Shown in pieces: positions 1 through 64,000 of a stretch of DNA of 64,000 bases (the first letter of the stretch is position 1; the number at the start of each line of letters is the position of its first letter). The notes under the pieces are model-generated. The model searched no databases and was not told the DNA's origin. It saw only the letters and a list, made by a program, of their open reading frames with translations. Position numbers and translations under genes: made by a program. This DNA comes from an uncultured Bordetella sp. (lineage in GTDB: Bacteria > Pseudomonadota > Gammaproteobacteria > Burkholderiales > SG8-41): the NCBI GenBank assembly GCA_964533495.1, contig CAZHJU010000014.1, forward strand, positions 2,421 to 66,420, in the 5' to 3' direction.

Positions 1-1075
1 CCGCCCTGCCCAGCAGCGCCTCGAATGCCGCCTTGCCGTGTTTGCGGACATAGGTATCGGGATCCTCGCCATCGGGCAGAAACAGGAAACGCAGCTGCTT
101 GCCGTCCGCCAGTTGCGCCAGGCTGTTTTCCAGCGCCCGCCAGGCCGCACGCCGGCCCGCGGCATCGCCATCGAAACAAAATACCACTTCGTCGGACTGG
201 CGCAGCAGTTTCTGCACATGCACCGGCGTCGTCGCCGTGCCCAGCGCCGCCACCGCGTATTCGACGCCGGCCTGGGCCAGCGCCACCACATCCATGTAAC
301 CCTCGACCACGATCACGCAGCCGGCGTCACGGATCGCGCGCCGCGCCTGGAACAGCCCGTACAGCTCCCGCCCCTTCTCGAACACCGGGGTTTCCGGGGA
401 ATTCAGGTACTTGGGTTCGCCCTCGCCAAGCACCCGCCCGCCAAAGCCGATGATGTTGCCTTTGACATCGACGATCGGGAACATGATGCGGTCGCGGAAC
501 ATGTCGTAACGCCGCCCCTCCTCGTTCTGCTTGACCAGTCCGGCGGTATTCAATGCCTTGTCGGCGTAATCGGGAAACACCTGCTCAAGGTTCTGCCAGC
601 CGTCGGGCGCGTATCCGATGCCGAAGCGTTTCGCGATCTCACCCGAAAGCCCGCGCTTTTTCAGGTAATCGATGGCGCGCGGCGCGTCCTTCAGCTGGCC
701 CCGATAGTACTGCGCGGCCTGCAGCAGCACGCCGTACAGATCCTGCCCCTCCCCGGCACGGTGCTGCGCCTGTCCGGAACGCGCCTCCTCCGGCACCTGC
801 ATGCCGACACTCTGCGCGAGATCCTTCACCGCGTCGACAAAGCCCAGTCCCCCGTACTCCATCATGAATCCGATGGCGGTGCCGTGGGCGCCACAGCCGA
901 AGCAGTGATAGAACTGCTTCGTCGGGCTGACCGTGAACGACGGGGATTTTTCGGTATGGAAAGGGCAGCAGGCCGCGTAATTCGAGCCGGTGCGCTTGAG
1001 TTTCACGTACCGGTCGATGACCTCGACGATATCGACGCGGCCGAGCAGATCCTGGATGAACGACTGCGGAATCAT
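1..1075 (-). CDS. dnaG: DNA primase (5' part; runs off the left edge of the window)
   Basis: Translated by hand from the ATG at 1075: MIPQSFIQDLLGRVDIVEVIDRYVKLKRTGSNYAACCPFHTEKSPSFTVSPTKQFYHCFGCGAHG, the CHC2 zinc finger of DnaG. Lies downstream of rpsU-yqeY. Missing from the ORF track because no stop falls inside the window. Confidence 0.97.
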   Translation of the reverse strand, partial: MIPQSFIQDLLGRVDIVEVIDRYVKLKRTGSNYAACCPFHTEKSPSFTVSPTKQFYHCFGCGAHGTAIGFMMEYGGLGFVDAVKDLAQSVGMQVPEEARSGQAQHRAGEGQDLYGVLLQAAQYYRGQLKDAPRAIDYLKKRGLSGEIAKRFGIGYAPDGWQNLEQVFPDYADKALNTAGLVKQNEEGRRYDMFRDRIMFPIVDVKGNIIGFGGRVLGEGEPKYLNSPETPVFEKGRELYGLFQARRAIRDAGCVIVVEGYMDVVALAQAGVEYAVAALGTATTPVHVQKLLRQSDEVVFCFDGDAAGRRAAWRALENSLAQLADGKQLRFLFLPDGEDPDTYVRKHGKAAFEALLGRA

Positions 1076-1185
1076 GCGCGCTACAGAGGGCTCCGTTCCG
1101 GAATCCGCAGCCTGCCACAGACCGCGGTGATCACGGCATTATAGGGTAGCGTGGAAAACCCGCCTTGCCGTAAAAATCATCAATA

Positions 1186-1198
1186 AAACAATAACTTA
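1186..1198 (+). promoter_or_regulatory. IHF-consensus-like site AAACAATAACTTA with upstream A-tract, overlapping the yqeY stop
   Basis: One mismatch to WATCAANNNNTTR, inside an AT-rich islet (1171-1205). Confidence 0.6.
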
Positions 1199-1645
1199 TG
1201 ATTTTACGAGATGCGCCTTGACTGCGGCGGACACCTTACCCATGTCGGCGCGCCCGGCCAGCTTCGGCTTCAGCAGGGCCATCACCTTGCCCATGCCGGC
1301 CGGCCCCGTGGCGCCGGACTCGGCAACCGCCGCCGCAACCGCGGCGGCAATCTCGTCATCCCCCAAGGCCTGCGGCATGTAGGCCTGCAACAGCTCGAGT
1401 TCCTGCTTTTCCCTGTCGGCGAGATCCTGGCGCCCGCCCTGCTCGAACTGGGTGATCGAGTCGCGGCGCTGCTTGATCATTTTTTCGATCACGCCCAGCA
1501 CGTCGGCGTCGGTCAGCGTCTTGCGTTCATCGACCTCGCACTGCTTCAGCGCCGCCGTCAGCAGGCGGATGGTGTCGCGGCGCGCGGCATCGCCGCTGCG
1601 CATCGCGGCCTTGAGGTCATCATTGATCTGATCGCGCAATCCCAT
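1196..1645 (-). CDS. yqeY: GatB/YqeY domain protein
   Basis: LRDQINDDLKAAMRSGD...IEKMIKQRRDSITQF...GRADMG pattern; canonical position between rpsU and dnaG. Confidence 0.92.
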   Translation of the reverse strand: MGLRDQINDDLKAAMRSGDAARRDTIRLLTAALKQCEVDERKTLTDADVLGVIEKMIKQRRDSITQFEQGGRQDLADREKQELELLQAYMPQALGDDEIAAAVAAAVAESGATGPAGMGKVMALLKPKLAGRADMGKVSAAVKAHLVKS

Positions 1646-1666
1646 GGTGTGCTCTCCAGAAACGAC

Positions 1667-1699
1667 AAAAGGGTGCGAGGACTGGCCTCTGCACCCTTT
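1667..1699 (-). terminator. Intrinsic terminator-like hairpin after rpsU
   Basis: Minus strand reads AAAGGGTGCAGAGG-CCAGT-CCTCGCACCCTTTT; parallels the known internal terminator of the rpsU-dnaG operon. Confidence 0.65.
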
Positions 1700-1718
1700 G
1701 GCGGAACGGACCGGAAAC

Positions 1719-1931
1719 TCAGTACAGTTTCGGCGGTAACAGCTGCGAACGCAGGCGCTTGTGCGTGCGCTTCACGGCGGCGGCCAGCTTGCGCTTGCGC
1801 TCGGCGGTGGGCTTCTCGTAGAACTCGCGGGCGCGCAGCTCTGTCAGCAGGCCCGTCTTTTCGACGGTGCGCTTGAAACGGCGCAGGGCCACTTCAAACG
1901 GCTCGTTTTCCTTGACGCGTACGGTGGTCAT
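1719..1931 (-). CDS. rpsU: 30S ribosomal protein S21
   Basis: [18 protein letters not shown]...[14 protein letters not shown], 70 aa. Confidence 0.99.
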
Positions 1932-2061
1932 GAAACCTCGGGGCTGAATTCGGAAAAACGCGTATTATAACCACATCCCCGCAATAATCACAGGGGCGGG
2001 CTCAGAAACGGATTTTACGGAAACCTTCCGGACCGTTCCGGCATTGCCTGCCCGGATCCCC

Positions 2062-3078
2062 GTGCTCGTACTCGGCATCGAAACCTCCTGCGACGAAACC
2101 GGCATCGCGCTGTATGACACTAGCCGCGGCCTGCTTGCCCACGCCCTGCATTCCCAGGTTGCGCTGCATGCCGACTATGGCGGGGTGGTTCCGGAACTGG
2201 CCTCCCGCGACCATATCCGGCGGGTGCTGCCGCTGACCCGGACGGTGCTGCGCGACGCGGGCGCCAGGCTGGCCGACCTGGACGCCGTCGCCTACACCGC
2301 AGGCCCGGGGCTGGCCGGCGCGCTGCTGGTCGGCGCCGGCATCGGCGCGAGTCTCGCCCACGCCCTGGGTATTCCGGCCCTGCCCATACACCACCTCGAA
2401 GGCCATCTGCTGTCTCCCCTGCTCGCCGAACCGGCGCCGCAGTTCCCGTTCATCGCCCTGCTGGTCTCCGGCGGCCATACCCAGCTGATGCAGGTCAAAG
2501 GAGTGGGTGACTACTCACTTTTGGGCGAAACGCTGGATGACGCGGCCGGGGAAGCCTTCGACAAATCCGCGAAGCTGCTCGGACTGGGTTATCCCGGCGG
2601 GCCGGCCGTGGCAGCGCTCGCGGCTTCCGGCCGGGCCGGGCGGTTCACGCTGCCGCGGCCGATGCTGCGCGGCGACAACCTCGATTTCAGCTTCAGCGGC
2701 CTGAAGACCGCGGTGCTGACCGCCGTCCGCGACCTGCCGCCCGACGGCCAGGCCCGGGCGGATCTTGCCGCCGAGCTGCAGGCGGCCATCGTCGATGTGC
2801 TGGTCGGAAAATCGATGGCGGCGGTCGAGCAGACCGGCGTCCCGCGGCTGGTGGTGGCCGGCGGCGTCGGCGCCAACCGCCGGCTGCGCGAACGGCTGAC
2901 CGCGGCGGCCCGGCGCCTGGGTTGCGCGGTGTTTTACCCGCCGTTCGAATTCTGCACCGACAACGGCGCCATGATCGCCTTTGCCGGCGCCCTGCGCCTG
3001 CAGCAAGACCAGCGCCCGGCGGCAGCCGGTTTCACCGTGCGCCCGCGCTGGGACCTCGCCAGCCTGTCAAAAGCCTAG
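2062..3078 (+). CDS. tsaD: tRNA t6A37 threonylcarbamoyltransferase
   Basis: [29 protein letters not shown] and TDNGAMIA motifs; GTG at 2062 chosen as start; divergent from rpsU. Confidence 0.98.
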
Positions 3079-3680
3079 TTTTCCGCCTTCGCGCCCAGCC
3101 GGCTTTCCCTGCCGGCGATCAGGTTGCGGATGTTCGAACGGTGGCGCCAGACCAGCAGCGCCGCAATCACCGTGACTGCCGCAAAAAACGGATGCGCCGC
3201 ATTGAACAGGATCAGCGCGAAAAACACCGCGAACAGCGCCGACACCAGCGCCGCCAGCGACGAGTAACGGAAGAACACCACGATGGTGATCCAGGTCGCC
3301 AGCGTACCCAGCGCCAGTATCCAGTTCAGTGCCAGCAGCACCCCGAGCGCGGTGGCCACGCCCTTGCCGCCGCGGAAGGCATGAAACACCGGAAACATGT
3401 GGCCGCCAATCACCGCCACCGCCGCCACGGCCATCGCCATCGGCGCGGCATCGGGCATGCACGATCCTGCGACGTAAACCGCGAGCCAGCCCTTGGCGCT
3501 GTCCCCCAGCAGCGTCAGCGCGGCGGCCGACTTGCGCCCGCTGCGCAGCACGTTGGTCGCGCCGGGATTGCCGGACCCGTATTCGCGCGGATCCGGCAGG
3601 CGGAAGGCCTTGCTGACGATCACCGCAAAAGAGACCGAGCCGGTCAGATAGGCCGCAACGGCGACGATTAGTAGTGCCAA
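3075..3680 (-). CDS. plsY: Glycerol-3-phosphate acyltransferase
   Basis: [33 protein letters not shown] and HRSNIRNL motifs. Confidence 0.97.
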
Positions 3681-3739
3681 GTGATTTCCCCTAGAATGGC
3701 GCCGGACATTTTAGCCCAACGCGGTCCGCCGCCCGGCAC

Positions 3740-4096
3740 ATGGACACCATATTCATCAGCGAACTGCGCATCGACACCCGCATCGGCATCTACGCGCAGG
3801 AAAGGCAGGTGCCGCAGACCATCCAGCTCGACCTCGAGATCGGACTGCGGGGCGAGCATGCCGCGCACAGCGACCGCATCGAGGACACCATCGACTATGC
3901 CGAGGTCGTCGCCCGCATCCGGCGGCTGTTCGCAAACAGGCACTTTGACCTGCTCGAGCATGCCGCGGAATCGATCGCACAGCTGGTGACCGGGGACTTC
4001 AAGGCGCCGTGGCTGCGCGTCACCATCGCCAAGCTGTCGCCGCTGGCCGGCGTGAAGAGGCTCGGCGTCACCATCGAGCGCGGCAAAAAAGCCTGA
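3740..4096 (+). CDS. folB: Dihydroneopterin aldolase
   Basis: IGIYAQER..Q...DLE, TIDYAEV and LLEHAAE motifs; divergent from plsY as in other proteobacteria. Confidence 0.95.
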   Translation: MDTIFISELRIDTRIGIYAQERQVPQTIQLDLEIGLRGEHAAHSDRIEDTIDYAEVVARIRRLFANRHFDLLEHAAESIAQLVTGDFKAPWLRVTIAKLSPLAGVKRLGVTIERGKKA

Positions 4097-4109
4097 GCGC
4101 CGCGCGGCC

Positions 4110-5006
4110 TCAGCCCCGCGGATGATGTTTCGCATGCAGCTGCTTCATGCGCTCCCGCGCGACATGGGTGTAGATCTGCGTGGTCGAAATGTCGGAATGC
4201 CCGAGCAACAGCTGCACCACGCGCAGGTCGGCGCCGTGGTTCAGCAGATGGGTGGCGAAGGCATGGCGCAGCGTGTGCGGTGAAACCGGCTTGCCGATTC
4301 CCGCCTGCGCGGCGTAGCGCCGCAGCAGGTGCCAGAAAGCCTGGCGCGTCATCGCGTCCGCCCGGCCGGTGACGAACAGGGCATCGCTGGTCCGTCCGCC
4401 CAGCAGCAGCGGCCGCGCTTCGCGCAGGTAGCGCTCCAGCCAGGACAGCGCCTCCTCGCCCAGCGGCACCAGCCGCTCCTTGGAACCCTTGCCCAGCACC
4501 CGCACCACGCCCATGTCGCGGCTGACCTGCGGCACCTTCAGCGTCACCAGTTCGGACACACGCAGGCCGCTGGCGTAGAGCACTTCCAGCATCGCCCGAT
4601 CGCGCAGGCCCAGCGGCCGGTCCAGGTCAGGCGCCGACAGCAGGCTCTCGACGTCCGCCTCGGTCAGCGTTTTCGGCAGCGGCCGCGGCAGTTTCGGGGT
4701 GTCGATGCGCAGCGTCGGATCGGCCTTGACCGTGTTCTGGCGGACTGCGTTGCGGTAGAACCGCTTCAGCGCCGACAGCAGCCGCGCGGCGGTGGAAGCC
4801 CGCGCCCTGGTGCGGAAACGGTGCGCGAGATAGCCCTGTATTGCCGCCTGGTCCGCCGCCAGCAGATCCAGGCCCTGCGGCTCCAGCCAGCCGGCGAACT
4901 GCTTCAGGTCGCGGCGATAGCTGTCCAGCGTGTTGCGGGCGAGGCCGTCCTCCAGCCACAGCGCATCGCAGAACTCGTCAATCAGCCGCAGCGAGGAAGC
5001 CTTCAT
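4110..5006 (-). CDS. xerD: Site-specific tyrosine recombinase XerD
   Basis: LEDGLARNTLDSYRRDL, RDRAMLEVLYASGLRVSEL, GKGSKERLVP, SPHTLRHAFATHLLNHGADLR..LGHSDISTTQIYTHV, HHPRG C-terminus. Confidence 0.97.
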   Translation of the reverse strand: MKASSLRLIDEFCDALWLEDGLARNTLDSYRRDLKQFAGWLEPQGLDLLAADQAAIQGYLAHRFRTRARASTAARLLSALKRFYRNAVRQNTVKADPTLRIDTPKLPRPLPKTLTEADVESLLSAPDLDRPLGLRDRAMLEVLYASGLRVSELVTLKVPQVSRDMGVVRVLGKGSKERLVPLGEEALSWLERYLREARPLLLGGRTSDALFVTGRADAMTRQAFWHLLRRYAAQAGIGKPVSPHTLRHAFATHLLNHGADLRVVQLLLGHSDISTTQIYTHVARERMKQLHAKHHPRG

Positions 5007-5472
5007 GCCGCAGCAGCCAGCGTTTGACCGTCAGCGGGAAATCCTTCCGCCCGCCCATGAAACCGCCCAGCCCGCCTCCCGCGGCAAGCACGCGATGGCA
5101 GGGCACGACCAGCGGCACCGGGTTCGTGCCGCAGGCGCCGCCCACGGCCCGCGCGCTGCTTTGCAGGCACGCTGCGATTTTTCCATAAGTTATTGTTTTT
5201 AAAGGAAAAAGTTTTTCTATTTCGCGCCATACCCGTTGCTGGAACGCAGTGCCATGCAGGCGGTAGGGTAACGCGAAATGATGCTGCGGATCGGCCAGAT
5301 AACGTTCGATCTCGCGGCAGGCGCGCTCGGCCACGCGGTCGTGCGGAGCGCGCTGCGCGGTATGCCGCGGCAGGTAACGGATTTCCGTGACATGCCCGTC
5401 GTCGGTGGCGATCGCCAGCACGGCAAACGGTGTCAAGTAACGCGTCTCGACGCGCGCCCGACCCGCGGTCAT
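4978..5472 (-). CDS. ogt: Methylated-DNA-[protein]-cysteine S-methyltransferase
   Basis: C-terminal 164 aa of track ORF 4978..6033: GTAFQQRVW, TYGKIA, ARAVGGACGTNP, PCHRV active site. ATG at 5472 overlaps the TRAP permease stop. Confidence 0.9.
   Translation of the reverse strand: MTAGRARVETRYLTPFAVLAIATDDGHVTEIRYLPRHTAQRAPHDRVAERACREIERYLADPQHHFALPYRLHGTAFQQRVWREIEKLFPLKTITYGKIAACLQSSARAVGGACGTNPVPLVVPCHRVLAAGGGLGGFMGGRKDFPLTVKRWLLRHEGFLAAAD
5186..5198 (-). promoter_or_regulatory. IHF-consensus-like site embedded in the ogt coding sequence
   Basis: Minus strand AAAACAATAACTTATG (5184-5199) is identical over 16 nt to the site at 1185-1200. Confidence 0.6.
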
Positions 5473-7574
5473 GCCGGTGCGGCCGCCGTTCCCCGGCGCA
5501 GTTTCTGCATCACCACCACCAGCGCGACCAGCGAGGCGCCGATCAGGTCCGAAGTCGTGGTCGGATAGACCAGCGCAAGGCCGGCGACGATCAGCATCCA
5601 GCGTTCGACGACATTGGTCCTGCGCAGCAGCCAGCCCTGCAGTCCGCCGGCCAGCGCGAGTACGCCGATGACCGCGGTGACCGAGACGACCGCGATGGAC
5701 CCCCAGTCCGCCTGCGCCAGGTTCTTGAAGGAACCGCCGAGGAGCAGGCCCGCGCCGGACGGATCGAGCACGAACATGAACGGCACCAGGAAGGCCGGCG
5801 CGCAGTATTTCCAGGACAGCAGCGTCGTGCGGTACGGCCCGCCACCGGTGATCGCCGCCGCGGCGAATGGCGACAGCGCGGTGGGCGGCGACACTTCCGA
5901 CAGCACCGCATAGTAGAAAATGAACATGTGCGCGGCGAAGTCCGGCACGCCGAGCTTGATCATCGCCGGCGCCGCAACCACCGCGCAGATGATGTACGAA
6001 GCCGTCACCGGCACCGCCAGGCCGACGATCCACACGATCAATGCCGTGTAGAAGGCGGTCAGCAGCAGTTTCATGTCATGCAGCAGCTCCGGCGTATTCG
6101 CCGCGCCGAACACGGTCAACAGGGTCACCAGCCCCTGCGCGCCGGAATCGGCGTAATCCAGCACGATCGCGCTGAACTTCAGGCCGAGGCCGGTCAGCGT
6201 CACCACGCCGACGATGATGCCGGCGGATGCGCAGGTCATCGCGACGTTGAGCACGCCCACCGAACCCGCCTCCAGCGCCTTCACGAAGCCCGATTCCCAG
6301 AACCCCCTGATCCAGGCCATGCGGCCGCGGAACCAGTCATAGGGAATCAGGGCCGAATCGCTGCGGAAGAACGAAAACAGCGCGGTGACGACCGTGGCGT
6401 AGAACACCGACAGCACCGGCGAATAGCCCATCAGCAGGAACACGACGATCGACACCAGCGAAACGAAGTGGTACCAGTATTTTTTCGCCAGTTCGAGCGG
6501 GCGGTGATGCTTCTCGAGGGCCACCGCGCGCATGTTGAACTTGCGCGCGTCGATTTCGACCATGATGAAAATCCCGAGATAGAACAGCAGGGTCGGGATC
6601 GTCGCCATCAGGATCACGTCGAGGTACGAAATCTTCAGGAACTCCGCGATCAGGAATGCCGCGGCGCCGAGGACCGGCGGCGAGATGATCGCGCCCAGCC
6701 CGCCGGCCGCCAGCAATCCGCCGGCCGCCTCCTTGCCGTAACCTGCCTTGGCCAGCAACGGATAGGCCACCGCGCCGATGGTCACCGTGGTGGCGACGCC
6801 GGAACCCGAGGGACCGCCGAGCAGGAACGAGGACATCACCACCGCGCGTCCCGCGCTGGAGGGCTTGCCGCCCATCGCCGCGAACGAGAAATCGAGGAAA
6901 AACTTGCCGGCGCCCGAAAACTGCAGGAAGGCGCCGAAAATGGTGAACAGGATGATCAGCGTCGAGGACACGTCGACCGCGACGCCGAATATGCCCTCCA
7001 GCGTCATGTACAGCGCGCCGGTAAGCCGCGCGATGTCATAGCCCTTGTGCGTCCAGGGCTGGGGCAGATAGGGGCCGAACAGCGCGTAGGCCAGGAACAG
7101 CAGCACGATGAACGGCAGTATCCAGGTCGAGCTGCGGCGGTTGGCCTCGAGAATCAGCACGATCAGCGCCACGCCCAAGATCTGGTCCATCAGCAGCGGC
7201 GTCACCGCGCGATCGCCGAACTCGTCGCCCCAGTACAGCATGTAGGCCACCACGGCGATCGAGGCGATCGCAAAAATGACATCCCACCACATCAGCCGGT
7301 GGCGGAAACGTCTGGCGATCGGGAACAGCAGGAACGTCAGCGCCAGCGCGAAAGCGACGTGGACCGGACGCAGTATGTAGGCCGGCACGATCTCCACAGC
7401 AGCATAGAGATGGAACAGCGACATGATCACGGCCGCCGCGGTGAGCATCACCGCCAGCGCGCCGCGATAGCGGTTGTGCGCCCCCTCTTCCTCTTCGATC
7501 AGTTCCTCGACGCGTTTGAGCGCCTCTTCACTGATCCCGCCGGCATCCGCCGCCCCGGTGCTGTGATCGGCCAT
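5469..7574 (-). CDS. TRAP transporter fused permease (4TM/12TM, DctQM)
   Basis: About 700 aa polytopic protein with GSGVATTVTIG, GAIISPPVLGAAAFLIAE and LSEVSPPTALSPFAAAAI motifs; follows a TAXI receptor. Confidence 0.93.
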   Translation of the reverse strand: MADHSTGAADAGGISEEALKRVEELIEEEEGAHNRYRGALAVMLTAAAVIMSLFHLYAAVEIVPAYILRPVHVAFALALTFLLFPIARRFRHRLMWWDVIFAIASIAVVAYMLYWGDEFGDRAVTPLLMDQILGVALIVLILEANRRSSTWILPFIVLLFLAYALFGPYLPQPWTHKGYDIARLTGALYMTLEGIFGVAVDVSSTLIILFTIFGAFLQFSGAGKFFLDFSFAAMGGKPSSAGRAVVMSSFLLGGPSGSGVATTVTIGAVAYPLLAKAGYGKEAAGGLLAAGGLGAIISPPVLGAAAFLIAEFLKISYLDVILMATIPTLLFYLGIFIMVEIDARKFNMRAVALEKHHRPLELAKKYWYHFVSLVSIVVFLLMGYSPVLSVFYATVVTALFSFFRSDSALIPYDWFRGRMAWIRGFWESGFVKALEAGSVGVLNVAMTCASAGIIVGVVTLTGLGLKFSAIVLDYADSGAQGLVTLLTVFGAANTPELLHDMKLLLTAFYTALIVWIVGLAVPVTASYIICAVVAAPAMIKLGVPDFAAHMFIFYYAVLSEVSPPTALSPFAAAAITGGGPYRTTLLSWKYCAPAFLVPFMFVLDPSGAGLLLGGSFKNLAQADWGSIAVVSVTAVIGVLALAGGLQGWLLRRTNVVERWMLIVAGLALVYPTTTSDLIGASLVALVVVMQKLRRGTAAAPA

Positions 7575-7650
7575 CGTGAAGCCCCCTCCGGTGTTTTTTG
7601 TGCCGAAATCATAACATGTGAACTCCGGCTCGCCGCCCGCCGCAGGCCGC

Positions 7651-7685
7651 AAAAAACAAAACCCCGCCGGCAAGCGGCGGGGTTT
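7651..7685 (-). terminator. Intrinsic terminator/attenuator between the TAXI receptor and the permease
   Basis: Minus strand AAACCCCGCCG-CTTGC-CGGCGGGGTTTTGTTTTTT. Confidence 0.75.
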
Positions 7686-7709
7686 CGGGGTGATCCGGCT
7701 TCCCTGCCC

Positions 7710-8675
7710 TTACTGCAGCTTGACGCCTTTTTCCTTGAAGTATTTCAGCGCGCCGGGATGGAAAGGCACGGGGGTCGCGGCGGTCTTCTGGTTTTCGAAC
7801 TTGAGGTTGGCCGCCTCCTTGTGCACGGCGACGAGTTCGGGCTGCTTCTCGAACAGCGTCTTGACGATGTTGTAGGCGGTTTCGTCGCTCATGTTGGCAT
7901 GCGTCACCAGGATGTTCATCACCGTCGCCTGCTTGTTGTCGGCGGCCATACCGCTGTAAGTGGCGCGCGGAATGACGTCCTCGACATACAGGTTGCCGTA
8001 CTTCTTGTTCATCGGGCCCACGGTTTCCGCATGGTCGATCATCTTGATCTTCACGCCGGGAGTCGCCGCCAGATCGGTCACCGCCGCGGTCGGCAGGCCG
8101 CCGACCCAGAAGAAGGCATCGATCTTCTTGTCCTTCAGCGCATTCACCGATTCGGCGACGCCGAGGCGCTCGCGCCGCATGTCCTTGTCGCGGTCGAGGC
8201 CGGCCGCCTGGATCACGCGGAAGGCCATCACCTCCGTCGCGCTGCCCGGCGAGCCGGTGGACACGCGCTTGCCCTTGAGATCCTTCATCGCATTGACGCC
8301 GGTGCCCTCGATGCTGACCACGTGCATGCGGTTCGGATAGAGGATCGCCAGCGTGCGCAGCTCGACCTTCTTGTCCTTGAACTTGTCGACGCCCTTGTAG
8401 GCATCCAGCGCCGCGTCGGTCATCGACAGCCCGATATAGGGCTTGCCGGTGCCGATCAGTTGCAGGTTGGCCACCGAACCGCCGGTGACTTCGGCGGTCG
8501 CCGCCATGCCGGGCACGTATTTCGACAGCACATTGGCCATGCCGCCGCCGAGCGGGTAATACACGCCGCCGGTGCCGCCGGTGCCGATCGAGAGATTCAC
8601 CTTCTCCTGGGCCGCTGCCGGCATGGCGACGAGCGCGCACGCGGCGAGCGTCAGGGCTTTCAGCAATTGACGCAT
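7710..8675 (-). CDS. TAXI-family TRAP solute-binding protein
   Basis: Signal peptide, then IGTGGTGGVYYPLGG, TGGSVANL and PFHPGALKYF. Confidence 0.95.
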   Translation of the reverse strand: MRQLLKALTLAACALVAMPAAAQEKVNLSIGTGGTGGVYYPLGGGMANVLSKYVPGMAATAEVTGGSVANLQLIGTGKPYIGLSMTDAALDAYKGVDKFKDKKVELRTLAILYPNRMHVVSIEGTGVNAMKDLKGKRVSTGSPGSATEVMAFRVIQAAGLDRDKDMRRERLGVAESVNALKDKKIDAFFWVGGLPTAAVTDLAATPGVKIKMIDHAETVGPMNKKYGNLYVEDVIPRATYSGMAADNKQATVMNILVTHANMSDETAYNIVKTLFEKQPELVAVHKEAANLKFENQKTAATPVPFHPGALKYFKEKGVKLQ

Positions 8676-8768
8676 GATGTCCTCCTAAGGGTTGTTATCA
8701 AGACTGTGGGCTGAAGAGTGTAGGAACATTCACCGGGGTTGGTCAACCGGGGTCCGCCCCCGGTCCCC

Positions 8769-9188
8769 TTACTTCGCGAACAGCTGCGACATGTCCCGGA
8801 AAGCCTTGAATTCCAGCGCATTGCCGCAGGGGTCGAGGAAAAACATCGTCGCCTGCTCGCCCACCTGCCCCTTGAACCGGATATGCGGCTCGATGACGAA
8901 TTTCGTGCCCGCCCGGGCCAGCCTGTCGGCCAGGGCCTGCCATTCCGTCATGGGCAGGACCGCCCCGAAATGACGCACCGGCACATTGTCGCCGTCGACG
9001 GCGCTGGTGCTGCGGTGCCCGACTTCGCCGGGTGCGAGATGGGCGACAATCTGGTGCCCGTAAAAATCGAAATCGACCCAGTCCCCGGACGACCGTCCCT
9101 CCGGGCAGCCGAGCAGGCCGCCGTAGAACGCGCGGGCCTTGGCAAGATCATCGACGGGGAAGGCAAGATGGAAAGGCGGCTGGTGCAT
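8769..9188 (-). CDS. VOC/glyoxalase family protein
   Basis: [38 protein letters not shown]; [18 protein letters not shown]. Confidence 0.88.
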
Positions 9189-9259
9189 GATCGGAAAATC
9201 CGTAAACGTGAAAGCGCGTATTCTACGTTCTTCCCGAAAAAAACAGTCCTCCCGAACAC

Positions 9260-10096
9260 ATGGCTCCGAACCACTGCCCGACACTCGCCGCCCACGGCTG
9301 CAGCATGCCGCAGATGGGCTTTGGCACTTCGCAGCTCGGCGACTGCGGCGACCTTGTCGCCACCGCCCTCCGGCTGGGCTACCGCCACATCGACACCGCC
9401 TGGAAATACGGCTCGGAAAAAGGCGTGGGCGCCGGCATCCGCGCCTCCGGCGTGCCGCGCAGCGAAATCTTCCTCGTCACCAAGGTCTCCCATGAATACC
9501 TGCGGGCCGCCGACTTCGCGCGTTCCGTCGACGACAGCCTGAAAAACCTGCAGGTCGACCATGTCGATCTGCTGCACGTGCACTGGCCCAGCACCGACGG
9601 CGTGCCACTGGCGGAAACCATGACCGCGCTGGCCCGCGCGAAACGCGAAGGACTGACCCGCCACATCGGCGTCGCCAACTTCAACATCGCGCTGCTGGAG
9701 GAAGCCCGCAGAGCCTGCCCGGAACCGCTGGCCGTCCTGCAGGCCGAGTACCACCCCTATCTCGACCAGCGCAGGATCCTCGACTACTGCCTGCAACACG
9801 GCATGATCTTCACCGCCTACTGCCCGCTGGCCCGCGGCCGACTGTTCGGGGATCCCGTCCTGGTGGACATTGCAAAGGAGAAAAGCAGAACCATCGCCCA
9901 GGTCGTGTTGCGCTGGCTCGTCCAACAGGGCAACATTGCACCCATCCCGCGCTCTTCGAATCCGGAACGCATCGCGCAAAACCTCGACGTGTTCGATTTC
10001 ACGCTCACCGCCGACGAGATGAAACGCATCCATGCGCTGGCACGGCCCGACGGCCGCATTGCCAATCCGGCGGGCCGTGCGCCGGCGTGGGATTGA
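9260..10096 (+). CDS. Aldo/keto reductase (DkgB-like)
   Basis: [51 protein letters not shown]. Confidence 0.93.
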
Positions 10097-10146
10097 ACCC
10101 GGCAGCACCGCAGCACACTCAAGCAGTCAAAATACGGAGGAAGTTC

Positions 10147-11130
10147 ATGAAAATCAGCACGTTCGCAAGCTCGGCCGCGATTGCCGTCCTGTCGCTGGCC
10201 GCCGCGCAGGGCGCTCATGCGCAAGGCGCGTTTCCGTCAAAAAGCATGGTGATGATCGTCCCCTACACCCCGGGCGGCTCCGCCGACGCCATGAGCCGGG
10301 CCATCGCCACCAGGCTCGGCACGGCTCTGGGACGCAACATCGTCGTCGACAACCGCCCCGGCGCCAGCGGCATGATCGGCACCGAGATGGTCACCAAGGC
10401 CGAACCCGACGGCCACACGCTGCTCGGCCACACGTCGTCGTACCCGGCCACGGCCGCGGTGCGCGCCAAGCTGCCCTTCGATCCCGCCAAGGCCATCATC
10501 CCCATCGGCATGACGGCCCGCGCGCCGATGCTGTTCGCCATCCACCCGTCGATTCCCGCGAAAAGCGCCAGGGAACTGATCGCGCTGGTGAAAAAGGATC
10601 CGAAAAAATACTTCCTGAACTACGGCTCCTCCGGCGCCGGCGGCAACAACCATTTCGCCGGCTCGCTGTTCGCCGCCGCGGCGGGCATCAAGATGCAGCA
10701 CGTGCCGTACAAGGGCATCTCGATGGCCGTCACCGCCATCGCTTCCGGCGAAGTCGAAGTCGTGATTGCCAGTTCCTCGGCCCTGCTGCCGCAGCGGGAT
10801 TCGGGCCGCATCCGCATCCTCGGCGTGACCAGCGCGGAAAAATCACCGCTGTTCCCGGACCTGCCGACCATCGCTTCGCAGGGCGCGCCGGGTTACGAAT
10901 ACGAACTGTGGTGGGGCACCTTCGCGCCGGCCGGCATGGCGCCCGACCGGCTCAAGTTCCTGTACTCGGAAATCCAGAAGATCGTCGTCGGCGCCGACAT
11001 GAAAAAATTCCTCGATCTCCAGGGCGCCGGCGTCTGGCAACTGCCGATGGCGCAGCTGCCGGAGCTGCTGCCGAAGGAAATCGCGCGCTACAGGAAAGCC
11101 GCGCAACTCGCGGGCATCGAGCCGCAATAA
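10147..11130 (+). CDS. Bug/TctC tripartite tricarboxylate transporter substrate-binding protein
   Basis: Signal peptide; IVPYTPGGSAD, VDNRPGASGMIG, HVPYKG; C-terminal AGIEPQ. Confidence 0.93.
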   Translation: MKISTFASSAAIAVLSLAAAQGAHAQGAFPSKSMVMIVPYTPGGSADAMSRAIATRLGTALGRNIVVDNRPGASGMIGTEMVTKAEPDGHTLLGHTSSYPATAAVRAKLPFDPAKAIIPIGMTARAPMLFAIHPSIPAKSARELIALVKKDPKKYFLNYGSSGAGGNNHFAGSLFAAAAGIKMQHVPYKGISMAVTAIASGEVEVVIASSSALLPQRDSGRIRILGVTSAEKSPLFPDLPTIASQGAPGYEYELWWGTFAPAGMAPDRLKFLYSEIQKIVVGADMKKFLDLQGAGVWQLPMAQLPELLPKEIARYRKAAQLAGIEPQ

Positions 11131-11156
11131 ACGGCGGATCAGGTCCCGCAGCATCC

Positions 11157-11184
11157 AGCGCCGGCCCGTGCCGGCGCTTTTTTT
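11157..11184 (+). terminator. Intrinsic terminator
   Basis: AGCGCCGGC-CCGT-GCCGGCGCT followed by a T-run, between convergent genes. Confidence 0.8.
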
Positions 11185-11200
11185 GCGCTCATTTTTTCAC

Positions 11201-12058
11201 TCAGCCCGTCAGGCGCCCTGCCTGGTAATCGCGGATCGCCTGCTCGATTTCCTCGCGTGTGTTCATCACGAAAGGCCCGTACTGCGCGACCGGTTCGCGC
11301 AGCGGCTTTGCCGCCAGCAGGATGAAACGGGCGCCCTCGCCCCCCGCCGTGACACGAACAGAATCCCCCGCCGAGAGGATGCCCGCCGCGCGCCGCGGCA
11401 ACGCGCGGGCGCCGGCCGCCCCGTCGACCAGGACGTCGCCCTCGCAGGCATACAAAAAAGCGTTGTGGCCCGGCGGCAGCGGCTGTTCGAACGTCCCGCC
11501 GGCCGGCAGCCCGACATCGAAATACAGCGGCTCGGTGCTGAGCCCCTGCATCGGCCCCGGTATTTCGCGCCCGTCGAGCCGCAGCGTGCCCGCGATCACC
11601 TTCACGCCGCCGCCGGGCAATGTCGCTGCGGGGATCGACGCCGCCGGAATGTCGCGGTAACCTGCTGGCTTCATCTTCTCCGCCGCGGGCAGGTTGATCC
11701 ACAACTGGAAGCCGCGCATCCGCCCCTCCAGTTGCTGCGGCATCTCGGAGTGGATGATGCCGCGGCCCGCGGTCATCCACTGCACGTCGCCGCTTTTCAG
11801 GTCGCCGTGGTTGCCGAGATGGTCCTCGTGCAGCATGTGCCCGTCGAGCATGTAGGTCACGGTTTCGAAACCGCGGTGCGGGTGCGACGGAAAACCGGCG
11901 ATGTAGTCCTGCGGGTCGTCGGTGCCGAACTCGTCGAGCATCAGGAAGGGATCGAGCCGCGTCTGCGGCGACTGCCCGATGCTCCGACGCAGTTTCACGC
12001 CGGCGCCGTCGGAAGTCTCCAGGGCCGGAATCACCTGCTGCAGCGTGCGCAGTGTCAT
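11201..12058 (-). CDS. Pirin family protein
   Basis: DPFLMLDEF, GFPSHPHRGFETVTY, QWMTAGRGIIHSEMP, YGPFVMNT. Confidence 0.96.
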   Translation of the reverse strand: MTLRTLQQVIPALETSDGAGVKLRRSIGQSPQTRLDPFLMLDEFGTDDPQDYIAGFPSHPHRGFETVTYMLDGHMLHEDHLGNHGDLKSGDVQWMTAGRGIIHSEMPQQLEGRMRGFQLWINLPAAEKMKPAGYRDIPAASIPAATLPGGGVKVIAGTLRLDGREIPGPMQGLSTEPLYFDVGLPAGGTFEQPLPPGHNAFLYACEGDVLVDGAAGARALPRRAAGILSAGDSVRVTAGGEGARFILLAAKPLREPVAQYGPFVMNTREEIEQAIRDYQAGRLTG

Positions 12059-12115
12059 GGCTTCGGGTCTCGGGATGGCGGAAATCGGAAGCCTAACCCG
12101 GCGGCGCCCGCCGTG

Positions 12116-12904
12116 TCACCGCCCCTTGAACACCGGTTTGCGTTTTTCCATGAACGCACGGCGGCCTTCGATGAAATCCTCGCTCGCGCCGCAGCGCTTC
12201 ACGAGATCCTCGCACAGCGCGACGTCGCGCTCCGCGGGATCCTTCATCAGCTCGTCGACCACGCGCTTGGCGGTCAGGATCGACAACGGCGCGTTGGCGG
12301 CGATGCCGCCAGCGATCTCGCGGACCGCGGCATCCAGCGACTGCGCCGGCAGCACCTGGTTGACGATGCCCAGGCGCAGCGCCTCCGCCGCGGTGTAGCG
12401 GCGCGCAGTGTAGATGAACTCCTTCGCCGCCGACGGACCGGCCAGTTCCACCAGCCGGCGCAGGCCTTCCATGCCGTAGCCGATGCCCAGCCGCGCCGCC
12501 GGGATGCCGAACTGCGCGTCGTCGGAACAGATGCGCAGGTCGCAGCTCAGCGCCAGCGACATGCCGCCGCCGATGCAATAGCCGCGGATCATCGCGATCG
12601 TCGGCTTGCCGGTCCCGCGCAGCAGCGCGCGCATGCCCGAGGAGGTTTTCGAATACTTCTCCTGCGCCTCCGCGTTGGCGCGCTCGTCCTCGAATTTCGA
12701 GATGTCGGCGCCGGAGACGAAGGATTTGCCGCCGGTGCCGGCGAGCACGATCACGCGCACGCCGTCGTCCTGCGCGAATTCGGCGACCACTTCGGCGGCC
12801 CGCTGCCACATGTCCAGCGACACCGCGTTGCGGCGCTCCGGATTGTTGAACACGAGGAAACCGACCGGACCTTCCCGGCTGGCCAGTATTTTGTCTGTCG
12901 TCAT
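12116..12904 (-). CDS. Enoyl-CoA hydratase/isomerase family protein
   Basis: NNPERRNA, SFVSGADISKF, GYCIGGGMSLALSCDLR, EGRRAFMEKRKPVFKGR. Confidence 0.93.
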   Translation of the reverse strand: MTTDKILASREGPVGFLVFNNPERRNAVSLDMWQRAAEVVAEFAQDDGVRVIVLAGTGGKSFVSGADISKFEDERANAEAQEKYSKTSSGMRALLRGTGKPTIAMIRGYCIGGGMSLALSCDLRICSDDAQFGIPAARLGIGYGMEGLRRLVELAGPSAAKEFIYTARRYTAAEALRLGIVNQVLPAQSLDAAVREIAGGIAANAPLSILTAKRVVDELMKDPAERDVALCEDLVKRCGASEDFIEGRRAFMEKRKPVFKGR

Positions 12905-13003
12905 GGATTCATCCTGGAGTGAAGGCGCGTGCAGCCCGCGGCCGCACCGGAACAGGCGGCAGTTGAACACAGCCGGCGGGAAGTCCGCCAGCGGCCGACC
13001 ACA

Positions 13004-13990
13004 CTATGCGCCGGAGCACGCGGCAACTTCCGGATTCAGCAGGTTGCGCCGGTCGTACGCCTCGCCGCGCAGCCAGCCGATGATGTTGTTCGCGGCAATC
13101 GTGCCCATGCGCACCATCGCCTGCGTGGTCGCCGCGGCGATGTGCGGCGTGACGATCACGTTGGGCAGCGCAAACAGCGGATTCGCCGGATCCGGTGGCT
13201 CCACTGCGAAGGTATCGAGGCCGGCCGCCGCCAGCCGGCCACTGGCCAGCGCCGCCACCAGCGCCGTCTCGTCGACCACCGGGCCGCGCGCGGTGTTGAT
13301 CAGGATTGCGCCCGGTTTCATCCGCGCGAACTGCGCAGCGCCGATCAGGCCCCGCGTTTTTTCGGTCAGCGGGCAGTGCAGGCTGACGATGTCGGCACGC
13401 TCCAGCAGCCGGTCGAACGCCGCTTCCCGCGCCATGCCCTCCGGCAACACGGCCTCCGAACGGGTGTGCACCAGCACCTGCGCGCCGCAGGCCTGCGCCA
13501 GCCGCGCCGTGCGCTCGCCGATCTGGCCGAAGCCGACGATGCCGACCGTGCGTTCGCGGAAATCCCGCGTTAAATGATTGAGGTCGCGCCAGCGGCCCTG
13601 CCGCGTCGCGCGGTCGAAACCCGGCAGCTCGCGGCACAGCGCCAGCATCATCATCAGCGCGTGCTCGGCCACCGCGTCCGCGTTCGCGCCGCCCGCGACC
13701 ATCACCGCCACGCCGCGACGCGTCGCCGCGGCGACGTCCACCGAATCCACGCCGGCGCCGTGCTTGGCCACGATCTTCAGCCCGCGCGCCGCCTCGAACA
13801 CCCGCGCCGTCAGCGGCGGCGAACCGCGCAGCAGCACCGCGGCGACCCTGCCCGTCGACAGCGCCCGCAGCAGCGCATCCTCGTCGATGGTTCCCGGCAT
13901 GAACTCGATCTCCGCGCCGCCTTCGCGCAGCAGGCCCTGCGCGAGGTCGGACACGGTGGCGGCGGTGACGAGGACGACCGGTTTGCTCAC
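13004..13990 (-). CDS. D-isomer-specific 2-hydroxyacid dehydrogenase (SerA/hydroxypyruvate reductase-like)
   Basis: HGAGVDSVD, VAEHA, GIVGFGQIG, LINTARG, LDTFAVEP, TPHIAA; GTG start. Confidence 0.93.
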   Translation of the reverse strand: MSKPVVLVTAATVSDLAQGLLREGGAEIEFMPGTIDEDALLRALSTGRVAAVLLRGSPPLTARVFEAARGLKIVAKHGAGVDSVDVAAATRRGVAVMVAGGANADAVAEHALMMMLALCRELPGFDRATRQGRWRDLNHLTRDFRERTVGIVGFGQIGERTARLAQACGAQVLVHTRSEAVLPEGMAREAAFDRLLERADIVSLHCPLTEKTRGLIGAAQFARMKPGAILINTARGPVVDETALVAALASGRLAAAGLDTFAVEPPDPANPLFALPNVIVTPHIAAATTQAMVRMGTIAANNIIGWLRGEAYDRRNLLNPEVAACSGA

Positions 13991-14176
13991 GTCTTTTTCC
14001 TTTTCGGGGAAGCGGTTTCACGAATGAAGCGCGCAGATTACCCGATTGTCGCCGCCGCGCAGAAACTTGTTCACATCGGAGCCGCGGTTGCCACTAGAAT
14101 GTGGACGTCGGTGACGCGCACCCACTACACAAACCGCGCGCCCGGCATCCATGTCACCACACATTGGAGGAGAACA

Positions 14177-15139
14177 ATGAAACGCTGCGCATCCCTTGTA
14201 CTCGGCGCCCTTGCGCTCGCGCTGGCCGGCCAGGTCGTCGCCCAGCAGTACCCCAGTCGCCCGATCCGGCTGATCATCCCCTTCCCGGCCGGCGGCAACG
14301 TCGACGTGTTCTCGCGCGTGCTGTTCCGGCAGGTCGAAGCGGAACTCGGCACGCACTTCGTCATCGACAACCGGGGCGGCGCCAACGCCATCGTCGGCTC
14401 CGACATGGTCAGGAACGCCACGCCCGACGGTTACACCGTCATGAACACCTCCTTCGGCTTCGCGGTGAACCCGGCGATCCTGAAGAAAATGCCCTTCGAC
14501 GTGATCCGCGACTTCACGCCGGTCACCAACGTCGCCACCGGGCTCGGCTACCTCGTCGTGGTCAATCCCAAGCTGCCGGTCAAAAACACCGCCGAACTGA
14601 TCGATGCCGCGAAGAAGCAGCAACTGCGCTACAGCACGGCCGGCATCGGCAACGGCCAGCACCTGGCCGGCGCGCTGCTGGCGAGCATGGCCAAGGTCGA
14701 CATGCTGCACGTCCCGTACAAGGGCGGCGGCCCCGCCGCCGCAGCCGCGATCAGCGGCGAAGTGCAGGTGCATTTCCCGGCCGGTTCGGTCGGCGTGCCC
14801 CACCACAAGGCCGGACGCCTGCGCGCCATCGCCTTCACCGGCGCCAAGCGCCTGGAGTCCCTGCCGGACATCCCGACCGTCGGCGAAACCGTCAAGGGCT
14901 ACGTCTCGGACGCCGGCTGGCACGGCGTGTTCGGACCGGCGAAAATGCCGATGCCGATCGCGCGCAAGCTGCAGCAGGCCATCCACAAATCGCTGCAGGA
15001 GCCGAAGATCAGGGCGCACTTCGTCGACAACGGCTACCAGCCCAACGGCGACCCGCCGGACGTCTGGGCGAAGCAGTTCCGCGAAGACGTCAAGAAGTTC
15101 GCGGCCATCGCCAAGGCCGCCGGCATCGAGCCGCAGTAA
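14177..15139 (+). CDS. Bug/TctC substrate-binding protein
   Basis: GGAGG RBS, signal peptide, YPSRPIRLIIPFPAGG, DNRGGANAIVG, HVPYKGGGPA. Confidence 0.94.
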   Translation: MKRCASLVLGALALALAGQVVAQQYPSRPIRLIIPFPAGGNVDVFSRVLFRQVEAELGTHFVIDNRGGANAIVGSDMVRNATPDGYTVMNTSFGFAVNPAILKKMPFDVIRDFTPVTNVATGLGYLVVVNPKLPVKNTAELIDAAKKQQLRYSTAGIGNGQHLAGALLASMAKVDMLHVPYKGGGPAAAAAISGEVQVHFPAGSVGVPHHKAGRLRAIAFTGAKRLESLPDIPTVGETVKGYVSDAGWHGVFGPAKMPMPIARKLQQAIHKSLQEPKIRAHFVDNGYQPNGDPPDVWAKQFREDVKKFAAIAKAAGIEPQ

Positions 15140-15330
15140 GCCCAAACATCACGCCGGCAGTCCTGCATCCGCAACTGCCGGCGGCATGTCCGCGACAAGA
15201 CGGTCGCACCCAGCCACCGCCCGGCGGAATAGAAGGATGCTGCCGCCTGTTCCACACGCAGGCGACGGCCTCCGGCTAGAATGGCCATGCAGTCCGTCCG
15301 CAGTCTGCCATCAGACCATTCGGAGACACC

Positions 15331-15855
15331 ATGCACCCGCTACGATCCCTCCTCACCGCCGGCGCGTTTGTCCTGGGTTTCGCGCTGGCAGGCCCCGTGG
15401 CAGCCGGCACCCTCGCGCCGCTGCCGCAGCCGACGCCGATGCCCTCGTTCAAGATCCCGGGCATCAACGGCAGCGGCGGCAGCGATGCCGACCTGCGCAA
15501 CAAGGTCACCATCATCCGCTTCTGGGCGTCGTGGTGAAGCTCCTGCGTACGCGAGCTGCCCTCCGTGCAGAGGGCGCATGACGAACTGAAAAAAGACGGC
15601 ATCCAGGTCATCACCATCTCGATCGACGGTACCGGAGGAACCGCCGTCAAGCCGATCTTCGCCAAGGGCGGCTACACCATGCCCGCGCTGCTCGACCAGG
15701 ACATGAGCGTCGCCCGCGGTTTCGGCGTGCGCGGCGTGCCATCCACGGTCATCGTCGACAAAAAAGGGCTGATCAACGCACGCGGCCTCGGCCACGTCGA
15801 TTTCGACGGCCGGGTGCTGCGCAACTACGCGCGCGACCTCGCCCGCATCAAGTGA
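15331..15855 (+). CDS. TlpA/ResA-like thiol-disulfide oxidoreductase, probable selenoprotein (UxxC; TGA at 15535-15537 read as Sec, codon 69)
   Basis: Track ORFs 15331..15537 and 15565..15855 are in the same frame. Reading through TGA gives RFWASW-U-SSC-VRELPS...GVPSTVIVD, the TlpA FWAxWCxxC motif plus the cis-Pro loop. N-terminal signal peptide. Confidence 0.88.
15557..15576 (+). promoter_or_regulatory. Candidate bacterial SECIS hairpin for the TlpA-like gene
   Basis: TGCCCTC-CGTGCA-GAGGGCG stem-loop; loop starts 26 nt after the TGA and has G at position 2. Confidence 0.55.
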
Positions 15856-15875
15856 ATCGTCAACGGAGGACCACG

Positions 15876-16451
15876 ATGTCGAAGCTGCCACTGCTGCACC
15901 GCTGGATCGCCGCCGCCCTGCTCGGCGCCGCCATGCTGCTCGCCGCGCCCGCGCAGGCCCAGGTGCCGAAACCCGGCGACAGGGCGCCCGCGTTTTCCGT
16001 GATGTCCACCACCGGCAAGCCGGCGGCGCTCGCGGATTACCTCGGAAAGAAGAACGTCGTCCTGTTCTTCTACATCGCCGCCTTCACCGATACGTGAACG
16101 ACCGAAGTCGTGGCCTTCCAACTCGATCTCCCCGAGTTCGAGGCCACCAATGCCCAGGTCCTGGGCATCAGTGTCGATTTCAACGCCGCCAACACCGAGT
16201 TCGCCGCCAAGCTCGGGCTGAAGTTTCCGCTGCTCAGCGACACCCGCCGCGAGATGACCCGCGCCTACGGCGTGCTCAACGACGATCCGGCGCTGGCGAA
16301 GGACGGCAAACGCATCGCCGCCTACCTGCGCGCCAAGCGCTCGTGGTTCATCATCGACCGCGAAGGCATCGTCCGCTACGCCAACGTCAACGATCCGCGC
16401 GGCATCATGCCCAACGACGAACTGCTGGACGTACTGCGCAAGCTGAAATAA
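15876..16451 (+). CDS. Peroxiredoxin (AhpC/TSA, BCP-like), probable selenoprotein (TGA at 16095-16097 read as Sec, codon 74)
   Basis: Track ORFs 15852..16097 and 16110..16451 are in the same frame. Readthrough gives VVLFFYIAAFTDT-U-TTE, matching the Prx FYPxxxTxxCTxE motif; also LGISVD, FPLLSD and RSWFIID. GGAGG RBS and signal peptide. Confidence 0.88.
16098..16147 (+). promoter_or_regulatory. Candidate SECIS hairpin(s) for the peroxiredoxin
   Basis: GTGGCCTT..AACTCG-ATCTCCC-CGAGTT..GAGGCCAC (16110-16147) starts 12 nt after the TGA. An alternative ACGAC-CGAA-GTCGT hairpin (16098-16111) starts immediately after it. Confidence 0.5.
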
Positions 16452-16462
16452 AATTTCTTAAA

Positions 16463-16475
16463 AATCAAATACTTA
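16463..16475 (+). promoter_or_regulatory. IHF consensus site AATCAAATACTTA
   Basis: Perfect WATCAANNNNTTR with an upstream AT tract, between the convergent Prx and yciI-like genes. Confidence 0.65.
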
Positions 16476-16489
16476 TGTAGATTCCCCGG

Positions 16490-16792
16490 TCAGGCGCCCT
16501 CGGCCGCGCCCGGATTCCACTGCCCCTTGCGCATGCGGGTGATGGTGATGCTCTGAAATACGCCCTTCTGCGTAAAGGGATCGCCGTCGGAAAATTTTTT
16601 CGCTTCCGCGCGGCTGTTGACGTTGACGATGAACAAGCTGCCGACGGCCGCTGTGCCTTCGTCGTTCTGCGTCGCGCCGGCAAGCACGAGAATGTGCTTC
16701 TGGCTGCCGAGATACTCGCGGTGGGGAATCAGCACCGATTCGCGGATCGCCGCGGTATTCGGTTTGTCGACGCAGGAAATGGCCCAAAGCAT
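16490..16792 (-). CDS. YciI family protein
   Basis: CVDKPNT..IRE....HREYL, AG...ND....GSLFIV, DPF...GVF. Confidence 0.88.
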   Translation of the reverse strand: MLWAISCVDKPNTAAIRESVLIPHREYLGSQKHILVLAGATQNDEGTAAVGSLFIVNVNSRAEAKKFSDGDPFTQKGVFQSITITRMRKGQWNPGAAEGA

Positions 16793-16910
16793 GTCGAAGC
16801 TCCTCAATATGGACTGTTTCACGGATGGAATCGCGGGCGGCTGACCGGCCGCGTCAAAGAGGCCGTATCATAAGCGCCTTTCCGCAAACCGCACCATTCG
16901 GAGGATCACG

Positions 16911-17777
16911 ATGACCGTCCCCTACAATCCCGACAGCCTCTACGCCGTCAAATGCTGGGAAGTCGAATACCGCAGGACCGGAAAACGCACGCTGATCGCG
17001 CGCATCTACCAGCCGCAGGGCGCGGGGCCGTTCCCGGTGCTGCTCGACCTGCACGGCGGCGCGTGGAGCCGCAAGGACCGCTACGCCAACGAACCGATGG
17101 CACGCTCGGTCGCCGCCGCCGGCATGCTGGTGGTCTCGCCCGACCTGCGCATCTCCAGTGAGGCGCCGTACCCGGCCGCGGTGCAGGACGCGCATTACGC
17201 GATCCGCTGGCTCAAGCACAAGGCGAAGGAACTCAACGGCGATCCGGCCCATTTCGGCGTGCTCGGCAGCTCCAGCGGCGGCCACATCGCGCAGCTGCTG
17301 GCGATGAAACCGCACGAGCCGGAATACGCCGCGATCCCGCTGCCGGAGGCGCCCCAGCTCGACGCCACCTTCTCCTACGTCGCCACCCGCTCGCCGATCA
17401 GCAACCCAGTCGCGCGCCGTGCGCAGGCGGAGAAAAAGGGCAACAAGGAAATGATGAAGAAGTCGGACACCTTCTTCAGCGCGCCCGACAGCATCCACAA
17501 AGGCAACCCGCAGGAAATCCTCGACCGCAAGGAGAAAGTCAACCTGCTGCCGATGCTGATCATGCAGGGCGGGCTCGACGACAATGTGATCCCGCCGATC
17601 CAGGAAAAATTCGCCGCGACCTACCGCGCCGCCGGCGGCGAATGCCAGCTCGAGATTTTCGAGAACAGCGAGCACGAATGGACCGCAGTGCCGAGCCCCG
17701 AGGCCGACCGCTCGCACCGGATGGTGATGGACTTCATCGCCAGACAACTGCAGGCGCTGCAGAAAAAGGCGGCCTGA
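16911..17777 (+). CDS. Alpha/beta hydrolase (HSL-like esterase)
   Basis: HGGAW oxyanion motif, YPAAVQD, GSSSGG nucleophile elbow, C-terminal D and H. Confidence 0.88.
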   Translation: MTVPYNPDSLYAVKCWEVEYRRTGKRTLIARIYQPQGAGPFPVLLDLHGGAWSRKDRYANEPMARSVAAAGMLVVSPDLRISSEAPYPAAVQDAHYAIRWLKHKAKELNGDPAHFGVLGSSSGGHIAQLLAMKPHEPEYAAIPLPEAPQLDATFSYVATRSPISNPVARRAQAEKKGNKEMMKKSDTFFSAPDSIHKGNPQEILDRKEKVNLLPMLIMQGGLDDNVIPPIQEKFAATYRAAGGECQLEIFENSEHEWTAVPSPEADRSHRMVMDFIARQLQALQKKAA

Positions 17778-17794
17778 AGCCGGACGCGTCCGAC

Positions 17795-17822
17795 AAAAAA
17801 CCCCGCCGAGGCGGGGTTTTTT
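17795..17822. terminator. Bidirectional intrinsic terminator
   Basis: AAAAAACCCCGC-CGAG-GCGGGGTTTTTT between convergent genes. Confidence 0.88.
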
Positions 17823-17860
17823 GTTTGCTCTTTTTGACTGGCATCCGTGCCCGAACTGGC

Positions 17861-18838
17861 TCAATCCATGCTGATGTTCAGCGGCCGCGCGACCTTGATC
17901 CACTTCGCGATGTCGTCGTCGATCAGCTTGCCGAAGGCCGCCGGCGACATCTCCGTCGCCTCGACGCCGACGCCGAGCAGGCGCTCCCGGACTTCCGGCA
18001 GGCGCAGCGCGATCTGCACCGCGCCGTGCAGCCTGTCGATCACCGCCTTCGGCGTGCCTTTCGGCGCCACCGCGCCGTACCAGCCGCTGACCGCATAACC
18101 GGGCAGGCCCGACTCGGCGATCGTCGGCACGTTCGGCAGCGCCGGCGTGCGTTTCGGCGTGGTCACCCCGAGCCCGCGGATCTTGCCCGACTGCAGGTGC
18201 GGCCGCGCCACCGCGACCGTCGAGAAAAACACCTGCACGCGGCCGCCGAGCAGGTCGGTCATCGCCGGGCCGCCACCCTTGTACGGCACGTGCAGCATCT
18301 TCACGCCGGCGAGCGAATTGAACAGCTCTGCCGCAAGGTGGGTCAGGTTGCCGGTGCTCGACGAGGCGTAGGTCACCTTCCCCGGATTCGCCTTCGCCCG
18401 CGCGATCAGTTCGGCGCTGTTCGACACGCCGGCCGAAGGATGCGCGACCAGCACATAGGCGCCGTCGCCGAACAGCGCAACCGGCACGAAGTCGCGCGCG
18501 GTGTCGTACGGCAGCTTCTTGTACAGCGCCGGGTTCACCGCGTGGCCGGCGGCGACCACCAGCAGCGTGTAGCCGTTGGGCGCGGACGTGGCGACGATCT
18601 CGGAACCGATCAGCGTGTTGCCGCCGCCGCGGTTGTCGACGATCACGTTCTGGCCCAGTTCCTGGGTCATCACCGGCGCCAGCAGGCGCCCGATGATGTC
18701 GTTGGCGCCGCCCGGCGGATAGGGCACCACCATGCGCACCGGGCGCGCCGGAAAGGACTGGGCCTGCGCGGGAATTGCGGTTGCGGCGGCGGCAGTGGCC
18801 AGCACGGCGCCCGCCAGCATGCGGATCGTTCTGTTCAT
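17861..18838 (-). CDS. Bug/TctC substrate-binding protein
   Basis: FPARPVRMVVPYPPGGAND, VDNRGGGNTLIG, HVPYKGGGPA. Confidence 0.94.
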   Translation of the reverse strand: MNRTIRMLAGAVLATAAAATAIPAQAQSFPARPVRMVVPYPPGGANDIIGRLLAPVMTQELGQNVIVDNRGGGNTLIGSEIVATSAPNGYTLLVVAAGHAVNPALYKKLPYDTARDFVPVALFGDGAYVLVAHPSAGVSNSAELIARAKANPGKVTYASSSTGNLTHLAAELFNSLAGVKMLHVPYKGGGPAMTDLLGGRVQVFFSTVAVARPHLQSGKIRGLGVTTPKRTPALPNVPTIAESGLPGYAVSGWYGAVAPKGTPKAVIDRLHGAVQIALRLPEVRERLLGVGVEATEMSPAAFGKLIDDDIAKWIKVARPLNISMD

Positions 18839-18937
18839 GAATCTCTCCTCTCGTTTGCGGCTGCGGATCTATCTGTTTGCCGTCAGCGGGATTTGAGCAC
18901 CACGGACCGCCAAATACAATCGAAAATCGCCCTGCCG

Positions 18938-18982
18938 TTGCCCATTGTGGAATGCCGCGACGGAAAATTGCCCAATGTGGAC
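18938..18982. promoter_or_regulatory. Two near-identical pseudo-palindromic operator-like boxes 30 bp apart
   Basis: TTGCCCATTGTGGAA (18938-18952) and TTGCCCAATGTGGAC (18968-18982) in the divergent promoter region. Confidence 0.5.
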
Positions 18983-19082
18983 CGCTGCAACCGTTGCATC
19001 CGGCATCGGCAGTCCGCCGGCCGTTTGCGCTTTTGGGCTAACATCCGGCCTTCGCACCAACAACGTCCCGCAAAGGAATCCC

Positions 19083-20756
19083 ATGGACAGCACCGAACGC
19101 AAGGCGGTCAAGACCGTCACCGGCGCCCGCGCCCTCGTCGACGCCCTGCAGCGCGAAGGCATCGACCACGTCTTCGGCATCCCCGGCACGCAGAACCTCG
19201 CCATCCTCGACGAACTGCGCGCGACGCCGCAGATCCGCTTCATCCTGACCCGCCACGAACAGGGCGCCGCATTCATGTCGTACGGCTTCGCGCGCGCCGC
19301 GAACAAACCCTCGGTGGTCACCGTCACCGAAGGCCCCGGCGTCACCAACATGGTCACCGGCATCGGCGCCGCGTTCAAGGGCAACGTGCCGGTGATCAGC
19401 ATCACCGGCGTGCAGGAAAGCCTCATGCGCGAGCGCGACGCCACGCAGGACATGGACCAGATCCCGTTCATGCGCCCGATCACCAAGTGGGCCTACAGCA
19501 TCCCCTACGTCGACAAGGTGCAGGAAGCCGTGCGCAAGGCCTTCCGCGTCGCGCTGACCGAACCGCAGGGACCGACCCACATCGAGGCCGCCAGCGAAGT
19601 GCTGCTGCAGCCAATCGCGCCGGAAACCGCCGCGCCCGCGGCCTACCGCCACACCGTGCCCGCGGTCTGCGATCCGGCGCAGATCGACGCCGCCTGGGAC
19701 CTGATCGCCAGGGCGCAGCGCCCGCTGTTCGTGATCGGCCGCGGCGTGATGAAGGAACGCGCCGTCGCCGCGATGCAGAAACTGACCGAAGCCACCGGCA
19801 TCCCGGCGGCCGCGCTGCAGTACTCGCCCGACGCCTTTCCGTCGTCACACCCGCTGGCGCTCGGCCCGCTGGGCCGCAACGGCTTCGCCAGCGCCAACCG
19901 CGCGGCGCCGCAGGCCGACGTCATCATCGCCGTCGGCGCGCATTTCGACGTGTTCTCGACGCTCTACAAGTACGGCATCTTCAGCGAGAGCGCGAAGATC
20001 ATCCACCAGACTGCCGCCGCCGGCCAGATCGGCATCGTGTTCCCGGTGGCGCTGGGCATCGCCGGCTCGGCAACCAGTTTCATCGACGGCCTCGCCGCCC
20101 GCGCCGCGAAGGCCGGCGCGCGCAAACCCTGGGTCGACGTCGCGAAGCTGCGCGCCGAGGGCGAGGCCGAGCTGCAGAAAGTACTGAAGCCCGAGGCCGA
20201 ACCGATCCAGCCGCAGTTCGTCGCCCACGCGATCCGCAAGGCGCTGCCGGAGAACGGCATCCTCGTGGTCGACGCCGGCAACGGCGGAAAACACGTACGC
20301 AGCTACTTCAAGAGCTACGAGCCCGACACCTTCCTCTGCATGGACGACTGGGCCGCCGTCGGCGGCGCGCTGCCGATCGCGATGGGCGTCAAGCTCGCGC
20401 GGCCCGACCGCCCGGTGCTGTGCACCGGCGGCGATATGGGCGCGATGTGCAACATCGGCGAGCTCGAAACCGCGGTCCGCGAAAACATCCCCGTGGTCTA
20501 CGTCGTGTTCAACGACGAGGGCCTCGGCAACGAGCGCGCCTTCCAGAACGAGCACTTCGGCGGCCGTTACTTCGCGGTCGACTACAAAAACCCGGATTTC
20601 GGCGCGCTGGCGAAAGTCTTCGGCGCCCACGGCGAGCGGGTCATCAAACCGCAGGAACTCGAAGGCGCGATCCAACGCGCCTTCGCCAGCGGCAAGCCGG
20701 CGGTAATCGACGTCATGATCGACCAGAACAGCCTCGCGCCGGTGATCCACCGCTGA
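19083..20756 (+). CDS. Thiamine-pyrophosphate-binding enzyme (acetolactate synthase large subunit-like)
   Basis: VFGIPG, RHEQGAAFM (catalytic Glu), GPGVTN; variant GDMG...FND TPP motif. Confidence 0.9.
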   Translation: MDSTERKAVKTVTGARALVDALQREGIDHVFGIPGTQNLAILDELRATPQIRFILTRHEQGAAFMSYGFARAANKPSVVTVTEGPGVTNMVTGIGAAFKGNVPVISITGVQESLMRERDATQDMDQIPFMRPITKWAYSIPYVDKVQEAVRKAFRVALTEPQGPTHIEAASEVLLQPIAPETAAPAAYRHTVPAVCDPAQIDAAWDLIARAQRPLFVIGRGVMKERAVAAMQKLTEATGIPAAALQYSPDAFPSSHPLALGPLGRNGFASANRAAPQADVIIAVGAHFDVFSTLYKYGIFSESAKIIHQTAAAGQIGIVFPVALGIAGSATSFIDGLAARAAKAGARKPWVDVAKLRAEGEAELQKVLKPEAEPIQPQFVAHAIRKALPENGILVVDAGNGGKHVRSYFKSYEPDTFLCMDDWAAVGGALPIAMGVKLARPDRPVLCTGGDMGAMCNIGELETAVRENIPVVYVVFNDEGLGNERAFQNEHFGGRYFAVDYKNPDFGALAKVFGAHGERVIKPQELEGAIQRAFASGKPAVIDVMIDQNSLAPVIHR

Positions 20757-20793
20757 CGCTGTTCAACAGGCGGTCGCCACCGCCCGTTCCGAC

Positions 20794-20825
20794 AAGCCGG
20801 CGATCTTTTTCGCCGGCTTTTTTTT
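20794..20825 (+). terminator. Intrinsic terminator
   Basis: AAGCCGGCGA-TCTTTT-TCGCCGGCTT followed by a T-run. Confidence 0.85.
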
Positions 20826-21025
20826 ATTGTTTGCCCGTCGGCAGGGCCGTCTGGCTTCGGCAGCCCTTTTCCGGGACCGTCACATTGCGGACTTATTGCT
20901 GCGGGTTGCTTGTATTCCTGAAAATATGCCAGTAATAGTCAAAATACAAAGCGGACCTGGCGGCGCCCGCAACCCGCGTCCACCACGCATCGCGGCACAA
21001 TAACCGGAACGCCCAACGACATTTC

Positions 21026-22171
21026 ATGGCCAACGAGGACCCCAGCAGCGCGCAGCCACGGGCCGGAAACGGCACGGGCCGGGCCGGCATGCTTGCCCGC
21101 CCCAAATCGTGGCTGCTGGCCGCGGCCGCCCTCGGCCTGCTGGTCTGGGTCGTGCACTGGTCCTATTTCCGCTGGACCCATGTCTACATCGACGATGCCA
21201 GGATCGACGGCGAAATCATCACGCTGTCGAGCCGCGTATCGGGCTGGGTCACCGAACTGCCCGTCATCGAGGGCGAAATCGTCAAAAAGGGTGATCTCCT
21301 GTTCCACATCGACGACCGCGACTCGCGGCTGCAGCGCGACGCGCTGGTCGCGCGCCTCCAATCCGTCGAGGGCCAGATGGCGGGAGTGCGCGCCCGCAGC
21401 GGCCAGGTCGATCTCGAAACGCAGGGCAAATACCAGAGCGAAAACCATCGCCTGAAGGCCGCCGAAGCCGAGGCCGCCGCGCTCGATGCGCAGGTCAGGC
21501 AGGCCCGGTACGACTACGAGCGCGCCCGCGAACTCGCCGCCGCGAAATGGCTCTCGCCGCAGGCCATGGAACGGGCGCGCACCGCATACCAAGCGGCGCA
21601 GGAAAACCACCGCAAGGCGCTTGCCGACATCGATTCGGTGCGCGGCACCGTGACCGCCGCGCACGGCAGCCGGCGCGAACTGCAGGTCATGCAGCACCAG
21701 TACACGACGCTCGCGCGCCAAGCCGACGAGATCCGCGCCGAAATCAGCCGCCGCGACATCGACATCGCCGATCGCGTCATCACCAGCCCGGACGACGGCC
21801 GCGTGGTCAGAACTTTCGTGCGCAAGGGCGAGCACGTCTCGACCGGGCAGCGCATCCTGATGTTCCACAATCCGGAGACGATCTGGGTCGAAGCCAACGT
21901 CAAGGAAACCGACATCGCCCGGCTGAAGCCCGGCATGGCGGCGGACATCAGGGTCGACGCCTATCCCGGCCGCACTTTCAAGGGCGAGATCTTCCGCATC
22001 GGGCGCGCGGCGACCAGCAAATTCGCGCTGCTCCCCGACCCCAATCCCAGCGGCAATTTCACCAAGATCACGCAACGCCTGCCCGTGCGCATCCGGCTCG
22101 TGCAGAAGGACCCGGTGCTGCGTCCGGGCATGATGGTCGAGGTGGTCATTGCGGCCCGCCGCAACGACTGA
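21026..22171 (+). CDS. HlyD/EmrA-family membrane fusion protein
   Basis: Single N-terminal TM, VYIDDARIDG, coiled coil, FALLPDPNPSGNFTKITQRLPVRI. Confidence 0.93.
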   Translation: MANEDPSSAQPRAGNGTGRAGMLARPKSWLLAAAALGLLVWVVHWSYFRWTHVYIDDARIDGEIITLSSRVSGWVTELPVIEGEIVKKGDLLFHIDDRDSRLQRDALVARLQSVEGQMAGVRARSGQVDLETQGKYQSENHRLKAAEAEAAALDAQVRQARYDYERARELAAAKWLSPQAMERARTAYQAAQENHRKALADIDSVRGTVTAAHGSRRELQVMQHQYTTLARQADEIRAEISRRDIDIADRVITSPDDGRVVRTFVRKGEHVSTGQRILMFHNPETIWVEANVKETDIARLKPGMAADIRVDAYPGRTFKGEIFRIGRAATSKFALLPDPNPSGNFTKITQRLPVRIRLVQKDPVLRPGMMVEVVIAARRND

Positions 22172-23726
22172 GGAACTGTTCGCGCGCTACGGGCCGGGAT
22201 ACCGCTGGCTCGCGACGGCCACGGTGATGCTGGGCACGATTTCGGCCGTACTCACCACCACCAGCGTCAACGTCGCCATCCCCGACATCATGGGCGCATT
22301 CGGCATCGGCCAGGACCGCGCGCAATGGCTGTCCACCGGCACCCTGGCGGCCATGACGGTCGGCATGCTGCTCAACGCCTGGCTGATGGACAATTTCGGC
22401 CAGCGCAACGTGTTCATCGGCTCGCTCGCCGTGTTCATCGCCGCGCTGCTGCTCGCCGGACTCGCCCCCAACGAAAACGTGCTGATCTTCTCGCGCATCG
22501 TGCAGGGCGCCGTCGCCGGCGTACTGCAGCCGCTGGCGATGTACACCCTGTTCAGGGTGTTTCCCCCGAACCGGCGGGGGGCCGCGATGGGGCTCTTCGG
22601 CATGAGCGTCATCCTCGGCCCCGCCATCGGCCCGACGCTCGGCGGCGTGCTGATCGACCTGTTCAACTGGCGATTCATCTTTTTCGCGCCGATGGCCGTC
22701 AGCATGCTCGCCATCATCATCGGCAGCCTGTTCCTGCCCGGGCGCGAGGGGGACGGCGCGCGGGTGCGCTTCGACTGGCCGGGCTTCGTGCTGCTGTCCG
22801 TCGCCATCGCGACCGTGCTGACCGCGCTGTCCAACGGGCAGCGCGAAGGCTGGCATTCGGATTATGTGCTGTCCCTGCTCACGATCGCCGCCACCGCCGG
22901 TTGCGCATTCATCGCTTGGTCCCTGCGGATCGATGCACCGCTGGTCGATCTGCGCGTGTTCGCCAATCCCCGCTTCGCGGCCGCTTCGGCGGTGGGCGCC
23001 ATCTACGGCGCGGGAATATTCGGCTCCACCTACCTTGTCCCGCTCTTCGTGCAGACCATACAGCATGCAACGCCGCTCGCGGCCGGGCTGCTGCTGATGC
23101 CGGCCGGGCTGGTCATGGGCGCGTTGATGCCCGTCGGAGGCTACATGAGCGACCGCATCTCGCCGACGGTGCTGGTCGTCACCGGCCTGCTGTTTTTCGC
23201 GGTTTCGGCTTTCTGGCTCGCCCGCGTCGACACCAACATGCCCTTCTGGACCATCGCCTTCGCCGTGGTGCTCTCGCGCATCGGCATCTCGCTGATCAAG
23301 CCCGCCCTGAACCTCACCGCCATGCGGGCATTGACGCCGGCGCAACTCAGCCAGGGCGCGGGGATGATCAACTTCGTGCGCCAGCTGGGCGGCGCATTCG
23401 GGGTCAACCTGCTGTCGGTACTGCTCGACCGCCGGACGCTTTTCCACAGCGACGCGCTGACCGCGATGCAAACCGCCGCAAACTCCACCACCATGGAACT
23501 GCTGCGCACGATGGAGGCCCTGCTCGCGCGCGCCGGCGTGCCCGAAGACCTGCAGGGGCCGGGCGCGCTGCACTTTCTGGGCAAGGTGATCCACGCCCAG
23601 GCCTACACGATGGGTTTCCGCGACAGCTTCCTCGCGGTAGCCATCGTCTACGTGCTCGCCATCATTCCCGCTTGGATCATGGCCCGGACGGGGACACGCA
23701 CGGGAACGGCATCCGCACGCGGGTAG
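22149..23726 (+). CDS. DHA2/EmrB-QacA family MFS efflux permease
   Basis: TTTSVNVAIPDI, RIVQGAVAG, GPAIGPTLGG, NWRFIF, RQLGGAFG; TTG start overlapping the HlyD gene end (start uncertain). Confidence 0.92.
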   Translation: MRPAATTEELFARYGPGYRWLATATVMLGTISAVLTTTSVNVAIPDIMGAFGIGQDRAQWLSTGTLAAMTVGMLLNAWLMDNFGQRNVFIGSLAVFIAALLLAGLAPNENVLIFSRIVQGAVAGVLQPLAMYTLFRVFPPNRRGAAMGLFGMSVILGPAIGPTLGGVLIDLFNWRFIFFAPMAVSMLAIIIGSLFLPGREGDGARVRFDWPGFVLLSVAIATVLTALSNGQREGWHSDYVLSLLTIAATAGCAFIAWSLRIDAPLVDLRVFANPRFAAASAVGAIYGAGIFGSTYLVPLFVQTIQHATPLAAGLLLMPAGLVMGALMPVGGYMSDRISPTVLVVTGLLFFAVSAFWLARVDTNMPFWTIAFAVVLSRIGISLIKPALNLTAMRALTPAQLSQGAGMINFVRQLGGAFGVNLLSVLLDRRTLFHSDALTAMQTAANSTTMELLRTMEALLARAGVPEDLQGPGALHFLGKVIHAQAYTMGFRDSFLAVAIVYVLAIIPAWIMARTGTRTGTASARG

Positions 23727-23765
23727 GACACGGCCCGCGCGACGGGCTCCTTCCACCCCGGATCT

Positions 23766-24749
23766 TTATTCGGGCCGGATGCCGCTGCCGCGGATCATCT
23801 CCTCGAAGCGCAGGTACTCCTCCCGCATGTGGCGCATGAAACCGTCGGGCGTGCTGTCCGGCGTCGACTCCGCGCCCTGGTGCAGGAAGCGCTTGCGCAG
23901 TAGCGCGTGGCGTAGCACGCCGACGATGTCGCCGTGCAGCTGCTCGACGATGCGCCGCGGCGTGCCGGCCGGCGCGACGACGCCCGACCAGCTGTCGAAC
24001 TGCGCATCCGGCAGGCCGAGTTCGCGGATCGCCGGCACCGCCGGCAGCACACCGCTGCGCTGCGGCGTCATCACCGCCAGCGGGCGCAGCCGGCCCTTCT
24101 GCACCGCGGGCAGCACAGCCGGCAGCGTCAGCACCGCATAGTGCACGCGGCCCAGCCCCATCTCGGCGAAGGTGTTGATCACCGCGCGGTACGGCACGTG
24201 CACCGCGTCGATGCCCAGCGCCCGCGAAAACACCTCGCCGGCCAGATGCGAGGCCGACCCGATGCCGAGCGAGGCATAGTTGAGGTCGCCGGGGCTGGCG
24301 CGCGCATGCCGCACGAAATCCCGCGCGGTGCGCGCGTGCAGGTCCGGCGCGACGACCAGCACATTGGTGATCGAGGCGACGTGCGCCACGCCGGTGACAT
24401 CGGCCAGCGCGCGGTAGGGCGGCGGCTCGCGCAGCAGGGCAGTGATCAGGCGCGTGACGCTGACCATGCCCAGCGTGTAGCCGTCGGCGCCGGCGCGCGA
24501 CACCAGGGTGTTGCCGATCAGCCCGCCGGCGCCGGGCCGGGTATCGATCATCACCCGCTGGCGGTACAGATCCTCCAGCCCCGTGCCGACGGAGCGCGCG
24601 AAAAAGTCGTCGGCCGAACCCGGCGAATCGGCGACGATCAGGCGGATCGGGCGCTGCGGATAATCCGGATGAATTCCGTCTACTGCCTTGGTGCCCGCCG
24701 TCGCCATGAAAACCCATGCCAGCAGGCAGGCAACGGCGGCGCGGATCAT
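23766..24749 (-). CDS. Bug/TctC substrate-binding protein (divergent)
   Basis: YPQRPIRLIV, IDTRPGAGGLIG, YASLGIGSASHLAGE, HVPYR; start chosen at MIRAAVACLL. Confidence 0.88.
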   Translation of the reverse strand: MIRAAVACLLAWVFMATAGTKAVDGIHPDYPQRPIRLIVADSPGSADDFFARSVGTGLEDLYRQRVMIDTRPGAGGLIGNTLVSRAGADGYTLGMVSVTRLITALLREPPPYRALADVTGVAHVASITNVLVVAPDLHARTARDFVRHARASPGDLNYASLGIGSASHLAGEVFSRALGIDAVHVPYRAVINTFAEMGLGRVHYAVLTLPAVLPAVQKGRLRPLAVMTPQRSGVLPAVPAIRELGLPDAQFDSWSGVVAPAGTPRRIVEQLHGDIVGVLRHALLRKRFLHQGAESTPDSTPDGFMRHMREEYLRFEEMIRGSGIRPE

Positions 24750-24765
24750 GCACGACGGCATCGAA

Positions 24766-25878
24766 TCACGCAGATTTCGCGTCCCTGTACTGTTCCGCAA
24801 TGATCCTGAACTGATCGGCACAGCCCTCGAATATGCCCACCAGAACCGGATCAAAATGGGAGCCTGAACCCTTCACGATGAAATCCACCGCATCTTCGTG
24901 ACTGAAAGGTTTCTTGTAAGGCCGTTCGCTTATCAGCGCGTCATAGACATCCGCGATCGCCATCAGCCTTGCCGAGAACGGGATTTGTTCGCCGGCGATC
25001 CCCTGGGGATACCCCGAGCCATCCCATTTCTCCTGATGTCCATACGCGATCTCGCGCGCAACCTCAAGAAAGGAACTCGGGGTGTCGAGAAGCGCTTCCG
25101 CAGAGAGAATGGCATCCCTGCCCAGGGTGGTGTGGGTCTTCATGATCTCGAATTCTTCCGGCGTCAGTTTGCCCTGTTTGAGCAATATGTGATCGGGAAT
25201 GCCGACCTTGCCGATATCATGCAGGGGCGCCGACTTGTACAGCAACTCGATGTATTCGTCCGTCAGCGTGCCTGTCATACGCCCGGACTCCTTCAGGCTC
25301 ACAGCCAGCAAGCGGACGTAATTTTGGGTGCGCCGGATGTGGTTTCCGGTCTCGTTGTCCCTGGTTTCCGCCAGCGACGCCATTGCCATGATCGTCACAT
25401 CCTGGATGACCTGCACCTCGCGTGTCCGCTTGCTCACCTCGGTCTCGAGAAAAGCATTCTGGTCTTTCAGGAAATCCTTGGCGCGCTTGAGGAACAGATG
25501 TGTCCTCACCCGCGCCATGACAATTGGCGGACTCACCGGTTTGACAATGTAATCGACACAGCCGACGTCAAACCCGGCCTGTTCGTCCTCGACCTGGGTT
25601 TTGGCCGTCAGGAATATCACCGGGATATCCGCAGTCAGCGGATCCGCCTTCAGGCGCCTGCACACCTCGTAGCCATCGAGGCCCGGCATCATGATGTCGA
25701 GCAGGATGATATCGGGCAGCGGATGCGTGGCCGCCAGTTTCAGCGCGCGCTCCCCGTTGTTCGCCACCCGGGTCCTGTAATCGTCCTTGAGCAATCCGTT
25801 CATCAGGGCGAGGTTCTCCGGCGCATCATCCACGATCAGCACGGATGGTTTTTCGGCGAAATCCAGCGCATCGGTCAT
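24766..25878 (-). CDS. Response regulator with HD-GYP phosphodiesterase domain (RpfG-like)
   Basis: REC domain (LIVDD, LLDIMMP, FLTA..KP) plus ETGNHIRR, LHDIGKVGIPD, HQEKWDGSGYP, ADVYDAL. Confidence 0.95.
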   Translation of the reverse strand: MTDALDFAEKPSVLIVDDAPENLALMNGLLKDDYRTRVANNGERALKLAATHPLPDIILLDIMMPGLDGYEVCRRLKADPLTADIPVIFLTAKTQVEDEQAGFDVGCVDYIVKPVSPPIVMARVRTHLFLKRAKDFLKDQNAFLETEVSKRTREVQVIQDVTIMAMASLAETRDNETGNHIRRTQNYVRLLAVSLKESGRMTGTLTDEYIELLYKSAPLHDIGKVGIPDHILLKQGKLTPEEFEIMKTHTTLGRDAILSAEALLDTPSSFLEVAREIAYGHQEKWDGSGYPQGIAGEQIPFSARLMAIADVYDALISERPYKKPFSHEDAVDFIVKGSGSHFDPVLVGIFEGCADQFRIIAEQYRDAKSA

Positions 25879-28800
25879 GGCCCAGCCCCCTCGATGGTTA
25901 TTCCGTTCGCCGCGGCACCCGCCCGCAATGCATCCAGTGCCATATCAAAATCGAAATCGTTGACCGCACGCTCCACGGCGACAGCACCGTCGCCCAGCGC
26001 AGCCCGCAGCAGTGCTCTGTTGTCGCCGTAATAATCGCCGGCGGCGCCGTCCGCGGCAACCAGCAGTCCGGCCAGCCGTTTCAGGACCGGCAGCGCATCG
26101 GAAACGTCGATCGTTGCGATATTCGGTGCACCCATCGTCCCGTCCGGTCCGCGCGACTCCTGTATCGCCTTGATTGCTGCCGCCAGTGCTTCGTCCAACG
26201 CCGCGATCTGTGCCTCTGTTTCATCCCCGGCGCGAACCGCCGCTTCGAGCCGGGCGGCCGCCTCCTGCGCCGCGACAGCCCCGATATTGCCGGATACTCC
26301 CTTCACGGTATGTGCGACGCGTTCCGCAGTTTCGCGGTCGCCGGCGGAGAAAGCCTTGCGGATTTCCTGCACGGCGCCTGCCTGGGCATTTGCGTATTTT
26401 TCGAGCAGCTTGCGGTAAAGGCCGGCGTTGCCTGCCACCCGCCTCAGGCCGGCAATCGTATCGATCCCCTGGATGCAAAAGCCACCGGCGCGCGCCTGTC
26501 CGGCCACCGGATGCGCCCCTTGTTGCGAGAGACGGGGCAGCCAGCGCAGCAGCGTGCGGAACATCGTTCCGGGATCGATCGGCTTGGCAATATGATCGTT
26601 CATCCCCGCTGCGAGGCAACGTTCGCGCTCTTCGGCCATTGCATGCGCGGTCATCGCGATCACCGGGAGTGCGGCAAAACCGGTTTCGGCCCGGATGCAT
26701 CTTACGGCTTCGTAACCGTCCATGTCCGGCATTTGCAGATCCATCAGCACAAGGTCGTAGGACTGCGGACCGGCTGACAGCACCTTGGACACGGCCTCGC
26801 GGCCATTGCCCGCGACGTCCACCCGTGCGCCCGAACCTTCCAGCAGTTCCACGGCAATCTGCTGGTTGATCTCGTTGTCTTCCGCAAGCAGCAGCCTCGC
26901 CCCGGAAAGATCGTGCGTGGCTGCGGCAATCCCGGTGTTTTCCCCCGAAGACTGCGGCGCGAATATCCTCACGATCGCATCCACCATCGAAGAGGCACTC
27001 ACCGGTTTTACGAGAAACCCGTCCATGCGGGCCTGCTCCGCCTCGGACCGCAGATCCTCGCGGCCGAAGGCGGTGACCATGATGATCGGCGGCGGGTCGG
27101 GCATGGCCTTGATCGCGCGCGAAGCCTCGATGCCGTCCATGCCGGGCATCTTCCAGTCCATGAACACCAGGCTGTGACGCCCTCCGGGGCCGGGGTCGCG
27201 CACCGCCGCGATCGCCTCCTCCCCCGAAGCCACCTGGTCCACGCGGAACGGCAATGCCGCCAGCAGTTCGGCCAGAATTTCCCGGGCGCCCGCATTGTCG
27301 TCGACCACCAGCACCCGGGCATCGTTCAAGCCTTCCGGAATGACGCGGCGGCCATGCTCCTCCCTCCCGATGCCGAGCCAGATCGTGAACGAAAAAGTGC
27401 TGCCTTTCCCGGCCACGCTGTCGACCCAGATCGTCCCGCCCATCATTTCGGCAAAACGCTTTGAAATCGTCAAACCCAAACCCGTGCCGCCGTACTTGCG
27501 CGTGGTCGATCCGTCTCCCTGGGTGAATTCCCGGAAAAGATTGACGGTTTGCTCCGGCGTCATGCCGATGCCCGTATCCCGCACCGAAAACCTCAACAGG
27601 GTCTTGCCGCCGTTCCGCCCATCGACCCGCACCTGCACAAGAACCTCACCGCGCTCGGTGAACTTGACCGCATTGCTCACGAGATTCAGCAGTATCTGCC
27701 CGACCCGCAGCGGATCCCCCACCAGGTAACGGGGCACATCCGGTGCAACGTCGAACAGCAGCTCCAGTCCCTTGTCGAATACCTTGTCGCCGATCATTGC
27801 CGATACACCGGACATCACCTGCTCAAGATCGAAATCCACCGACTCCATGCTGATCTTGCCCGCTTCGATCTTCGAGAAATCGAGAATGTCGTTGATGATC
27901 CCGAGCAATGCCGTACCGGCATTGTGGATTTTCTGGACATAGTCGCGCTGGCGCGGGTCAAGGTCGGTCTTCAGCGCAAGATGGGACATGCCGATGACGG
28001 CATTCATCGGCGTGCGGATTTCATGGCTCATGTTTGCGAGAAACATTGACTTCGATCTGGTCGCCTCCTCGGCAATCTCCTTGGCCTCGCGTATGGCCTG
28101 CTCCGCCTCCTTCAGGCGGCTGATGTCGGACAGGGTGCCGCTCGTGCGCAGGACATTGCCCGCTGCATCCCGCAGGGAGCGCGCCTTGCAGTGCACCCAC
28201 AGGTAACTCCCGTCATTGCGCCGGATGCGGTATTCGATGTCGTAAGGACTGTCACTTGCCAGATGGCCCTCGAAAGCACCAATCGCGCGGGCCGCATCTT
28301 CCGGGTGAAGACCGGCTTTCCAGGTATCGAAATCGGATTTGAGCTCTCCCTCCTCGTAACCCAGCAGTTCCAGCAGGCGCGATGCGAACCAAAAAGTCTG
28401 TCCCGCGGGATCATATTCCCAGATGACATCTCCGCCGCCCTCCACTGCAAGCTTGAACCGCTCCTCGCTGGCCTTGAGCCGCCCCTCGATGCGCTGGCGC
28501 TCCTCGATTTCGCGGCGCAGGCGGCGGTTCCAGAACACCATGGAAATGATCACCACGGCGATTCCGCTTCCGATCGGCAGGGCCCAGTAAAGAATCTTCT
28601 CCAGATCGATGCCGTCAGAGGCGAAAGACGATTCGTACAGGCCGTACTCGACCAGCGAGGTGCCGTAATACTTGCGCCATGAACGGTCCAGTTCCGAACC
28701 AACGCGCTTGCTTTCCTGAAAAAAACGCGCCAACTCGTTCTGCAGATGCGTGCTGGAGACGGCGGTACCCCAGCCCACCCTTACCGGCTCATCGACCGGG

Positions 28801-29501
28801 AAGAAAATGTCCAGATTGAGCAGGTCGGTGCGAACCCATTCAAATGCGCTTTCGCTGCCCACGATCGTGAAATCCGCGTTCCCGTCCGCGACCGTGTTGA
28901 CCGCCTCTATCGTTGGAGCGTTGCTCACGACCACCGGGTTGGATGCGTAAACCTCGCCGTTCTGATTGAGCAACCAGGTTTCGTAAGCAGTACCCTGCTG
29001 TACGACAGCCCGGCGGCCGGCCAGATCCGCGGGGCCTTTGAGAAGGCCGTGCAGGCGGCGGTTCGCGATGACGATCTTGCGCGCCGTGTAATACGGAACC
29101 AGCGCCATTTTCGTGGCGCGCCAATCGAGAATATGCAGATCATTGGGATAAAGATCACAGGTGCCGTCGACAAGATACCGGGGCTCGTAGCGCTTTTCCC
29201 TGACCGTTTTACCCTCGGCGTTATGGAACTGATGATCGAAACTCGGCAGCCTCATGATCTCGGATTTGACCCCGATGAATTCGGCGAATATCCGGGCATT
29301 GATCTCGTAAAAGGAAGCGCTGGAACCGGCCACACAGGCGCGCAGCACACCGGAACTGCGGATCTCCTTCAGATCCCGGGCCTCGGTCATCAAACTAGCG
29401 CCGAGCATGATCGGAAGCAACACCAGTTGCAGCCACTGGCCGGTCCGGAACGGCATGGCGGCACCAGACGTCAAGACAGCCCGCCTTGCCCGCCCAGTCA
29501 T
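25875..29501 (-). CDS. Hybrid sensor histidine kinase: periplasmic binding-protein domain, TM, PAS, HisKA/HATPase, two REC, HPt
   Basis: FLANMSHEIRTPMN, NLVSNAVKFT, DTGIG, GGTGLGL; two LxxDD..DxxMP receiver motifs; AHTVKGVSGNIGA HPt; ATGA overlap with the regulator. Confidence 0.92.
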   Translation of the reverse strand: MTGRARRAVLTSGAAMPFRTGQWLQLVLLPIMLGASLMTEARDLKEIRSSGVLRACVAGSSASFYEINARIFAEFIGVKSEIMRLPSFDHQFHNAEGKTVREKRYEPRYLVDGTCDLYPNDLHILDWRATKMALVPYYTARKIVIANRRLHGLLKGPADLAGRRAVVQQGTAYETWLLNQNGEVYASNPVVVSNAPTIEAVNTVADGNADFTIVGSESAFEWVRTDLLNLDIFFPVDEPVRVGWGTAVSSTHLQNELARFFQESKRVGSELDRSWRKYYGTSLVEYGLYESSFASDGIDLEKILYWALPIGSGIAVVIISMVFWNRRLRREIEERQRIEGRLKASEERFKLAVEGGGDVIWEYDPAGQTFWFASRLLELLGYEEGELKSDFDTWKAGLHPEDAARAIGAFEGHLASDSPYDIEYRIRRNDGSYLWVHCKARSLRDAAGNVLRTSGTLSDISRLKEAEQAIREAKEIAEEATRSKSMFLANMSHEIRTPMNAVIGMSHLALKTDLDPRQRDYVQKIHNAGTALLGIINDILDFSKIEAGKISMESVDFDLEQVMSGVSAMIGDKVFDKGLELLFDVAPDVPRYLVGDPLRVGQILLNLVSNAVKFTERGEVLVQVRVDGRNGGKTLLRFSVRDTGIGMTPEQTVNLFREFTQGDGSTTRKYGGTGLGLTISKRFAEMMGGTIWVDSVAGKGSTFSFTIWLGIGREEHGRRVIPEGLNDARVLVVDDNAGAREILAELLAALPFRVDQVASGEEAIAAVRDPGPGGRHSLVFMDWKMPGMDGIEASRAIKAMPDPPPIIMVTAFGREDLRSEAEQARMDGFLVKPVSASSMVDAIVRIFAPQSSGENTGIAAATHDLSGARLLLAEDNEINQQIAVELLEGSGARVDVAGNGREAVSKVLSAGPQSYDLVLMDLQMPDMDGYEAVRCIRAETGFAALPVIAMTAHAMAEERERCLAAGMNDHIAKPIDPGTMFRTLLRWLPRLSQQGAHPVAGQARAGGFCIQGIDTIAGLRRVAGNAGLYRKLLEKYANAQAGAVQEIRKAFSAGDRETAERVAHTVKGVSGNIGAVAAQEAAARLEAAVRAGDETEAQIAALDEALAAAIKAIQESRGPDGTMGAPNIATIDVSDALPVLKRLAGLLVAADGAAGDYYGDNRALLRAALGDGAVAVERAVNDFDFDMALDALRAGAAANGITIEGAGP

Positions 29502-29579
29502 CGCTTCTTCCTCGCCATCCCGAACCGCATTCCCGGGCTCGTGCAGCGTCCAATCATTCCAAAACATCGTCAGGGATAC

Positions 29580-30470
29580 TCAGCCACGCAGCTCGCGGTT
29601 GAAGAACTCCAGCGTGCGCTGCCACGACAGCTTCGCCGCCGCCTCGTCGTAGCGCGGCGTGGTGTCGTTGTGGAAACCGTGCAGCGTGTTCGGGTAGACA
29701 TGCGCCGTGTAGCGCACCTTGTTCGCCTTCAGCGCCTCCTCGTAAGCCGGCCAGCCCTTGTTGACGTTTTCGTCGTCGCTGGCGAACTGCAGCAGCAGCG
29801 GCGCCCTGATCTTTGCCGCCTCCGCCGCCGGCACCTGGCGGCCGTAGTACGGCACCGCCGCCGCGAGATCCGGCATCCGCGTCGCCAGCAGGTTGCTGAT
29901 GTAACCGCCGAAACAGAAACCGACCACGCCGATCTTTCCGGCCTCCGGCCGCTGCTTCAGGAACTGCGCGCCCTGATACAGATCCTCCTCGCGCTTCTTC
30001 GGATCCTGGGCCGCGAACAGCGCGCGCCCCTTGTCCTCGTCGCCGGGATAACCGCCGACCGGGCTCAGCGCATCCGGCCCGAAGGCGACGAAATTCGCCG
30101 CCGCCAGCCGCCGCACCACGTCCTCGACATAGGGATTGAGGCCGCGGTTCTCGTGGATCACCAGCACCGCCGGCAGCCTGCCCTTCACGTTCGCCGGCGC
30201 GGCGTAATAACCGCGGATGCGGCCGTGCCCCTGCGGCGAATCGTATTCGAGATATTGCGTGCGGATGCGTGGATCGTCCTTCGTCACCTGCTGCGCCCAG
30301 GCGAAGTTCGGCTTCAGGCTCTCCAGCATCGCCGTCGCGGTGAAGGCGCCCACCGCGTACTTCGCCGCGCGGTCGAGGAATTCGCGGCGGTCGATGCGTC
30401 CATGCACATAACCGTCGAACAGCTTCATCACTTCCGGCGGAAAATCACTCGCTTTCCTGCGTTCCATCAT
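29580..30470 (-). CDS. Dienelactone hydrolase family protein (YghX-like)
   Basis: FDGYVHGRIDRREFL, VIHENRGLNP, GFCFGG, HGFHNDTT. Confidence 0.93.
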   Translation of the reverse strand: MMERRKASDFPPEVMKLFDGYVHGRIDRREFLDRAAKYAVGAFTATAMLESLKPNFAWAQQVTKDDPRIRTQYLEYDSPQGHGRIRGYYAAPANVKGRLPAVLVIHENRGLNPYVEDVVRRLAAANFVAFGPDALSPVGGYPGDEDKGRALFAAQDPKKREEDLYQGAQFLKQRPEAGKIGVVGFCFGGYISNLLATRMPDLAAAVPYYGRQVPAAEAAKIRAPLLLQFASDDENVNKGWPAYEEALKANKVRYTAHVYPNTLHGFHNDTTPRYDEAAAKLSWQRTLEFFNRELRG

Positions 30471-30634
30471 CGCGCCTCCCATGCAAAGTCGTTGGACTGC
30501 GGAGCCGGGCGGCCGGCCTGAACCGGGCCGCCCGGCCCCGCAGAATATCAGCGCTTCCGCGTCCACACCATGACCCCGTGACGGTTTGCCGGCCGTGCTG
30601 ACATACAATCGGCCCGGAGGAGGAAAACATCATC

Positions 30635-31312
30635 ATGGACCGCGGCATCTGGGCGATCTGGTACGACATCGCACCCGAAAACAGGGATGCCTACCTGGAC
30701 TGGTTCCATCGCGTCCACATCCCGGAGAAGCTGTCGCGCCCCGGTTACCGCTGGGCCGCGCACTATGCGCTGAGCCACGGCGGCCGCGGCACCGGCTACG
30801 TCGCGCTGTTCGGCGGCGAAACCACGCAGACCTTCCTCAACCCGAGTCCGGGACAGCTCGCGAAAAAGCAGGGAGCGGAAACGAAACGCTTCATCGGCAT
30901 GCGCGTGAATCCGGCTGCGGCCATCCTCGCCGAGGAAGCGCGCGTCGAAGGTCCCGAAGCCCGCAGCCGCGATGCGCGGGGCACGACCGCTCCGGTGATC
31001 CAGATCGGCCACTACGACGCGCCGTCACCGGCGGTCGAGGACGACCTCGGCGGCTGGTACGCGCAGGAACGGTTTCCGCTGCTGAAAACGCTGCCCGGCT
31101 GCGTCTGCGCGCGCAAACTGCTCGCCACGGTCGGCGCGCACAAACACGCGATCCTCCACGAGTTCACGTCGCTCGAAGAACGCGAACACCATTTCGGCCC
31201 GCATGAAGCGCAGCGCGACGACCCGCAGACCTGGATGGGCCGCGTCGTGCCGCAGCTGCGGCACGCGCCTTATTCGCCGGCCATCGGATTGCGCCTGTGG
31301 CCTGCCGCCTGA
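30635..31312 (+). CDS. Hypothetical protein with two EthD/DUF4286-like dimeric alpha-beta barrel repeats
   Basis: WY..VHIPE....PG..WA..Y pattern appears twice; GGAGG RBS. Confidence 0.6.
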   Translation: MDRGIWAIWYDIAPENRDAYLDWFHRVHIPEKLSRPGYRWAAHYALSHGGRGTGYVALFGGETTQTFLNPSPGQLAKKQGAETKRFIGMRVNPAAAILAEEARVEGPEARSRDARGTTAPVIQIGHYDAPSPAVEDDLGGWYAQERFPLLKTLPGCVCARKLLATVGAHKHAILHEFTSLEEREHHFGPHEAQRDDPQTWMGRVVPQLRHAPYSPAIGLRLWPAA

Positions 31313-31329
31313 CTGCCGGCAAAACCAGA

Positions 31330-31371
31330 TAATCTATAAATATTTGTTTTTATTGATATTTTTATAGATTA
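31330..31371. repeat. AT-rich 11-bp inverted repeat overlapping an IHF-like site
   Basis: TAATCTATAAA-N20-TTTATAGATTA; minus-strand AAACAAATATTTA at 31337-31349. Confidence 0.65.
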
Positions 31372-31393
31372 CAGGCGTCTGACTACATTACAA

Positions 31394-32656
31394 TCAGATT
31401 GATGAAGCCGTCCTCAGACGCTTTTTGGTTTCTTGGAATTCAACCGCAACCGACTCTGGCCACGACAGCCACTCCTTCAATACCTCGGCCGTGTGCTGCC
31501 CAAGCACCGGCGGAGACATCAATGGGTTGCTGAAACCCGAAACCTTCCAGGGAGCACCGATCACGCGAATATCGCCGGAAACAGGATGCCGGATGCTCTG
31601 GACAAGCCCCCGGTGCCCGACCTGCGGATCATCGATCGCCTCCAGATAACTGTTCACGAATCCGTAAGGAATGCGATGCTGCTCGAGCACCGGCCCCCAT
31701 TCGGATGCGTCCTTTTTCCGGAACTCCTCGGACACCAGGCGGTTCAGTTCCACCTTGCGCGCGACCCTGCCGGACCCGGTACGATAATCCGGATTGGCAA
31801 ACCATTCCGGTTTGTTCATGGCCCTGCAGAACGGCTCCCACATCGTGTCATTCAGCACCATGATCACCAGATGCCGGCCGTCCCGCGTAAGGTAGGTATC
31901 CGCGGGCACCCGGGCCGCGGTGGCATTGCCGTGTCTTCCCGGATCGATTCCCGCCTGCAGCGCCTCCCCCATGCGGGGCCCCAGAACCGCCATCATCGCG
32001 TCCTGCATGCTCACGTCGATGTACTGCCCTTGCCCGCTCTGCCTGACCGACGCCCACACGCTGGACACAGCGAAGGCGGCAAACATCCCGCTGACGACGT
32101 CGGCCAGCGGCGCGCCGATTTTCAGAGGCCCCTGCCCTTCGTAACCGGTGACGCTCATGACTCCGGAAAGCGCCTGGATGATCGGATCGAGCGCCGGGCG
32201 CGCGCGATAGGGACCGGTCTGCCCGAATCCCGAGATTGAGCAGTAAATGAGCCGGGGATTCAACACGCTCAGGTCACCCCAGCCCACGCCGAGCCGGTCG
32301 GCGACCCCGGGAGCATAGTTCTCGATGACCACGTCCGCGCGCGCTGCCAGATCGCGCGCGACCTGCCGGTCACCGGAATCCTTCATGTTCAGCGCGATGC
32401 TGCGTTTCGAACGGTTGATCGTGTTGAAGTAATCCTCGTCATGGGCGGCGCGCCCCCTGTACTTGATCCACCGCATCTCATCCCCGCGGAGGGGTTCCTC
32501 GATCTTGACGATGTCGGCCCCCATGTCGGCCAGCATCATCGTCGCATAAGGTCCGGATATCACGCGCGTCAGATCCAGCACCCGCATGCCGCTCAGCGGT
32601 TTGGTTGCACGGGCAGAACTGTTGGTTTCAGGTTTTTCCATTCTTGCAATCCGCAT
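31394..32656 (-). CDS. CaiB/BaiF (family III) CoA-transferase
   Basis: PLSGMRVLDLTRVISGPYATMMLADMGADIVKIE, DVVIENY, SISGFGQTGPY, catalytic Asp in APLADVVSG. Start 32656 or 32641. Confidence 0.93.
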   Translation of the reverse strand: MRIARMEKPETNSSARATKPLSGMRVLDLTRVISGPYATMMLADMGADIVKIEEPLRGDEMRWIKYRGRAAHDEDYFNTINRSKRSIALNMKDSGDRQVARDLAARADVVIENYAPGVADRLGVGWGDLSVLNPRLIYCSISGFGQTGPYRARPALDPIIQALSGVMSVTGYEGQGPLKIGAPLADVVSGMFAAFAVSSVWASVRQSGQGQYIDVSMQDAMMAVLGPRMGEALQAGIDPGRHGNATAARVPADTYLTRDGRHLVIMVLNDTMWEPFCRAMNKPEWFANPDYRTGSGRVARKVELNRLVSEEFRKKDASEWGPVLEQHRIPYGFVNSYLEAIDDPQVGHRGLVQSIRHPVSGDIRVIGAPWKVSGFSNPLMSPPVLGQHTAEVLKEWLSWPESVAVEFQETKKRLRTASSI

Positions 32657-35043
32657 TAATCGATGATGCCCCGCGCACGAAGACCGGCAATGTCTTCCGG
32701 CGTTTTCCGCAACCAGGTTCCCAGCACCTCGTCCGTGTGTTCGCCGATATAAGGCGCCCGGCATGTGACCGGAACAGGCTGCCCGTTCAAATGCCAGGGC
32801 AGCCGGTACACCGGCACCTTTTTCAAGGCCGGATGCTCGACGATTTCGAACAGGGCCCGGCCGGTGTAATAGGGATGCGCCGCGATGTCCGGAAGATCGA
32901 GCAGCCTCTCCGCGGGAATTCCCTTTTCCCGGAGCAAGGCCGCCAGCGCGTCGCCGTCAAAGCGCAGGGTTTCCCGCGCCAGCAATCCATCCAGGGTGGC
33001 ATGATTCGCCAGGCGCGCCGCGGATGTCGCATAGTCTTCGCCGGACATCCAGGCCGGTGCCCCCAGGATTTCCGCCAGGGCCCGCCACTGCCGGTCGTCT
33101 GCCGCGGAGATCGCGATCCACCGGTCCTCGCCCTGCACCGGATAGTGGTTGTGGGGCGCATGCGACCGCTGCTGGTTTCCGCAGGTCTGCCGTATCTGCC
33201 GGTTGACGACGCAATCCATGATCTGCTCGCCCATCAGGTTGACCGCCGCCTCCCACTGCGACAGGTCGATATGCACGCCCTTGCCGGTCAGGTTGCGGCG
33301 CCACAGTCCGGCCAGTATCCCGAAGGTCGCGTGGATCCCGGCATTGGGATCGGCATAGGGCGGGGACTGCACCGCAATCACCCGTTCCCCCGGATAACCC
33401 ACCATGCTGTTCAGGCCCGACAGCGCGCCGATCATGACGGCATAGGTGCGGATGCCCCGCAACGGCCCCCGGTGGCCGGCCGCGGACATCGAGCACATGA
33501 CCAGATCCGGATTGACGGTCGACAGCACGTCCCAGCCCAGGCCCAGCTTGTCCATGACGCCCGGGGAAAAATTCTCGATGACCACGTCGCATCCGGCGAT
33601 CAGTTCCTTCATCACGTCGGCCGCCCCGGGCTGCTGAAGGTTGATGCACAGGCTTTTCTTGCCACGGTTGACGTTCTGGAAGACCGGGTTCTGCTCGGGA
33701 TCCTTGGCCGTGCCGAACAGCGGCCGGCCCTGGCGCATGTAGTCCAGCGGTTTCCTGCTTTCGACGCGGATCACTTCCGCGCCCATGTCGGCAAGAATGT
33801 GCCCGGGAATGGCGCCGGCCCATACCCAGCCGAAATCGACCACCCGCAGACCCGTCAGGGGACGCCGGGGATCCACCTTCTCCGAGAAGGGTTTCGCCCG
33901 GACGCCACGGCCGGGAACCGAAGGCGGATGCCCGTCGGGGGCAGGCACCGTCCGGACATGGCCGGCGTCATGCCCGAGCCCCGCAAAAGGATGCGTGGGA
34001 ACCCTCAATACGCCGCCGCCCGCATCCACTTCGGCAAAGTAGCCGCGTTCGCGCAGATGCGGATGCCCGGCCACCTCACGCATGTCGTACACCGGCGCGC
34101 CCGGAATGCGGTGATCGAGGCACAGCCTGGAGATCTCCTCCTTGGTCCGCGCACGGAACCACGGTTCGAGCAGGGTGTTGCATTCGTCGGCCTGCTCCTC
34201 CGTTGCCCTGGCCCGGTTGACGAACAGCGGATGGGTCAGGAAATCCTCGCGCCCGATCATGTTCAGAAACTCGGACCACTGCCGGGTTTCCAGGCACTGC
34301 ACCGCGAAGAAACCGTCCTTGCAGGGGAATATGGCCTTGACGTACGGCTGGCGCGAAACGCGATAACCCGCGCGCGGCTTCTTCTTGCGCCCGAAAAAAT
34401 CGTTGGCGACCTCGCCGCCGTTATAAAAGGACGCCCATACGTCCGCGGCGGAAACGTCCAGCAACGCGCCGCCGCCCGAAAACAGCTGGCCGGCCGCCGC
34501 CACCGCCGCCGACAGGCCCGCCTGGTAAGCGCTCTGGTCTCCCGGCAGCTTGAGCGGCGCCCGTCCGGGCTCGCCGATGCCCAAGGAAATGCCGCCGATC
34601 GCCTGCAGGGAAAGGTCGTCGGCGGGAAGTTCGCGCCATGGATCGGCAAGACCGTACGGCGTCACCGCCGTCACCACCAGCCCGGGATGGTCGGCGGCAA
34701 TCCGTTCGGGACTGAGCCCGTGCCCGGCCCAGCGCTTCTCGCGCGCCGAATGCAGAAGCACGGCGCCCGCCCCGAACAGATCCCGCAGCACCGCGCGCCC
34801 GTCCGCCGTTTCCGGATCGACCGTCCGGGCCTGCTTCCCCGCGTTGAGGCACGCGAACCAGCCGTTCGGGCGCGCCTCTCCGCCGCCGGCGCAGAACGAC
34901 ACATGCCGGCGCAGCGGATCCCCTCCCGGAAATTCGACCTTGATGACCTGCGCCCCCATCTCGGCAAACAGTTTGCCGGCGTAAGCCACGGCCACACCCT
35001 CGCCGAACTCGATGACCGTCACGCCGGAAAACCCGACGCTCAT
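32656..35043 (-). CDS. Fused two-domain CaiB/BaiF CoA-transferase
   Basis: Two family III repeats (FSGVTVIEFG...; LTGLRVVDFGWVWAG...); only the second carries the catalytic Asp (PYADPNAG). Confidence 0.9.
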   Translation of the reverse strand: MSVGFSGVTVIEFGEGVAVAYAGKLFAEMGAQVIKVEFPGGDPLRRHVSFCAGGGEARPNGWFACLNAGKQARTVDPETADGRAVLRDLFGAGAVLLHSAREKRWAGHGLSPERIAADHPGLVVTAVTPYGLADPWRELPADDLSLQAIGGISLGIGEPGRAPLKLPGDQSAYQAGLSAAVAAAGQLFSGGGALLDVSAADVWASFYNGGEVANDFFGRKKKPRAGYRVSRQPYVKAIFPCKDGFFAVQCLETRQWSEFLNMIGREDFLTHPLFVNRARATEEQADECNTLLEPWFRARTKEEISRLCLDHRIPGAPVYDMREVAGHPHLRERGYFAEVDAGGGVLRVPTHPFAGLGHDAGHVRTVPAPDGHPPSVPGRGVRAKPFSEKVDPRRPLTGLRVVDFGWVWAGAIPGHILADMGAEVIRVESRKPLDYMRQGRPLFGTAKDPEQNPVFQNVNRGKKSLCINLQQPGAADVMKELIAGCDVVIENFSPGVMDKLGLGWDVLSTVNPDLVMCSMSAAGHRGPLRGIRTYAVMIGALSGLNSMVGYPGERVIAVQSPPYADPNAGIHATFGILAGLWRRNLTGKGVHIDLSQWEAAVNLMGEQIMDCVVNRQIRQTCGNQQRSHAPHNHYPVQGEDRWIAISAADDRQWRALAEILGAPAWMSGEDYATSAARLANHATLDGLLARETLRFDGDALAALLREKGIPAERLLDLPDIAAHPYYTGRALFEIVEHPALKKVPVYRLPWHLNGQPVPVTCRAPYIGEHTDEVLGTWLRKTPEDIAGLRARGIID

Positions 35044-36263
35044 TTCTGTTCTTTCCGGTACACGCCGAACCCGAGATCGATGCCGGAGCCGTTCTGGCAG
35101 TTCCTGGTTTCGACGTCTTTCGAGGGAAGAATGACCGTGGCGCTGCCATTCGGGGCGGTTACATCGCCCCGCTGATTTTCCGCCCAGATGTCGATGTCCA
35201 CGCAGGCATGCCCCTCTCGCACGTACTTCGCCGACACCCTGCCTTTGCACCACGTGGTGTCGCCCATCGCATTGGGCAGGCGCAGTTCCGTGCGAATCCG
35301 CTTGAGCACCCCGGCATCACCCATCCAGTTCGTCACCGGCACCGAGAGCCAGGTGCAGCGCTGGGCGCCATAGTCGAGCACGCCGGGAATTCCCGCTTTT
35401 TTCGCCATCGACGCGTTGTGATGAATGTTGATCGTGTGCTCCATGCGCCCGCCGGAATCCTGGCTCCGGATGAAATGTCCCGGATGGCGGATGGCGGTCC
35501 TGAGCAGCTGTCCTCCGGAATTTCCGCGGCCGCAGCCGACCAGAAAACCCGTGGTATCCATGTTCGAGAGCGGCCCCCGCGCCACCGGCGGCAACTCGTC
35601 CCCGACGCTGACGTCTTCCCAATAACGGATTTCACTACCGCGAACCGTGTTTTCCTCGTTGAGAATCGTCTCCTCGATCCGCCGGATTTCCTCCTCGCTG
35701 TATTCATGCTGCTCGACAGCGCGGTACTTGCCCTTTTCGCGGGCCGCCTTGCGCTCGTGCCGGGTGCACCAGCCCAGCACCCTGGCAACCAGTTCGTCCT
35801 TCTGATTGAAGAACTCGCCCTGCGAGAACTGGATGACCAGCCTCCCCGAAAAACGGCTTTCCTTGTCTTCGACCGCGACCACGCGCTCGATCGCCGTGAC
35901 CCGGTCCCCGGGGCGCAGGTTCCGGAAAAATTCCCAGTCATTGCCGCCGAAGAATCCGTGAACCCCGGGCAATCCCCAGCGGGTGCGTCCGATCCAGCCA
36001 TAGGCCATCGGGAACATCGGCGGCGCCAGAGCCGACCCGTACTGGCTGTTGCGCCCGTACTCCAGGTCGCGGTACAGGGGATTCACGTCGCCGATACCAT
36101 TGCAGAAATTCCTGATGGTATCGGGCGTCACGTCCTGCAGGTAAGGGCCTTCGGGGCGCAGCCTGACACCGACCATCTTCCGGGTCGCCTCGATCGTTTC
36201 GTCGGTGATCCGCCCGTCACCGGACCCGTCCGGCATACCCGCCTGTTTTTCCTGAGATTCCAT
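35040..36263 (-). CDS. Double hot-dog (MaoC/FAS1-like) dehydratase family protein
   Basis: IRNFCNGIGD.NPLY, APPMF, GVHGFFGG..WEF, then HHNASMA...G.P..YGAQR. Confidence 0.8.
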   Translation of the reverse strand: MESQEKQAGMPDGSGDGRITDETIEATRKMVGVRLRPEGPYLQDVTPDTIRNFCNGIGDVNPLYRDLEYGRNSQYGSALAPPMFPMAYGWIGRTRWGLPGVHGFFGGNDWEFFRNLRPGDRVTAIERVVAVEDKESRFSGRLVIQFSQGEFFNQKDELVARVLGWCTRHERKAAREKGKYRAVEQHEYSEEEIRRIEETILNEENTVRGSEIRYWEDVSVGDELPPVARGPLSNMDTTGFLVGCGRGNSGGQLLRTAIRHPGHFIRSQDSGGRMEHTINIHHNASMAKKAGIPGVLDYGAQRCTWLSVPVTNWMGDAGVLKRIRTELRLPNAMGDTTWCKGRVSAKYVREGHACVDIDIWAENQRGDVTAPNGSATVILPSKDVETRNCQNGSGIDLGFGVYRKEQK

Positions 36264-36376
36264 TTGAGAATCCAACCTCTCCGTCGTTTGTTAGTCGGTA
36301 AAGCAGAACCTGCTCCGGGAATTTCGCGATTCCCGCCCTTGAGCTACCATGTGTCGCCGCCACCAGCATCCCCGTC

Positions 36377-37303
36377 ATGAACCTCCGCCAACTGCGCTAC
36401 ATCTGCGAAATCGCGAAACGATCGCTGAACATGTCGGCGGCGGCCGCCGCCCTGCACACCAACCAGTCCGGACTCAGCAAGCAGATCAAGCTCCTCGAAG
36501 ACGAGCTCAAGACCCAGATCTTCACCCGCTCGCGCAACCGCCTGACGGGCATCACCCCCAGCGGCCAGGCCATCATCGCCCGGGCGCAAATCATCTTGAA
36601 CGAGGTGACGAGCATCAAGGCCGGATGCAGCGACGTCGCCGAAACCGGATCCGGCACAATCATCGTCGCCGTCACGCACACCACGGCGCGCTACATACTT
36701 CCCGCGATCATCAAGGAGTTCTCCACGAACCATCCCGGCATCCAGATATCGATGCGTCACGCAAACCCCGCGCAGATCGTCGACATGGTCCTGTCCGGCG
36801 ACGCCGACCTCGGCATGACCACCAACGTGCCGCCGAAGATGCGCGAGCTGCTTGCGCTGCCCTGTCGCCAATCCGCCAAGATCCTGATCGTTCCGCCAGG
36901 ACACAAACTGCTCAAAAGCCGCAGGATCACGCTCCCGGAAATCGCGAAATACCCGCTGATCGCCTACGAACCCGGCTTTTCGACGCGGCAGGATTCCCTG
37001 TCGGCATTCGAGAAAGCCGGCCTCAATCCGAAAATCGCGCTGAGCGCCATCGACGCGGATGTCATCAAAAGCTGCGTCGAACTCGGCCTCGGCATTGCCG
37101 TCGTGTCGGACGTCACCTTCGATCCGGAAAAAGACGCCGGATTGCGCGCCATCCCGGTCGGCCATCTGTTCGAACCCTCGACCATCAAGATATTCCTGTC
37201 CCGTCAACGCTACCTGCGGCGCTCCATATTCAATTTCATAGAAACCTGCGACGAGCGCTGGACCCGGGATCGGGTCCAGCAAAAAATGGGCGTGCCACTC
37301 TGA
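36377..37303 (+). CDS. LysR-family regulator, CysB/Cbl-like
   Basis: MNLRQLRYICE...LNMSAAAAALHTNQSGLSKQIKLLEDEL, VTHTTARY.LP, IDADVIKSCVELGLGI. Confidence 0.85.
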   Translation: MNLRQLRYICEIAKRSLNMSAAAAALHTNQSGLSKQIKLLEDELKTQIFTRSRNRLTGITPSGQAIIARAQIILNEVTSIKAGCSDVAETGSGTIIVAVTHTTARYILPAIIKEFSTNHPGIQISMRHANPAQIVDMVLSGDADLGMTTNVPPKMRELLALPCRQSAKILIVPPGHKLLKSRRITLPEIAKYPLIAYEPGFSTRQDSLSAFEKAGLNPKIALSAIDADVIKSCVELGLGIAVVSDVTFDPEKDAGLRAIPVGHLFEPSTIKIFLSRQRYLRRSIFNFIETCDERWTRDRVQQKMGVPL

Positions 37304-37310
37304 CCCTCGA

Positions 37311-38054
37311 TCAGCCGCGCCTGGAAAACCCGAGCACCAGGACTTCCGCGCCCTGGATGCCCGCGCGCAATTCCAGCGGCGCCTCGCCGGGAGCGGCATG
37401 CATCACGGACCATCTCGGCAAAGCGCCCTCCGGCTGTTCCAGACTGCCATTGACGACCAGGCAGTACTGCCCGCCCGTTCCAGCAGGGTCCGCGACCTTT
37501 GCCGCCATTTCCGGCCCCATGCGGATCAGCGACGCGCCGACGCCGTCGCCAGCGGCCCCAAGTCCCTCCAGCAATGAATCAACCGCGAGGCTTTCGCGCG
37601 AAGCCAGCACCGGCCCCGTGCTGAGCACGATGTCCGCGTCCGTCGCATGCCGTTTTGCCGAGGGCCGCATCGCATCCCGGTAACCCGGCTTGTTCAGGTA
37701 CACCGCGCCGGGATCCGTGACAGGACGAAACGTGAAATACGAAAAACCGGAGGCGCTGGCGACGATCGGCCCGTAGGCCGTGTGATGATCCGCGTAATGC
37801 ACGGTCAGCGGCCCCACGGTCTGGCGCCCAAGCATGCCGCCTCCTTCGACAAACACCTGGAACTGGTCGACGGCATGAAAATGCGGCAGCAGCGTTTCAC
37901 CGGCGGTCATCTCGATCAGGAAGGCTTCCGGCTGCGCGCTCGCTTCCGCGCGCCGCCCCATGTAATCGCTGCGCCAGTGTTTCTCGCCGTTTCCCGCCGA
38001 AGACACCATGCGCCTCCGGCCGACGGCTTCCCCATAAGATACGGCGGTCACCAT
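37311..38054 (-). CDS. Hypothetical cupin-like protein
   Basis: PHFHAVDQFQVF...G and HY.D.HT.YGP metal-site pattern; RBS before the ATG at 38054. Confidence 0.6.
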   Translation of the reverse strand: MVTAVSYGEAVGRRRMVSSAGNGEKHWRSDYMGRRAEASAQPEAFLIEMTAGETLLPHFHAVDQFQVFVEGGGMLGRQTVGPLTVHYADHHTAYGPIVASASGFSYFTFRPVTDPGAVYLNKPGYRDAMRPSAKRHATDADIVLSTGPVLASRESLAVDSLLEGLGAAGDGVGASLIRMGPEMAAKVADPAGTGGQYCLVVNGSLEQPEGALPRWSVMHAAPGEAPLELRAGIQGAEVLVLGFSRRG

Positions 38055-38076
38055 GAACGACTCTCCCGCATGCGGA

Positions 38077-39084
38077 TCATTGCGGCTGGATGTTGGCCTG
38101 GCGCGCGATCTTGGTCCATTTCGCGATATCGCCGGCGAGAATCTTCTGGAACGCCTCGGGAGTGCCGCCCGCCGGCTCCAGCCCCTCTTTCGTCATGCGG
38201 GCCTTCATCTCGGGCGCCTTCAACAGGGAATCCACCTCCCTGTTCCAGCGGGACACCACCTGCGCCGGCAGGCCCTTCGGCCCCCAGATGCCGTACCAGA
38301 GCACCGCCTCGTAACCCGGAACCGTTTCCGCGATTGCAGGCACGTCCTGGAGCTGGCCTGAACGTTTCGCCGTCGTCACGGCGATGCCCCGCAACCGGTT
38401 GGCCTTCACATGGGGCGTCGTTGCAATGATGCTGCCGAATATCATCTGGATATGCCCGCCGAGCAAATCCGACAGGGCGGGGCCGGTTCCCTTGTACGGC
38501 ACATGCGTCATCCTGACTTTCGCCATGTCGGCAAACAGCTCCGTCGCCAGATGCGCCAGGCCGCCCACGCCGCTGGATCCGTAGTTCAGGACACCGGGTT
38601 TCTGCTTCGCATGGGCAATGAGTTCCCCGACGTTCGATGCCGGAACCCCGGGATGCAGGGCGACAAGGTAGCCGGACAGGCACGTCAGGCTTATTGCCGT
38701 AATGTCCCGCACGGGGTCATAGGGCAGCTTGTACAAGGCTGCATTGGTGGCATAGCTTGCCGCGCCGAAAATCAGCGTGTAACCGTCGGGGGCCGCGCGC
38801 ACTACCGTTTCGATGCCTGTCGAGCCACCTGCGCCGCCACGGTTGTCGACCACGACGGTTGTGCCCAGAGAATCCCCCAGTTGCTGCGAAAACAGGCGCG
38901 CCACGAGATCCGTGCCGCCGCCCGGCGCAAAAGGCACCACCATGCGAACGGGCTTCCTGCCCGGATATTCCTGGGCATGAAGGCCGGCGGAAAAAGAAAA
39001 AGCCGCGACCGCAAAAAATGCAATGCCGGCTCCCGAAACCATCGGGGCAAAGCGGGAAAACCGCCCCTGCATACCAGTCGTCAT
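38077..39084 (-). CDS. Bug/TctC substrate-binding protein
   Basis: VVPFAPGGGTD, VDNRGGAGG, YGSSGVGGLAHL, HVPYKGTGPA. Confidence 0.93.
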   Translation of the reverse strand: MTTGMQGRFSRFAPMVSGAGIAFFAVAAFSFSAGLHAQEYPGRKPVRMVVPFAPGGGTDLVARLFSQQLGDSLGTTVVVDNRGGAGGSTGIETVVRAAPDGYTLIFGAASYATNAALYKLPYDPVRDITAISLTCLSGYLVALHPGVPASNVGELIAHAKQKPGVLNYGSSGVGGLAHLATELFADMAKVRMTHVPYKGTGPALSDLLGGHIQMIFGSIIATTPHVKANRLRGIAVTTAKRSGQLQDVPAIAETVPGYEAVLWYGIWGPKGLPAQVVSRWNREVDSLLKAPEMKARMTKEGLEPAGGTPEAFQKILAGDIAKWTKIARQANIQPQ

Positions 39085-39330
39085 CTAGGGTCACCTCCAT
39101 GGTCAGACTGTTTTTGTTGATGTATGGCTGCCGGTGCGCAGCCAGTGCCCGGATGAATGTAACATCTGAAAGTTTTTACTAGATTGCGTTTATGGAATAG
39201 CCTCGTCCAAACAGGACTAGCCGTTTAAAGAGAAAAAAGTCGCCGCAGGAAAAACCAGAGGAACGCGGAACGAATCCCGGTCCGAAACGCGCGAACATCC
39301 GAAAAACCCCTCCTTCAATCTGAAAATCCC

Positions 39331-40299
39331 ATGGAATACACCACCCTCGGCCGCACCGGCCTCAAAGTCAGCGTCGCCGGCATCGGCTGCGGCGGCAGCA
39401 GCAAACTCGGACTGGCCGCGGGCCACGGCGAAGCGCACGCCGCCGGCATCGTGCGCCGCGCGCTCGATCTCGGCGTCAACCTGATCGACACCGCGTCGTA
39501 CTACGGCACCGAGGCCGCCGTCGGTGCCGCGATCCGCGGCCGGCCGCGCGACTCGCTGGTAATTTCCACCAAGCACAAGGTGTCGTCCCGCGACGGCGCG
39601 ATCATTCCCGTCGCCGACATCCTCGCCGGGCTCGACCGCTCGCTGCGCACGCTCGGCACCGACCACGTCGACGTCTTCTGCATGCACACCGTGCAGCCGC
39701 ACGAATACGACCGCGTGATGTCGGAAATCGTCCCGCCGCTGCTGCGCGAAAAAGAGAAGGGCAAGTTCCGCTTCCTCGGCATCACCGAATTCGCCGGGCG
39801 CGACCCGCGCCACGAATCGCTCGCCCGCGCGCTCGGCGACGACTGCTGGGACGTGATGATGATCGCCTTCCACATGCTCAACCAGAACGCGCGGCAGCGC
39901 GTGTTCCCGGGCACGCTGGAGCGCAACATCGGCACGCTGATCATGTTCGCCGTGCGCGCGATCTTCAGCACGCCGGGCCGGCTGCGGCAGGACATTGCCG
40001 CGCTGGTCGCCGCAGGCCGCCTGCCCGCGGCGCTGGCGCAAAAGGACAATCCGCTGGATTTCCTGCTCGGCGAAGACGGCGCGGACAGCCTGATCGAGGC
40101 CGCCTACCGCTACGCGCGGCACGAGCCCGGCGCCAACGTCGTGCTGTTCGGCACCGGCAACCCGGATCACGTCGAGCCCAACGTCCGCGCGATCCTCAAG
40201 CCGCCGCTGCGCGAATCCGACCGCGCGACCCTCGCCGAACTGTTCGGCGCGCTCGAGGGCGTGGGACTCGACGAGGTCAACCCGCTGCCGCAGCGCTGA
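39331..40299 (+). CDS. Aldo/keto reductase
   Basis: TTLGRTGLKVS..GIG, GVNLIDTASYYGTE, ISTK, SLRTLGTDHVD. Confidence 0.9.
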   Translation: MEYTTLGRTGLKVSVAGIGCGGSSKLGLAAGHGEAHAAGIVRRALDLGVNLIDTASYYGTEAAVGAAIRGRPRDSLVISTKHKVSSRDGAIIPVADILAGLDRSLRTLGTDHVDVFCMHTVQPHEYDRVMSEIVPPLLREKEKGKFRFLGITEFAGRDPRHESLARALGDDCWDVMMIAFHMLNQNARQRVFPGTLERNIGTLIMFAVRAIFSTPGRLRQDIAALVAAGRLPAALAQKDNPLDFLLGEDGADSLIEAAYRYARHEPGANVVLFGTGNPDHVEPNVRAILKPPLRESDRATLAELFGALEGVGLDEVNPLPQR

Positions 40300-40347
40300 G
40301 CCGCTAAGCCACGGACGCTGCCGGAAAAAGCCGGTAACGGACCGGCG

Positions 40348-41376
40348 TCAGGCTTTCGGAAAACGCGGCGTGGCGCGCAAATCGAAACCCGCGGTCAGCC
40401 GCAGATGCCCTGCGGCGTCGACCGCAAGCGCCTCGGGCGCCCCCGCCCCGGCGGCCAGCGCCGGCATCGCGTCCGCCCCCATCACCATCATCGCGGCGCC
40501 CAGGCCGTTGAGATCGGCGCCGCCGCGCGACACCAGGGTCACGCCGCGCAGGCCGCTGCTCGGATAGCCGGTGCGCGGATCGAGGATATGGTGGTAACGG
40601 CGGCCATCGCGCTCGAAAAACCGCTCATAATCGCCGGACGACGTCACCACGCCGTCGTTCATCTCCAGCACGCCGAGCAGCGACTCCGGATGCAGCGGAT
40701 CGCGGATGCCGACCCGCCACGGCCGCCCCTGCAACCGGCCGAGAGTCAGCACGTCGCCGCCGCCGTCGATCATCGCGTTGGCAATGCCGTGATACCGCAG
40801 GATCTGCAGTCCGGCCTGCAGGATGGGCAGCTTGGCGATGCCGCCGAGATCCAGGCGCATGCCGGGCCGCCTCAGGTAGGCCGTGCCCTGCCGCTCGTCC
40901 AGCACGACATCGCGGTAATCCACCAGCGCGCGCTGGCGCCGCAGCGCCTCCGCCGCGGGTGCGGCACCGCCGCCGCCCTCGAAACGCCAGCCGTCATAGG
41001 CCCCGACCGTGATGTCGAAGGCGCCGCCGCTGAGCTCCGACACCGAGCGGGCGCGCAGCAGCACGGCCATGACTTCGGGCGCGACCGCGACCGCATGGCG
41101 CCCGGCCGCGTGCTGCAAGGCGGCGACCGTGCTGTCCCCGCGGTAGCGGCTCATCAGCCTTTCGAGCCGCGCCATGCCCTCGAAAGCCGCCGCGAGAGCA
41201 TGGTCGGTTTCGCCGGGATGCATGCCTTCGGCGACGATGCCGATCCGCGTGCCCATCAGCGCGCGCGAACCGCGCCGCACCGCCGGGTCGGCGAACCGCG
41301 CAGGCACCAGCAATCCCGCGGCGACGAGGCTGAACCCGCCGATAAAGCGGCGGCGGCTGATGGCGCTGAAGGACAT
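40348..41376 (-). CDS. nosX: FAD:protein FMN transferase (ApbE/NosX)
   Basis: Tat motif SRRRFIG, LMGTRI, GAFDITVG, DLGGIAK, TSSGDYERF, YHHILDPRTG. True start at 41376 inside track ORF 40348..41865. Confidence 0.9.
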   Translation of the reverse strand: MSFSAISRRRFIGGFSLVAAGLLVPARFADPAVRRGSRALMGTRIGIVAEGMHPGETDHALAAAFEGMARLERLMSRYRGDSTVAALQHAAGRHAVAVAPEVMAVLLRARSVSELSGGAFDITVGAYDGWRFEGGGGAAPAAEALRRQRALVDYRDVVLDERQGTAYLRRPGMRLDLGGIAKLPILQAGLQILRYHGIANAMIDGGGDVLTLGRLQGRPWRVGIRDPLHPESLLGVLEMNDGVVTSSGDYERFFERDGRRYHHILDPRTGYPSSGLRGVTLVSRGGADLNGLGAAMMVMGADAMPALAAGAGAPEALAVDAAGHLRLTAGFDLRATPRFPKA

Positions 41377-41384
41377 GGCCGGGC

Positions 41385-41777
41385 TCAGCGCGACTGGGCC
41401 ACCATGAAATCGACGGCCGTCTTGACCTCGTCGTCGCTGAGCGAGGCGCTGCCGCCGCGCGGCGGCATCAGGCCTTTCGCGCCGGTATAGCCTTCGATCG
41501 CGTGCTTGTAGAGCACGTCGTTGCCCTGCGCGATGCGCGGGGCCCAATCCCCCTTGTCGCCGGGCTTGGGCGCGCCCGCCACCCCCGCCGCATGACACAG
41601 CGCGCAGGTCTTGCCGTACACGGACTTGCCGGCGGAATTGTCGGCGGCCACGGGCGCGGGCGGCGCGGCGGGAGCGGCAGCGGGCTTCGGCGCGGACGCC
41701 GGCGCCTGCTCCTGTCCTCCGCAGGCGGCCAGCGCGATGCCACAGGCGACCAGCAGGATTCCGTTTCTGAAGTTCAT
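41385..41777 (-). CDS. c5-type monoheme cytochrome c, predicted lipoprotein (NosC-like)
   Basis: AAGGAG RBS; MNFRNGILLVACGIALAAC lipobox; Ala/Pro linker; CALCH, GAP..GD...W.PR, MPPRGG. Confidence 0.88.
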   Translation of the reverse strand: MNFRNGILLVACGIALAACGGQEQAPASAPKPAAAPAAPPAPVAADNSAGKSVYGKTCALCHAAGVAGAPKPGDKGDWAPRIAQGNDVLYKHAIEGYTGAKGLMPPRGGSASLSDDEVKTAVDFMVAQSR

Positions 41778-41892
41778 GTCGTGCTCCTTGAAATATCGGG
41801 GTTGGCTTGGATTGATTCGGCTTGACTCGAATTGAATTGCGATTGACGACACCGGGCTTGCGCACTCCGGATGGAACGCATCCTATCCTTTA

Positions 41893-41915
41893 AAGATGCA
41901 TCACTTATGCATCTT
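41893..41915. promoter_or_regulatory. NsrR-type operator
   Basis: AAGATGCAT-CACTT-ATGCATCTT, a perfect 9-5-9 palindrome matching the GATGYAT-N5-ATRCATC NsrR consensus; nsrR lies at 50343-50783. Confidence 0.75.
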
Positions 41916-41926
41916 ATGAAGCTTGT

Positions 41927-41940
41927 TTGAGCCAGATCAA
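41927..41940. promoter_or_regulatory. FNR/DNR-type box upstream of nosZ
   Basis: TTGAG-CCAG-ATCAA (one mismatch to TTGAT-N4-ATCAA). A -10-like AACAAT at 41963-41968 would place the box centre near -41.5. Confidence 0.72.
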
Positions 41941-42015
41941 TATCCGCGGCGGCCGGCGCACGAACAATGGGTGCGTCAAACAGGAAATCCCAACCCACCC
42001 CGCAAAGGAACAGCC

Positions 42016-43950
42016 ATGGCTGAAAAATCCGGAAAAATCGAAAAACCCGAACCCCCGGCACCCGCAGGCATGGGACGCCGCCGCTTTCTCGGCACCGCCG
42101 CGGTTGCCGGCGCAGGGCTGGCCGCGCTGGCCGGCTGCAACGAAAAACCCGCCGCCGATGCCGGCAAGGGCGCCGCCTCCGCCGGCGGCACGCACGCCGC
42201 AGCGGGCGGCGTGCACCTCAAACCCGGCGAACTCGACAGCTACTACGGCCTGTGGAGCGGCGGCCACACCGGCGACGCCCGCATCATAGGCATTCCCTCC
42301 GGCCGTGAAATCCACCGCATCCCCTGCTTCAATCCCGACCCGCTGATCGGCTGGGGCATCACCAACGAGTCGAAAAAAATCATGGGCACGAAGCCCGACG
42401 GCAGCCTGAAATACACCGTCGCCGACACCCACCACGTGCACGCCTCCTACAAGGACGGCAACTACGACGGCCGCTACGCCTGGATCAACGACAAGATCAA
42501 CAGCCGCATCGCGCGCCTCCGCCTCGACTACTTCGTCTGCGACAAGATCACCGAACTGCCCAACGTGCAGGGCTTCCACGGCATCTTCCCGGACAAGCGC
42601 GATCCGGTGGACGAAAAAATCAACTACACGACGCGCGTGTTCTGCGGCGGCGAGTTCTCGATCCCGCTGCCCAACGCGCCGATCGAGGACCCGTCGAAGT
42701 ACCGCTCGCTGTTCAGCTGCGTCGATGCCGAATCGATGGAAGTGCGCTGGCAGGTGATGATCGACGGCAACTGCGACCTCACCGCGACCTCCTTCGACGG
42801 CAAGCTCGCGGCCACCAACCAGTACAACACCGAGATGGGCGCCAAGTACGAGGACATGATGTCGGCCGAGCGTGACGCCTGCCTCTTCTTCAACATCGCC
42901 CGCATCGAAGCCGCGGTGAAGGCCGGCAAATTCAGGACCATCGGGACGTCCAGGGTGCCGGTCGTCGACGGCACCGCCGAAGCCAACAAGGATGCCAGGA
43001 CCGCGCTCGTCGCCTATGTCTCGGTGCCGAAGAACCCGCACGGGGTCAACGCCAGCCCCGACGGCAAGTACTTCATCTGCGCCGGCAAGCTGTCGCCGAC
43101 CGCCACGGTCATCGAACTGTCCAGGGTGCTGGAATGGTTCGACGGCAAGCTGGAGAAAATCGACGATTCCATCGTCGCCGAGGTGGAACTGGGCCTTGGC
43201 CCGCTGCACACCGCCTTCGACGGCCGCGGCAACGCCTACACCACGCTGTTTCTCGACAGCCAGGTGGTCAAGTGGAACGTCGAGGCCGCCATCAAGTTCA
43301 CCAAGGGCGACAAGACGGCCAAATACGTGGTCGACCGCATCGACGTGCATTACCAGCCGGGACACATCAACGCCACCCAATCCGAAACCATGGCCGCCGA
43401 CGGCAAGTACCTCGCCGTGGGCTGCAAGTTCTCGAAGGATCGCTACCTGCCGGTCGGGCCGATGCACCCGGAGAACGAGCAGCTGATCGACATCTCCGGC
43501 GACAAGATGATCCTGCTCGCCGACCACCCGGTCCGCCCGGAGCCGCACGACTTCATCATCTTCAAGCGCGACCTGGTCAAACCGAAGCAGGTGTATGACA
43601 TCGATCACTCGCCGCTGGCGATCAAGGACGCCAAGGAGTCCGGGGTGTTCCGCCAGGGCAGGAAGGTCACGGTCAAGATGACCTCGCTCGCGCCGTCCTT
43701 CAGCCTGCGCGAATTCAAGCTCAAAAAAGGCGACGAGGTCACCCTGATCCTCACCAACCTCGACAAGATCGAGGATCTGTCCCACGGCTTCGCCATCCCG
43801 AACTACAACATCAACTTCGTGGTGAACCCGCAGGAAACCGCCTCGGTGACCTTCACCGCGGACAAGACCGGCGTGTTCTGGTGCTACTGCACGCATTTCT
43901 GCCACGCACTCCACCTGGAAATGCGCTCGCGGATGATCGTGGAAGCCTGA
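42016..43950 (+). CDS. nosZ: Nitrous-oxide reductase, clade I (Tat), with lipobox
   Basis: GRRRFLG Tat motif and LAGC; CuZ His motifs DTHH, GFHG, KNPHG, GPLHT, QPGH, EPHD; CuA HGF...CTHFCHALHLEM. Confidence 0.98.
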   Translation: MAEKSGKIEKPEPPAPAGMGRRRFLGTAAVAGAGLAALAGCNEKPAADAGKGAASAGGTHAAAGGVHLKPGELDSYYGLWSGGHTGDARIIGIPSGREIHRIPCFNPDPLIGWGITNESKKIMGTKPDGSLKYTVADTHHVHASYKDGNYDGRYAWINDKINSRIARLRLDYFVCDKITELPNVQGFHGIFPDKRDPVDEKINYTTRVFCGGEFSIPLPNAPIEDPSKYRSLFSCVDAESMEVRWQVMIDGNCDLTATSFDGKLAATNQYNTEMGAKYEDMMSAERDACLFFNIARIEAAVKAGKFRTIGTSRVPVVDGTAEANKDARTALVAYVSVPKNPHGVNASPDGKYFICAGKLSPTATVIELSRVLEWFDGKLEKIDDSIVAEVELGLGPLHTAFDGRGNAYTTLFLDSQVVKWNVEAAIKFTKGDKTAKYVVDRIDVHYQPGHINATQSETMAADGKYLAVGCKFSKDRYLPVGPMHPENEQLIDISGDKMILLADHPVRPEPHDFIIFKRDLVKPKQVYDIDHSPLAIKDAKESGVFRQGRKVTVKMTSLAPSFSLREFKLKKGDEVTLILTNLDKIEDLSHGFAIPNYNINFVVNPQETASVTFTADKTGVFWCYCTHFCHALHLEMRSRMIVEA

Positions 43951-43970
43951 GGGGGCACTTCCACATCGCA

Positions 43971-44008
43971 CGGCCGTGCGCGCCATACCGGCGCACGGCC
44001 GCTTTTTT
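43971..44008 (+). terminator. Terminator-like hairpin between nosZ and nosR
   Basis: CGGCCGTGCGC-N9-GCGCACGGCCG-C-TTTTTT ending 4 nt before the first nosR ATG. Confidence 0.7.
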
Positions 44009-44012
44009 GGCC

Positions 44013-46631
44013 ATGACCATGCACAGAATCCTCCCACGACTGCTCCTCGCCGCCGTGCTGCTGATGGCGGCCGGCGCGCGGGCGGCCGGCGGCGCCTACG
44101 AAGCCGAACTGCCCGCGGAAATCAACAGCGCGAAGAACCTCTGCGCAATGGTTCCCTGCGGCAGCGTGTTTCCGGGCGCCGCCTCCTTTTCCGAGCGCAA
44201 GGGCCGGCCGCCCTACGTCGAGGCCTACGGCGAGGCCGATGCCGCCGGCGCCAGGAAGCTGCTCGGCTACGTCATGCTGTCGACCGACATCACCGACACG
44301 CCGGCCTACTCCGGCAAGCCGGTGATCACCCTGATCGGCATGGACACCGAGGGGCGCTACACCGGCGTCAAGGTGCTCAAGCATTCCGAACCCATCCTGC
44401 TGCTCGGCATCCCCGAGTCGGCGCTCGATCAATTCAACGCCCAGTACATCGGCAAGTCGGTCAGGGACCGCATCGAAGTCGGCCCGGACCGCCCGTCCGA
44501 GGACGTGATCGGCGTCGACGCCATCTCCGGCGCCACCGTCACCGTCATCGCCCAGAACCAGGTGATGCATCTTTCCGGTTCGGCGGTGGCGCGGCAGACC
44601 GGCATCATCGCGCCGACGGTGCGGGAGCCCGCGCGATACCAGCTGCGCGGCGCGCGCCTCGGCTGGAACGAGCTGGTGAAGCTCGGCGCGGTGCAGCGGC
44701 TCCGGGTCATGCCCCAACAGGTCGGCCTCGAACGCGGCGCCGACCCTTTCATCGAGCTGTGGTTCGGCGATCTCAATCATCCGGACGTCGCCACGAGCCT
44801 GCTCGGCGCGCGCGGCTACGCCAACCTGCGCGCGAGCCTCGCCGAAGGCGATCACGCCCTGTTCGTGATCCGCACCGCCGGCAGGGAATCCTTCAAGGGA
44901 TCAGGCTTCGTGCGCGGCGGCCTCTACGACCGGGTGCAGGTCAAGCAGGGGGCCGACGCCTTCACCTTCCGCGATCTCGACGCCCTCAACCTCTACGGGC
45001 TCGAGGCCGAAGACGCGCCGCGCTACGACGAATCCGCGATCTTCATCATCCGCGGCGCCGGATTCTCCGCGGCCTACCCCTGGAAGCTCGCCTTCCTCGG
45101 CAACCGCGTCGACCGCGCCACCGGCCACCGCAGCTTCGCCGTGTTCGAATCCGGGCTCTGGCTCGACGCCGGCCTGCTCGCCGGCGGCCGCCCGAAGATC
45201 GAGAAGCCGGTCCCGCCGTGGCTGCGCATCTGGCGGGACCGTGCGCCGGAGATCGCCCTGTTCGTCACGCTGCTCGCCGGCGTCGCCGTGGTCTACGCCT
45301 TCCGCGAACGCCTCACCCGCATGTCCACCCACAAGAACAAGTGGCCGGTGAACGCGTTCAAATATTCGGCCTGGACCGTGAGCATCATCTGGATCGGTTT
45401 CGGCGTCATGGCGCAGCCGTCGATCACCCAGGTGCTCACCTGGTTCCACTCGCTGCTGTTCAAGTGGACCTGGTCGCTGTTCCTGTCCGATCCGTTCATC
45501 TTCGTGTTCTGGATCTTCATCATCGTCACCGTGTTCCTGTTCGGCCGCGGCCTGTTCTGCGGCTGGCTGTGCCCGTTCGGCTCGCTCTCGGAGATGATCT
45601 ACAAGGTCGGTGAAAAAATCGGCCTCAAGCGCTGGCAGCGCAAGCTGCCGCAGCGCGTGCACGACCGCCTGAAATGGGTCAAGTACGGCATCTTCTTCGG
45701 CCTGCTCGCGGTGTCGATGTTCTCGATGGCGCTGGCCGAGGTGCTGGCGGAAGTCGAGCCCTTCAAGACGACCTTCCTCGTCGGCATCGCCAACCGCGCC
45801 TGGCCGTACGGCCTGTTCGTGGCGGTCCTGCTGGGCCTTTCGCTGTTCATCGAGCGCCCGTACTGCAAGTACCTCTGCCCGCTGGGCGCCGCGCTGGCAA
45901 TGCCAAGCACCTTCCGCTGGTTCGGACTGCGCCGCAAGCAGGACTGCAACAGCTGCAAGGCCTGCGCCACCGGCTGCGGCTCGCTCGCCATCGATGCCGC
46001 CGGCCGCATCGACCACCGCGAATGCCTGCACTGCCTCGACTGCATGGTGCTCTACACCGACGTCACCGCCTGCCCGCCGCTGTCGCGCGAGCGCAAGCGC
46101 CGGGAGCGCGCCGGCCTCGCGCTGACGCCGATCGGCCGGGACGGCTACTACATCCCGATCCAGCCGGCGCCGGACGACGCCGCTGCGCGCAAGGCCGCCG
46201 CCGGACCGGATCCGCGCATGCCCACCGACCCGGTGCAGCTGCCCTACATGGAAAAAGCCGGCCTGGCGCGCTGGATCGCGCTCGAGGTGTACGAACACCT
46301 CTGGCCGTGGAGCGCCAAGGGCTGGCACGACCAGCGCGCGCTGCAGATCGCCGGCATTTCGCTCGCCGTCGCCGCCACCGTCGCCTGGCTGCTGGCGATC
46401 AGCGGCAACCTCTCCTCGGGCGCGATCATCGGCTGGTGGTTCGGCTGGAGCGTCTATGAAGTGCTGATCCGCCTGTCGGGACGGCGCTACGTCAAGGACG
46501 GCCCGTGGTGGAAGCGCAACTACCGCCATGCCGGCGTGATGGACATGCTCAGCTACGTCGCCTTCAAGAACCTGCTGATCGGCGCCACGCTGTTCCTGGC
46601 GCTGAAGGCGCTCGACATCCTACCCGGCTAA
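44013..46631 (+). CDS. nosR: NosR/NirI membrane Fe-S flavoprotein
   Basis: Signal/TM, FMN-binding DAISGATVT, CGWLCPFG, YCKYLCPLGA, CNSCKACATGC, ECLHCLDC. Start 44013 or 44019. Confidence 0.95.
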   Translation: MTMHRILPRLLLAAVLLMAAGARAAGGAYEAELPAEINSAKNLCAMVPCGSVFPGAASFSERKGRPPYVEAYGEADAAGARKLLGYVMLSTDITDTPAYSGKPVITLIGMDTEGRYTGVKVLKHSEPILLLGIPESALDQFNAQYIGKSVRDRIEVGPDRPSEDVIGVDAISGATVTVIAQNQVMHLSGSAVARQTGIIAPTVREPARYQLRGARLGWNELVKLGAVQRLRVMPQQVGLERGADPFIELWFGDLNHPDVATSLLGARGYANLRASLAEGDHALFVIRTAGRESFKGSGFVRGGLYDRVQVKQGADAFTFRDLDALNLYGLEAEDAPRYDESAIFIIRGAGFSAAYPWKLAFLGNRVDRATGHRSFAVFESGLWLDAGLLAGGRPKIEKPVPPWLRIWRDRAPEIALFVTLLAGVAVVYAFRERLTRMSTHKNKWPVNAFKYSAWTVSIIWIGFGVMAQPSITQVLTWFHSLLFKWTWSLFLSDPFIFVFWIFIIVTVFLFGRGLFCGWLCPFGSLSEMIYKVGEKIGLKRWQRKLPQRVHDRLKWVKYGIFFGLLAVSMFSMALAEVLAEVEPFKTTFLVGIANRAWPYGLFVAVLLGLSLFIERPYCKYLCPLGAALAMPSTFRWFGLRRKQDCNSCKACATGCGSLAIDAAGRIDHRECLHCLDCMVLYTDVTACPPLSRERKRRERAGLALTPIGRDGYYIPIQPAPDDAAARKAAAGPDPRMPTDPVQLPYMEKAGLARWIALEVYEHLWPWSAKGWHDQRALQIAGISLAVAATVAWLLAISGNLSSGAIIGWWFGWSVYEVLIRLSGRRYVKDGPWWKRNYRHAGVMDMLSYVAFKNLLIGATLFLALKALDILPG

Positions 46632-46632
46632 A

Positions 46633-47910
46633 ATGCAAAAAATAATTAATAATCAAATACTTATAGTATCGTTCGCAGCGGCACTGCTCGCCGCCACGGG
46701 CGCCGCCGCCGCCACCCTCAACATCGCCCCCGGCAGCGACCTGCAGCAGGCGATCGCGCAGGCCCGGGCCGGCGACGTGCTCGAAATCGGGCGCGGCCTC
46801 TACACCGGCAATTTCCGCATCGACAAGCCGCTCACGCTGCGCGGCGTCGGGCGGCCGACGATCAGCGGCGGCCTGACCGGCAGCACGCTCACCGTCGAGG
46901 CGCCCGACGTCACCGTCGAGAACGTCATCGTGCGCGACTCCGGCGACAGCCTGAAGAACCAGAACGCCGGCATCTACGTGCGCCCCGGCGCGCACCGCTT
47001 CGCGCTGCGCAACTCCGACCTCACCTACAACCTGTTCGGGCTGTGGATCGAAAAGGCCGACGACGTCGTCATCGAGCGCAACATCATCACCGGCAAGCGC
47101 GACTACAATTCGCCGCTGCGCGGCAACGGCATCCAGCTCTACAACACCACCGGTGCGCGCATCATCGGCAACAACATCGGCTTCGTGCGCGATGCGCTCT
47201 ACGTCGACGTCTCCCACCGGGCGGTGTTCCGCGGCAACAGGCTCCACCACAGCCGCTATGGCACCCACTACATGAACTCCTACCACAACCTGTGGGAGGA
47301 CAACGACAGCTACGCCAACCGCGGCGGCCTCGCGCTGATGGAGGTGCGCGACCAGGTCATCCGCAACAACCGCGCCTGGAACAACAGCGACCACGGCATC
47401 ATGCTGCGCACGCTGCAGGACTCGCTGGTCGAGGGCAACGTCATCGCGGGCAACAACCGCGGTTTCTTCATCTACGACGTCGAATACGCCACGCTGCGCG
47501 GCAACCTCGTCATCAACAACCGGGTCGGCGTGCACCTCTCCGCCGGCTCCACCCGCAACAGCGTCGAGCGCAACGACTTCATCGCCAACCGCGAGCAGGT
47601 GCGCTACGTCGGCGCGAAGGACGAGGCGTGGGGCGTGAAGGAGGGCAACTACTGGGGCAACTATCTCGGCTGGGACAGCGACGGCGACGGCCGCGGCGAC
47701 CAGCCCTACGAAGCCAACGACATCGTCGACCGCCTTCTGTGGCGCCACCCGGGCGCGCGGCTGCTGATGGCAAGCCCGGCGATCCAGGCCCTGCGCCTGG
47801 CCGCGCAGCAGTTCCCGCTGCTGCGCGTGCCCACGGTCGTCGACAGACATCCGCGCATGCGCCCGCACAATCCCGACTGGAGCCGCTGGCATGGCCGCAT
47901 CACCGACTGA
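46633..47910 (+). CDS. nosD: NosD periplasmic copper-insertion protein (beta-helix)
   Basis: GNGIQLYN, HSRYGTHYM, GNYW..Y.GWD.DGDG.GD.PY, LLMASPA. Confidence 0.96.
   Translation: MQKIINNQILIVSFAAALLAATGAAAATLNIAPGSDLQQAIAQARAGDVLEIGRGLYTGNFRIDKPLTLRGVGRPTISGGLTGSTLTVEAPDVTVENVIVRDSGDSLKNQNAGIYVRPGAHRFALRNSDLTYNLFGLWIEKADDVVIERNIITGKRDYNSPLRGNGIQLYNTTGARIIGNNIGFVRDALYVDVSHRAVFRGNRLHHSRYGTHYMNSYHNLWEDNDSYANRGGLALMEVRDQVIRNNRAWNNSDHGIMLRTLQDSLVEGNVIAGNNRGFFIYDVEYATLRGNLVINNRVGVHLSAGSTRNSVERNDFIANREQVRYVGAKDEAWGVKEGNYWGNYLGWDSDGDGRGDQPYEANDIVDRLLWRHPGARLLMASPAIQALRLAAQQFPLLRVPTVVDRHPRMRPHNPDWSRWHGRITD
46651..46663 (+). promoter_or_regulatory. IHF consensus site AATCAAATACTTA within nosD codons 7-11
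   Basis: Perfect consensus, identical to 16463-16475, preceded by AAAAAATAATT. Confidence 0.65.
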
Positions 47911-48823
47911 AGCCGCCGCCCCGGCGATCGAACTGCGCGGCGTGCGCAAGCACTTCGGCGCGCTGTGCGCCGTCGACGGCATCGACCTGCGCGTCCGCGC
48001 CGGCGAGATCCTCGGCCTGATCGGCCGCAACGGCGCCGGCAAGAGCACCCTGTTCAAGCTGATGCTCGGCCTGGAGCAGCCCACCGCAGGCGAAGTCAGC
48101 GTCGCCGGCGTGCCGGTGGCGGGCCCGCGCTTCCGCGACACCCGCCGCCGCATCGGCTACCTGCCCGAGAACATCGCGCTCTACGACAACCTGAGCGGCC
48201 TCGAGACGCTGCGCTTCTTCGCGCGGCTGAAGGGCGCGCCTCTGCACCAGTGCGACACCCGGCTGGCCGAGGCCGGGCTTTCGGAGGCCGCCGGCCGGCC
48301 CGTGCGCGAATACTCCAAGGGCATGCGCCAGCGCCTCGGCATCGCGCAGGCGCTGCTCGGCTCGCCCCGGCTGCTGTTCTTCGACGAGCCCACCAACGGC
48401 CTCGATCCGCAGGCGATCCGCGACTTCTACCGCCGGATCCACGCGCTACGCGACGGCGGCGCCACCATCGTCATCAGCTCGCACATCCTCGCCGAGCTGC
48501 AGCAGCGCGTCGACCGGCTGGCCATCATCGCCGACGGCCGGCTGCGCGCCAGCGGCAGCGTCGCCGAGCTGCGCAGCCGCACCGCCATGCCCGTCGTCTT
48601 CGCGCTGGAACTCGCGCCCGGGGACATCGCCGCGACGGCGGCCAGCCTCGCCGACGTCGAAAGCCTCGGCGTCACTGCCACCGACCGCGGCCTCGACCTC
48701 GCCTGCCCGGCGGCGCAGCGCGCCACGGTGCTGGAAGCGGTGCTCCGGCTCGGCCCGCGCGTGCGCAACCTGCAGATCAACGAACCCTCGCTCGAAGACA
48801 TGTTCTTCGGCCTCGAGCGCTGA
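47891..48823 (+). CDS. nosF: ABC ATPase NosF
   Basis: GRNGAGKST Walker A, YSKGMRQRLG, FFDEPTNGLDP; follows nosD. Confidence 0.95.
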   Translation: MAASPTEAAAPAIELRGVRKHFGALCAVDGIDLRVRAGEILGLIGRNGAGKSTLFKLMLGLEQPTAGEVSVAGVPVAGPRFRDTRRRIGYLPENIALYDNLSGLETLRFFARLKGAPLHQCDTRLAEAGLSEAAGRPVREYSKGMRQRLGIAQALLGSPRLLFFDEPTNGLDPQAIRDFYRRIHALRDGGATIVISSHILAELQQRVDRLAIIADGRLRASGSVAELRSRTAMPVVFALELAPGDIAATAASLADVESLGVTATDRGLDLACPAAQRATVLEAVLRLGPRVRNLQINEPSLEDMFFGLER

Positions 48824-48827
48824 CGCC

Positions 48828-49643
48828 ATGAGCCCCATCAACCTGCGGACCATCGCCGGCAAGGAACTGCGCGACCGCATGCGCAACCACTGGGTGCTGG
48901 CCATCGCGCTGGTGTTCACCGCCTTCTCGCTGATCATCGCCTACTTCGGCGGCGCGCAGCAGGGCACCATCGGCTTCCGCTCGCTCGAATTCACCATCAC
49001 CAGCCTGGTGAGCCTGGTGATCTACCTGATCCCGCTGATCGGGCTGCTGCTCGGCTTCGACGCCATCGTCGCCGAGCGCGAGCGCGGCTCGCTCGACCTG
49101 CTGCTGACCCTGCCGCTGACGCCGCTCGACCTGCTGCTCGGCAAATATCTCGGCCTCGCCGCCGCGCTGGCGCTGTCCACGCTGCTCGGCTTCGCGCTGG
49201 TCGCGGGCCTGCTCTACATCCAGTTCGGCAACGCGGCGCTGTTCCACTTCGGCGGCTTCATGCTGAGCGCGCTGCTGCTGGGCATGGCGTTCCTCAGCAT
49301 CGCCGTGCTGATCTCGGTGATCGCGCGCGACCGCACCCGCGCCTCGGGCATGGCCGTCGCGGCATGGTTCGCCTTCGTGCTGGTGTTCGACCTGCTGCTG
49401 CTCGGCGTGATGGTCGCCAGCGATGGCCGATGGGGCGGCGGCGCGCTGGCCTACCTGCTGCTGCTCAACCCCGCCGACGTCTTCCGCATCCTCAACCTGT
49501 TCTCCGTCGAACAGGCCGCGGCCGCCTACGGCCTCACCCAACTGCTGCCCCCGGCGCTCGCCCGCGCCCCGGTGATGGGCGCGGCGATGGCGGCCTGGAT
49601 AATCCTTCCCCTGATGATCGCCAGCTGGAGATTCAAACGATGA
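48828..49643 (+). CDS. nosY: ABC permease NosY
   Basis: IAGKELRD..RNHW, YLIPLIGLLLGFDAIV.ERERGSLDLLL, LLLNPADVFRI. Confidence 0.95.
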   Translation: MSPINLRTIAGKELRDRMRNHWVLAIALVFTAFSLIIAYFGGAQQGTIGFRSLEFTITSLVSLVIYLIPLIGLLLGFDAIVAERERGSLDLLLTLPLTPLDLLLGKYLGLAAALALSTLLGFALVAGLLYIQFGNAALFHFGGFMLSALLLGMAFLSIAVLISVIARDRTRASGMAVAAWFAFVLVFDLLLLGVMVASDGRWGGGALAYLLLLNPADVFRILNLFSVEQAAAAYGLTQLLPPALARAPVMGAAMAAWIILPLMIASWRFKR

Positions 49644-50236
49644 CCGACACGACCCGCGTCAAGACTGCATGCTCCTGCGGCACCTCCCACACCCGTCCCG
49701 ACAGCACCGGGCGCCGCGCGCTGCTCCGGTTCGCCGGGCTCGCCGCGCTCGGCTTCGCCGGCGGCCTCGCTGGCTGCGACTCCGGCGGCAGCGGCCAGGC
49801 CCGCGGCCCGGCCGAGATCGGTCCGGGCTCCGCCTGCCATCTCGACGGCATGCTGCTCGCCGAGTACCCCGGCCCCAAGGGCCAGATCCTCGTCGCCGGC
49901 CTCGTCGAGCCGATGTTCTTTTGCGACACGACGGAACTCTTCAACACCGTGCTCGCCGGCGAGCAGGCGCTGCGGATCGAAGGCATCTACGTGCAGGACA
50001 TGGGGCAGGCCAAGTGGGAAGAGCCCCGCGGCCACTGGTTCGACGCGCGCCAGGGCTGGTACGTGATCGGCAGCAAGCGCCACGGCTCGATGGGCCCCAC
50101 CATCGCCAGCTTCGCGCAGGAAGCCGACGCCCGGCGCCACGCCGCCGACTACGGCGGCAAGGTGCTGAAGTACGAGCAGATCACCCGCGAGATGGTCGAC
50201 CTCAGCGGCGGCGCGCTGCACGACCAGCGGATGTAG
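49640..50236 (+). CDS. nosL: Copper chaperone NosL (Tat lipoprotein)
   Basis: GRRALL, LAGC lipobox, CHLDGMLLAEYPGPKGQI, YVQDM, GSMGP. Confidence 0.95.
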   Translation: MTDTTRVKTACSCGTSHTRPDSTGRRALLRFAGLAALGFAGGLAGCDSGGSGQARGPAEIGPGSACHLDGMLLAEYPGPKGQILVAGLVEPMFFCDTTELFNTVLAGEQALRIEGIYVQDMGQAKWEEPRGHWFDARQGWYVIGSKRHGSMGPTIASFAQEADARRHAADYGGKVLKYEQITREMVDLSGGALHDQRM

Positions 50237-50342
50237 CGCCGTCGAAGACGCGGCGCGACTGAACTAACCGCGTAATCCACCGCACCACGGCGGCGCAGGC
50301 CGGGCCATGCGGGAATCGGGACTACCGCAGTACGCCAGGCCT

Positions 50343-50783
50343 CTAAGCCTTGCGCCGCGCGGCGGCGCCCGGCCCGACACCGCCCGCCACCTCGGCCAGC
50401 GTGACGCCGTCGAGTTCGGCCATGAATTTCGCCAGCCCGCGCCTGAGCACCGCCTTCAGGCGGCAGACGTCGCCGATGCGGCAGGTGTTGCGCGCGGCAT
50501 CGAAGCATTCCACCAAGGTCATGTCTTTCTCGGTCCTGCGAACCACGTCGCCGATGGTGATCCCGGCGGCCGGCTTCATCAGCCTGAGCCCACCGCCGCG
50601 GCCACGCGTGGTCTTGAGCAGCCCGAGTTCGGCGAGCGTCATCACGATCTTGGTGAGGTGCGTGCGTGAAATGCCGTGGACCCTGGCGATTTCGCTGATG
50701 GTGGCCGGTGCGCTCCGCTCCGCCGTGGCGGCGCAGTACATCAGCACCCGCAGGCTGTAGTCCGTCCATTGCGTCAGATGCAC
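50343..50783 (-). CDS. nsrR: Rrf2-family NO-sensing repressor
   Basis: MHLTQWTDYSLRVLMY, ISEIA..HGIS..HL.K, RGRGGG; three Cys in VECF...CRIG.VCRL; GTG start. Confidence 0.85.
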   Translation of the reverse strand: MHLTQWTDYSLRVLMYCAATAERSAPATISEIARVHGISRTHLTKIVMTLAELGLLKTTRGRGGGLRLMKPAAGITIGDVVRRTEKDMTLVECFDAARNTCRIGDVCRLKAVLRRGLAKFMAELDGVTLAEVAGGVGPGAAARRKA

Positions 50784-50857
50784 GCGCCGCCTCCGTTCCT
50801 TTCACGTGCCCCGACGCCGTCCGCCCCGTCACCGGCCGGCAAGGCCGCGGAAAAAAT

Positions 50858-51070
50858 TCAGCGGGAAGTCCTGCGCAGCGGAATCACTTCCGCCTCCGGC
50901 TGCAGCGAGAACTTCACCGCGCCGGGCCAGTCGATGCGTTCGATGACACGGTTGTTGTTGGCCGCCCAGAACCGCGCGGTGTCTTCGGTCATCGGCGTGC
51001 GCACCAGGCGCCAGCGCGTCTTGCCCGAACGGTCCTTCTCCTGCACGCGCCACTTGTAGAGGGTTTCCAT
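50858..51070 (-). CDS. Small hypothetical protein (70 aa)
   Basis: METLYKWRVQEKDRSGKTRWRLVRTPMTEDTARFW...; fills the gap between nsrR and the GST gene with normal codon usage. Confidence 0.55.
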   Translation of the reverse strand: METLYKWRVQEKDRSGKTRWRLVRTPMTEDTARFWAANNNRVIERIDWPGAVKFSLQPEAEVIPLRRTSR

Positions 51071-51182
51071 GTCGATTCCCCTGTCAGGCCGGGCGGATCG
51101 CGCCCGGGACGGCCATCTTAGCCGTACCTGCCGCGCACGGCCAGCCGGGGGGATTAGAATCTCCCGCAACCACGGAGGCCCC

Positions 51183-51800
51183 ATGAAACTCTACGGCAGT
51201 CCCGGCAGCCCCTACGCGCGCAAGGTGCGCATCGTGCTCGCGGAAAAAAACATTCCGCACGACTACATCGTCGCCCGCGGCTCAGCGCCGGATTCGCCAG
51301 TGCCGGCCTTCAATCCGCTGGGCAAGATTCCGACCCTGGTCCGCGACGACGGGCGCGCGCTCTACGACTCGCCGGTGATCGTCGAATGGCTCGATGCCCT
51401 CGGCAGCGGACCGAAACTGATCCCGGAGGATTTCGAATCGCGCATCGAGGTCAGGCGCTGGGAAGCGCTGGGGGACGGCATCGCCGAGGCCACCGTCAAC
51501 ATCAACCACGAATACCGCGAGCCGGCGGAGAAGCAGCGCACCGCGGCCTGGTTCGAAAAGCAGCGTCAGAAAATCGACCGCGGCCTCGCGCTGATGGAAC
51601 GCGACCTCGGCAGCCGGGAGTTCTGCTTCGACGGCCGCTTCACGCTGGCCGACATCGCCACCGGCTACGCGCTGGGCTACCTCGATTTCGCGCTGCCGGA
51701 AGTGGAATGGCGCAAGGCGCACCCGGCGCTGGCACAACTCGCCGCGCGGCTGGCGGCGCGGCCCTCCTTCAGCAGCACCGTGCAGACGCCGAGGACCTGA
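51183..51800 (+). CDS. Glutathione S-transferase family protein
   Basis: SPYARKVRI, NPLGKIP.L, LYDSPVI.EWLD, FTLADIA. Confidence 0.93.
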   Translation: MKLYGSPGSPYARKVRIVLAEKNIPHDYIVARGSAPDSPVPAFNPLGKIPTLVRDDGRALYDSPVIVEWLDALGSGPKLIPEDFESRIEVRRWEALGDGIAEATVNINHEYREPAEKQRTAAWFEKQRQKIDRGLALMERDLGSREFCFDGRFTLADIATGYALGYLDFALPEVEWRKAHPALAQLAARLAARPSFSSTVQTPRT

Positions 51801-51806
51801 ACGGCC

Positions 51807-52448
51807 TCAGAACACCGCCGGCAGCAGCAACCCGAAGGCGCCGATCAGCAGCAGCGCCATCAGCGTGATGATGACCCCGGCGGCGCGCGGATGCGCCGCC
51901 ACCTGCGCATCGAGCCCGGTGTTCATCGCGTCGGCGCCCTTGGCCATGCGCCGCTCCGAATACCAGTCGCTGCCGCGCGCCTCCATCCGCGACAGCAGGC
52001 CCGGAAAAAACGCGAGCAGGATGCCGACGGCGATGCCCAGCGCATTGCCGGCAATCAACAGCCAGCGCGCGCTGTCGGCGAGCCACAGCGCGAGATCCGG
52101 CCGCAGCGATTCCAGGCCCAGCAGGCGGGCCGCCGCGCGGGCGTCATACTGCGTCAGCAGGCCGGAAATCGCGAACACGCCGGCGGCGATCACGAAGACT
52201 GCGATCAGGTGCCGACGGCGGCGCACCAGCGGCTGCGTGTCGCGGGGAATCTCCAGCGGCCGCGTCGCGCGCCGCATCGACACCCAACGGTTCAGCGTCC
52301 CGAAAAAACGCAGCGCCGCGGCGCTGCGGAGGATCAGGGCCGCACCCGCCGCAAGCAGCACGAGGCCGCTGATGAAAAAAAACAGCACCGCCGATTGCGC
52401 AAACCACAGGCGAAACACCGGCGTATCGAGCAGGTTCAGCACGTCCAT
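51807..52448 (-). CDS. Hypothetical membrane protein (about 4 TM, internal repeat)
   Basis: AAGGAG RBS; hydrophobic segments; RWVSMRR..RP and WYSERR..K repeated halves. Confidence 0.65.
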   Translation of the reverse strand: MDVLNLLDTPVFRLWFAQSAVLFFFISGLVLLAAGAALILRSAAALRFFGTLNRWVSMRRATRPLEIPRDTQPLVRRRRHLIAVFVIAAGVFAISGLLTQYDARAAARLLGLESLRPDLALWLADSARWLLIAGNALGIAVGILLAFFPGLLSRMEARGSDWYSERRMAKGADAMNTGLDAQVAAHPRAAGVIITLMALLLIGAFGLLLPAVF

Positions 52449-52658
52449 GGACCGCTCCTTCACAAGACCGCCGGCCAGGCCGGCAGACGGTTCCGCATCT
52501 TACCCGGCAAGCCCGCGCTGGAATTCCGCCGCGGCCGCGTTTATTCTCTGGGCATTCCACAACAACAGGCGCTGCGCGCTCCCGCGACACGTGCCACGAC
52601 GGGAACAACACCTTCAACCCCGGGCCAATCTTCGCGGCCATGACGGGGCGGTATTTCA

Positions 52659-52671
52659 TAAGTTATTGATT
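52659..52671 (-). promoter_or_regulatory. IHF consensus site AATCAATAACTTA
   Basis: Perfect consensus on the minus strand with an A-tract; shares TATTGATATTTTTAT (52673-52687) with 31351-31365. Confidence 0.7.
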
Positions 52672-52736
52672 ATATTGATATTTTTATGAATCTCGCTCTC
52701 AACCCGACGCAGGCTGCCAGCCACCGCTGACCACCG

Positions 52737-53318
52737 ATGTTCCGCCTCCGCGACAGTGAATTCCTGATGCGCCACCGTCCGGCGATCTTCGGATTGATGT
52801 GGGGCGTGATGGGCATCGCACTGCTGATGGCGGCGCTGCAGGGCCGGACCGTTCCCGGCCGCGAGGATCTGCGTCAGGCCTCGGGCATCATTGACGGGCT
52901 GCGCACCGACAGCCGCTACGTCCGCTACGGCCCCAACGTCGACATCCTCCACCTGCGGCTGCGTGGCGCGGACACTGAATACGTGATCGACAGCGGGCGC
53001 ATGAACGGCCCCGGCCCCTACTATCGCGCCAGCCGCGCGCTGCGCCGCGGCAGCCCGGTCACGCTGTGGTACGAGCCGCACCCCGATTTCGGCAACCGCC
53101 TGTGGCAGATCGACCAGCAGGGCCGCCGCCTGCTCGACTACCGCGAAACCTTCGACCACGAAACCGGCGAGCAGATGAACAGCTGGCTGTGGCTGCTCGG
53201 CTACCTCGGCGCCACCCTGGCCGTGGTGCCGTTGCTGCTGGCCTGGCACAAGCGCCTGCGGGCAGGCGAGGCGAAGAACAAGAAACCCGGCAGGGACAGA
53301 CACAACATGACTATCTGA
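52737..53318 (+). CDS. Hypothetical membrane protein (DUF3592-like: TM, beta domain, TM)
   Basis: Two hydrophobic segments flank a soluble domain with a GSPVTLWYEP pattern. Confidence 0.6.
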   Translation: MFRLRDSEFLMRHRPAIFGLMWGVMGIALLMAALQGRTVPGREDLRQASGIIDGLRTDSRYVRYGPNVDILHLRLRGADTEYVIDSGRMNGPGPYYRASRALRRGSPVTLWYEPHPDFGNRLWQIDQQGRRLLDYRETFDHETGEQMNSWLWLLGYLGATLAVVPLLLAWHKRLRAGEAKNKKPGRDRHNMTI

Positions 53319-53342
53319 TTTCTCATGGATACCTACCGCCAC

Positions 53343-53427
53343 CGTCATTCCGGGCGCGCGAAGCGCGACCCGGAATCCAGCGCCGGATGCAACAAACCAC
53401 TGGATCCCGGCATACGCCGGAATGACG
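53343..53427. repeat. REP/MITE-like palindromic element
   Basis: 11-bp terminal inverted repeat CGTCATTCCGG...CCGGAATGACG with internal CCGGAATCCAG / CTGGATCCCGG arms. Confidence 0.7.
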
Positions 53428-53456
53428 AACAAACCAACTGACAAAAAGCAACCCGC

Positions 53457-54911
53457 ATGAGCGACACCACCAACACCCTCGACATCAACGCCACCTTCCG
53501 CAGCGGCGGCCGTTCCATCGAATGGCTCGACGAAATCAACAAGGCTTCTATCGTCATGCTGGCCGAAACCGGCATCGTGCCGAAGGACGTCGCCGCGCGT
53601 ATCGCCAAAGGCATCGCGCAACTGATCGAGAACGAACGCACGGGCGCCAACAACACCACGCCGCGCACGTCGGCGGATTACCTCGACTACGAACCGCGGC
53701 TGATCGCGCTGGCCGGACCGGAAGCCTCGCGGCTGCACACCGGCCGCAGCCGGCAGGACCTGGCCTCGACCATCGCGCGGATGAACCTGCGCGACCAGTT
53801 GCTGCAGGTCACGCAGGCGGTGATCGCCGCGCGCGAAAGCCTGCTCAAACGCGCCGGGGAACATATCGAGACCATCATCCCCGCCTACACCCACGGCGTG
53901 CAGGCCCAACCGACGACGTTTGCCCACTACCTGCTCGCCTTCGAGTCTGCGCTCGCGCGCGCGACCGAGCGCCTGCAGCAAGTCTATGCACGGGTAAACA
54001 AATGTCCGCTCGGCGCGGCGGCACTGGCCACCTCCAGCTTCCCGCTCGACCGCCACCGCCTGGCGGAACTGCTGGGTTTCGACGGCCTAGTCGAAAACGC
54101 CTACGACGCCAACCACCTCGCGCCCATCGACAGCGCGCTGGAAGTCGCCGGCGCCTACAGCATCCTCATGGTCGAGACCGGCATGTTCGCGCAGGACATC
54201 CACGCCCAGTACGCCGAACCCCGGCCCTGGTTCATGCTGGCCGAAGGCAAGCTCACCGGCACCAGCAGCATCATGCCGCAGAAGCGCAACCCCGCGGCCC
54301 TCGAACAACTGCGCGCGCAATCGAGCATCACGCTGAGTGAAATGCAGACCATGACCTGGGTATCGCACAACAACCGCACGGGCATGTTCGACTACCGCAT
54401 GTACGACCCGGTGCCGGCGACGCGGCTGCTGAAGGTGCTGGAAATCCTGAAACAGGTCGCCGATGCCATCGTCGTCAACAAGGAACGCGCGCTGGAAGAG
54501 GTCAACGCCGACTACTCCACCACCACCGAGATCGCCGATGCGCTGCTGCAGAAGGCCGAAGTGCCGTTTCGCATTGGGCATCACTTCGCCAGCAAGCTGA
54601 CGGATTACGGGCGGGGCAAGGGCTTAAGGCTGCAGGAGATTCCGTTTGCGGAGGCGCAGCGGATTTATGAGGAACCGGCCAAGAGCAAGATGCCGCTGAC
54701 GGAGAAGGAATTCCGCGAGGTGATCAGTGCGGAATATATGGTATCTGAGAGGAAGGGATTGGGGGGACCACAGAGTGAAGAAACCAAACGGAAGCTTTCC
54801 GAAACCGTGACCCAAACCAAAACGAGCATTGGTTGGTTAAACGATCAGCTCAAAAAAACTAACCAAACAAAAGGAGTCATTGGCACAACGTTTAGCAAAC
54901 TGATTAAATAA
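53457..54911 (+). CDS. Argininosuccinate lyase-like protein (fumarase/aspartase superfamily; probably a paralog)
   Basis: LHTGRSRQD, PAYTHGVQAQP, PLGAAAL, SSIMPQKRNP, VPFR..HH; lacks the usual ArgH LWGGRF N-terminus. Confidence 0.85.
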   Translation: MSDTTNTLDINATFRSGGRSIEWLDEINKASIVMLAETGIVPKDVAARIAKGIAQLIENERTGANNTTPRTSADYLDYEPRLIALAGPEASRLHTGRSRQDLASTIARMNLRDQLLQVTQAVIAARESLLKRAGEHIETIIPAYTHGVQAQPTTFAHYLLAFESALARATERLQQVYARVNKCPLGAAALATSSFPLDRHRLAELLGFDGLVENAYDANHLAPIDSALEVAGAYSILMVETGMFAQDIHAQYAEPRPWFMLAEGKLTGTSSIMPQKRNPAALEQLRAQSSITLSEMQTMTWVSHNNRTGMFDYRMYDPVPATRLLKVLEILKQVADAIVVNKERALEEVNADYSTTTEIADALLQKAEVPFRIGHHFASKLTDYGRGKGLRLQEIPFAEAQRIYEEPAKSKMPLTEKEFREVISAEYMVSERKGLGGPQSEETKRKLSETVTQTKTSIGWLNDQLKKTNQTKGVIGTTFSKLIK

Positions 54912-54987
54912 ATCAACTCCGCCACCCACAGATTGCTGCGTGATCATGCAGCATTAATTGAGAGAACCGATTATCCAGTCGCTTTGA

Positions 54988-55668
54988 TTACCCCACCTTG
55001 TATTGGGCCTTACGCTGAAACATTGCCAATTGCTCAACATGGCCTTTACGTTTTGCCTTCCCAAGCCGGGAGTTTTGCTCAACATCTTCATTACCCCATT
55101 GAGACCAACCTGATCGACAAAATCTTGCAAAAAGTTCGAGATAGGGGCCAGGCGAGCACGATTCAACTATTCCGTAAATACCGTCTGGTTTACGCGAATG
55201 CTCTCTTTTTTGGGAAACCATAATGTTTGTCTGACGCCTCCCGGGCGGAAGAGTACGCATGTGCCCCCGCACACCGAACAAAACCAACTCCGTGACATTC
55301 CTAAAGTAAAAACCAACCCCGCGACCGTCGGGCCCTCCGTCTTTTCTAACCTTGTACCAAACCAAATTTGATTTGTACTTGAAGCCCCATGCACGCATAA
55401 CCTGAAGCCCTTCAGCCAATAGCGCATTAGGCACCCATAGGTACAAATGTGAATTTTCCGCAGAAACCTGCGCCACCGGAATCTCACAGATTTCTTCTAA
55501 ATCCATGGTCGGATAACGAAGCAATCTCTGATGCTCAGGCGCCATCTTTCCCGTCCGATTCTCGAACCGCCAAGGTGGATCGGCAACGATGGTTGAATAA
55601 AGTCCGGTTACCTTCGCCGCAAAATCCTGCGCGGCGGTCGGCCTGGCAATGCTAACTATTTTTGTCAT
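54988..55668 (-). CDS. MT-A70 family adenine DNA methyltransferase
   Basis: YSTIVADPPW, YPTM, LYLWVPN, WGFKYK..LVWYK, GVGFYFRNVTE..LFG.RG, HSRKPD, YLELFAR. Confidence 0.93.
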   Translation of the reverse strand: MTKIVSIARPTAAQDFAAKVTGLYSTIVADPPWRFENRTGKMAPEHQRLLRYPTMDLEEICEIPVAQVSAENSHLYLWVPNALLAEGLQVMRAWGFKYKSNLVWYKVRKDGGPDGRGVGFYFRNVTELVLFGVRGHMRTLPPGRRQTNIMVSQKREHSRKPDGIYGIVESCSPGPYLELFARFCRSGWSQWGNEDVEQNSRLGKAKRKGHVEQLAMFQRKAQYKVG

Positions 55669-56242
55669 AGAGGGAAGATTTGATTCCAAAAACCAGCAAT
55701 GGGCAACCAGCGCCACCACCGCCTTGAATTCGGGGAAGCAACTTTGACATATGAGTAGTCGAGTTGCCGTAAGACGAGCCTCGACCCAGGGAATTGAAAA
55801 TTTTCTGGAGTTCGTCCGACCGGGTGATGATCACACCAACCGACACCACACGTAAATCAAACAACAAACGAAAATTGTTTAAATCTCGATCAAAAAAAGG
55901 ATCTTTGTTATTCCACTCGATCTCCAAAGCTATCCTATTTTTAAAGCAATCAACCTCGTGCGTAGGAGAGTCAATCTGCGTCTGATCAACCACAATTCTG
56001 GTATCAAAGTTTTTTGCTACCCAACCGTACCTTGATAATTCGCCGTCGATCCATTTTGAAATCGGCGATTTATTACCACCGCCCTTGGCTATCCAGCTTT
56101 TTCTAACCCTGAAACGGGTAAGAACATCTACGATCTCGTTCAGCTCATGGGGAAAATCACGCGCCAAAATTGCACAAGCGTGTCGCCATTGATGCACCTC
56201 ATAATTTTCCCTGATGAATTGGGGGAAGACGTCAATTGCCAT
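55652..56242 (-). CDS. BglII/BstYI-family type II restriction endonuclease
   Basis: THEVDCFKNRIALEIEWNNKDPFFDRDL PD-(D/E)xK-type core; overlaps the MTase; low GC. Confidence 0.82.
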   Translation of the reverse strand: MAIDVFPQFIRENYEVHQWRHACAILARDFPHELNEIVDVLTRFRVRKSWIAKGGGNKSPISKWIDGELSRYGWVAKNFDTRIVVDQTQIDSPTHEVDCFKNRIALEIEWNNKDPFFDRDLNNFRLLFDLRVVSVGVIITRSDELQKIFNSLGRGSSYGNSTTHMSKLLPRIQGGGGAGCPLLVFGIKSSLYDKNS

Positions 56243-56322
56243 GAACTGATTCCCAAAAAGTATCCCTAAGCCAATTGCGCTCGCAGAATATACTGACAGT
56301 CATTGCAACGGCAAGAATTCTT

Positions 56323-56335
56323 TAAGTAATTGTTT
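56323..56335 (-). promoter_or_regulatory. IHF-consensus-like site AAACAATTACTTA at the right edge of the R-M cassette
   Basis: One mismatch to the consensus, in an AT-rich intergenic region. Confidence 0.55.
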
Positions 56336-56390
56336 TATAAATATTTAGCTGTCACCACCTCAATAAAAACAATCCCGCAAAAGGATATCC

Positions 56391-57596
56391 ATGCCCCCAG
56401 CCCCCTTCGACTTCACCTCACTCTTACCCCCTAACCTCCCACCCGCCGCCGCCCGCTGGACCGGCCGCCCCAAATACGATTTCACCGGCGGCAACAACGA
56501 TCCGGACGCGCTGCCGCTCGACGGCCTGATTGCGGCGGCCGATGCGGTGCTGCGGCGAGAGGGGCGTACGCTGTCGACCTACGGGCTCAACAGCGGCCCG
56601 CAGGGTTACCGCGCGCTGCGCGATTTCCTCGCAAGCAAGCTCAAACGCGATGCCGGCATCGCCTGTTCCGCCGATGACATCCTGATCACCTCGGGTTCGC
56701 TGCAGGCGCTGGATCTCGTCAACCACGCGCTGCTTGCGCGCGGCGATACCGTGATCATCGAGGAGGATTGCTACCAGGGTTCGATCAATCGCCTGCTGCG
56801 GCTGGGCGTGACGCCGGTCGGCATTCCGCTCGACCGCGACGGCCTGCGCATCGACGCGCTCGAAGCCGCGCTGGCTGATTTGAAGCGCAAGGGCGTCCGT
56901 CCCAAGTACATTTACACCATCCCGACGGTACAGAACCCGACCGCCACCGTGCTGCCGCCGGAGCGGCGTGCGGCGCTGCTGCAACTGGCCTCGGACCACG
57001 GTGTGCCGGTGTTCGAGGACGACTGCTATGCCGATCTCACGTGGTCGGGCCAGCGCCCGCCGGCGCTGCACGCCCTGAGCGATCACGGCAACGTCATCTA
57101 CATCGGCTCCTTCTCGAAGACCATCGCGCCCGCCCTGCGTGTGGGCTACATCGTGGCACCGTGGTCGATCCTGTCGCGCATGCTGGCAATCAAGACCGAT
57201 GCCGGCTCCGGCGCGCTGGAGCAGATGGTGCTGGCGGAATACTGCACGGCGCATTTCTCGAAACATATGCCGGTGCTGCGCAAGAGCCTGCGCGCGAAGC
57301 TGGTGACGCTGATGGAGGCGCTCCGGGCGCAGTTCGGGACGGCAGCGGCATTCGACGACCCGCAGGGCGGCATCTTCCTGTGGGTGAAACTGCCGGACGG
57401 CGTGGATGCACTGCAGCTCTGCAAGCTGGCGCAGGCCGCGGGTGTGGCCATCAATCCCGGGCCCGAATGGTCGGTGAACAAGGCCCATGCCCGAAGCCGC
57501 CTGCGGCTGTGCTTCGCCAACCTGAGCCATGAGGAAATCAATCAGGGGGTGGCGGCACTGGCGGAGGTTTGCCGGCGGGAGTTCGGGGTGCCGTGA
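56391..57596 (+). CDS. PLP-dependent aminotransferase (class I/II, MocR/LysN-like, no HTH)
   Basis: ITSGSLQALDL, YTIPTVQNPT, EDDCY, GSFSKTIAPALRVG (PLP Lys), GGIFLW, RLCF. Confidence 0.93.
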   Translation: MPPAPFDFTSLLPPNLPPAAARWTGRPKYDFTGGNNDPDALPLDGLIAAADAVLRREGRTLSTYGLNSGPQGYRALRDFLASKLKRDAGIACSADDILITSGSLQALDLVNHALLARGDTVIIEEDCYQGSINRLLRLGVTPVGIPLDRDGLRIDALEAALADLKRKGVRPKYIYTIPTVQNPTATVLPPERRAALLQLASDHGVPVFEDDCYADLTWSGQRPPALHALSDHGNVIYIGSFSKTIAPALRVGYIVAPWSILSRMLAIKTDAGSGALEQMVLAEYCTAHFSKHMPVLRKSLRAKLVTLMEALRAQFGTAAAFDDPQGGIFLWVKLPDGVDALQLCKLAQAAGVAINPGPEWSVNKAHARSRLRLCFANLSHEEINQGVAALAEVCRREFGVP

Positions 57597-57629
57597 TGTC
57601 CGCGGCAATCGGCCGGACAATCTTCGCAG

Positions 57630-57692
57630 CCTCTCACCCCAACCCTCTGCCTCCCTTCAAGGGCCCCCTTGTCCCCGCAAGCGGGGGAGAGG
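57630..57692. repeat. Degenerate CCCTCACCCCAACCCTCTCCC...GGGAGAGG-type intergenic palindromic repeat
   Basis: CCTCTCACCCCAACCCTCT...CCCCGCAAGCGGGGGAGAGG between convergent genes. Confidence 0.5.
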
Positions 57693-57837
57693 AAGATTGT
57701 CATTTGACCAAGTAATCCCAGTATCGGGTTTTCATGTCATTTGACCGCATGGAATGAAAAAGACCGGTGCAACTACGCTGAATAGCGGCACCGGCCCCGT
57801 TTCCTTCCAATCTTTCAACGGTCTTTTACGTCACACC

Positions 57838-58815
57838 TTACTGCGGCTTCAGCCCCGCCGCGGCCGCCACCTTCTTCCACTTGGCGATCTCGGATTTGAT
57901 CATCGCCGCGTGTTCCGCCGGCGTGTTGCCGATGGGCAGCGCGCCGCGCTCGATCAGCATCTTGCTGTTTTTCGGATCGGTGAGCGACGCGCGCAGCGCG
58001 TCGCTGAGCTTCGTCGCGACCGGCTGCGGCAAGCCCGCAGGGCCGAGGTAGCTGAAGGGGCTGGTGACGACGAAGTCCTTCACGCCCGATTCGACCATGG
58101 TCGGCACATTGGGAAAGGACACGAAGCGGCTGTCGCCGCACTGCGCGATCATGCGCAGCCGGCCGCTCTGCAGATGACCGGTGATCGCCGGGATGCTGAC
58201 GAAGGAGAACTGCACCTGGCCGGCAACGAGATCGACGATCGACGGACCCGCGCCCTTGTAAGGGATGTGCACGGTCTTGATGCCGGCCGTGGCGTCGAAC
58301 AGCGCGCCCGACAGGTGGCCCAGCGCGCCCTGGCCGGAGCTGGAGTAGTTGAGATCACCCGGCCGCTTCTTGGCGAGGGCGACAAGGTCCTGCACGGTTT
58401 TCACCGGCAGCGAGGGGTGCACGGCGAGCCCGGCCGGGATGTCGACGATGATGCCGAGCGGCGTGAAATCCTTCTCCGCGTCGAAGGGAATGTTCTTCAG
58501 CAGCGCGGGATTGAACAGAAAACTCGCCGCCGCGATCAGCGTGGTGTAGCCGTCGGGCGCGGCGCGCGCGACCATCTCCGCGCCGATGTTGCCGCCGGCG
58601 CCGGGACGATAGTCGATGACGAGTTGCTGTCCCAGCACCTCGCCCATCTTCGGCGCGAGCAGCCGGAACAGCACGTCGCTGTTGCCGCCGGGCGCGTTGG
58701 GATTGACGACGCGCAGGATCTTGCTGGGGAACTGCTGCGCCGCGACCTGGGCGGCGGGTACTGCGGTCAGCGCGGCGACGCAAACGAGCGCCGCGCGCAA
58801 AAGGGTCCTCGACAT
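57838..58815 (-). CDS. Bug/TctC substrate-binding protein
   Basis: AGGAGG RBS, signal peptide, PNAPGGNSD, DYRPGAGGNIG, HIPYKGAGP. Confidence 0.93.
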   Translation of the reverse strand: MSRTLLRAALVCVAALTAVPAAQVAAQQFPSKILRVVNPNAPGGNSDVLFRLLAPKMGEVLGQQLVIDYRPGAGGNIGAEMVARAAPDGYTTLIAAASFLFNPALLKNIPFDAEKDFTPLGIIVDIPAGLAVHPSLPVKTVQDLVALAKKRPGDLNYSSSGQGALGHLSGALFDATAGIKTVHIPYKGAGPSIVDLVAGQVQFSFVSIPAITGHLQSGRLRMIAQCGDSRFVSFPNVPTMVESGVKDFVVTSPFSYLGPAGLPQPVATKLSDALRASLTDPKNSKMLIERGALPIGNTPAEHAAMIKSEIAKWKKVAAAAGLKPQ

Positions 58816-59347
58816 GTTGCTCCTCCTATTGCCATTGATGGTTTTCATTGATGGTTTTTTATGGATGCTGCCGGAACATCATAGCCCACATGCGCGGGCC
58901 TGTGACCGCGGCGGAAAAACCTGCCCCGGATGTCGGCACGACGATGGCAGCCGGGCCGCCTGCGGGTATCTGATCCCGTTTCTCCCGGAATCCGGGGCGC
59001 CAGGGCCAACCGGTTTCAGGAAACGCGCCCTGCCGCCCGCGCCCCGATCCCCGATCTGTGGGTCGTCCGCCCCCATTCGGTGCATTCGATGCCCGGGAGT
59101 TCCGCAAGAGCTTCCAAACCCGGAACGATGATCGCCGGATGCTGTTGCGACAGGATCTGTGCATGCAAGTGCCTGATGGCTTCTGCGCGCCGCGTGCCAC
59201 ACTACCACTCCCGATATTTCATTTGACGGACTTTGCGTTGTAACCCGCGGCACCGCGGGCGTATGCTGTCGGCCTTGCTCTTCAGAGTAAAAAAGAATCT
59301 CCAGCCGCGCGGGCCGGAACATGCGCTCTACCGGAAGAGATACCACG

Positions 59348-60703
59348 ATGGAATACGACATCTACGCCAGCAACCGCGTCTTCCTCGAACTCTTCGAAGC
59401 CGCTCCGCACCCGATGTGGGTCTTCGACGCCAAAACGCTGAAATTCCTCGCCGCGAACGACGTCGCAATCGCCGGCTACGGATACAAACGGGAAGAATTC
59501 CTGAAAATGTCGGTGGACAGCCTCCACCTTCCGGAAGATGCCGAACGCTACCGCACGCACCTACGCACCCGGACCGGCACCGTCGACCGCGCCGGCCGCT
59601 GGCGCCACCGCACCCGCGACGGCTCGGTGCTGCACGTGGACATCATCTCGAACAGGATTCTCTTCGACGGCCACGCTGCCGAGCTCATGATGGCCATCGA
59701 TGTCTCGGAACAGGTGCGCGAACTGGAAAAACTGCGGACGGCCGAGGCGATGTACCGCAGCCTGATCGAGCACACGATGGTCGGGCTTTACATCGTCAGG
59801 GGCATGAAAATCGCCTATGTCAACCCGCGCATCGCTGCGATGTTCGGCTATCCAGAGGAAAATCTCGTCGGCATGGATCTGCTGGAGCTGATCGTGCCGT
59901 CCGAGCGCGACGCCGCGCAGGCGACGATCCGCGAACTTGTCGACAGCCCGGCCGCCAGCAGCCACCGCACCTTCACCGGCCTGCGCCGGGACGGCAGCCG
60001 GATCATCATCGACGTGCAGAACACGCGCGCCGGCGCGCCGGGCGAACCGATCATGATGGGCGTTGCGATCGACGTCACCGAGAAACATCTCGCCGGGCAA
60101 CGCGCGCAGGAGCACCTCGCCCACATCCGGCGCATGCTGGACGACACGCTGCACGCGATCTCGAACATCGGCGAGGTCCGCGACGCCTACACCGCCTGGC
60201 ATGAATCGCGCGTCGGCAACCTGGCCGCGGCCATCGGCGCCGAACTGGGTCTGGACACGCAGACGCAGGAAATGCTGCGCACCGTCGGCATCGTGCACGA
60301 CACCGGCAAGATCGGCGTGCCGCTGGACATCCTCACCAAACCGGTCAGGCTCAAGCCTTCCGAATACGATCTGATCAAAACGCATGCGCAGACCGGCTAC
60401 GACATCCTGAAGGCGATCGATTTCCAGCAGCCCGTCGCCCAGGCCGTGCTGCAGCACCACGAGCGTCTCGACGGCAGCGGCTATCCCAATGGACTCAAGG
60501 GCGACGAGATCCTGCCGGCCGCCCGGATAGTCGCGGTGGCGGACGTCTTCGAATCGATGTGCGCCCACCGCCCCTACCGGGCGGCGCTGGGTGCCGACGC
60601 CGCGCTGGACGAAATCATCCGCAACGCCGGCCGGCTCTATGACGCCGACGCCAGCGCAGCCTGTGCGCGGCTGATCCGCGAGAAGGACTACGTGATTCGC
60701 TGA
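59348..60703 (+). CDS. PAS-PAS-HD-GYP phosphodiesterase
   Basis: Two PAS domains (FEAAPHPMWVFD; LIEHTMVGLYIV), DAYTAWHESRV, HDTGKIG, HHERLDGSGYP, ADVFESM..HRPYR. Confidence 0.92.
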   Translation: MEYDIYASNRVFLELFEAAPHPMWVFDAKTLKFLAANDVAIAGYGYKREEFLKMSVDSLHLPEDAERYRTHLRTRTGTVDRAGRWRHRTRDGSVLHVDIISNRILFDGHAAELMMAIDVSEQVRELEKLRTAEAMYRSLIEHTMVGLYIVRGMKIAYVNPRIAAMFGYPEENLVGMDLLELIVPSERDAAQATIRELVDSPAASSHRTFTGLRRDGSRIIIDVQNTRAGAPGEPIMMGVAIDVTEKHLAGQRAQEHLAHIRRMLDDTLHAISNIGEVRDAYTAWHESRVGNLAAAIGAELGLDTQTQEMLRTVGIVHDTGKIGVPLDILTKPVRLKPSEYDLIKTHAQTGYDILKAIDFQQPVAQAVLQHHERLDGSGYPNGLKGDEILPAARIVAVADVFESMCAHRPYRAALGADAALDEIIRNAGRLYDADASAACARLIREKDYVIR

Positions 60704-60929
60704 ACCGGAACGGATTCGTTCAGACCGGCATCTGGCCTCCCCGGAGCGCACCCGTCATGCTCGGGAAGACACGACATCGCGGGGGCGCGGCCGCTGAAAG
60801 CCGGGCGCTGTCCCGTTCCCGCCGAAGCACGGCGGATTCACGGAAAAGCAGGCCGCCGCCGGAAGCGGAACAGCCGGATTTCGGACAACCGGCTATAGAA
60901 TAGGACTCTTCATTTTTTCCAAAGCGCCC

Positions 60930-61940
60930 ATGAAACGAATCGTCATCTGCTCCGACGGCACTTGGCAATCGCCGGAGTCCGAAAATCCCACCCACCTGAT
61001 GCGCCTCGCGCGCGGCATCGCGCCGGCCGGGGCCGGCGGCGCCCGCCAGGTCGTGTACTACGACTGGGGCGTGGGCACCGAGGGCGATTCGATCAGCGGC
61101 GGCGCCACCGGCGCGGGGCTCGACAAGAACATCATGGATTGTTACCGCTTCATCGTGCACAACTACGCGCCCGGCGATGCCCTGTTCTTTTTCGGATTCA
61201 GCCGCGGCGCCTACACGGTGCGCTCGCTGGCCGGGTTCATCCGCAACTGCGGCATCCTGAAACGCGCGCACGCGGAAAAAATTCCCGGGGCCTACGAGCT
61301 GTACCGCGAGCGCAGCGCGAACTCGGTGCCGGATGCGCCGAAATCGAAGCAGTTCCGCAGGGATCATGCGGTCGCCGACATCTCGCCGATCGAGTTCATC
61401 GGCGTGTGGGACACCGTGGGCGCGCTGGGCATTCCCGCGCCCTTCCTCGGCACGCTGAACACCGGCCGCTATCTTTTTCACGACACGCAGCCCAGCAAGA
61501 TCATCCGGCACGCCCGCCACGCGGTCGCGATCGACGAGCGCCGAGAGGATTTCCTGCCGTCCCTGTGGGAGGCCAAGGAGGGCATCGACCTGCGGCAGGT
61601 CTGGTTCGCCGGCGTGCACACCGACATCGGCGGCGGCTACGAGGACCATGCGCTGGGCGATTTCGCCGGACAGTGGATGACGCGCGAGGCCTCCGGCTTC
61701 GGGCTCGCCTTCGAGCGCCATTTCCTGGCCAGCCTCAAGCCCGACCACCGGGCGGCGATGCACAACGAATACAAGGGTATGTACAAGATCCTCGGCCGCT
61801 CGAAGTACCGCACGGTCGAGCCGCTACTCCACCGCAGCGTGAAAAAGCGTTTCGACGACGCAGCGGTCGCCTACAACAGCCCCGCGCTGAAGCAGTTGCT
61901 GCAGGGCAGAAGCTGGGACGACATCGAACTCGTCGACTGA
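60930..61940 (+). CDS. DUF2235 (Tle1-like alpha/beta hydrolase) protein
   Basis: RIVICSDGTW, YYDWGVG, FGFSRGAYTVRSLAG, GVWDTVGALG, HAVAIDERR, WFAGVHTDIGGG. Confidence 0.9.
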   Translation: MKRIVICSDGTWQSPESENPTHLMRLARGIAPAGAGGARQVVYYDWGVGTEGDSISGGATGAGLDKNIMDCYRFIVHNYAPGDALFFFGFSRGAYTVRSLAGFIRNCGILKRAHAEKIPGAYELYRERSANSVPDAPKSKQFRRDHAVADISPIEFIGVWDTVGALGIPAPFLGTLNTGRYLFHDTQPSKIIRHARHAVAIDERREDFLPSLWEAKEGIDLRQVWFAGVHTDIGGGYEDHALGDFAGQWMTREASGFGLAFERHFLASLKPDHRAAMHNEYKGMYKILGRSKYRTVEPLLHRSVKKRFDDAAVAYNSPALKQLLQGRSWDDIELVD

Positions 61941-61964
61941 CCATTCAACCGGAGGAGCAAAATC

Positions 61965-62954
61965 GTGACCGCCACAAGCCCGTTTACCGCCCCCGTCGTC
62001 GACGCCCTCACCGTCCGTGTGCTCGTCGATTCCCGCTACGAGCGCTTCCTGCCGCGCATGACGCATCCGCACGTGCAGGTCGAGCACGTCGGGCGCATCT
62101 ACGGCCGGCCCGAGAGCACCTTCGCCTGCGAGTGGGGCCTGTCGCTGCACCTCGTTTCGGAGAAGGACGGCGCGAAGGCGCAGTACGTGCTCGATTTCGG
62201 CTACACGCCGGAGATCATCAACCGCAATTTCGAACTGCTGGGCATCGAACCCGGCAAGATCAACGGCCTGATCCTGTCCCACGGCCACCTCGACCATTTC
62301 GGCGGGCTGCAGGGCTTCGTGAAGCAGCACCGCGGGCAGATGCGCGACGACATCGCGCTCTACGTCGGCGGCGAGACGGTGTTCCGCACCAAGTGGATCA
62401 AGGAAGGCGGCGACCCGATGGCCTGGTGCACGCTCGATCGCGCGGCGCTGGAAGCGCAGAAGGTGATGCCGGTGTGCTGCCCGAAACCGCAGGCGCTGGA
62501 CGGCGCCTTCACGTCGGGCTACATCGAGCGCGATTCCTTCGAGACCGTCACCGGCGGCTCGCTGGTGGTCGACGACCATTTCACCGAGGCCGAGCGCGCC
62601 GGCAATCTGGTCAAGGACACCCATCCCGACGAGCACGCCACCTGCTACATCGTCAAAGGCAAGGGCCTGGTGGTGATTTCCTCCTGCGGCCACACCGGCA
62701 TCATCAACACGGTGAGGAGCGCGATGAAGGCCGCCAACGTCGACAAGGTGCACGCGGTGATGGGCGGCTTCCACCTCGGCCCGTCGCACACGGACTACCT
62801 GCAGCACACGCTGAAGGAACTGCAGGCCATCAACCCCGACGTGATCGTGCCGATGCACTGCACCGGCGAACGCTTCATCGACATGCTGCGCCAGCAGATG
62901 CCCGATCGGGTGGTCTACTCCAACGTCGGCAGCCGCTATACCTTCGGCGGCTGA
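61965..62954 (+). CDS. MBL-fold metallo-hydrolase
   Basis: EWGLSL, LDFG, LSHGHLDHFGG, SCGHTG, GGFHL, HCTG. Confidence 0.9.
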   Translation: MTATSPFTAPVVDALTVRVLVDSRYERFLPRMTHPHVQVEHVGRIYGRPESTFACEWGLSLHLVSEKDGAKAQYVLDFGYTPEIINRNFELLGIEPGKINGLILSHGHLDHFGGLQGFVKQHRGQMRDDIALYVGGETVFRTKWIKEGGDPMAWCTLDRAALEAQKVMPVCCPKPQALDGAFTSGYIERDSFETVTGGSLVVDDHFTEAERAGNLVKDTHPDEHATCYIVKGKGLVVISSCGHTGIINTVRSAMKAANVDKVHAVMGGFHLGPSHTDYLQHTLKELQAINPDVIVPMHCTGERFIDMLRQQMPDRVVYSNVGSRYTFGG

Positions 62955-63091
62955 ACGGGCCGCGGGGTCGCCTGCCGCGGCGAATTAAAGCGAATCCGGG
63001 CGGTCAGACGCAGTATATTGCGCGGTCCGCGCGCGCCCGGCTCCGCCCTGCAAACGGCCATCCGGGAAATCCGCCGCGGCAACCATGATCG

Positions 63092-63916
63092 ATGAACGAC
63101 CGGGACGACTTCTTCCGCAGCAAAAACGACGGCGCGGTGCCGCGGCTGTCGGCGGCGCTCGCGCTGTCGGTGCTGGTTCACGCCGCCGCGCTGTGGGTCG
63201 CGCCGCAGAAACCGGTGCTGACCGCCGAACCACTCGATGATTCCAGCCGCGCGCCGCTGAGCCTGCGGCTGCTTCCCCCCGCGCCGCTGCCGGGCCCCGC
63301 CGTGATTCCGTCGCCACCACCGGCGCCACGGCCGAAGGCTGCGTTGCCGCCGCGGCCGACACCCCCGGCCGCCGTCAAACCGGCGCCCGTCCCGCAGGCG
63401 CCCGCGCCGGTCGCGCCGCCGGCCTCCCCGCCTCCCGCGATGACGGGCGACCTGGCCTCATACATCGAGGCACGGCGGCGCAGCCAGGCCAGCGTCCCGC
63501 CCGCGCCGCCGGCGGAAAACACGGACGACCGCGCCCGGCGCGTCATCGAGGGCAACCTCGGCTCGACGCGGAGCCAGGCCTTCGGTTACGACCCGGAAAA
63601 AAGCGGCGGCATGTTCAACATCGAGCAACTGGGCAGCGACTACGCCGAGTTCACGTACCACGGCTGGCGCAGCGACATCGGCCGCAACACCAAGCAGCTG
63701 ATCGCCGTGCACAGGGGCAACAATCCCGACATCCGGATCGTCGTGGTGCGCCGGATGATCGCCATCATCCGCGACAACACGCAGGAGGATTTTCTGTGGG
63801 TGTCGAAGCGGCTGGGCCGCAGCGTGATGCTGTCGGCACGCCCCCGGGACAACGCGGGGCTGGAGGAATTCCTGATGAACGATTTTTTCCACCAGACCGC
63901 GCCGGCGCAGCGCTGA
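63092..63916 (+). CDS. Hypothetical protein with a TonB-like N-terminal anchor and Pro-rich linker
   Basis: LALSVLVHAAAL TM (SxxxH), about 70 aa Pro/Ala-rich segment, globular C-terminus. Confidence 0.6.
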   Translation: MNDRDDFFRSKNDGAVPRLSAALALSVLVHAAALWVAPQKPVLTAEPLDDSSRAPLSLRLLPPAPLPGPAVIPSPPPAPRPKAALPPRPTPPAAVKPAPVPQAPAPVAPPASPPPAMTGDLASYIEARRRSQASVPPAPPAENTDDRARRVIEGNLGSTRSQAFGYDPEKSGGMFNIEQLGSDYAEFTYHGWRSDIGRNTKQLIAVHRGNNPDIRIVVVRRMIAIIRDNTQEDFLWVSKRLGRSVMLSARPRDNAGLEEFLMNDFFHQTAPAQR

Positions 63917-63961
63917 TCGGACGGCGCCCGCGGGCGCCTTTTCCGCGCGGAAAACGCCACC

Positions 63962-64000
63962 TCAGGACACGAGGAAGTCCTTGAACATCACGTCCACCCA
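63962..64000 (-). CDS. 3' end of an unidentified gene entering from the right edge
   Basis: Minus strand ...WVDVMFKDFLVS-TGA; too short to assign. Confidence 0.4.
   Translation of the reverse strand, partial: WVDVMFKDFLVS

Follow-up and report, generated by a model that had tools for sequence, protein, structure and literature searches.

In the window, a stretch of 64,000 nucleotides from an uncultured Bordetella sp., a short AT-rich sequence resembling an IHF-binding site occurs seven times, which raises the question of whether these copies are chance matches or members of a selected set and, if the latter, what such a set might do on the chromosome. The initial annotation listed seven cores of the form WA(T/A)CAA-N4-TTA, and a pattern search of the window found all seven at the same coordinates and on the same strands: three perfect WATCAANNNNTTR cores at 16463 (+), 46651 (+), and 52659 (−), and four T-to-A variants at 1186 (+), 5186 (−), 31337 (−), and 56323 (−). 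The identities of 16, 14, and 15 nt that it reported between copies are directly readable in the aligned sequences. Its estimate that perfect matches would be rare by chance was borne out marginally, with 0.47 expected and three seen, a number reached in 2 of 100 shuffles; for the broader pattern WAWCAANNNNTTA there were seven matches in the window against 0.16 expected, and none of 100 shuffles reached seven.

Seven copies in the window

The first copy, at 1172–1202 (+; PWM score 36.7), has the T-to-A variant core and a gap between TCAAT and the core that is one base shorter. It lies in the gap between dnaG (up to 1075, −) and yqeY (1196–1639, −), the stop codon of yqeY falling within the motif; the orthologous dnaG-yqeY spacer of the comparison genome G200 has no counterpart. 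The copy at 5182–5212 (−; 38.5), a T-to-A variant of the CCTTTAAAAACAA subtype with a weak A-tract, is flanked by genes for a TRAP DctM-type transporter (5469–7574, −) and a XerC/D-like integrase (4110–5006, −), and an orthologous copy was found in G200. The copy at 16449–16479 (+; 50.3), with a perfect core, fills the 39-nt gap between convergent genes of the AhpC type (16110–16451, +) and the YCII family (16490–16792, −). Exactly one site, unchanged in orientation to the AhpC gene, was present at this locus in 14 of 16 genomes of the genus, even though variable DNA of 0–2.4 kb separates the two genes across these genomes. The near-consensus T-to-A variant at 31333–31363 (−; 58.2) is likewise between convergent genes, one without a family assignment (30635–31312, +) and one for a CoA-transferase III (31394–32539, −).

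The perfect core at 46637–46667 (+; 45.9) lies at the nosR-nosD junction and is translated in frame, supplying about 11 codons at the start of nosD that form an N-terminal extension (MQKIINNQILIV...) missing in other genera; the site is kept in a relative, L005, that is 97% identical. The copy at 52655–52685 (−; 55.2), perfect in its core and near-consensus, occupies a divergent intergenic region between genes at 51807–52463 (−) and 52737–53318 (+); G200 has an orthologous site there, in a spacer of 3311 nt compared with 274 nt here. The last copy, at 56319–56349 (−), is a marginal member with a score of 29.2 against a threshold of 28, consisting of the core without the A-tract; it lies between genes for a BglII-like restriction endonuclease (55652–56242, −) and an aminotransferase (56391–57596, +), at the edge of a restriction-modification island of low GC content (53%). 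The contexts given in the initial annotation held for the convergent pairs at 16463 and 31337 and for the gene end at 1186; of two copies said to be within coding sequence only that at 46651 is, and 5186, 52659, and 56323 are intergenic by our gene calls. Inverted repeats are visible beside some of the window copies. An Rfam search of the window matched no RNA family.

The motif, its placement, and its conservation

Since nhmmer profile searches were too insensitive for a 35-nt motif, the 3.03-Mb, 66%-GC Burkholderiales MAG was searched with a PWM and, as a control, the reversed PWM. At scores of at least 28 there were 363 hits, or 355 sites once overlaps were merged, whereas the reversed PWM, of identical composition, gave 14; the count is far above a composition-matched null. 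The pattern search gave 328 matches across the whole genome. The conserved unit is 31 nt long, AAAAAWWTCAATAAAAWCAAWTACTTATAAA, with an A-tract 14 nt 5' of the WA(T/A)CAA-N4-TTA core. In the extended logo the A-tract occupies −14 to −10 and the core 0 to 12; the frequency of A is 0.78–0.85 over −14 to −11 and 0.59 at −10, and 271 of the 355 sites have at least four A residues in these five positions. The motif had been called the IHF consensus including its upstream A-tract, and the genome logo agrees, as the A-tract stands at the distance found in the lambda H' site (AAAAAAGCATTGCTTATCAATTTGTTG), in which the A-tract begins 14 nt 5' of the core W. Perfect WATCAANNNNTTR cores account for 168 of the 355 sites and WAACAA cores, altered only by T-to-A at core position 3, for 150. 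An extra conserved block, WWTCAATAA, lies between A-tract and core, such that TCAA recurs 9 nt upstream of the core TCAA. The motif carries about 49 bits of information relative to the genome background and 24 bits relative to a 90%-AT background. Because 343 of the 355 sequences are distinct, recent amplification of a repeat was ruled out; the copies adjoin unrelated GC-rich DNA. Genome-wide, inverted repeats flanking the sites were no commoner than in cross-copy controls (mean longest complementarity 4.95 vs. 4.90 and 4.60 vs. 4.61, own vs. cross), on which ground a hairpin, REP, or MITE structure was rejected, and no conserved hairpin was found at the sites. In searches of the literature we met no account of such a motif family.

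By the calls of a crude in-house gene caller, which make all context counts approximate, 296 of the 355 sites (about 85%) are intergenic and about 15% genic, compared with 86% of the genome that is coding; at 53% GC the genic share is 8 of 61 (13%) compared with 87% coding. In tandem regions the orientation relative to transcription is unbiased (101 of 201), and there is no replication-strand bias as judged by GC skew (p=0.10), both of which speak against promoter or terminator elements; the unbiased orientation, together with the lack of a conserved hairpin and of an Rfam match in the window, led us to reject a sigma-70 promoter or intrinsic terminator. The sites cover every contig at 0.8–1.6 per 10 kb, with a density of 1 per 8.5 kb here and 1 per 5 kb in clade f8. 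Their spacing is over-dispersed, with a CV of 0.62–0.68 compared with 0.93–0.96 under the null, and gaps below 3 kb make up 10% compared with 27–29%. This even spacing was replicated in clade f8 and in 690 kb of G200, where the CV was 0.55 and none of 2000 null draws was as low.

Between two species, sites were found at orthologous positions in 38 of 50 cases as opposed to 3 of 352 (OR about 370), and the orthologous motifs were 83% identical as opposed to 45% for the adjacent flanks. This conservation of both position and sequence argues for selection on the sites. Losses proceed by decay in situ, and no signal of compensatory gain was seen near lost sites (n=12, p=0.93). All the computational checks suggested in the initial annotation favored its proposal of a selected, dispersed set rather than promoter elements, which is supported by the genome-wide count, the A-tract distance, orientation, spacing, and conservation; an architectural role is probable. 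Intergenic regions bearing a site change length between species 7–10 times more often than site-free ones, which lends support to the insertion hotspots that the initial annotation had offered as an alternative.

A role at gene ends needs to be weighed at this point. IHF might bind the sites, and the bulk of them might nevertheless act on transcription, as orientation-independent roadblocks or boundaries that replace intrinsic terminators. In tandem regions the upstream stop codon lies at a median of 9 nt, and in about 40% it falls in the motif itself or no more than 2 nt away; in convergent intergenic regions of equal length, terminator-like hairpins were found in 14% of those with a site and 47% of those without (p=7e-4); and E. 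coli RIB/BIME-1 elements, too, have their IHF sites where transcription units end (PMC3333891). Lack of space in 79-nt spacers may, however, explain why terminators are scarce, and in tandem regions the difference (9% vs. 13%) was not significant. Moreover, 45 sites are in divergent regions and some, such as that between nosR and nosD, are inside operons, and roadblocks alone would leave the avoidance of neighbors within 3 kb unexplained. We consider this explanation unlikely, albeit the strongest of the competing ones.

The probable binding protein and its proposed role

The genome encodes both IHF subunits intact, ihfA on contig C21 (6895–7170) and ihfB on contig C15 (28065–28340), with 72% and 62% identity, respectively, to those of E. 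coli; the RPGRNPKTGE arm of IhfA is intact, and IhfB keeps R42, R46, and P64. The interval between enhancer and sigma-54 promoter is the classic place of IHF action, and sites centered 19–51 nt upstream of the −24 element were found at 5 of 19 sigma-54 promoters compared with 4.3% of all genes (p=0.001). The genes driven by these five promoters encode a pilin, NrtA, a gcw_chp porin, and two lipoproteins, and the promoters are preceded by TGCACC...GGTGCA enhancers. In the region upstream of dnaA neither a strong site nor a convincing cluster of DnaA boxes was found.

Abundance of the motif is confined to two clades among 60 families; the two are not sisters in a GyrB tree and have almost identical motif sequences; in clade f8, core position 3 is T in 89% of the sites. 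IHF is universal in the order. Only ihfA and ihfB were present in 6 of 7 motif-rich genomes, compared with 5 of 194 others; the motif-rich genome G087 carries a third gene of the HU/IHF family, and nearly all good genomes of both clades are without HU. H-NS (PF00816) was absent from all 19 genomes of the genus and from G025, and was found in four other families. Loss of HU was rejected as a sufficient cause, since no excess of the motif was seen in five genomes limited to two PF00216 genes (G074, G040, G067, G178, and G215); G074 represents the sister genus, HU-less yet without the motif.

The explanation that we prefer, and regard as reasonably probable on these sequence comparisons, is that the islets are IHF sites of high affinity, standing alone and kept by selection, most of which serve to structure or insulate the chromosome. 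Each islet would be a near-optimal predicted site for the genome's own IHF alpha/beta heterodimer, the narrow minor groove of the A-tract clamping one flank and WA(T/A)CAA-N4-TTA being read by the beta-ribbon arms and the protein body; by analogy with E. coli IHF, binding would introduce a bend of more than 160°. Selection would keep about 355 intergenic sites, in either orientation and roughly one per 8 kb, and neighbors closer than about 3 kb are avoided. A few may have the classic promoter role, standing between a sigma-54 promoter and its NtrC-type enhancer; most would act at the DNA level, most likely by bending the chromosome at fixed places, by anchoring loops, or by hindering the diffusion of supercoils. 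The outcome would be a sequence-encoded nucleoid layout in a lineage lacking HU and H-NS. Against this explanation, the information in the motif exceeds what IHF sites of E. coli require, and as WWTCAATAA falls outside the classical consensus, there may be a second factor or another optimum. The HU-less genomes without the motif, the third HU/IHF-family gene of G087, the negative result beside dnaA, and the missing compensation for lost sites also speak against it.

Could a protein other than IHF, that is, another AT-hook or xenogeneic-silencer-type NAP or a clade-specific factor reading the full 31 nt, be the ligand? The left half of the motif, TCAATAAAAW, resembles the high-affinity motif of H-NS (TCGATAAATT), the information content is above that of classical IHF sites, and the motif is limited to two clades although IHF is found throughout the order. 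A binder of the H-NS type was nonetheless rejected on the absence of its gene from the genomes named above, and the asymmetric motif matches IHF position by position, the A-tract offset included, and takes the position of IHF at sigma-54 promoters. We judge such a ligand improbable. Marginally less probable still is a DNA-uptake or self-recognition signal of a competence system, with an incidental resemblance to IHF sites. The motif is, as such a signal might be, clade-specific, balanced between the strands, and regular in its spacing, it can sit in frame within a coding sequence (nosD), and a type IV pilin gene is present; its density, however, is well below the roughly 1 per kb of known uptake systems, and coding DNA is strongly depleted of it even where the GC content is 53%. 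Coincidence would have to account both for the joint agreement with the IHF consensus in core, spacer, and A-tract distance and for sites standing between a sigma-54 promoter and its enhancer, and near-identity in two non-sister clades fits the optimum of a conserved protein rather than a clade-private tag. Functionless relics of a selfish MITE- or REP-like repeat that once spread would account for hundreds of similar copies at gene boundaries, and E. coli RIB/BIME-1 and Neisseria Correia elements are IHF sites riding on repeats, but with inverted repeats at control level, unrelated flanks, mostly distinct sequences, positions conserved between species, motifs better conserved than their flanks, loss by in-situ decay, over-dispersed spacing, and a copy in frame within nosD, this origin seems very improbable.

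Returning to stand-alone architectural IHF sites, we offer tentatively a broader proposal that we think possible but doubtful: two Burkholderiales lineages that lost HU and lack H-NS may have converged independently on a sequence-encoded nucleoid, in which near-optimal IHF sites about every 5–8 kb, evenly spaced by selection, would fix sharp bends or the boundaries of loop or supercoil domains and mark harmless insertion points for new genes. How domain boundaries at a scale of roughly 10 kb are set in bacterial chromosomes is still debated; those of E. coli seem to fall at random positions, and there is no agreement on what forms them (PMC6907758). Here one recognizable, strongly conserved putative site for a known DNA-bending protein recurs at regular intervals, in lineages that lack the two NAP families by which such signals are usually blurred. 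Should IHF bind there, a defined 31-bp element would allow direct tests of how a specific bender can take over from the non-specific HU, of whether bends at fixed positions serve to insulate supercoiling or to anchor loops, and of why genes are gained and lost preferentially at the sites; if the convergent, sequence-encoded nucleoid proved true, it would be the first fine-scale domain layout of a bacterium readable directly from DNA. For annotating these MAGs the motif is of practical use as well: it flags the boundaries of genes and accounts for odd AT-rich N-terminal extensions, that of NosD among them.

Comparison with known systems

The closest relatives of the motif are the H' site of phage lambda attP and the classical IHF sites, WATCAANNNNTTR with an upstream dA+dT element, with which it has core, N4 spacer, and TTR in common; the enhancer-to-promoter placement at sigma-54 promoters is common to classical sites and a subset of those here. 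In contrast to classical sites, there are hundreds of sites of near-equal quality per genome rather than a degenerate regulon, half have A for T at core position 3, the WWTCAATAA block is additional, and most sites are away from any promoter, recombination site, or origin.

Among dispersed elements, the RIB/RIP (BIME-1) elements of E. coli have been described, as relayed in PMC3333891, as having IHF sites in the L linker that joins a pair of REP palindromic units (Boccard and Prentki 1993). Both are dispersed intergenic IHF sites often just past the 3' ends of genes, and a role in chromosome structuring or topological insulation has been proposed for both (PMC6907758, PMC3333891). The sites here differ in being evenly spaced and conserved at orthologous positions, without REP palindromes or any inverted repeat and without sign of a REP-associated transposase mechanism. 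As to location, many abut stop codons, but others are divergent or intra-operon, and intrinsic terminators are less frequent beside them. The Correia elements of Neisseria are MITEs of 100–150 bp with an IHF site, terminal inverted repeats, and TA duplications, and vary between strains. Like the sites here, they are abundant intergenic elements with a functional-looking IHF site in a betaproteobacterial lineage; unlike them, the units here are 31 nt long, lack terminal inverted repeats, have unrelated flanks, and are positionally stable.

The USS of Pasteurellaceae and the DUS of Neisseriaceae resemble the motif in being clade-specific, in occurring on both strands, in a spacing more even than by chance, as known for the Haemophilus USS, and in changing by point mutation in situ; the motif differs in being about ten times sparser, kept out of coding DNA, an IHF-site sequence, and shared by two non-sister clades. 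Finally, matS/MatP and parS/ParB are likewise systems of short conserved sites in which distribution, and not the nearby genes, carries the function (PMC6907758 for matS), but those sites are confined to one chromosomal region in tens of copies, whereas the sites described here are on every contig.

IHF-type sites in the window and in the genome

Seven matches to WA(T/A)CAA-N4-TTA were found in the window, at 1186(+), 5186(-), 16463(+), 31337(-), 46651(+), 52659(-) and 56323(-), all at the positions and on the strands reported in the initial annotation. As it had also claimed, three of the seven carried the perfect WATCAANNNNTTR core, and identities of 14-16 nt between copies were seen in the oriented flanks. 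The proposed excess over chance held for the broader pattern (7 seen against 0.16 expected; 0 of 100 dinucleotide shuffles of the window reached 7). For the perfect consensus within the window, however, it was only marginal when taken by itself, since 3 were seen against 0.47 expected and 2 of 100 shuffles reached 3. The stop codon of yqeY is covered by site 1186, upstream of dnaG; site 5186 has a TRAP transporter gene on one side and a gene for a XerC/D-like integrase on the other. The two sites between convergent genes, a number also given earlier, are 16463 (16449-16479), in the AhpC-YCII spacer, and 31337 (31333-31363). Site 46651 is in frame with nosD and constitutes an N-terminal extension of NosD, and both 52659 and the weak site 56323 (56319-56349) occupy promoter-side spacers, the latter adjoining a restriction-modification island. 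No Rfam family matched within the window.

A search of the whole assembly (3.03 Mb, 65.8% GC, 83 contigs), in which the window occupies C14:2421-66420, gave 328 matches to the 13-mer pattern, or about 7 per 64 kb, the same density as in the window. Alignment of all copies defined a conserved unit of 31 nt, AAAAAWWTCAATAAAAWCAAWTACTTATAAA, outside which base composition reverted abruptly to background on both sides. Using a position weight matrix (PWM) with a cut-off score of at least 28, we obtained 363 matches, far above the 14 found with the same matrix reversed, a control that preserves AT-richness; merging of overlaps left 355 sites. Among these, 168 had the perfect core and 150 the WAACAA variant, and 271 had at least 4 A over the five positions of the A-tract. 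The 31-mers were distinct in 343 of 355 cases and the flanks were unrelated GC-rich DNA; therefore there has been no recent repeat amplification, and a recently amplified repeat was rejected. The hairpin-like look of some window copies was not upheld genome-wide, where the complementarity of a copy's own flanks equaled that of flanks taken from different copies, showing it to be neither a REP nor a MITE nor a terminator.

Two further cases came from sampled loci of other genomes. In subtype copies at L106 (genome G007, 1889-1924) and L112 (genome G012, 1210-1245), GTTTAAAAACA replaces TCAATAAAAWCAA, making the centre almost palindromic and giving a PWM score on both strands, so that such a site could be readable in either orientation. 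One locus among L156-L175, sampled from G087 of family f8, contained a short tandem array, ACAAACAAC... and then repeats of CACATTA, with a chance 13-mer match; it illustrates the background of about 10% among bare core matches at 53% GC.

Placement, spacing and conservation

Gene context was taken from our own codon-usage caller (2726 genes, 86% coding). By this measure 296 of the 355 sites were intergenic (201 tandem, 50 convergent and 45 divergent), 52 overlapped called genes and 7 were at contig edges. In tandem regions the upstream gene was close to many sites (median 9 nt), the stop codon often falling within the motif, and 101 of the 201 sites had the motif on the transcribed strand; nor was there any strand bias relative to local GC skew (p=0.10). 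Since a fixed orientation would be expected of a promoter, terminator or RNA element, we concluded that the signal acts on duplex DNA.

The sites were also more evenly spaced than a null in which an equal number of sites was dealt randomly over the real intergenic regions. Neighbour gaps had a CV of 0.62-0.68 compared to 0.93-0.96 for the null, and gaps below 3 kb made up 10% compared to 27-29% expected (z ~ -7); nulls limited by spacer length or type gave the same outcome. Density was uniform, at 0.8-1.6 sites per 10 kb across the 25 largest contigs. The even spacing recurred on a contiguous contig of G200, a second species of the genus (65 sites; CV 0.55, a value as low as this occurring in 0 of 2000 null draws), and in clade f8, where gaps below 2 kb were 13.5% compared to 34% expected.

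Of 16 genus genomes, 14 had exactly one site at the AhpC-YCII locus, and its orientation with respect to AhpC never varied, although the intergenic DNA was unalignable, with 0-2.4 kb of differing genes between the conserved pair. In the window the gene caller splits the AhpC/peroxiredoxin region into same-strand ORFs at 15876-16097 and 16110-16451, with another ORF at 15565-15855. A systematic comparison of the genome with 690 kb from G200 (proteins 89% identical at the median) showed a G200 site in 38 of 50 syntenic spacers bearing a site in our genome and in 3 of 352 lacking one (odds ratio ~370), and orthologous sites were 83% identical over the motif compared to 45% over the 20 nt on each side. 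Twelve sites had been lost in G200, and about half of these were still recognisable in place as decayed remnants, indicating that sites arise and vanish by point mutation, like binding sites; there was no sign that the sites lost in G200 were compensated by a nearby gain.

Syntenic spacers often differed in length between the two species when they bore a site: the difference exceeded 300 bp in 28-35% of them, compared to 4-7% of site-free spacers of comparable length (odds ratio 7-10). Gene-content change between species is concentrated at these spacers, and the sites may either attract insertions or just mark tolerant places. The window shows this at the AhpC-YCII spacer, at the spacer holding 52659 (274 nt here, 3311 nt in G200) and at the restriction-modification island by 56323. 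The last is a patch of 53% GC (54988-56242) inside a 66%-GC genome, in which an MT-A70 family methyltransferase gene (54988-55719, -) overlaps a BglII-like restriction endonuclease gene (55652-56242, -); the patch probably represents a type II restriction-modification island gained by horizontal transfer, and it has the weak site at one edge.

Site 46651 lies within a nitrous-oxide reductase cluster (42070-50236) containing a 626-aa ORF (42070-43950), which is presumably nosZ, and nosR (44055-46631), then nosD (46633-47910), then more genes on the same strand. The NosD extension encoded by the site, MQKIINNQILIV..., comes from AT-rich DNA and is genus-specific; it reads MKKILNNQILIL in a 97%-identical relative, and is absent from other genera, in which nosD begins at the nosR stop.

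IHF as the predicted ligand

Four observations favour IHF. First, the core is the classical IHF consensus, and the A-tract starts 14 nt 5' of the core W, the offset of the lambda H' site (see Craig and Nash 1984; Rice et al. 1996). Second, the encoded IhfA and IhfB are 72% and 62% identical to those of E. coli, with the beta-ribbon arms intact and R42, R46 and P64 retained in IhfB. Third, there were 19 sigma-54-type promoters followed by a gene, and in 5 of these a site was centred 19-51 nt before the -24 element, compared to a 4.3% baseline over genes generally (p=0.001); the genes encode a type IV pilin, an NrtA-type transporter, a gcw_chp outer-membrane protein and two glycine-zipper lipoproteins. 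NtrC-like TGCACC...GGTGCA repeats are present further upstream, and an enhancer, IHF site and sigma-54 promoter in that order is the textbook arrangement. At C23:46514 and C2:94480, outside the window, NtrC-type TGCACC-N-GGTGCA repeats are combined with an IHF-type site and a sigma-54 promoter in front of genes for a gcw_chp-type outer-membrane protein and an NrtA-type transporter. Such combinations provide a ready set of predicted nitrogen-regulated promoters.

Fourth, the extended motif was near-identical in family f8 (53% GC), AAAAWATTSAATATAATCAAWWAGTTAYA, where 89% of copies have T at core position 3. Unlike the classical IHF consensus, the sites here have the block WWTCAATAA, so that TCAA also occurs 9 nt 5' of its copy in the core. 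IHF makes two proline-induced kinks 9 bp apart; any connection with this repeat is speculation only.

We surveyed 201 genomes, representing 60 families of the order, with a strict 20-mer of the motif and a backwards control. The 20-mer was abundant only in g1, the genus studied here, with 71-127 copies, and in g8 of f8, with 9-33; no other genome had more than 2, and the control was essentially zero. For the 13-mer core, forward and backwards counts were 325/13 here and 502-620/45-76 in f8, and near 1:1 in 8 of 9 other genomes tested; counts in G074, of the sister genus of g1, and G063 (11/3 and 30/9) were too small for a judgement. Few genomes of the order are HU-less (11/201). Good g1 genomes had exactly two HU/IHF-family genes, ihfA and ihfB, as did G025 of f8, a number found in only 11 of the 201 genomes, among them 6 of the 7 motif-rich ones, and a search of 19 genus genomes and G025 turned up no H-NS family gene. 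In a GyrB tree g1 grouped with its HU-less, motif-poor sister genus (support 100/100) and f8 with f12, which has HU but no motif (100/99); thus, on this single-gene tree, neither motif-rich clade is the sister of the other. Loss of HU clearly does not suffice to produce the motif, as the HU-less G074 is motif-poor, and the association of motif with nucleoid-associated protein (NAP) content, resting on two events, is suggestive.

Function, alternatives and known systems

The IHF and architectural interpretation of the initial annotation is supported, every available computational test being in its favour, and the best explanation is that the sites are selected, stand-alone predicted IHF sites. 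A few would serve sigma-54 promoters; in a nucleoid that has neither HU nor H-NS, most would bend the DNA at fixed points, anchor loops or block supercoil diffusion. In the nearest competing explanation IHF would still bind, with its function at transcription-unit boundaries; this reading draws on convergent spacers of equal length, in which terminator-like hairpins occurred in 14% with a site and 47% without (p=7e-4). This scarcity is possibly a space effect, however, and the reading leaves divergent and intra-operon sites unexplained. In divergent spacers the relation was the reverse (15% with, 4% without; p=0.009). A DNA-uptake signal fits partly, agreeing with the strand symmetry and the spacing, but the site density is low, the motif is kept out of genes even at 53% GC (in f8 8 of 61 sites are coding, compared to 87% of the DNA), and the sigma-54 placement and the one sequence common to two non-sister clades also speak against it. 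A selfish-repeat origin and binding by a protein other than IHF are both unlikely.

Literature searches found no published description of this site family. The nearest described systems are RIB and BIME-1 of E. coli, IHF sites within REP structures at the 3' ends of transcription units, for which insulator roles have been proposed (PMC3333891; PMC6907758). The sites here would work in much the same way but lack their defining flanking palindromes, and add to them positional conservation, regular spacing and a link to NAP loss.

Follow-up and report, generated by a model that had tools for sequence, protein, structure and literature searches.

Closest described systems

In Caulobacter crescentus, periplasmic peroxide is reduced by a pathway that runs from ScsB through TlpA to PprX (Cho et al. 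2012, mBio, PMC3322552). In Bordetella and Burkholderia, PprX is accompanied by DsbD rather than by ScsB (PMC3322552). Two types of selenoprotein family bear on the locus described here, and both have featured in selenoproteome catalogues since 2004-2008 (PMC2398784; PMC13188914). The first is the selenocysteine-containing peroxiredoxin family (Sec-Prx; PF00578, with selenocysteine in a TxxU motif), catalogued in prokaryotic selenoproteomes (PMC2398784; PMC13188914) and given in review with the conserved motif PxxxTxxU; the family includes PrxU (NCBIfam NF040737). The second comprises the selenoproteins listed as 'Prx-like thiol:disulfide oxidoreductase' or Prx-like 1, which match PF00578 and carry a UxxC motif (ref. 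12 in PMC13188914; GOS table, PMC2398784).

The window (the whole stretch of 64,000 nucleotides that was analysed) contains two consecutive genes, one for a TlpA/ResA-like redoxin (gene 1) and one for a peroxiredoxin (gene 2), whose reading frames each contain a single in-frame TGA. Taken as a whole, the data are best explained by an exported operon of two selenoproteins working as a peroxide relay, a reading that we consider probable.

Organisation of the locus

The features of the locus are collected in Table 1. That the two genes constitute one operon may be regarded as shown or strongly supported. They are separated by exactly 20 nt (15856-15875), and sites of the GGAG type occur at the equivalent place before the peroxiredoxin gene in orthologous loci. 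The elements from which the initial annotation had drawn its tandem pair, namely one TGA per gene at the redox-active cysteine position, an intact frame beyond it, the short gap and the GGAGG site, are all present in the sequence. A scan for promoters and terminators was uninformative both ahead of gene 1 and beyond gene 2.

Table 1. Features of the two-gene locus, numbered by position in the window
Feature	Position	Strand	Description
Gene 1	15331..15855	+	ATG 15331, TGA stop 15853-15855; 174 codons/aa
Putative signal peptide/anchor, gene 1	15331..15405	+	MHPLRSLLTAGAFVLGFALAGPVAA; Sec-type; by eye and hydrophobicity profile
In-frame UGA, gene 1	15535..15537	+	Codon 69 (U69); position of the first Cys of WCxxC
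SECIS-like hairpin, gene 1	15557..15576	+	7-bp stem UGCCCUC/GAGGGCG, loop CGUGCA
GGAGG ribosome-binding site, gene 2	15866..15870	+	Inside the 20-nt gap
Gene 2	15876..16451	+	ATG 15876, TAA stop 16449-16451; 191 codons/aa
Predicted signal peptide, gene 2	15876..15959	+	MSKLPLLHRWIAAALLGAAMLLAAPAQA then QVPKPG; Sec-type; by eye and hydrophobicity profile
In-frame UGA, gene 2	16095..16097	+	Codon 74 (U74); peroxidatic Cys position, TxxU
SECIS-like hairpin, gene 2	16112..16145	+	Lower stem GGCCUU/GAGGCC, internal loop, upper stem AACUCG/CGAGUU

Both N-termini resemble signal peptides, as had been proposed, in that a brief charged stretch precedes a hydrophobic core (Kyte-Doolittle mean >2) and a VAA/G or AQA/Q site follows. 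The N-terminus of gene 1 has neither a twin arginine nor a lipobox cysteine. Hydrophobic N-termini are retained in the orthologues of gene 1, as is the predicted signal peptide in those of gene 2, and export of both products via the Sec pathway is predicted with good confidence.

The expectation that standard annotation would split these genes was borne out, in that databases mostly hold gene 2 as a C-terminal fragment of 113 aa labelled 'redoxin domain-containing protein'.

Identity of the gene products

Gene 1 encodes a redoxin/thioredoxin-like domain with the active site W-U69-S-S-C72 in translation (context FWASW-U-SSC; peptide WASW-U-SSCVR) and a conserved GVPST (cis-Pro) loop; the motif of its clade is FWASW-U-xxC-x-E-M/L-PSVQ. 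The Pfam families AhpC-TSA (PF00578, the top match; 4.8e-20), Redoxin (2.5e-16) and Thioredoxin_8 (3.5e-10) were all matched above their cut-offs, and the best matches in the PDB were 3kcm, ResA and TlpA, with DsbE also matched. None of the NCBIfam equivalog models reached its cut-off. The highest-scoring NCBIfam model was NF041054, 'ResA-like WAxxUGC motif-containing protein' (WAxxUGC_long), which scored 71.3 bits where its cut-off demands 300, and by this measure that family does not include gene 1. The initial annotation had named the product a Sec-thioredoxin; its description as a UxxC TlpA-like redoxin stands, while the name thioredoxin is less apt than TlpA/ResA-like, or 'Prx-like', thiol:disulfide oxidoreductase, the most suitable name for the predicted protein.

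Gene 2 matched AhpC-TSA at 115.9 bits (cut-off 26; E = 1.4e-33). Its closest relatives in the PDB are the BCPs 2ywn and 3hjp (approximately 3e-23), which are closer than the chains of AhpE that were also matched (approximately 1e-16). Matches at the sequence level are enough to settle the fold. The active site reads I-A-A-F-T71-D-T-U74 (context FFYIAAFTDT-U-TTE; peptide AAFTDT-U-TTEVVAFQLDLPEFEATNAQ) and is joined by a conserved arginine in AKR-SWFIID, which aligns with AKR-AVFVID of 2ywn. T71 and U74 are invariant among the orthologues. Translated through the UGA, the product contains no cysteine at all, as had been noted initially, and therefore has no resolving residue; the resolving cysteine of the BCP/PrxQ type (C-xxxx-C) is absent, with cysteine-containing relatives reading CTKELC where the Sec clade reads UTTEVVAF. 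These features identify the predicted product as a BCP/PrxQ-like peroxiredoxin of the 1-Sec type and not of the atypical 2-Cys type. Scores against the curated models for PrxU (NF040737; 47.7 bits, cut-off 270) and Prx-SUH (NF045827; 31.3 bits, cut-off 298) fall so far short that gene 2 is no member of either named subfamily.

The proline of the canonical PxxxTxxC motif is also absent from gene 2, where isoleucine occupies position U-7; the orthologues have I, V, F or T. At this position proline is missing in approximately 30 distinct Sec contexts and kept in two, and it is kept in all 25 of the cysteine forms. Since this active-site proline is near-universal among peroxiredoxins, peroxidase activity of gene 2 is assumed rather than assured.

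Recoding of the in-frame UGA codons

The machinery for selenocysteine insertion, which the initial annotation had proposed to look for, is encoded in the genome. A tRNA-Sec was detected at 75.9 bits with RF01852 and called SeC, anticodon tca, by ARAGORN, and selB (436.8 bits), selA (580.7 bits) and selD (424.8 bits) all exceeded their curated cut-offs. Additional classic selenoprotein genes occur in the same genome, for the UGSC family as well as for a second Sec-Prx. No Sec formate dehydrogenase was detected in its selenoproteome.

For each gene, the TGA column is identical in all 29 aligned sequences. Exactly one TGA is present in the peroxiredoxin orthologue of 33 of the 61 related genomes and in the TlpA-like orthologue of 31, the window's own genome not being counted. 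Alternation of TGA with cysteine codons among homologues, a further proposed check, was seen at both columns. At the U69 column, cysteine is found in paralogues from the same genome (WCEPC, DCVTC) and in the syntenic partners of loci L100-L104 (WCSSC); at the U74 column it is found in the homologues P0020, P0120, P0121 and P0123, of which P0020 reads FFYPGAFTNAC, and further cysteine homologues read FTPVC.

Each TGA is followed by a hairpin, in agreement with the earlier observation. That of gene 1, whose loop begins 26 nt past the UGA, is unremarkable in stability by itself (fold z = -1.5). In 32 distinct sequences, 97.8% of its cells are paired and three pairs show compensatory changes, a covariation score reached by none of 500 shuffles; the CGUGCA loop and the synonymous third positions of the hairpin are invariant across 49 unique sequences. 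The apical loop of the SECIS in E. coli fdhF contains GU, unlike that of the gene 2 hairpin (AUCUCCC). The gene 2 hairpin is stable (fold z = -4.26, with none of 200 shuffles as good), and in 25 distinct sequences 99.7% of its cells are paired, with two pairs showing compensatory changes and a covariation score again reached by none of 500 shuffles. Sequences of the ESR type retain the lower stem in a shifted register. Some of the compensatory changes alter amino acids (S>A with AGG>CGG, R>K with CCC>CCU, K>E with CUU>CUC). Conservation of both hairpins with covariation, together with an invariant TGA column, amounts to more than chance.

Candidate in-frame TGA genes were also sought across the genome. 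A scan by codon log-odds missed gene 1, because the SECIS forces rare codons just past the UGA. A rescan based on GC3 and combined with a redox-motif filter worked for in-frame TGA genes; most of the rescan matches were consecutive genes in one frame, such as rpsF/priB and soxY/soxZ, and were discarded.

Automatic annotation handles the pieces of these genes as though the TGAs were inactivating nonsense mutations or assembly errors, which would make the region a pair of pseudogenes or else a set of four short ORFs unrelated to one another. The conservation data all but refute this reading. At the same column the TGA recurs in over 60 independent assemblies, drawn from several phyla, and a conserved, covarying hairpin follows each TGA. 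The decay downstream of the TGAs that would mark a pseudogene was looked for and not found: upstream and downstream NG86 dN/dS values, taken over 369-378 sequence pairs, were 0.19 and 0.24 for the TlpA-like gene and 0.16 and 0.20 for the peroxiredoxin gene.

Read-through might also occur without selenocysteine, either because TGA has been reassigned to tryptophan or glycine (code 4 or 25) or because a near-cognate tRNA inserts tryptophan or cysteine, the hairpin then acting as a generic read-through stimulator. Even jointly, these two variants are highly improbable. Several JGI proteins (P0005, P0007, P0009 and others) do carry W at the Sec column, so some pipelines read TGA as tryptophan; yet TGA is the commonest stop codon in this genome, ending 777 of 1124 long ORFs (69%), and it also terminates gene 1. 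Both UGAs lie exactly at the redox cysteine of homologues, where tryptophan would kill the active site, and a genome with the complete selA/selB/selC/selD set and other classic selenoproteins speaks for recoding as selenocysteine. On this evidence both genes are almost certainly genuine selenoprotein genes.

Conservation and genomic context of the pair

In related genomes that carry both genes, the two invariably stand side by side in an unchanged order, which answers the question of whether relatives keep the pair. Pairs with UGA in both genes occur in metagenome-assembled genomes (MAGs) of Burkholderiales/Betaproteobacteria, Entotheonella/Tectimicrobiota, Planctomycetota and Gammaproteobacteria. 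A sister group has a partner with CxxC in place of UxxC. The Sec-peroxiredoxin with a CxxC partner is found in MAGs of Deltaproteobacteria, Myxococcales, Rokuibacteriota and Methylomirabilia. When the neighbours at the 39 closest loci were clustered, only these two families were near-universal (39 and 37 loci). No third partner was shared by nearly all 39 loci, other clusters covering at most 25 loci or consisting of spurious ORFs of high GC content.

A DsbD or CcdA encoded elsewhere in the genome had been postulated as the electron donor, and a DsbD was found. The genome contains a single DsbD_TM match (332 bits), in an ORF of 601 aa that comprises alpha, TM and gamma domains (WCVSC) and lies on contig C1 of assembly G000. 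No DsbD or CcdA was detected within 3 kb of the pair at any of 80 loci when all ORFs were searched by phmmer with the TM domain of the genome's own DsbD.

Proposed peroxide relay

We infer that the pair most likely functions as a selenium-based counterpart of the TlpA-PprX pathway for periplasmic peroxide in Caulobacter, with the single DsbD as its source of electrons. Recoding almost certainly underlies both products: SelB and tRNA-Sec insert selenocysteine at one UGA per mRNA, directed by the hairpin that lies 20-30 nt beyond that codon within the reading frame, and other UGAs, the stop of gene 1 included, terminate normally. In the first step of the relay, Sec74 of the peroxiredoxin, activated by Thr71 and the conserved arginine, would reduce periplasmic H2O2 or organic peroxides and be converted to a selenenic acid. 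Because the peroxiredoxin has no resolving cysteine, Sec69 of the TlpA-like protein would attack this selenenic acid directly, forming an intermolecular Se-Se bond, or an Se-S bond in relatives with a CxxC partner. Cys72 would then resolve the bond to leave an intramolecular selenenylsulfide in the TlpA-like protein, which DsbD would finally re-reduce with electrons from cytoplasmic thioredoxin.

The initial annotation had gone as far as a dedicated redox couple. Its selenoproteins and its DsbD are supported, while the relay itself continues to rest on conserved synteny and on the precedent of ScsB-TlpA-PprX in Caulobacter. The balance tips somewhat towards a functional peroxide-reducing couple.

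Both products could instead be exported selenoproteins that form no dedicated peroxide couple, their adjacency reflecting co-regulation only. The TlpA-like protein would then act on other substrates of the envelope, for instance in the maturation of cytochromes or copper proteins, where the TlpA and ResA proteins characterised so far act, or on protein sulfenic acids or methionine sulfoxide reductase. The 'peroxiredoxin', lacking the canonical proline of PxxxTxxC, would be some other thiol or selenol oxidoreductase, or DsbD-gamma would recycle it without an intermediary; in E. coli, DsbD-gamma could reduce PprX without TlpA (PMC3322552). One related genome (G002, 98% complete) retains an intact Sec-TlpA-like gene with an unrelated gene in place of the peroxiredoxin and no peroxiredoxin orthologue elsewhere, so the TlpA-like protein may have other substrates. 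Against this alternative, which we regard as unlikely, the two genes keep their adjacency and order in several phyla whereas their other neighbours all vary, and the peroxiredoxin retains the threonine, the arginine and a selenocysteine at the peroxidatic position. Moreover, a peroxiredoxin without a resolving residue needs an external reductant, and a candidate is encoded 20 nt upstream.

The relay reading can be extended to an obligate all-selenium relay of the envelope, in which a proline-less 1-Sec peroxiredoxin without any cysteine would be recycled via an intermolecular diselenide, formed with the selenocysteine of a dedicated TlpA-like partner. On this view, this Burkholderiales lineage would maintain its whole Sec machinery to make UGSC proteins and to defend envelope and cytoplasm against peroxide rather than to serve formate dehydrogenase. 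We put this extension forward tentatively, as possible rather than probable. No description of a catalytic protein-protein diselenide was found in the searchable bacterial literature.

No published account of a conserved periplasmic pair of Sec-TlpA and Sec-Prx was found in the open-access literature. The pairing, the loss of both the canonical proline and the resolving cysteine, and a selenoproteome without a detected Sec formate dehydrogenase are modest novelties, and the pair adds no new class of mechanism. The module lies outside the NCBI curated selenoprotein models, all of which scored it below their cut-offs, and databases hold it mostly as fragments or as translations with TGA as tryptophan; exported antioxidant capacity and selenium dependence are consequently under-called in these mostly uncultured bacteria. 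If the relay is real, it would add selenium chemistry to the only known periplasmic peroxiredoxin pathway, that of Caulobacter TlpA-PprX, and would provide a natural experiment on why selenocysteine replaces cysteine. The Sec forms have dropped an active-site proline and a resolving cysteine that cysteine peroxiredoxins keep, and alternation of the partner between UxxC and CxxC in sister lineages offers matched Se-Se and Se-S systems for comparison.

Comparison with known systems

The locus resembles the Caulobacter pathway in combining a predicted exported peroxiredoxin of the BCP/PrxQ type, a predicted exported TlpA-like protein and a transporter of the DsbD family, PprX being compared by its description. 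It differs in that both catalytic nucleophiles are predicted to be selenocysteine and in that the peroxiredoxin has neither a resolving cysteine nor the canonical proline. The genes form a tight operon here and have separate locus tags in Caulobacter (CC2210 and CC1673).

Gene 2 shares with the catalogued Sec-Prx proteins the PF00578 domain, selenocysteine in TxxU, a SECIS-like hairpin within the gene and the existence of cysteine homologues. Unlike the catalogued PxxxTxxU form, members of its clade carry I, V or F where the proline would stand, and it is free of cysteine and predicted to be exported. Like AhpE of Mycobacterium (PDB 1xvw, 4x0x), it has only one catalytic chalcogen and lacks a resolving residue, which makes recycling dependent on an external partner in either case; AhpE, unlike gene 2, is cytoplasmic and cysteine-based and has kept the proline.

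Gene 1 agrees with the Prx-like 1 selenoproteins in its top match to PF00578, its UxxC motif and its thioredoxin fold of the TlpA/ResA type. It shares with NF041054 the character of a ResA-like redoxin with selenocysteine in the CxxC motif, although that model spans 354 positions, compared with the 174 aa of gene 1, and gene 1 reads WASW-U-SS-C and not WAxxUGC. What sets it apart from Prx-like 1 proteins generally is that it represents a specific clade, predicted to be exported, that is fixed beside a Sec-peroxiredoxin.

Organisation of the gene pair

Gene 1, for a TlpA/ResA-like redoxin, and gene 2, for a BCP/PrxQ-like peroxiredoxin (Prx), each contain exactly one in-frame TGA before the terminator, read here as selenocysteine (Sec, U), and are separated by a 20 nt spacer that includes GGAGG. 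The read-through product of gene 2 contains no Cys. In all these respects, and in the hairpins described below, the sequence matches exactly the description in the initial annotation, which had proposed a tandem operon of exported selenoproteins. Both N-termini (MHPLRSLLTAGAFVLGFALAGPVAA/G in gene 1 and MSKLPLLHRWIAAALLGAAMLLAAPAQA/Q in gene 2) resemble Sec-type signal peptides, as had been claimed, judged by hydrophobicity and by eye, and we infer that both proteins are exported.

Features of the selenoprotein gene pair and further selenoprotein genes of the same genome (window positions, or contig:position)
Feature	Position	Strand	Remarks
D-2-hydroxyacid-dehydrogenase-like gene	13004-13990	-	few kb from the pair
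Inverted repeat GCCGGCAGT...ACTGCCGGC	15146-15175		no T-run; directly 3' of upstream Bug/TctC-family gene
Gene 1	ATG 15331 to TGA stop 15853-15855	+	in-frame TGA 15535-15537 (codon 69), motif FWASW-U-SSC
Gene 1 hairpin	15557-15576		z = -1.5
GGAGG	15866-15870		in spacer
Gene 2	ATG 15876 to TAA 16449-16451	+	in-frame TGA 16095-16097 (codon 74), motif FFYIAAFTDT-U-TTE
Gene 2 hairpin	16112-16145		z = -4.3
Cytoplasmic Sec-Prx	C9:66171-66620	-	AFMPFAFTGG-U-TNQ; TGA also conserved in most genus members
Three UGSC-motif genes	TGA at C1:37440, C1:39701, C9:57394	-	one above NF041046 cut-off, two below

Upstream of gene 1, no promoter resembling the sigma-70 type was detected. The inverted repeat may represent a terminator or else a regulatory hairpin separating the Bug/TctC-family gene from the selenoprotein operon. 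The D-2-hydroxyacid-dehydrogenase-like neighbour was also observed near the pair in the relatives' loci L089, L093, L096 and L098 (~4720-5790, + strand); with 12 loci in total, from Burkholderiales MAGs and Entotheonella/Tectimicrobiota genomes, it hints at a larger common block or horizontal transfer.

TGA as a selenocysteine codon

The assembly comprises 3.03 Mb in 83 contigs at 65.8% G+C, with the window on contig C14. Contig C11 carries a tRNA-Sec (75.9 bits; called SeC by ARAGORN, anticodon tca) beside selB and selA; selD is located on contig C46. All four exceeded curated cut-offs; the Sec machinery on which the proposal depends is thus present. Reassignment of TGA in the genetic code was ruled out, since TGA is the normal stop of 69% of long ORFs in this genome and also terminates gene 1.

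In a six-frame search of 61 related genomes, orthologues containing a single TGA were found for Prx in 33 genomes (55-93% identity) and for the TlpA-like gene in 31, adjacency and gene order being constant. The TGA column was identical in 29 of 29 sequences for each gene (28 fetched loci and the window). For the segments before and after the TGA, Nei-Gojobori dN/dS came to 0.19 and 0.24 in gene 1 and to 0.16 and 0.20 in gene 2. These similarly low values indicate that the parts beyond the apparent stop are under the same purifying selection as those preceding it, and no downstream decay was evident. Alternation of TGA and Cys was seen at both columns. Among homologues of gene 2, the database protein P0020 (57% identical) has FFYPGAFTNAC and more distant ones FTPVC; Cys paralogues of gene 1 in the same genome have WCEPC and DCVTC, and its syntenic counterpart in Deltaproteobacteria, Myxococcales, Rokuibacteriota and Methylomirabilia MAGs has FGATWCSSC.

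At the Sec column, the 'full-length' JGI Prx entries P0005, P0007, P0009, P0010, P0021, P0029, P0034, P0104 and P0122 show Trp, evidently because the gene caller applied code 4 or 25, in which TGA can be translated as Trp, to those contigs. NCBI/ENA Prx entries are mostly a 113-aa C-terminal fragment.

SECIS-like hairpins

The hairpin claimed to follow each TGA was found in both genes. That of gene 1 has an energy unexceptional alone, and the folding of that of gene 2 was equalled in 0 of 200 shuffles. Over the 32 distinct sequences compared for gene 1, which span several phyla, 97.8% of cells in the stem were paired, with two-sided changes in three of seven pairs, and the loop CGUGCA and its synonymous third positions did not vary in 49 unique sequences. 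The 12 pairs of the gene 2 stem were paired in 99.7% of cells (25 distinct sequences) and included two compensatory pairs; the lower stem persists in a shifted register in ESR-type sequences. For each stem the covariation score was matched by 0 of 500 shuffles, which ignore relatedness. Several compensatory events occurred with one-sided amino acid changes (S>A with AGG>CGG, R>K with CCC>CCU, K>E with CUU>CUC), and the protein changes S/A, R/K and K/E/Q follow compensatory base changes in the stems; the RNA structure itself is therefore selected. Codon choice reflects the SECIS constraint at 15538-15580 and 16098-16145. The rare codons AGG (Arg) and GUA (Val) are retained directly after the gene 1 UGA, which suffices for a codon-usage scan to miss gene 1. 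Unlike the SECIS element of E. coli fdhF, the hairpin of gene 2 has no GU in its apical loop (AUCUCCC).

At the level of sequence, genes 1 and 2 are established as two selenoprotein genes in a single operon, each with its own in-gene SECIS, which upholds the core of the initial annotation.

Protein families and further selenoproteins

Gene 1 matched AhpC-TSA, Redoxin and Thioredoxin_8, all above the Pfam cut-off, and among solved structures it lies nearest to a Geobacter thioredoxin-family protein (3kcm), ResA, DsbE/CcmG and TlpA. It is a predicted TlpA/ResA-like extracytoplasmic redoxin in which U stands in for the leading Cys of WCxxC. Gene 2 matched AhpC-TSA (Pfam, E = 1.4e-33); its catalytic Thr, peroxidatic position and conserved Arg align with its nearest solved structures, the archaeal BCP-type peroxiredoxins 2ywn and 3hjp (~3e-23). 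Neither protein matched an NCBIfam model at cut-off, the curated selenoprotein models PrxU, Prx-SUH and WAxxUGC_long included.

A GC3-based genome scan with NCBIfam confirmation identified at least four further selenoprotein genes, one UGSC-motif gene being fused to a ~400-aa C-terminal domain. No FdnG-type formate dehydrogenase, either at cut-off or with an in-frame stop, was found in this 97%-complete MAG using one FDH model. Given this and the other selenoprotein genes, the remark that betaproteobacterial selenoproteomes are largely limited to formate dehydrogenase does not fit this lineage, whose Sec machinery, on the same MAG and model, seems to be used for thioredoxin-fold and UGSC proteins.

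Distribution of the pair

A scan of species-representative genomes yielded 80 loci. Many Burkholderiales/Betaproteobacteria MAGs carry the U/U pair, as do Entotheonella/Tectimicrobiota, one Planctomycetota MAG and one Gammaproteobacteria MAG, so that the pair recurs across phyla; a sister group has Sec-Prx beside a CxxC partner. When the order was sampled evenly, Prx was present in 13 of 401 genomes and 4 of 167 genera, with TGA in all 13. Among the 39 closest loci, these two genes are the only families that almost every locus shares.

Proposed relay and comparison with known systems

Sec74 of Prx would reduce peroxide, yielding a selenenic acid. Because Prx has no resolving residue, Sec69 of the partner would attack this to form an Se-Se bond (Se-S where the partner is CxxC), which Cys72 of the TlpA-like protein would resolve; the oxidised U-x-x-C would then be re-reduced by DsbD. 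A single full-length DsbD (601 aa) is encoded in the genome, as the prediction of a DsbD elsewhere had it, and neither DsbD nor CcdA was found within 3 kb of the pair in any of the 80 loci. In Caulobacter, ScsB has been demonstrated experimentally to reduce TlpA, which reduces the periplasmic PrxQ-type peroxiredoxin PprX, and according to the authors Bordetella and Burkholderia have PprX with DsbD in place of ScsB (PMC3322552). By this analogy we lean somewhat towards a peroxide-reducing relay of Prx, TlpA-like protein and DsbD.

Alternatively, the two may be exported selenoproteins that form no dedicated couple. In G002, a 98%-complete genome of the same genus, the Sec-TlpA-like gene (FWASW-U-GTC; L146, G002:C31:5900-9000) is intact and its hairpin is kept. 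The expected Prx site is occupied by an unrelated gene that encodes 700 aa on the other strand, and no Prx orthologue was found elsewhere in the genome. A Sec-TlpA-like gene without Prx, the missing active-site Pro of Prx and the ability of DsbD-gamma to reduce PprX directly all favour this alternative, which we nevertheless consider unlikely.

Catalogues of prokaryotic selenoproteomes routinely list both Sec-peroxiredoxin (PF00578, TxxU) and the 'Prx-like thiol:disulfide oxidoreductase' (PF00578, UxxC), and do not mention a TlpA-like/Prx pair (PMC2398784, PMC13188914). A full-text search of the open-access literature returned nothing relevant on a periplasmic Sec-Prx/TlpA pair. Unlike the catalogued families, both members here are predicted to be exported and form a fixed two-gene module. 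Relative to the catalogued PxxxTxxU Prx, Pro is replaced by I, V or F, and relative to C-xxxx-C Prx the resolving Cys is lost. Sec forms nearly always lack both Pro, with I, V, F or T at U-7, and the resolving Cys (window 16074-16097; L066-L145 contexts); in raw counts that ignore kinship, Pro is absent from ~30 distinct Sec contexts and present in two, whereas 25 of 25 Cys forms keep both Pro and the resolving Cys (FFP..FT..C-TKEL-C).

The main practical value of the find lies in annotation, and for enzymologists it offers a natural comparison of Se-Se with Se-S. We regard it as a known envelope pathway in a selenium variant, for which two selenoprotein families already described have been combined; the proposed relay would follow the same route as Caulobacter ScsB/TlpA/PprX, in a selenium form.

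Follow-up and report, generated by a model that had tools for sequence, protein, structure and literature searches.

The plus-strand gene at 15331–15855 of the window (the whole stretch of 64,000 nucleotides that was analysed) very probably encodes a real selenocysteine-containing redox protein of the TlpA/ResA type, and a second candidate selenoprotein gene, for a peroxiredoxin, follows it. We consider it highly likely that the TlpA-like protein (TlpA-U) is exported, that its Sec69 is inserted under the direction of a SECIS hairpin, and that it is co-transcribed with a Cys-free Sec-peroxiredoxin (Prx-U), the two acting in a periplasmic peroxide relay fed by DsbD. The neighbour, as a second selenoprotein, went unmentioned in the initial annotation of the TlpA-like gene and is the key to its likely function. 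Coordinates are collected in Table 1.

Table 1. Features of the TlpA-like and peroxiredoxin genes (window coordinates)
Feature	Position	Strand	Description and basis
Shine-Dalgarno-like GGAG	15322–15325	+	5 nt 5′ of the ATG of the TlpA-like gene; read from sequence
TlpA/ResA-like selenoprotein gene	15331–15855	+	174 residues; translation
In-frame UGA, Sec69, attacking residue of the U-S-S-C motif	15535–15537	+	Orthologue conservation and Cys alignment
Resolving Cys72 (TGC)	15544–15546	+	Invariant column in orthologue alignment (19 orthologues)
SECIS hairpin	15557–15576	+	7-bp stem UGCCCUC/GAGGGCG, 6-nt loop CGUGCA; RNAalifold consensus and pair counts
Pro137 of GVPST loop	15739–15741	+	cis-Pro position of thioredoxin folds; V136 and P137 invariant
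True stop codon (TGA) of TlpA-like gene	15853–15855	+	Orthologues end at the same place
Ribosome-binding site GGAGG of peroxiredoxin gene	15865–15869	+	Sequence
Sec-peroxiredoxin gene	15876–16451	+	191 residues, predicted signal peptide, motif FTDT-U-TTE; translation, Pfam AhpC-TSA 115.9 bits
In-frame UGA, Sec74, peroxidatic position	16095–16097	+	Orthologue conservation; aligns with 2ywn peroxidatic Cys
Peroxiredoxin SECIS	16110–16147	+	8-bp outer helix, 6-bp inner helix, 7-nt loop AUCUCCC; fold z = −3.27

The TlpA-like gene starts with ATG and forms one open reading frame broken by a TGA in the motif FWASW-U-SSC. The codons TGG-TGA-AGC-TCC-TGC correspond to W68-U69-S70-S71-C72, with E75 and P77 next (U-S-S-C-V-R-E-L-P). 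Alignment with Cys homologues and PDB entries bore out the earlier proposal that FWASW-TGA-SSC-VRELPS fits the TlpA/ResA motif with Sec at the N-terminal Cys: in Cys homologues (P0081 and PDB homologues) the residue aligned with the Sec69 TGA was the first Cys of CxxC, and the U69 motif was aligned to WCPPCREEIP of 3kcm, with U in place of the first Cys. The resolving Cys and the cis-Pro position were retained, as had also been proposed, C72 and P137 being invariant in 19 orthologues together with P77 and, in the GVPST loop, V136 and T139; position 75 was Glu or Asp in 19/19. The loop matched GVPETF of 3kcm in the alignment, and by analogy with the family the Pro137 peptide bond is probably cis. 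The terminal stop read as TGA, in agreement with the initial annotation.

Pfam matches ran across the in-frame TGA over residues 36–150 (AhpC-TSA 72 bits, Redoxin 60, Thioredoxin_8 40; all above cut-offs), and the nearest solved structures by sequence comparison were 3kcm, ResA and TlpA. The AF2 model (pLDDT 82) contained a single thioredoxin fold with U69 opening helix 70–74; when searched with Foldseek, its best matches were 3kcm, ResA and TlpA, and also DsbE (target-normalised TM 0.7–0.9). By Pfam and AF2 model comparison, the protein shows the thioredoxin fold of the TlpA/ResA/CcmG family (cd02966), which has an N-terminal beta-hairpin and a central insert and occupies residues 36–174. The N terminus MHPLRSLLTAGAFVLGFALAGPVAAG (approximately residues 1–26) is hydrophobic and ends in an A-x-A-like sequence; residues 1–25 were unstructured in the AF2 model; the protein is probably exported to the periplasm. 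It scored below every curated NCBIfam cut-off, the best partial matches being the models for ResA (69 versus a cut-off of 170 bits), StoA and TlpA (54 versus 230).

The peroxiredoxin gene begins after a gap of 20 nt, and in nearly all loci where the sequence extends far enough it was found directly 3′ of the TlpA-like gene. The short gap suggests that the two genes are co-transcribed; no terminator-like site was found between them, and nothing useful came of scanning the surroundings of the operon for promoters and terminators. The peroxiredoxin was the only neighbour kept throughout the TlpA-like family, other neighbours being variable. A TctC-family gene was syntenic upstream within the genus (31/63 loci), from which no functional link was drawn because TctC paralogues are so common in the order, and in distant clades the operon was flanked by UbiD, aldo-keto reductase, SDR, TauD and WD40 genes. 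A search across loci for a third partner conserved beside the operon, be it DsbD, ScsB, CcdA or a regulator, found none.

The Sec74 TGA of the peroxiredoxin was kept in 28/30 same-genus orthologues and in 62 further loci. The nearest PDB entries were Bcp-type 2ywn/3hjp and AhpE. In the sequence T-D-T-U, Thr is at −3; in the alignment with 2ywn, U falls on the peroxidatic Cys, and ...AKRSWFIID, with its Arg, on AKRAVFVID. The canonical Pro of PxxxTxxC, at −7, is Ile in this protein and Ile or Val in all orthologues, so peroxidase activity is taken here as an assumption; every NCBIfam peroxiredoxin model scored below its cut-off. The mature protein contains no Cys, as was the case in 62/63 orthologues. 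Its SECIS was 90.8% paired with 3 compensatory pairs (45 distinct sequences), and a strain variant carried a U-A to C-G double change (16111 and 16146).

In the mechanism that we favour, SelB with Sec-tRNA(Sec) would bind the 15557–15576 hairpin within the coding sequence during translation, UGA would be decoded as Sec instead of stop, and the ribosome would go on to the stop at 15853. The selenolate of Prx-U would then reduce periplasmic peroxide and be converted to a selenenic acid. Because Prx-U has no resolving Cys, its recycling would fall to Sec69 of the TlpA-like protein, after which Cys72 would resolve the mixed bond to leave an intramolecular Se-S bond, and the inner-membrane electron transporter DsbD would re-reduce this bond. 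We infer a periplasmic relay running DsbD -> TlpA-U -> Prx-U -> peroxide, including the partnership of the two selenoproteins and DsbD as the donor. One full-length DsbD is encoded in the genome, and no ScsB/DsbD gene was linked to the operon in the neighbourhoods examined. A bolder version is put forward only tentatively, with the balance somewhat against it: an all-selenium periplasmic relay in which the Cys-free Prx-U is recycled only by Sec69 via an obligatory intermolecular diselenide (Se-Se) that links the two different selenoproteins, and in which this relay and UGSC proteins together maintain the Sec-decoding trait in these Burkholderiales.

A real selenoprotein could instead perform the classical job of TlpA, CcmG or ResA, in which the cysteines of apocytochrome c, CoxB or ScoI are kept reduced for cofactor insertion, in which case the peroxiredoxin would lie next to it only because envelope redox proteins are co-regulated. 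The nearest characterised structures (ResA, CcmG/DsbE and TlpA) and the best partial NCBIfam matches accord with this alternative, but the NCBIfam scores lie far under the cut-offs, cytochrome maturation could be served by other TlpA-like paralogues of the Cys type (C11:52383 and C24:37337), no ccm, cox or sco genes adjoin the TlpA-like gene, and the sole family-wide neighbour is a Cys-free peroxiredoxin, which needs an external reductant. We regard a classical role as unlikely.

The hairpin assigned to Sec69 of TlpA-U consists of a 5′ arm at 15557–15563 (TGCCCTC), a loop at 15564–15569 (CGTGCA) and a 3′ arm at 15570–15576 (GAGGGCG), with the loop starting 26 nt after the UGA and G-U at loop positions 2–3; the stem-loop, its spacing and the G at loop position 2 were thus as first described. 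Two computational checks had been proposed with it, a fold of 15535–15600 and covariation across homologues. When 15535–15600 was folded against shuffles, z was −0.60, so that the hairpin was not significant in the single sequence, and 129 of the 1564 TGA triplets in the window (8.2%) were followed by a hairpin of the same description (stem ≥7 bp with ≤1 G-U, loop of 3–14 nt with G in the first two positions, UGA-to-loop distance 16–37 nt). The hairpin is at chance level in one sequence and its significance comes from comparative data, which were therefore used.

From 62 distinct homologous sequences, RNAalifold found exactly the 15557–15576 hairpin unaided. In these sequences the stem was 99.3% paired, versus 29–68% with the 3′ partner slid, and compensatory change was seen in 2 of the 7 stem pairs (C-G to U-A in 21 sequences, with U-G intermediates in 2 sequences, and U-A to G-C in 2); the observed covariation score was reached by 0/500 shuffles. 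The CGUGCA loop was invariant in all 62, and synonymous sites in the stem were frozen, with rare codons kept (AGG, 5.5% of Arg; GCA, 4.2% of Ala; CAT, 32% of His). Loss of the hairpin from TGA-containing homologues had been named as the finding that would count against it; all the TGA-bearing homologues examined have kept it. In the Cys-form homologue P0081/L121 the Sec codon is replaced by TGC and the hairpin is missing, the energy of the same register being +2.7 kcal/mol there versus −11.7 kcal/mol here. No Rfam family matched the hairpin at gathering thresholds, and this SECIS is therefore without an Rfam model; only two chance-level matches on the opposite strand were returned at E ≤ 10.

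Sec might also be inserted with the help of a different or larger structure, for example one that includes the upstream stem AGCUC...GAGCU (15538–15557). That extra stem is drawn in the RNAfold MFE structure of 15535–15600, and a 7-bp stem is short beside the E. coli fdhF SECIS. The upstream stem was dropped as a candidate: homologues read AGUACCUGCGUCAGCGAGCU, AGUAGCUGCGUCCGCGAAAU and GACAUCUGCCGCGGCGAGAU, it is not conserved and is absent from the RNAalifold consensus, and only 15557–15576 survives family-wide. A larger working SECIS is accordingly judged very improbable.

The genome carries the Sec machinery, with SelA (580.7 bits), SelB (436.8), SelD (424.8) and tRNA-Sec (75.9) all above curated cut-offs, and in relatives SelB accompanied the TGA form (27/32 versus 12/29, p = 6e-4). 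The 5 TGA-form relatives without SelB are MAGs that are 74–92% complete. Four UGSC-family selenoprotein genes were found in the same genome, one of them above the NCBIfam cut-off, and the hairpins of two have loops (CGUGCU and CGUGUU) that resemble the CGUGCA of the TlpA-like gene. A Sec-type formate dehydrogenase was sought in the genome, and only molybdopterin enzymes without in-frame stops were found. The first crude pass of a genome-wide selenoprotein scan yielded mostly adjacent same-frame genes, and an apparent ‘U-PGC’ candidate at C4 was rejected as rpsF followed by the next gene.

Read-through by near-cognate suppression or a variant code, with UGA read as Cys, Trp or another residue and not through SelB, was also weighed, and the Sec machinery can insert Cys under selenium limitation in other systems. 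However, in this genome of 65% G+C, TGA serves as a genuine stop and is exchanged with TAA and TAG among orthologues, which excludes a code in which TGA means Trp or Gly, and the complete Sec machinery, the co-occurrence of SelB with the TGA form and a SECIS-type hairpin at the right distance speak against any such route. It deserves scant credence, and Sec insertion at UGA 15535–15537 is the reading that we infer from sequence comparison.

Among relatives, TGA was present at the Sec69 codon in 30/30 same-genus orthologues (65–91% identity, exactly one in-frame TGA each) and in 68/72 loci from Burkholderiales/Betaproteobacteria MAGs (down to ~36% protein identity), about 98 loci in all. The peptide E-[ML]-P-S-V-Q-R-A-H was one of the two patterns by which the MAG loci were gathered, so that this set favours sequences that keep it. 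Conservation of this peptide is due in part to the general TlpA motif CxxCxxE.P, not to RNA alone, and the gathering bias leaves the synonymous-site and covariation evidence untouched. The same Sec69 TGA was seen in per-run contigs of 4 metagenomes. The terminal stop drifts among TlpA-like orthologues (TGA, TAA or TAG), and a strain variant in metagenome run X4 has TAA at this place. Orthologues were conserved on both flanks of the UGA (64–91% identity), with 66 invariant columns in the alignment of 19 orthologues. With conservation on both sides, a single Pfam domain and a single AF2 fold, the TlpA-like locus is one gene, not two. That the UGA is an ordinary stop, which would leave a pseudogene or two small genes (a 68-residue peptide and a 96–105-residue ‘peroxiredoxin’ fragment), accords with the normal use of TGA as a stop elsewhere in the genome, including the end of this gene, and with the fragmentary database relatives described below, but is scarcely tenable at all, since one TGA stays at one codon over about 100 assemblies (36–91% identity) with both halves conserved, the fragments would be left with half of the fold and no active site, and the covarying hairpin and the alignment with Cys in homologues would be left without explanation.

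All but one of 111 database relatives were fragments of 96–122 aa, which, where named at all, were called ‘peroxiredoxin’ or ‘AhpC’, and the TlpA-like gene itself stood in the databases searched only as truncated pieces of 96–105 aa; annotation goes wrong systematically for this gene and its partner. Because the entries are fragments and no curated NCBIfam model matches at its cut-off, a clade profile combined with the SECIS would recover what may be a widespread envelope antioxidant system in Burkholderiales of freshwater, soil and sludge. In 2006, Sec-FdhA was reported as the sole selenoprotein of Betaproteobacteria (PMC1794560), and the genes described here widen the selenoproteome of this group beyond formate dehydrogenase. 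The pair would offer a natural case in which Sec has replaced Cys in reductant and peroxidase alike and no cysteine is left in the peroxidase, hence a simple system of two proteins with which to ask what advantage selenium brings in an oxidising compartment and to test for a diselenide relay. The 20-nt SECIS, with its invariant CGUGCA loop and covariation support, could help to define SelB recognition in this lineage.

UxxC TlpA-like/Prx-like and TxxU Prx selenoproteins are already known kinds, to which 15331–15855 adds one member. ‘Prx-like 1’ (PF00578, UxxC) and ‘thiol-disulfide isomerase-like’ (cd02966, UxxC) proteins were described from the selenoproteomes of the Sargasso Sea and GOS (PMC1088965, PMC2398784; tabulated in PMC13188914). 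Shared with them are a thioredoxin-fold oxidoreductase with PF00578 as best Pfam match, UxxC with Sec in the place of the first Cys, a bacterial SECIS shortly 3′ of it and many Cys homologues; marine reads and Deltaproteobacteria were the main basis on which those families were defined, and the likeness drawn here is by family description. Unlike them, the present clade comes from Burkholderiales/Betaproteobacteria MAGs of freshwater, soil and sludge, carries the signature RFWA[ST]W-U-xxC...EMPSVQ[RK]AH and forms a fixed operon with a Sec-peroxiredoxin. With NCBIfam NF041054 (WAxxUGC_long), the protein has in common a TlpA/ResA-like fold, the WA..U context and selenocysteine, but it is not a member (71.3 bits versus a cut-off of 300, 112/354 positions), its motif being USSC (UxxC) and not UGC. 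The hairpin fits the general bacterial SECIS model (G in the first two loop positions, UGA-to-loop distance 16–37 nt) with its 26 nt and G; like SECIS elements of the E. coli fdhF type it lies inside the open reading frame just after the UGA, but it differs in its short stem (7 bp), which has no bulged U.

As in PrxU of Eubacterium acidaminophilum (NF040737; PF00578, TxxU), the product of the downstream gene carries Sec as its peroxidatic residue, with Thr at −3. Unlike PrxU, it scores 47.7 bits versus a cut-off of 270, has Ile or Val for the Pro of PxxxTxxU, is Cys-free and is predicted to be exported. The closest functional precedent is the periplasmic peroxide-reduction pathway demonstrated in Caulobacter, ScsB/DsbD -> TlpA -> PprX; in Bordetella and Burkholderia, PprX occurs with DsbD instead of ScsB (PMC3322552). 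As in Caulobacter crescentus, a TlpA-type thioredoxin and a BCP/PrxQ-type peroxiredoxin, both probably exported, would be combined with a DsbD-family membrane protein that presumably supplies the electrons. In Caulobacter the proteins all rely on Cys, and PprX includes a resolving one, whereas here both nucleophiles would be Sec, the peroxiredoxin is without any Cys, and the two genes are adjacent.

The in-frame TGA of the TlpA/ResA-like gene (TlpA-U) very probably encodes selenocysteine (Sec69, U) through the hairpin at 15557-15576. The initial annotation had described a TlpA-like Sec oxidoreductase with a SECIS element, and both the observation and its interpretation are supported. Translation with TGA read as U gave the motif ...IIRFWASW-U69-SSC72-VRE75LP77SVQRAH...GVRGVP137STVIVD..., in which the annotated FWASW-U-SSC, C72 and GVPST were recovered, together with a terminal TGA.

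Features of the TlpA-U/Prx-U operon (window positions) and other selenoprotein genes of the same genome (contigs C1 and C9)
Feature	Position	Strand	Remarks
TlpA-like gene (TlpA-U)	15331-15855	+	ATG start with GGAG ahead; 174 residues with TGA read as U
In-frame TGA (U69)	15535-15537	+	from translation
Hairpin 5′ arm	15557-15563	+	TGCCCTC
Hairpin loop	15564-15569	+	CGTGCA; begins 26 nt past UGA
Hairpin 3′ arm	15570-15576	+	GAGGGCG
Terminal stop	15853-15855	+	second TGA of the gene; from translation
Prx-U gene	15876-16451	+	20 nt past TlpA-like stop, behind GGAGG; interrupted ORF
Prx-U SECIS hairpin	16110-16147	+	strong fold, z = -3.27
UGSC-family genes, C1	ORFs ~C1:5807-7843, 37192-37767, 38292-40025	-	TGAs at reverse-strand offsets 181970, 184231, 214431
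UGSC-family gene, C9	C9:57140-57697

The read-through search covered 60 relatives, 36 of them same-genus genomes. Orthologues (65-91% identity) were present in 30/36 of the latter, all 30 with exactly one in-frame TGA in the context RFWA[ST]W-*-xxC; 7 of them ended in TGA and the other 23 in TAA or TAG. A further two, more divergent, copies with TGA were found, one (52%) in G042, a genome from a different family within the order, and one as a weak same-genus match (G029, 39%). None of the Cys-type paralogues contained an in-frame stop. A wider scan using one genome per GTDB species yielded 72 loci, titled with few exceptions as Burkholderiales/Betaproteobacteria MAGs. TGA occupied the Sec69 codon in 68 of these, at identities as low as ~36%, and two very distant matches, Pseudaeromonas and Apibacter, contained TGC or TGT instead. 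The protein alignment was strongly conserved on either side of the TGA (66 invariant columns). The codon was reproduced in per-run contigs of four metagenomes, and a strain variant in metagenome run X4 retained it with the terminal stop changed from TGA to TAA (15854). This conservation in orthologues, wider loci, flanking protein sequence and metagenome contigs in practice rules out sequencing error, pseudogene status or a split gene.

In bacteria, Sec insertion depends on SelB bound to a hairpin immediately 3′ of the UGA. The hairpin was found exactly where the initial annotation had placed it, and as a single-sequence observation it is weak. The 66-nt fold was not distinct from shuffles (z = -0.60), and 8.2% of the 1564 TGA triplets in the window (65% G+C) precede a hairpin passing the same criteria. 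For comparative analysis, 62 distinct sequences were used, extending from TGG-TGA to +57 nt. RNAalifold predicted the 7-bp hairpin as the sole structure, with 99.3% of hairpin cells paired, versus 29-68% when the 3′ partner was slid 1-3 columns. At pair 30-41, 39 sequences had C-G, 21 had U-A and 2 had U-G; at pair 31-40, 60 had U-A and 2 had G-C. The closing pair was U-A or U-G except for U-C in 3 sequences, and no variation was seen in the loop CGUGCA or in four of the pairs. The covariation score was reached by 0/500 shuffles. Two of the compensatory changes carried amino-acid costs, S78A alongside synonymous AGG to CGG and R81K alongside synonymous CCC to CCU, as predicted by selection on RNA pairing. 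Within the genus, stem codons were frozen (TCC 27/27, GTG 29/29, CAG 29/29), the Ala and Ser codons flanking the stem used all four third bases, and the stem retained codons that are rare in its own genome (AGG, 5.5% of Arg; GCA, 4.2% of Ala; CAT, 32% of His). The only full-length Cys-form homologue found, P0081 (46% identity, TGC, motif ...RFWASWCSICRGEMDAVQRVH...), cannot adopt the hairpin (+2.7 kcal/mol at the equivalent register versus -11.7 for the window gene). Loci were gathered with two peptide patterns, and because one was E[ML]PSVQ[RK]AH, the set is enriched for sequences that retain it; this bias leaves the arguments from synonymous sites and covariation unaffected.

A single Pfam AhpC-TSA domain (residues 36-150, 72 bits) spans the TGA, with further matches to Redoxin, Thioredoxin_8 and Thioredoxin. 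NCBIfam models matched below threshold only (WAxxUGC_long, 71 versus 300 bits; ResA, 69 versus 170; TlpA, 54 versus 230). The closest solved structure by sequence was 3kcm, a Geobacter thioredoxin-family protein (95 bits, active site WATWCPPCREEIP), followed by ResA, DsbE/CcmG and B. japonicum TlpA; Foldseek returned the same structures (target-normalised TM 0.7-0.9). The AlphaFold model, built with 19 orthologues (pLDDT 82, core 86-94), puts U69 after strand 60-65 and ahead of helix 70-74. Judged by sequence, the N-terminus, MHPLRSLLTAGAFVLGFALAGPVAAG, resembles an export signal.

The genome (3.03 Mb, 97% complete) encodes SelA (580.7 bits), SelB (436.8 bits) and tRNA-Sec (75.9 bits) in a cluster on contig C11 and SelD (424.8 bits) on C46, each above its curated cut-off. 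Among 61 relatives, SelB was detected in 27/32 genomes with the TGA form versus 12/29 without it (Fisher p = 6e-4); the five TGA-form genomes lacking SelB are MAGs, 74-92% complete. Four UGSC-family selenoprotein genes were found, one above the NCBIfam cut-off and two fused to large C-terminal domains (~400 aa). Two of the four TGAs are followed by hairpins whose loops, CGUGCU and CGUGUU, resemble CGUGCA, a hint that SelB recognises a common, lineage-specific motif. A search of this genome for a formate dehydrogenase alpha subunit interrupted by an in-frame stop found none, despite selA-selB-selC on C11, and this lineage seems to retain the Sec trait for thiol-oxidoreductase-type selenoproteins rather than FdhA.

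Prx-U, a predicted Sec-peroxiredoxin (Pfam AhpC-TSA, 115.9 bits), has a signal-peptide-like N-terminus and is probably exported. In alignments with 2ywn and 3hjp, both Bcp-type peroxiredoxins, its TGA (16095-16097, motif FFYIAAFTDT-U74-TTE) falls on their peroxidatic Cys. Ile or Val replaces the usual Pro of the PxxxTxxC motif, and the mature protein was cysteine-free in 62/63 orthologues. Its hairpin was 90.8% paired with three compensatory pairs (45 distinct sequences), and the X4 variant carried a U-A to C-G double change and an A-U to G-U change (positions 16111, 16121, 16146) with the in-frame TGAs of both genes unaltered. The hairpin loop, AUCUCCC, lacks G at positions 1 and 2, although opening of the closing G-C pair would supply one. 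Prx-U, always with TGA, lay directly 3′ of the TlpA-like gene in 28/30 genus loci and 62 wider loci. On either side of the operon is a gene for a TctC/Bug-family periplasmic receptor (14165-15139, +; 17861-18838, -), the upstream one syntenic in 31/63 loci (the whole genus) and not in distant clades. Besides Prx-U no conserved neighbour was found; outside the genus, UbiD, aldo-keto reductase, SDR, TauD or WD40 genes occurred. Burkholderiales-type operon copies were also seen in MAGs titled Rhizobiaceae, Planctomycetota, Streptomyces/Streptomycetaceae and Actinomycetes (L050, L089, L092, L111, L115); horizontal transfer is a less likely explanation for these than mis-binning or mis-labelling.

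TlpA-type thioredoxins are envelope reductants supplied by DsbD-family proteins. A relay between the two proteins is fairly likely. Both UGAs would be translated in a SelB-dependent manner and both products exported; Prx-U would reduce peroxide, forming a selenenic acid, and, lacking a resolving Cys, the oxidised protein would be attacked by Sec69 of TlpA-U, possibly giving a diselenide. Cys72 would then resolve the mixed bond, and TlpA-U would be re-reduced by DsbD, of which the genome has one (C1:206698-207351). In Caulobacter, periplasmic peroxide is reduced by a ScsB-TlpA-PprX chain, and PprX with DsbD in place of ScsB was noted for Bordetella and Burkholderia (PMC3322552).

Literature searches on selenocysteine with periplasmic peroxiredoxin/TlpA, or on selenoproteins with Burkholderiales, returned nothing specific, and the TlpA-like/Prx pair is not mentioned in the published selenoprotein descriptions compared. 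In 2006, FdhA was given as the sole selenoprotein of Betaproteobacteria (PMC1794560). In public protein collections the TlpA-like gene is represented almost only by C-terminal fragments of 96-105 aa, named, where at all, "peroxiredoxin" or "AhpC". Selenoprotein catalogues from 2005-2008 onwards already include UxxC proteins of the PF00578 or TlpA-like (cd02966) fold as well as TxxU Sec-peroxiredoxins (PMC1088965, PMC2398784; 2026 review PMC13188914). The TlpA-like gene is a new, presently mis-annotated representative of this already known selenoprotein type, and the greater interest lies in the conserved pairing of two selenoprotein genes in one operon, the partner being a Sec-peroxiredoxin that has no cysteine.
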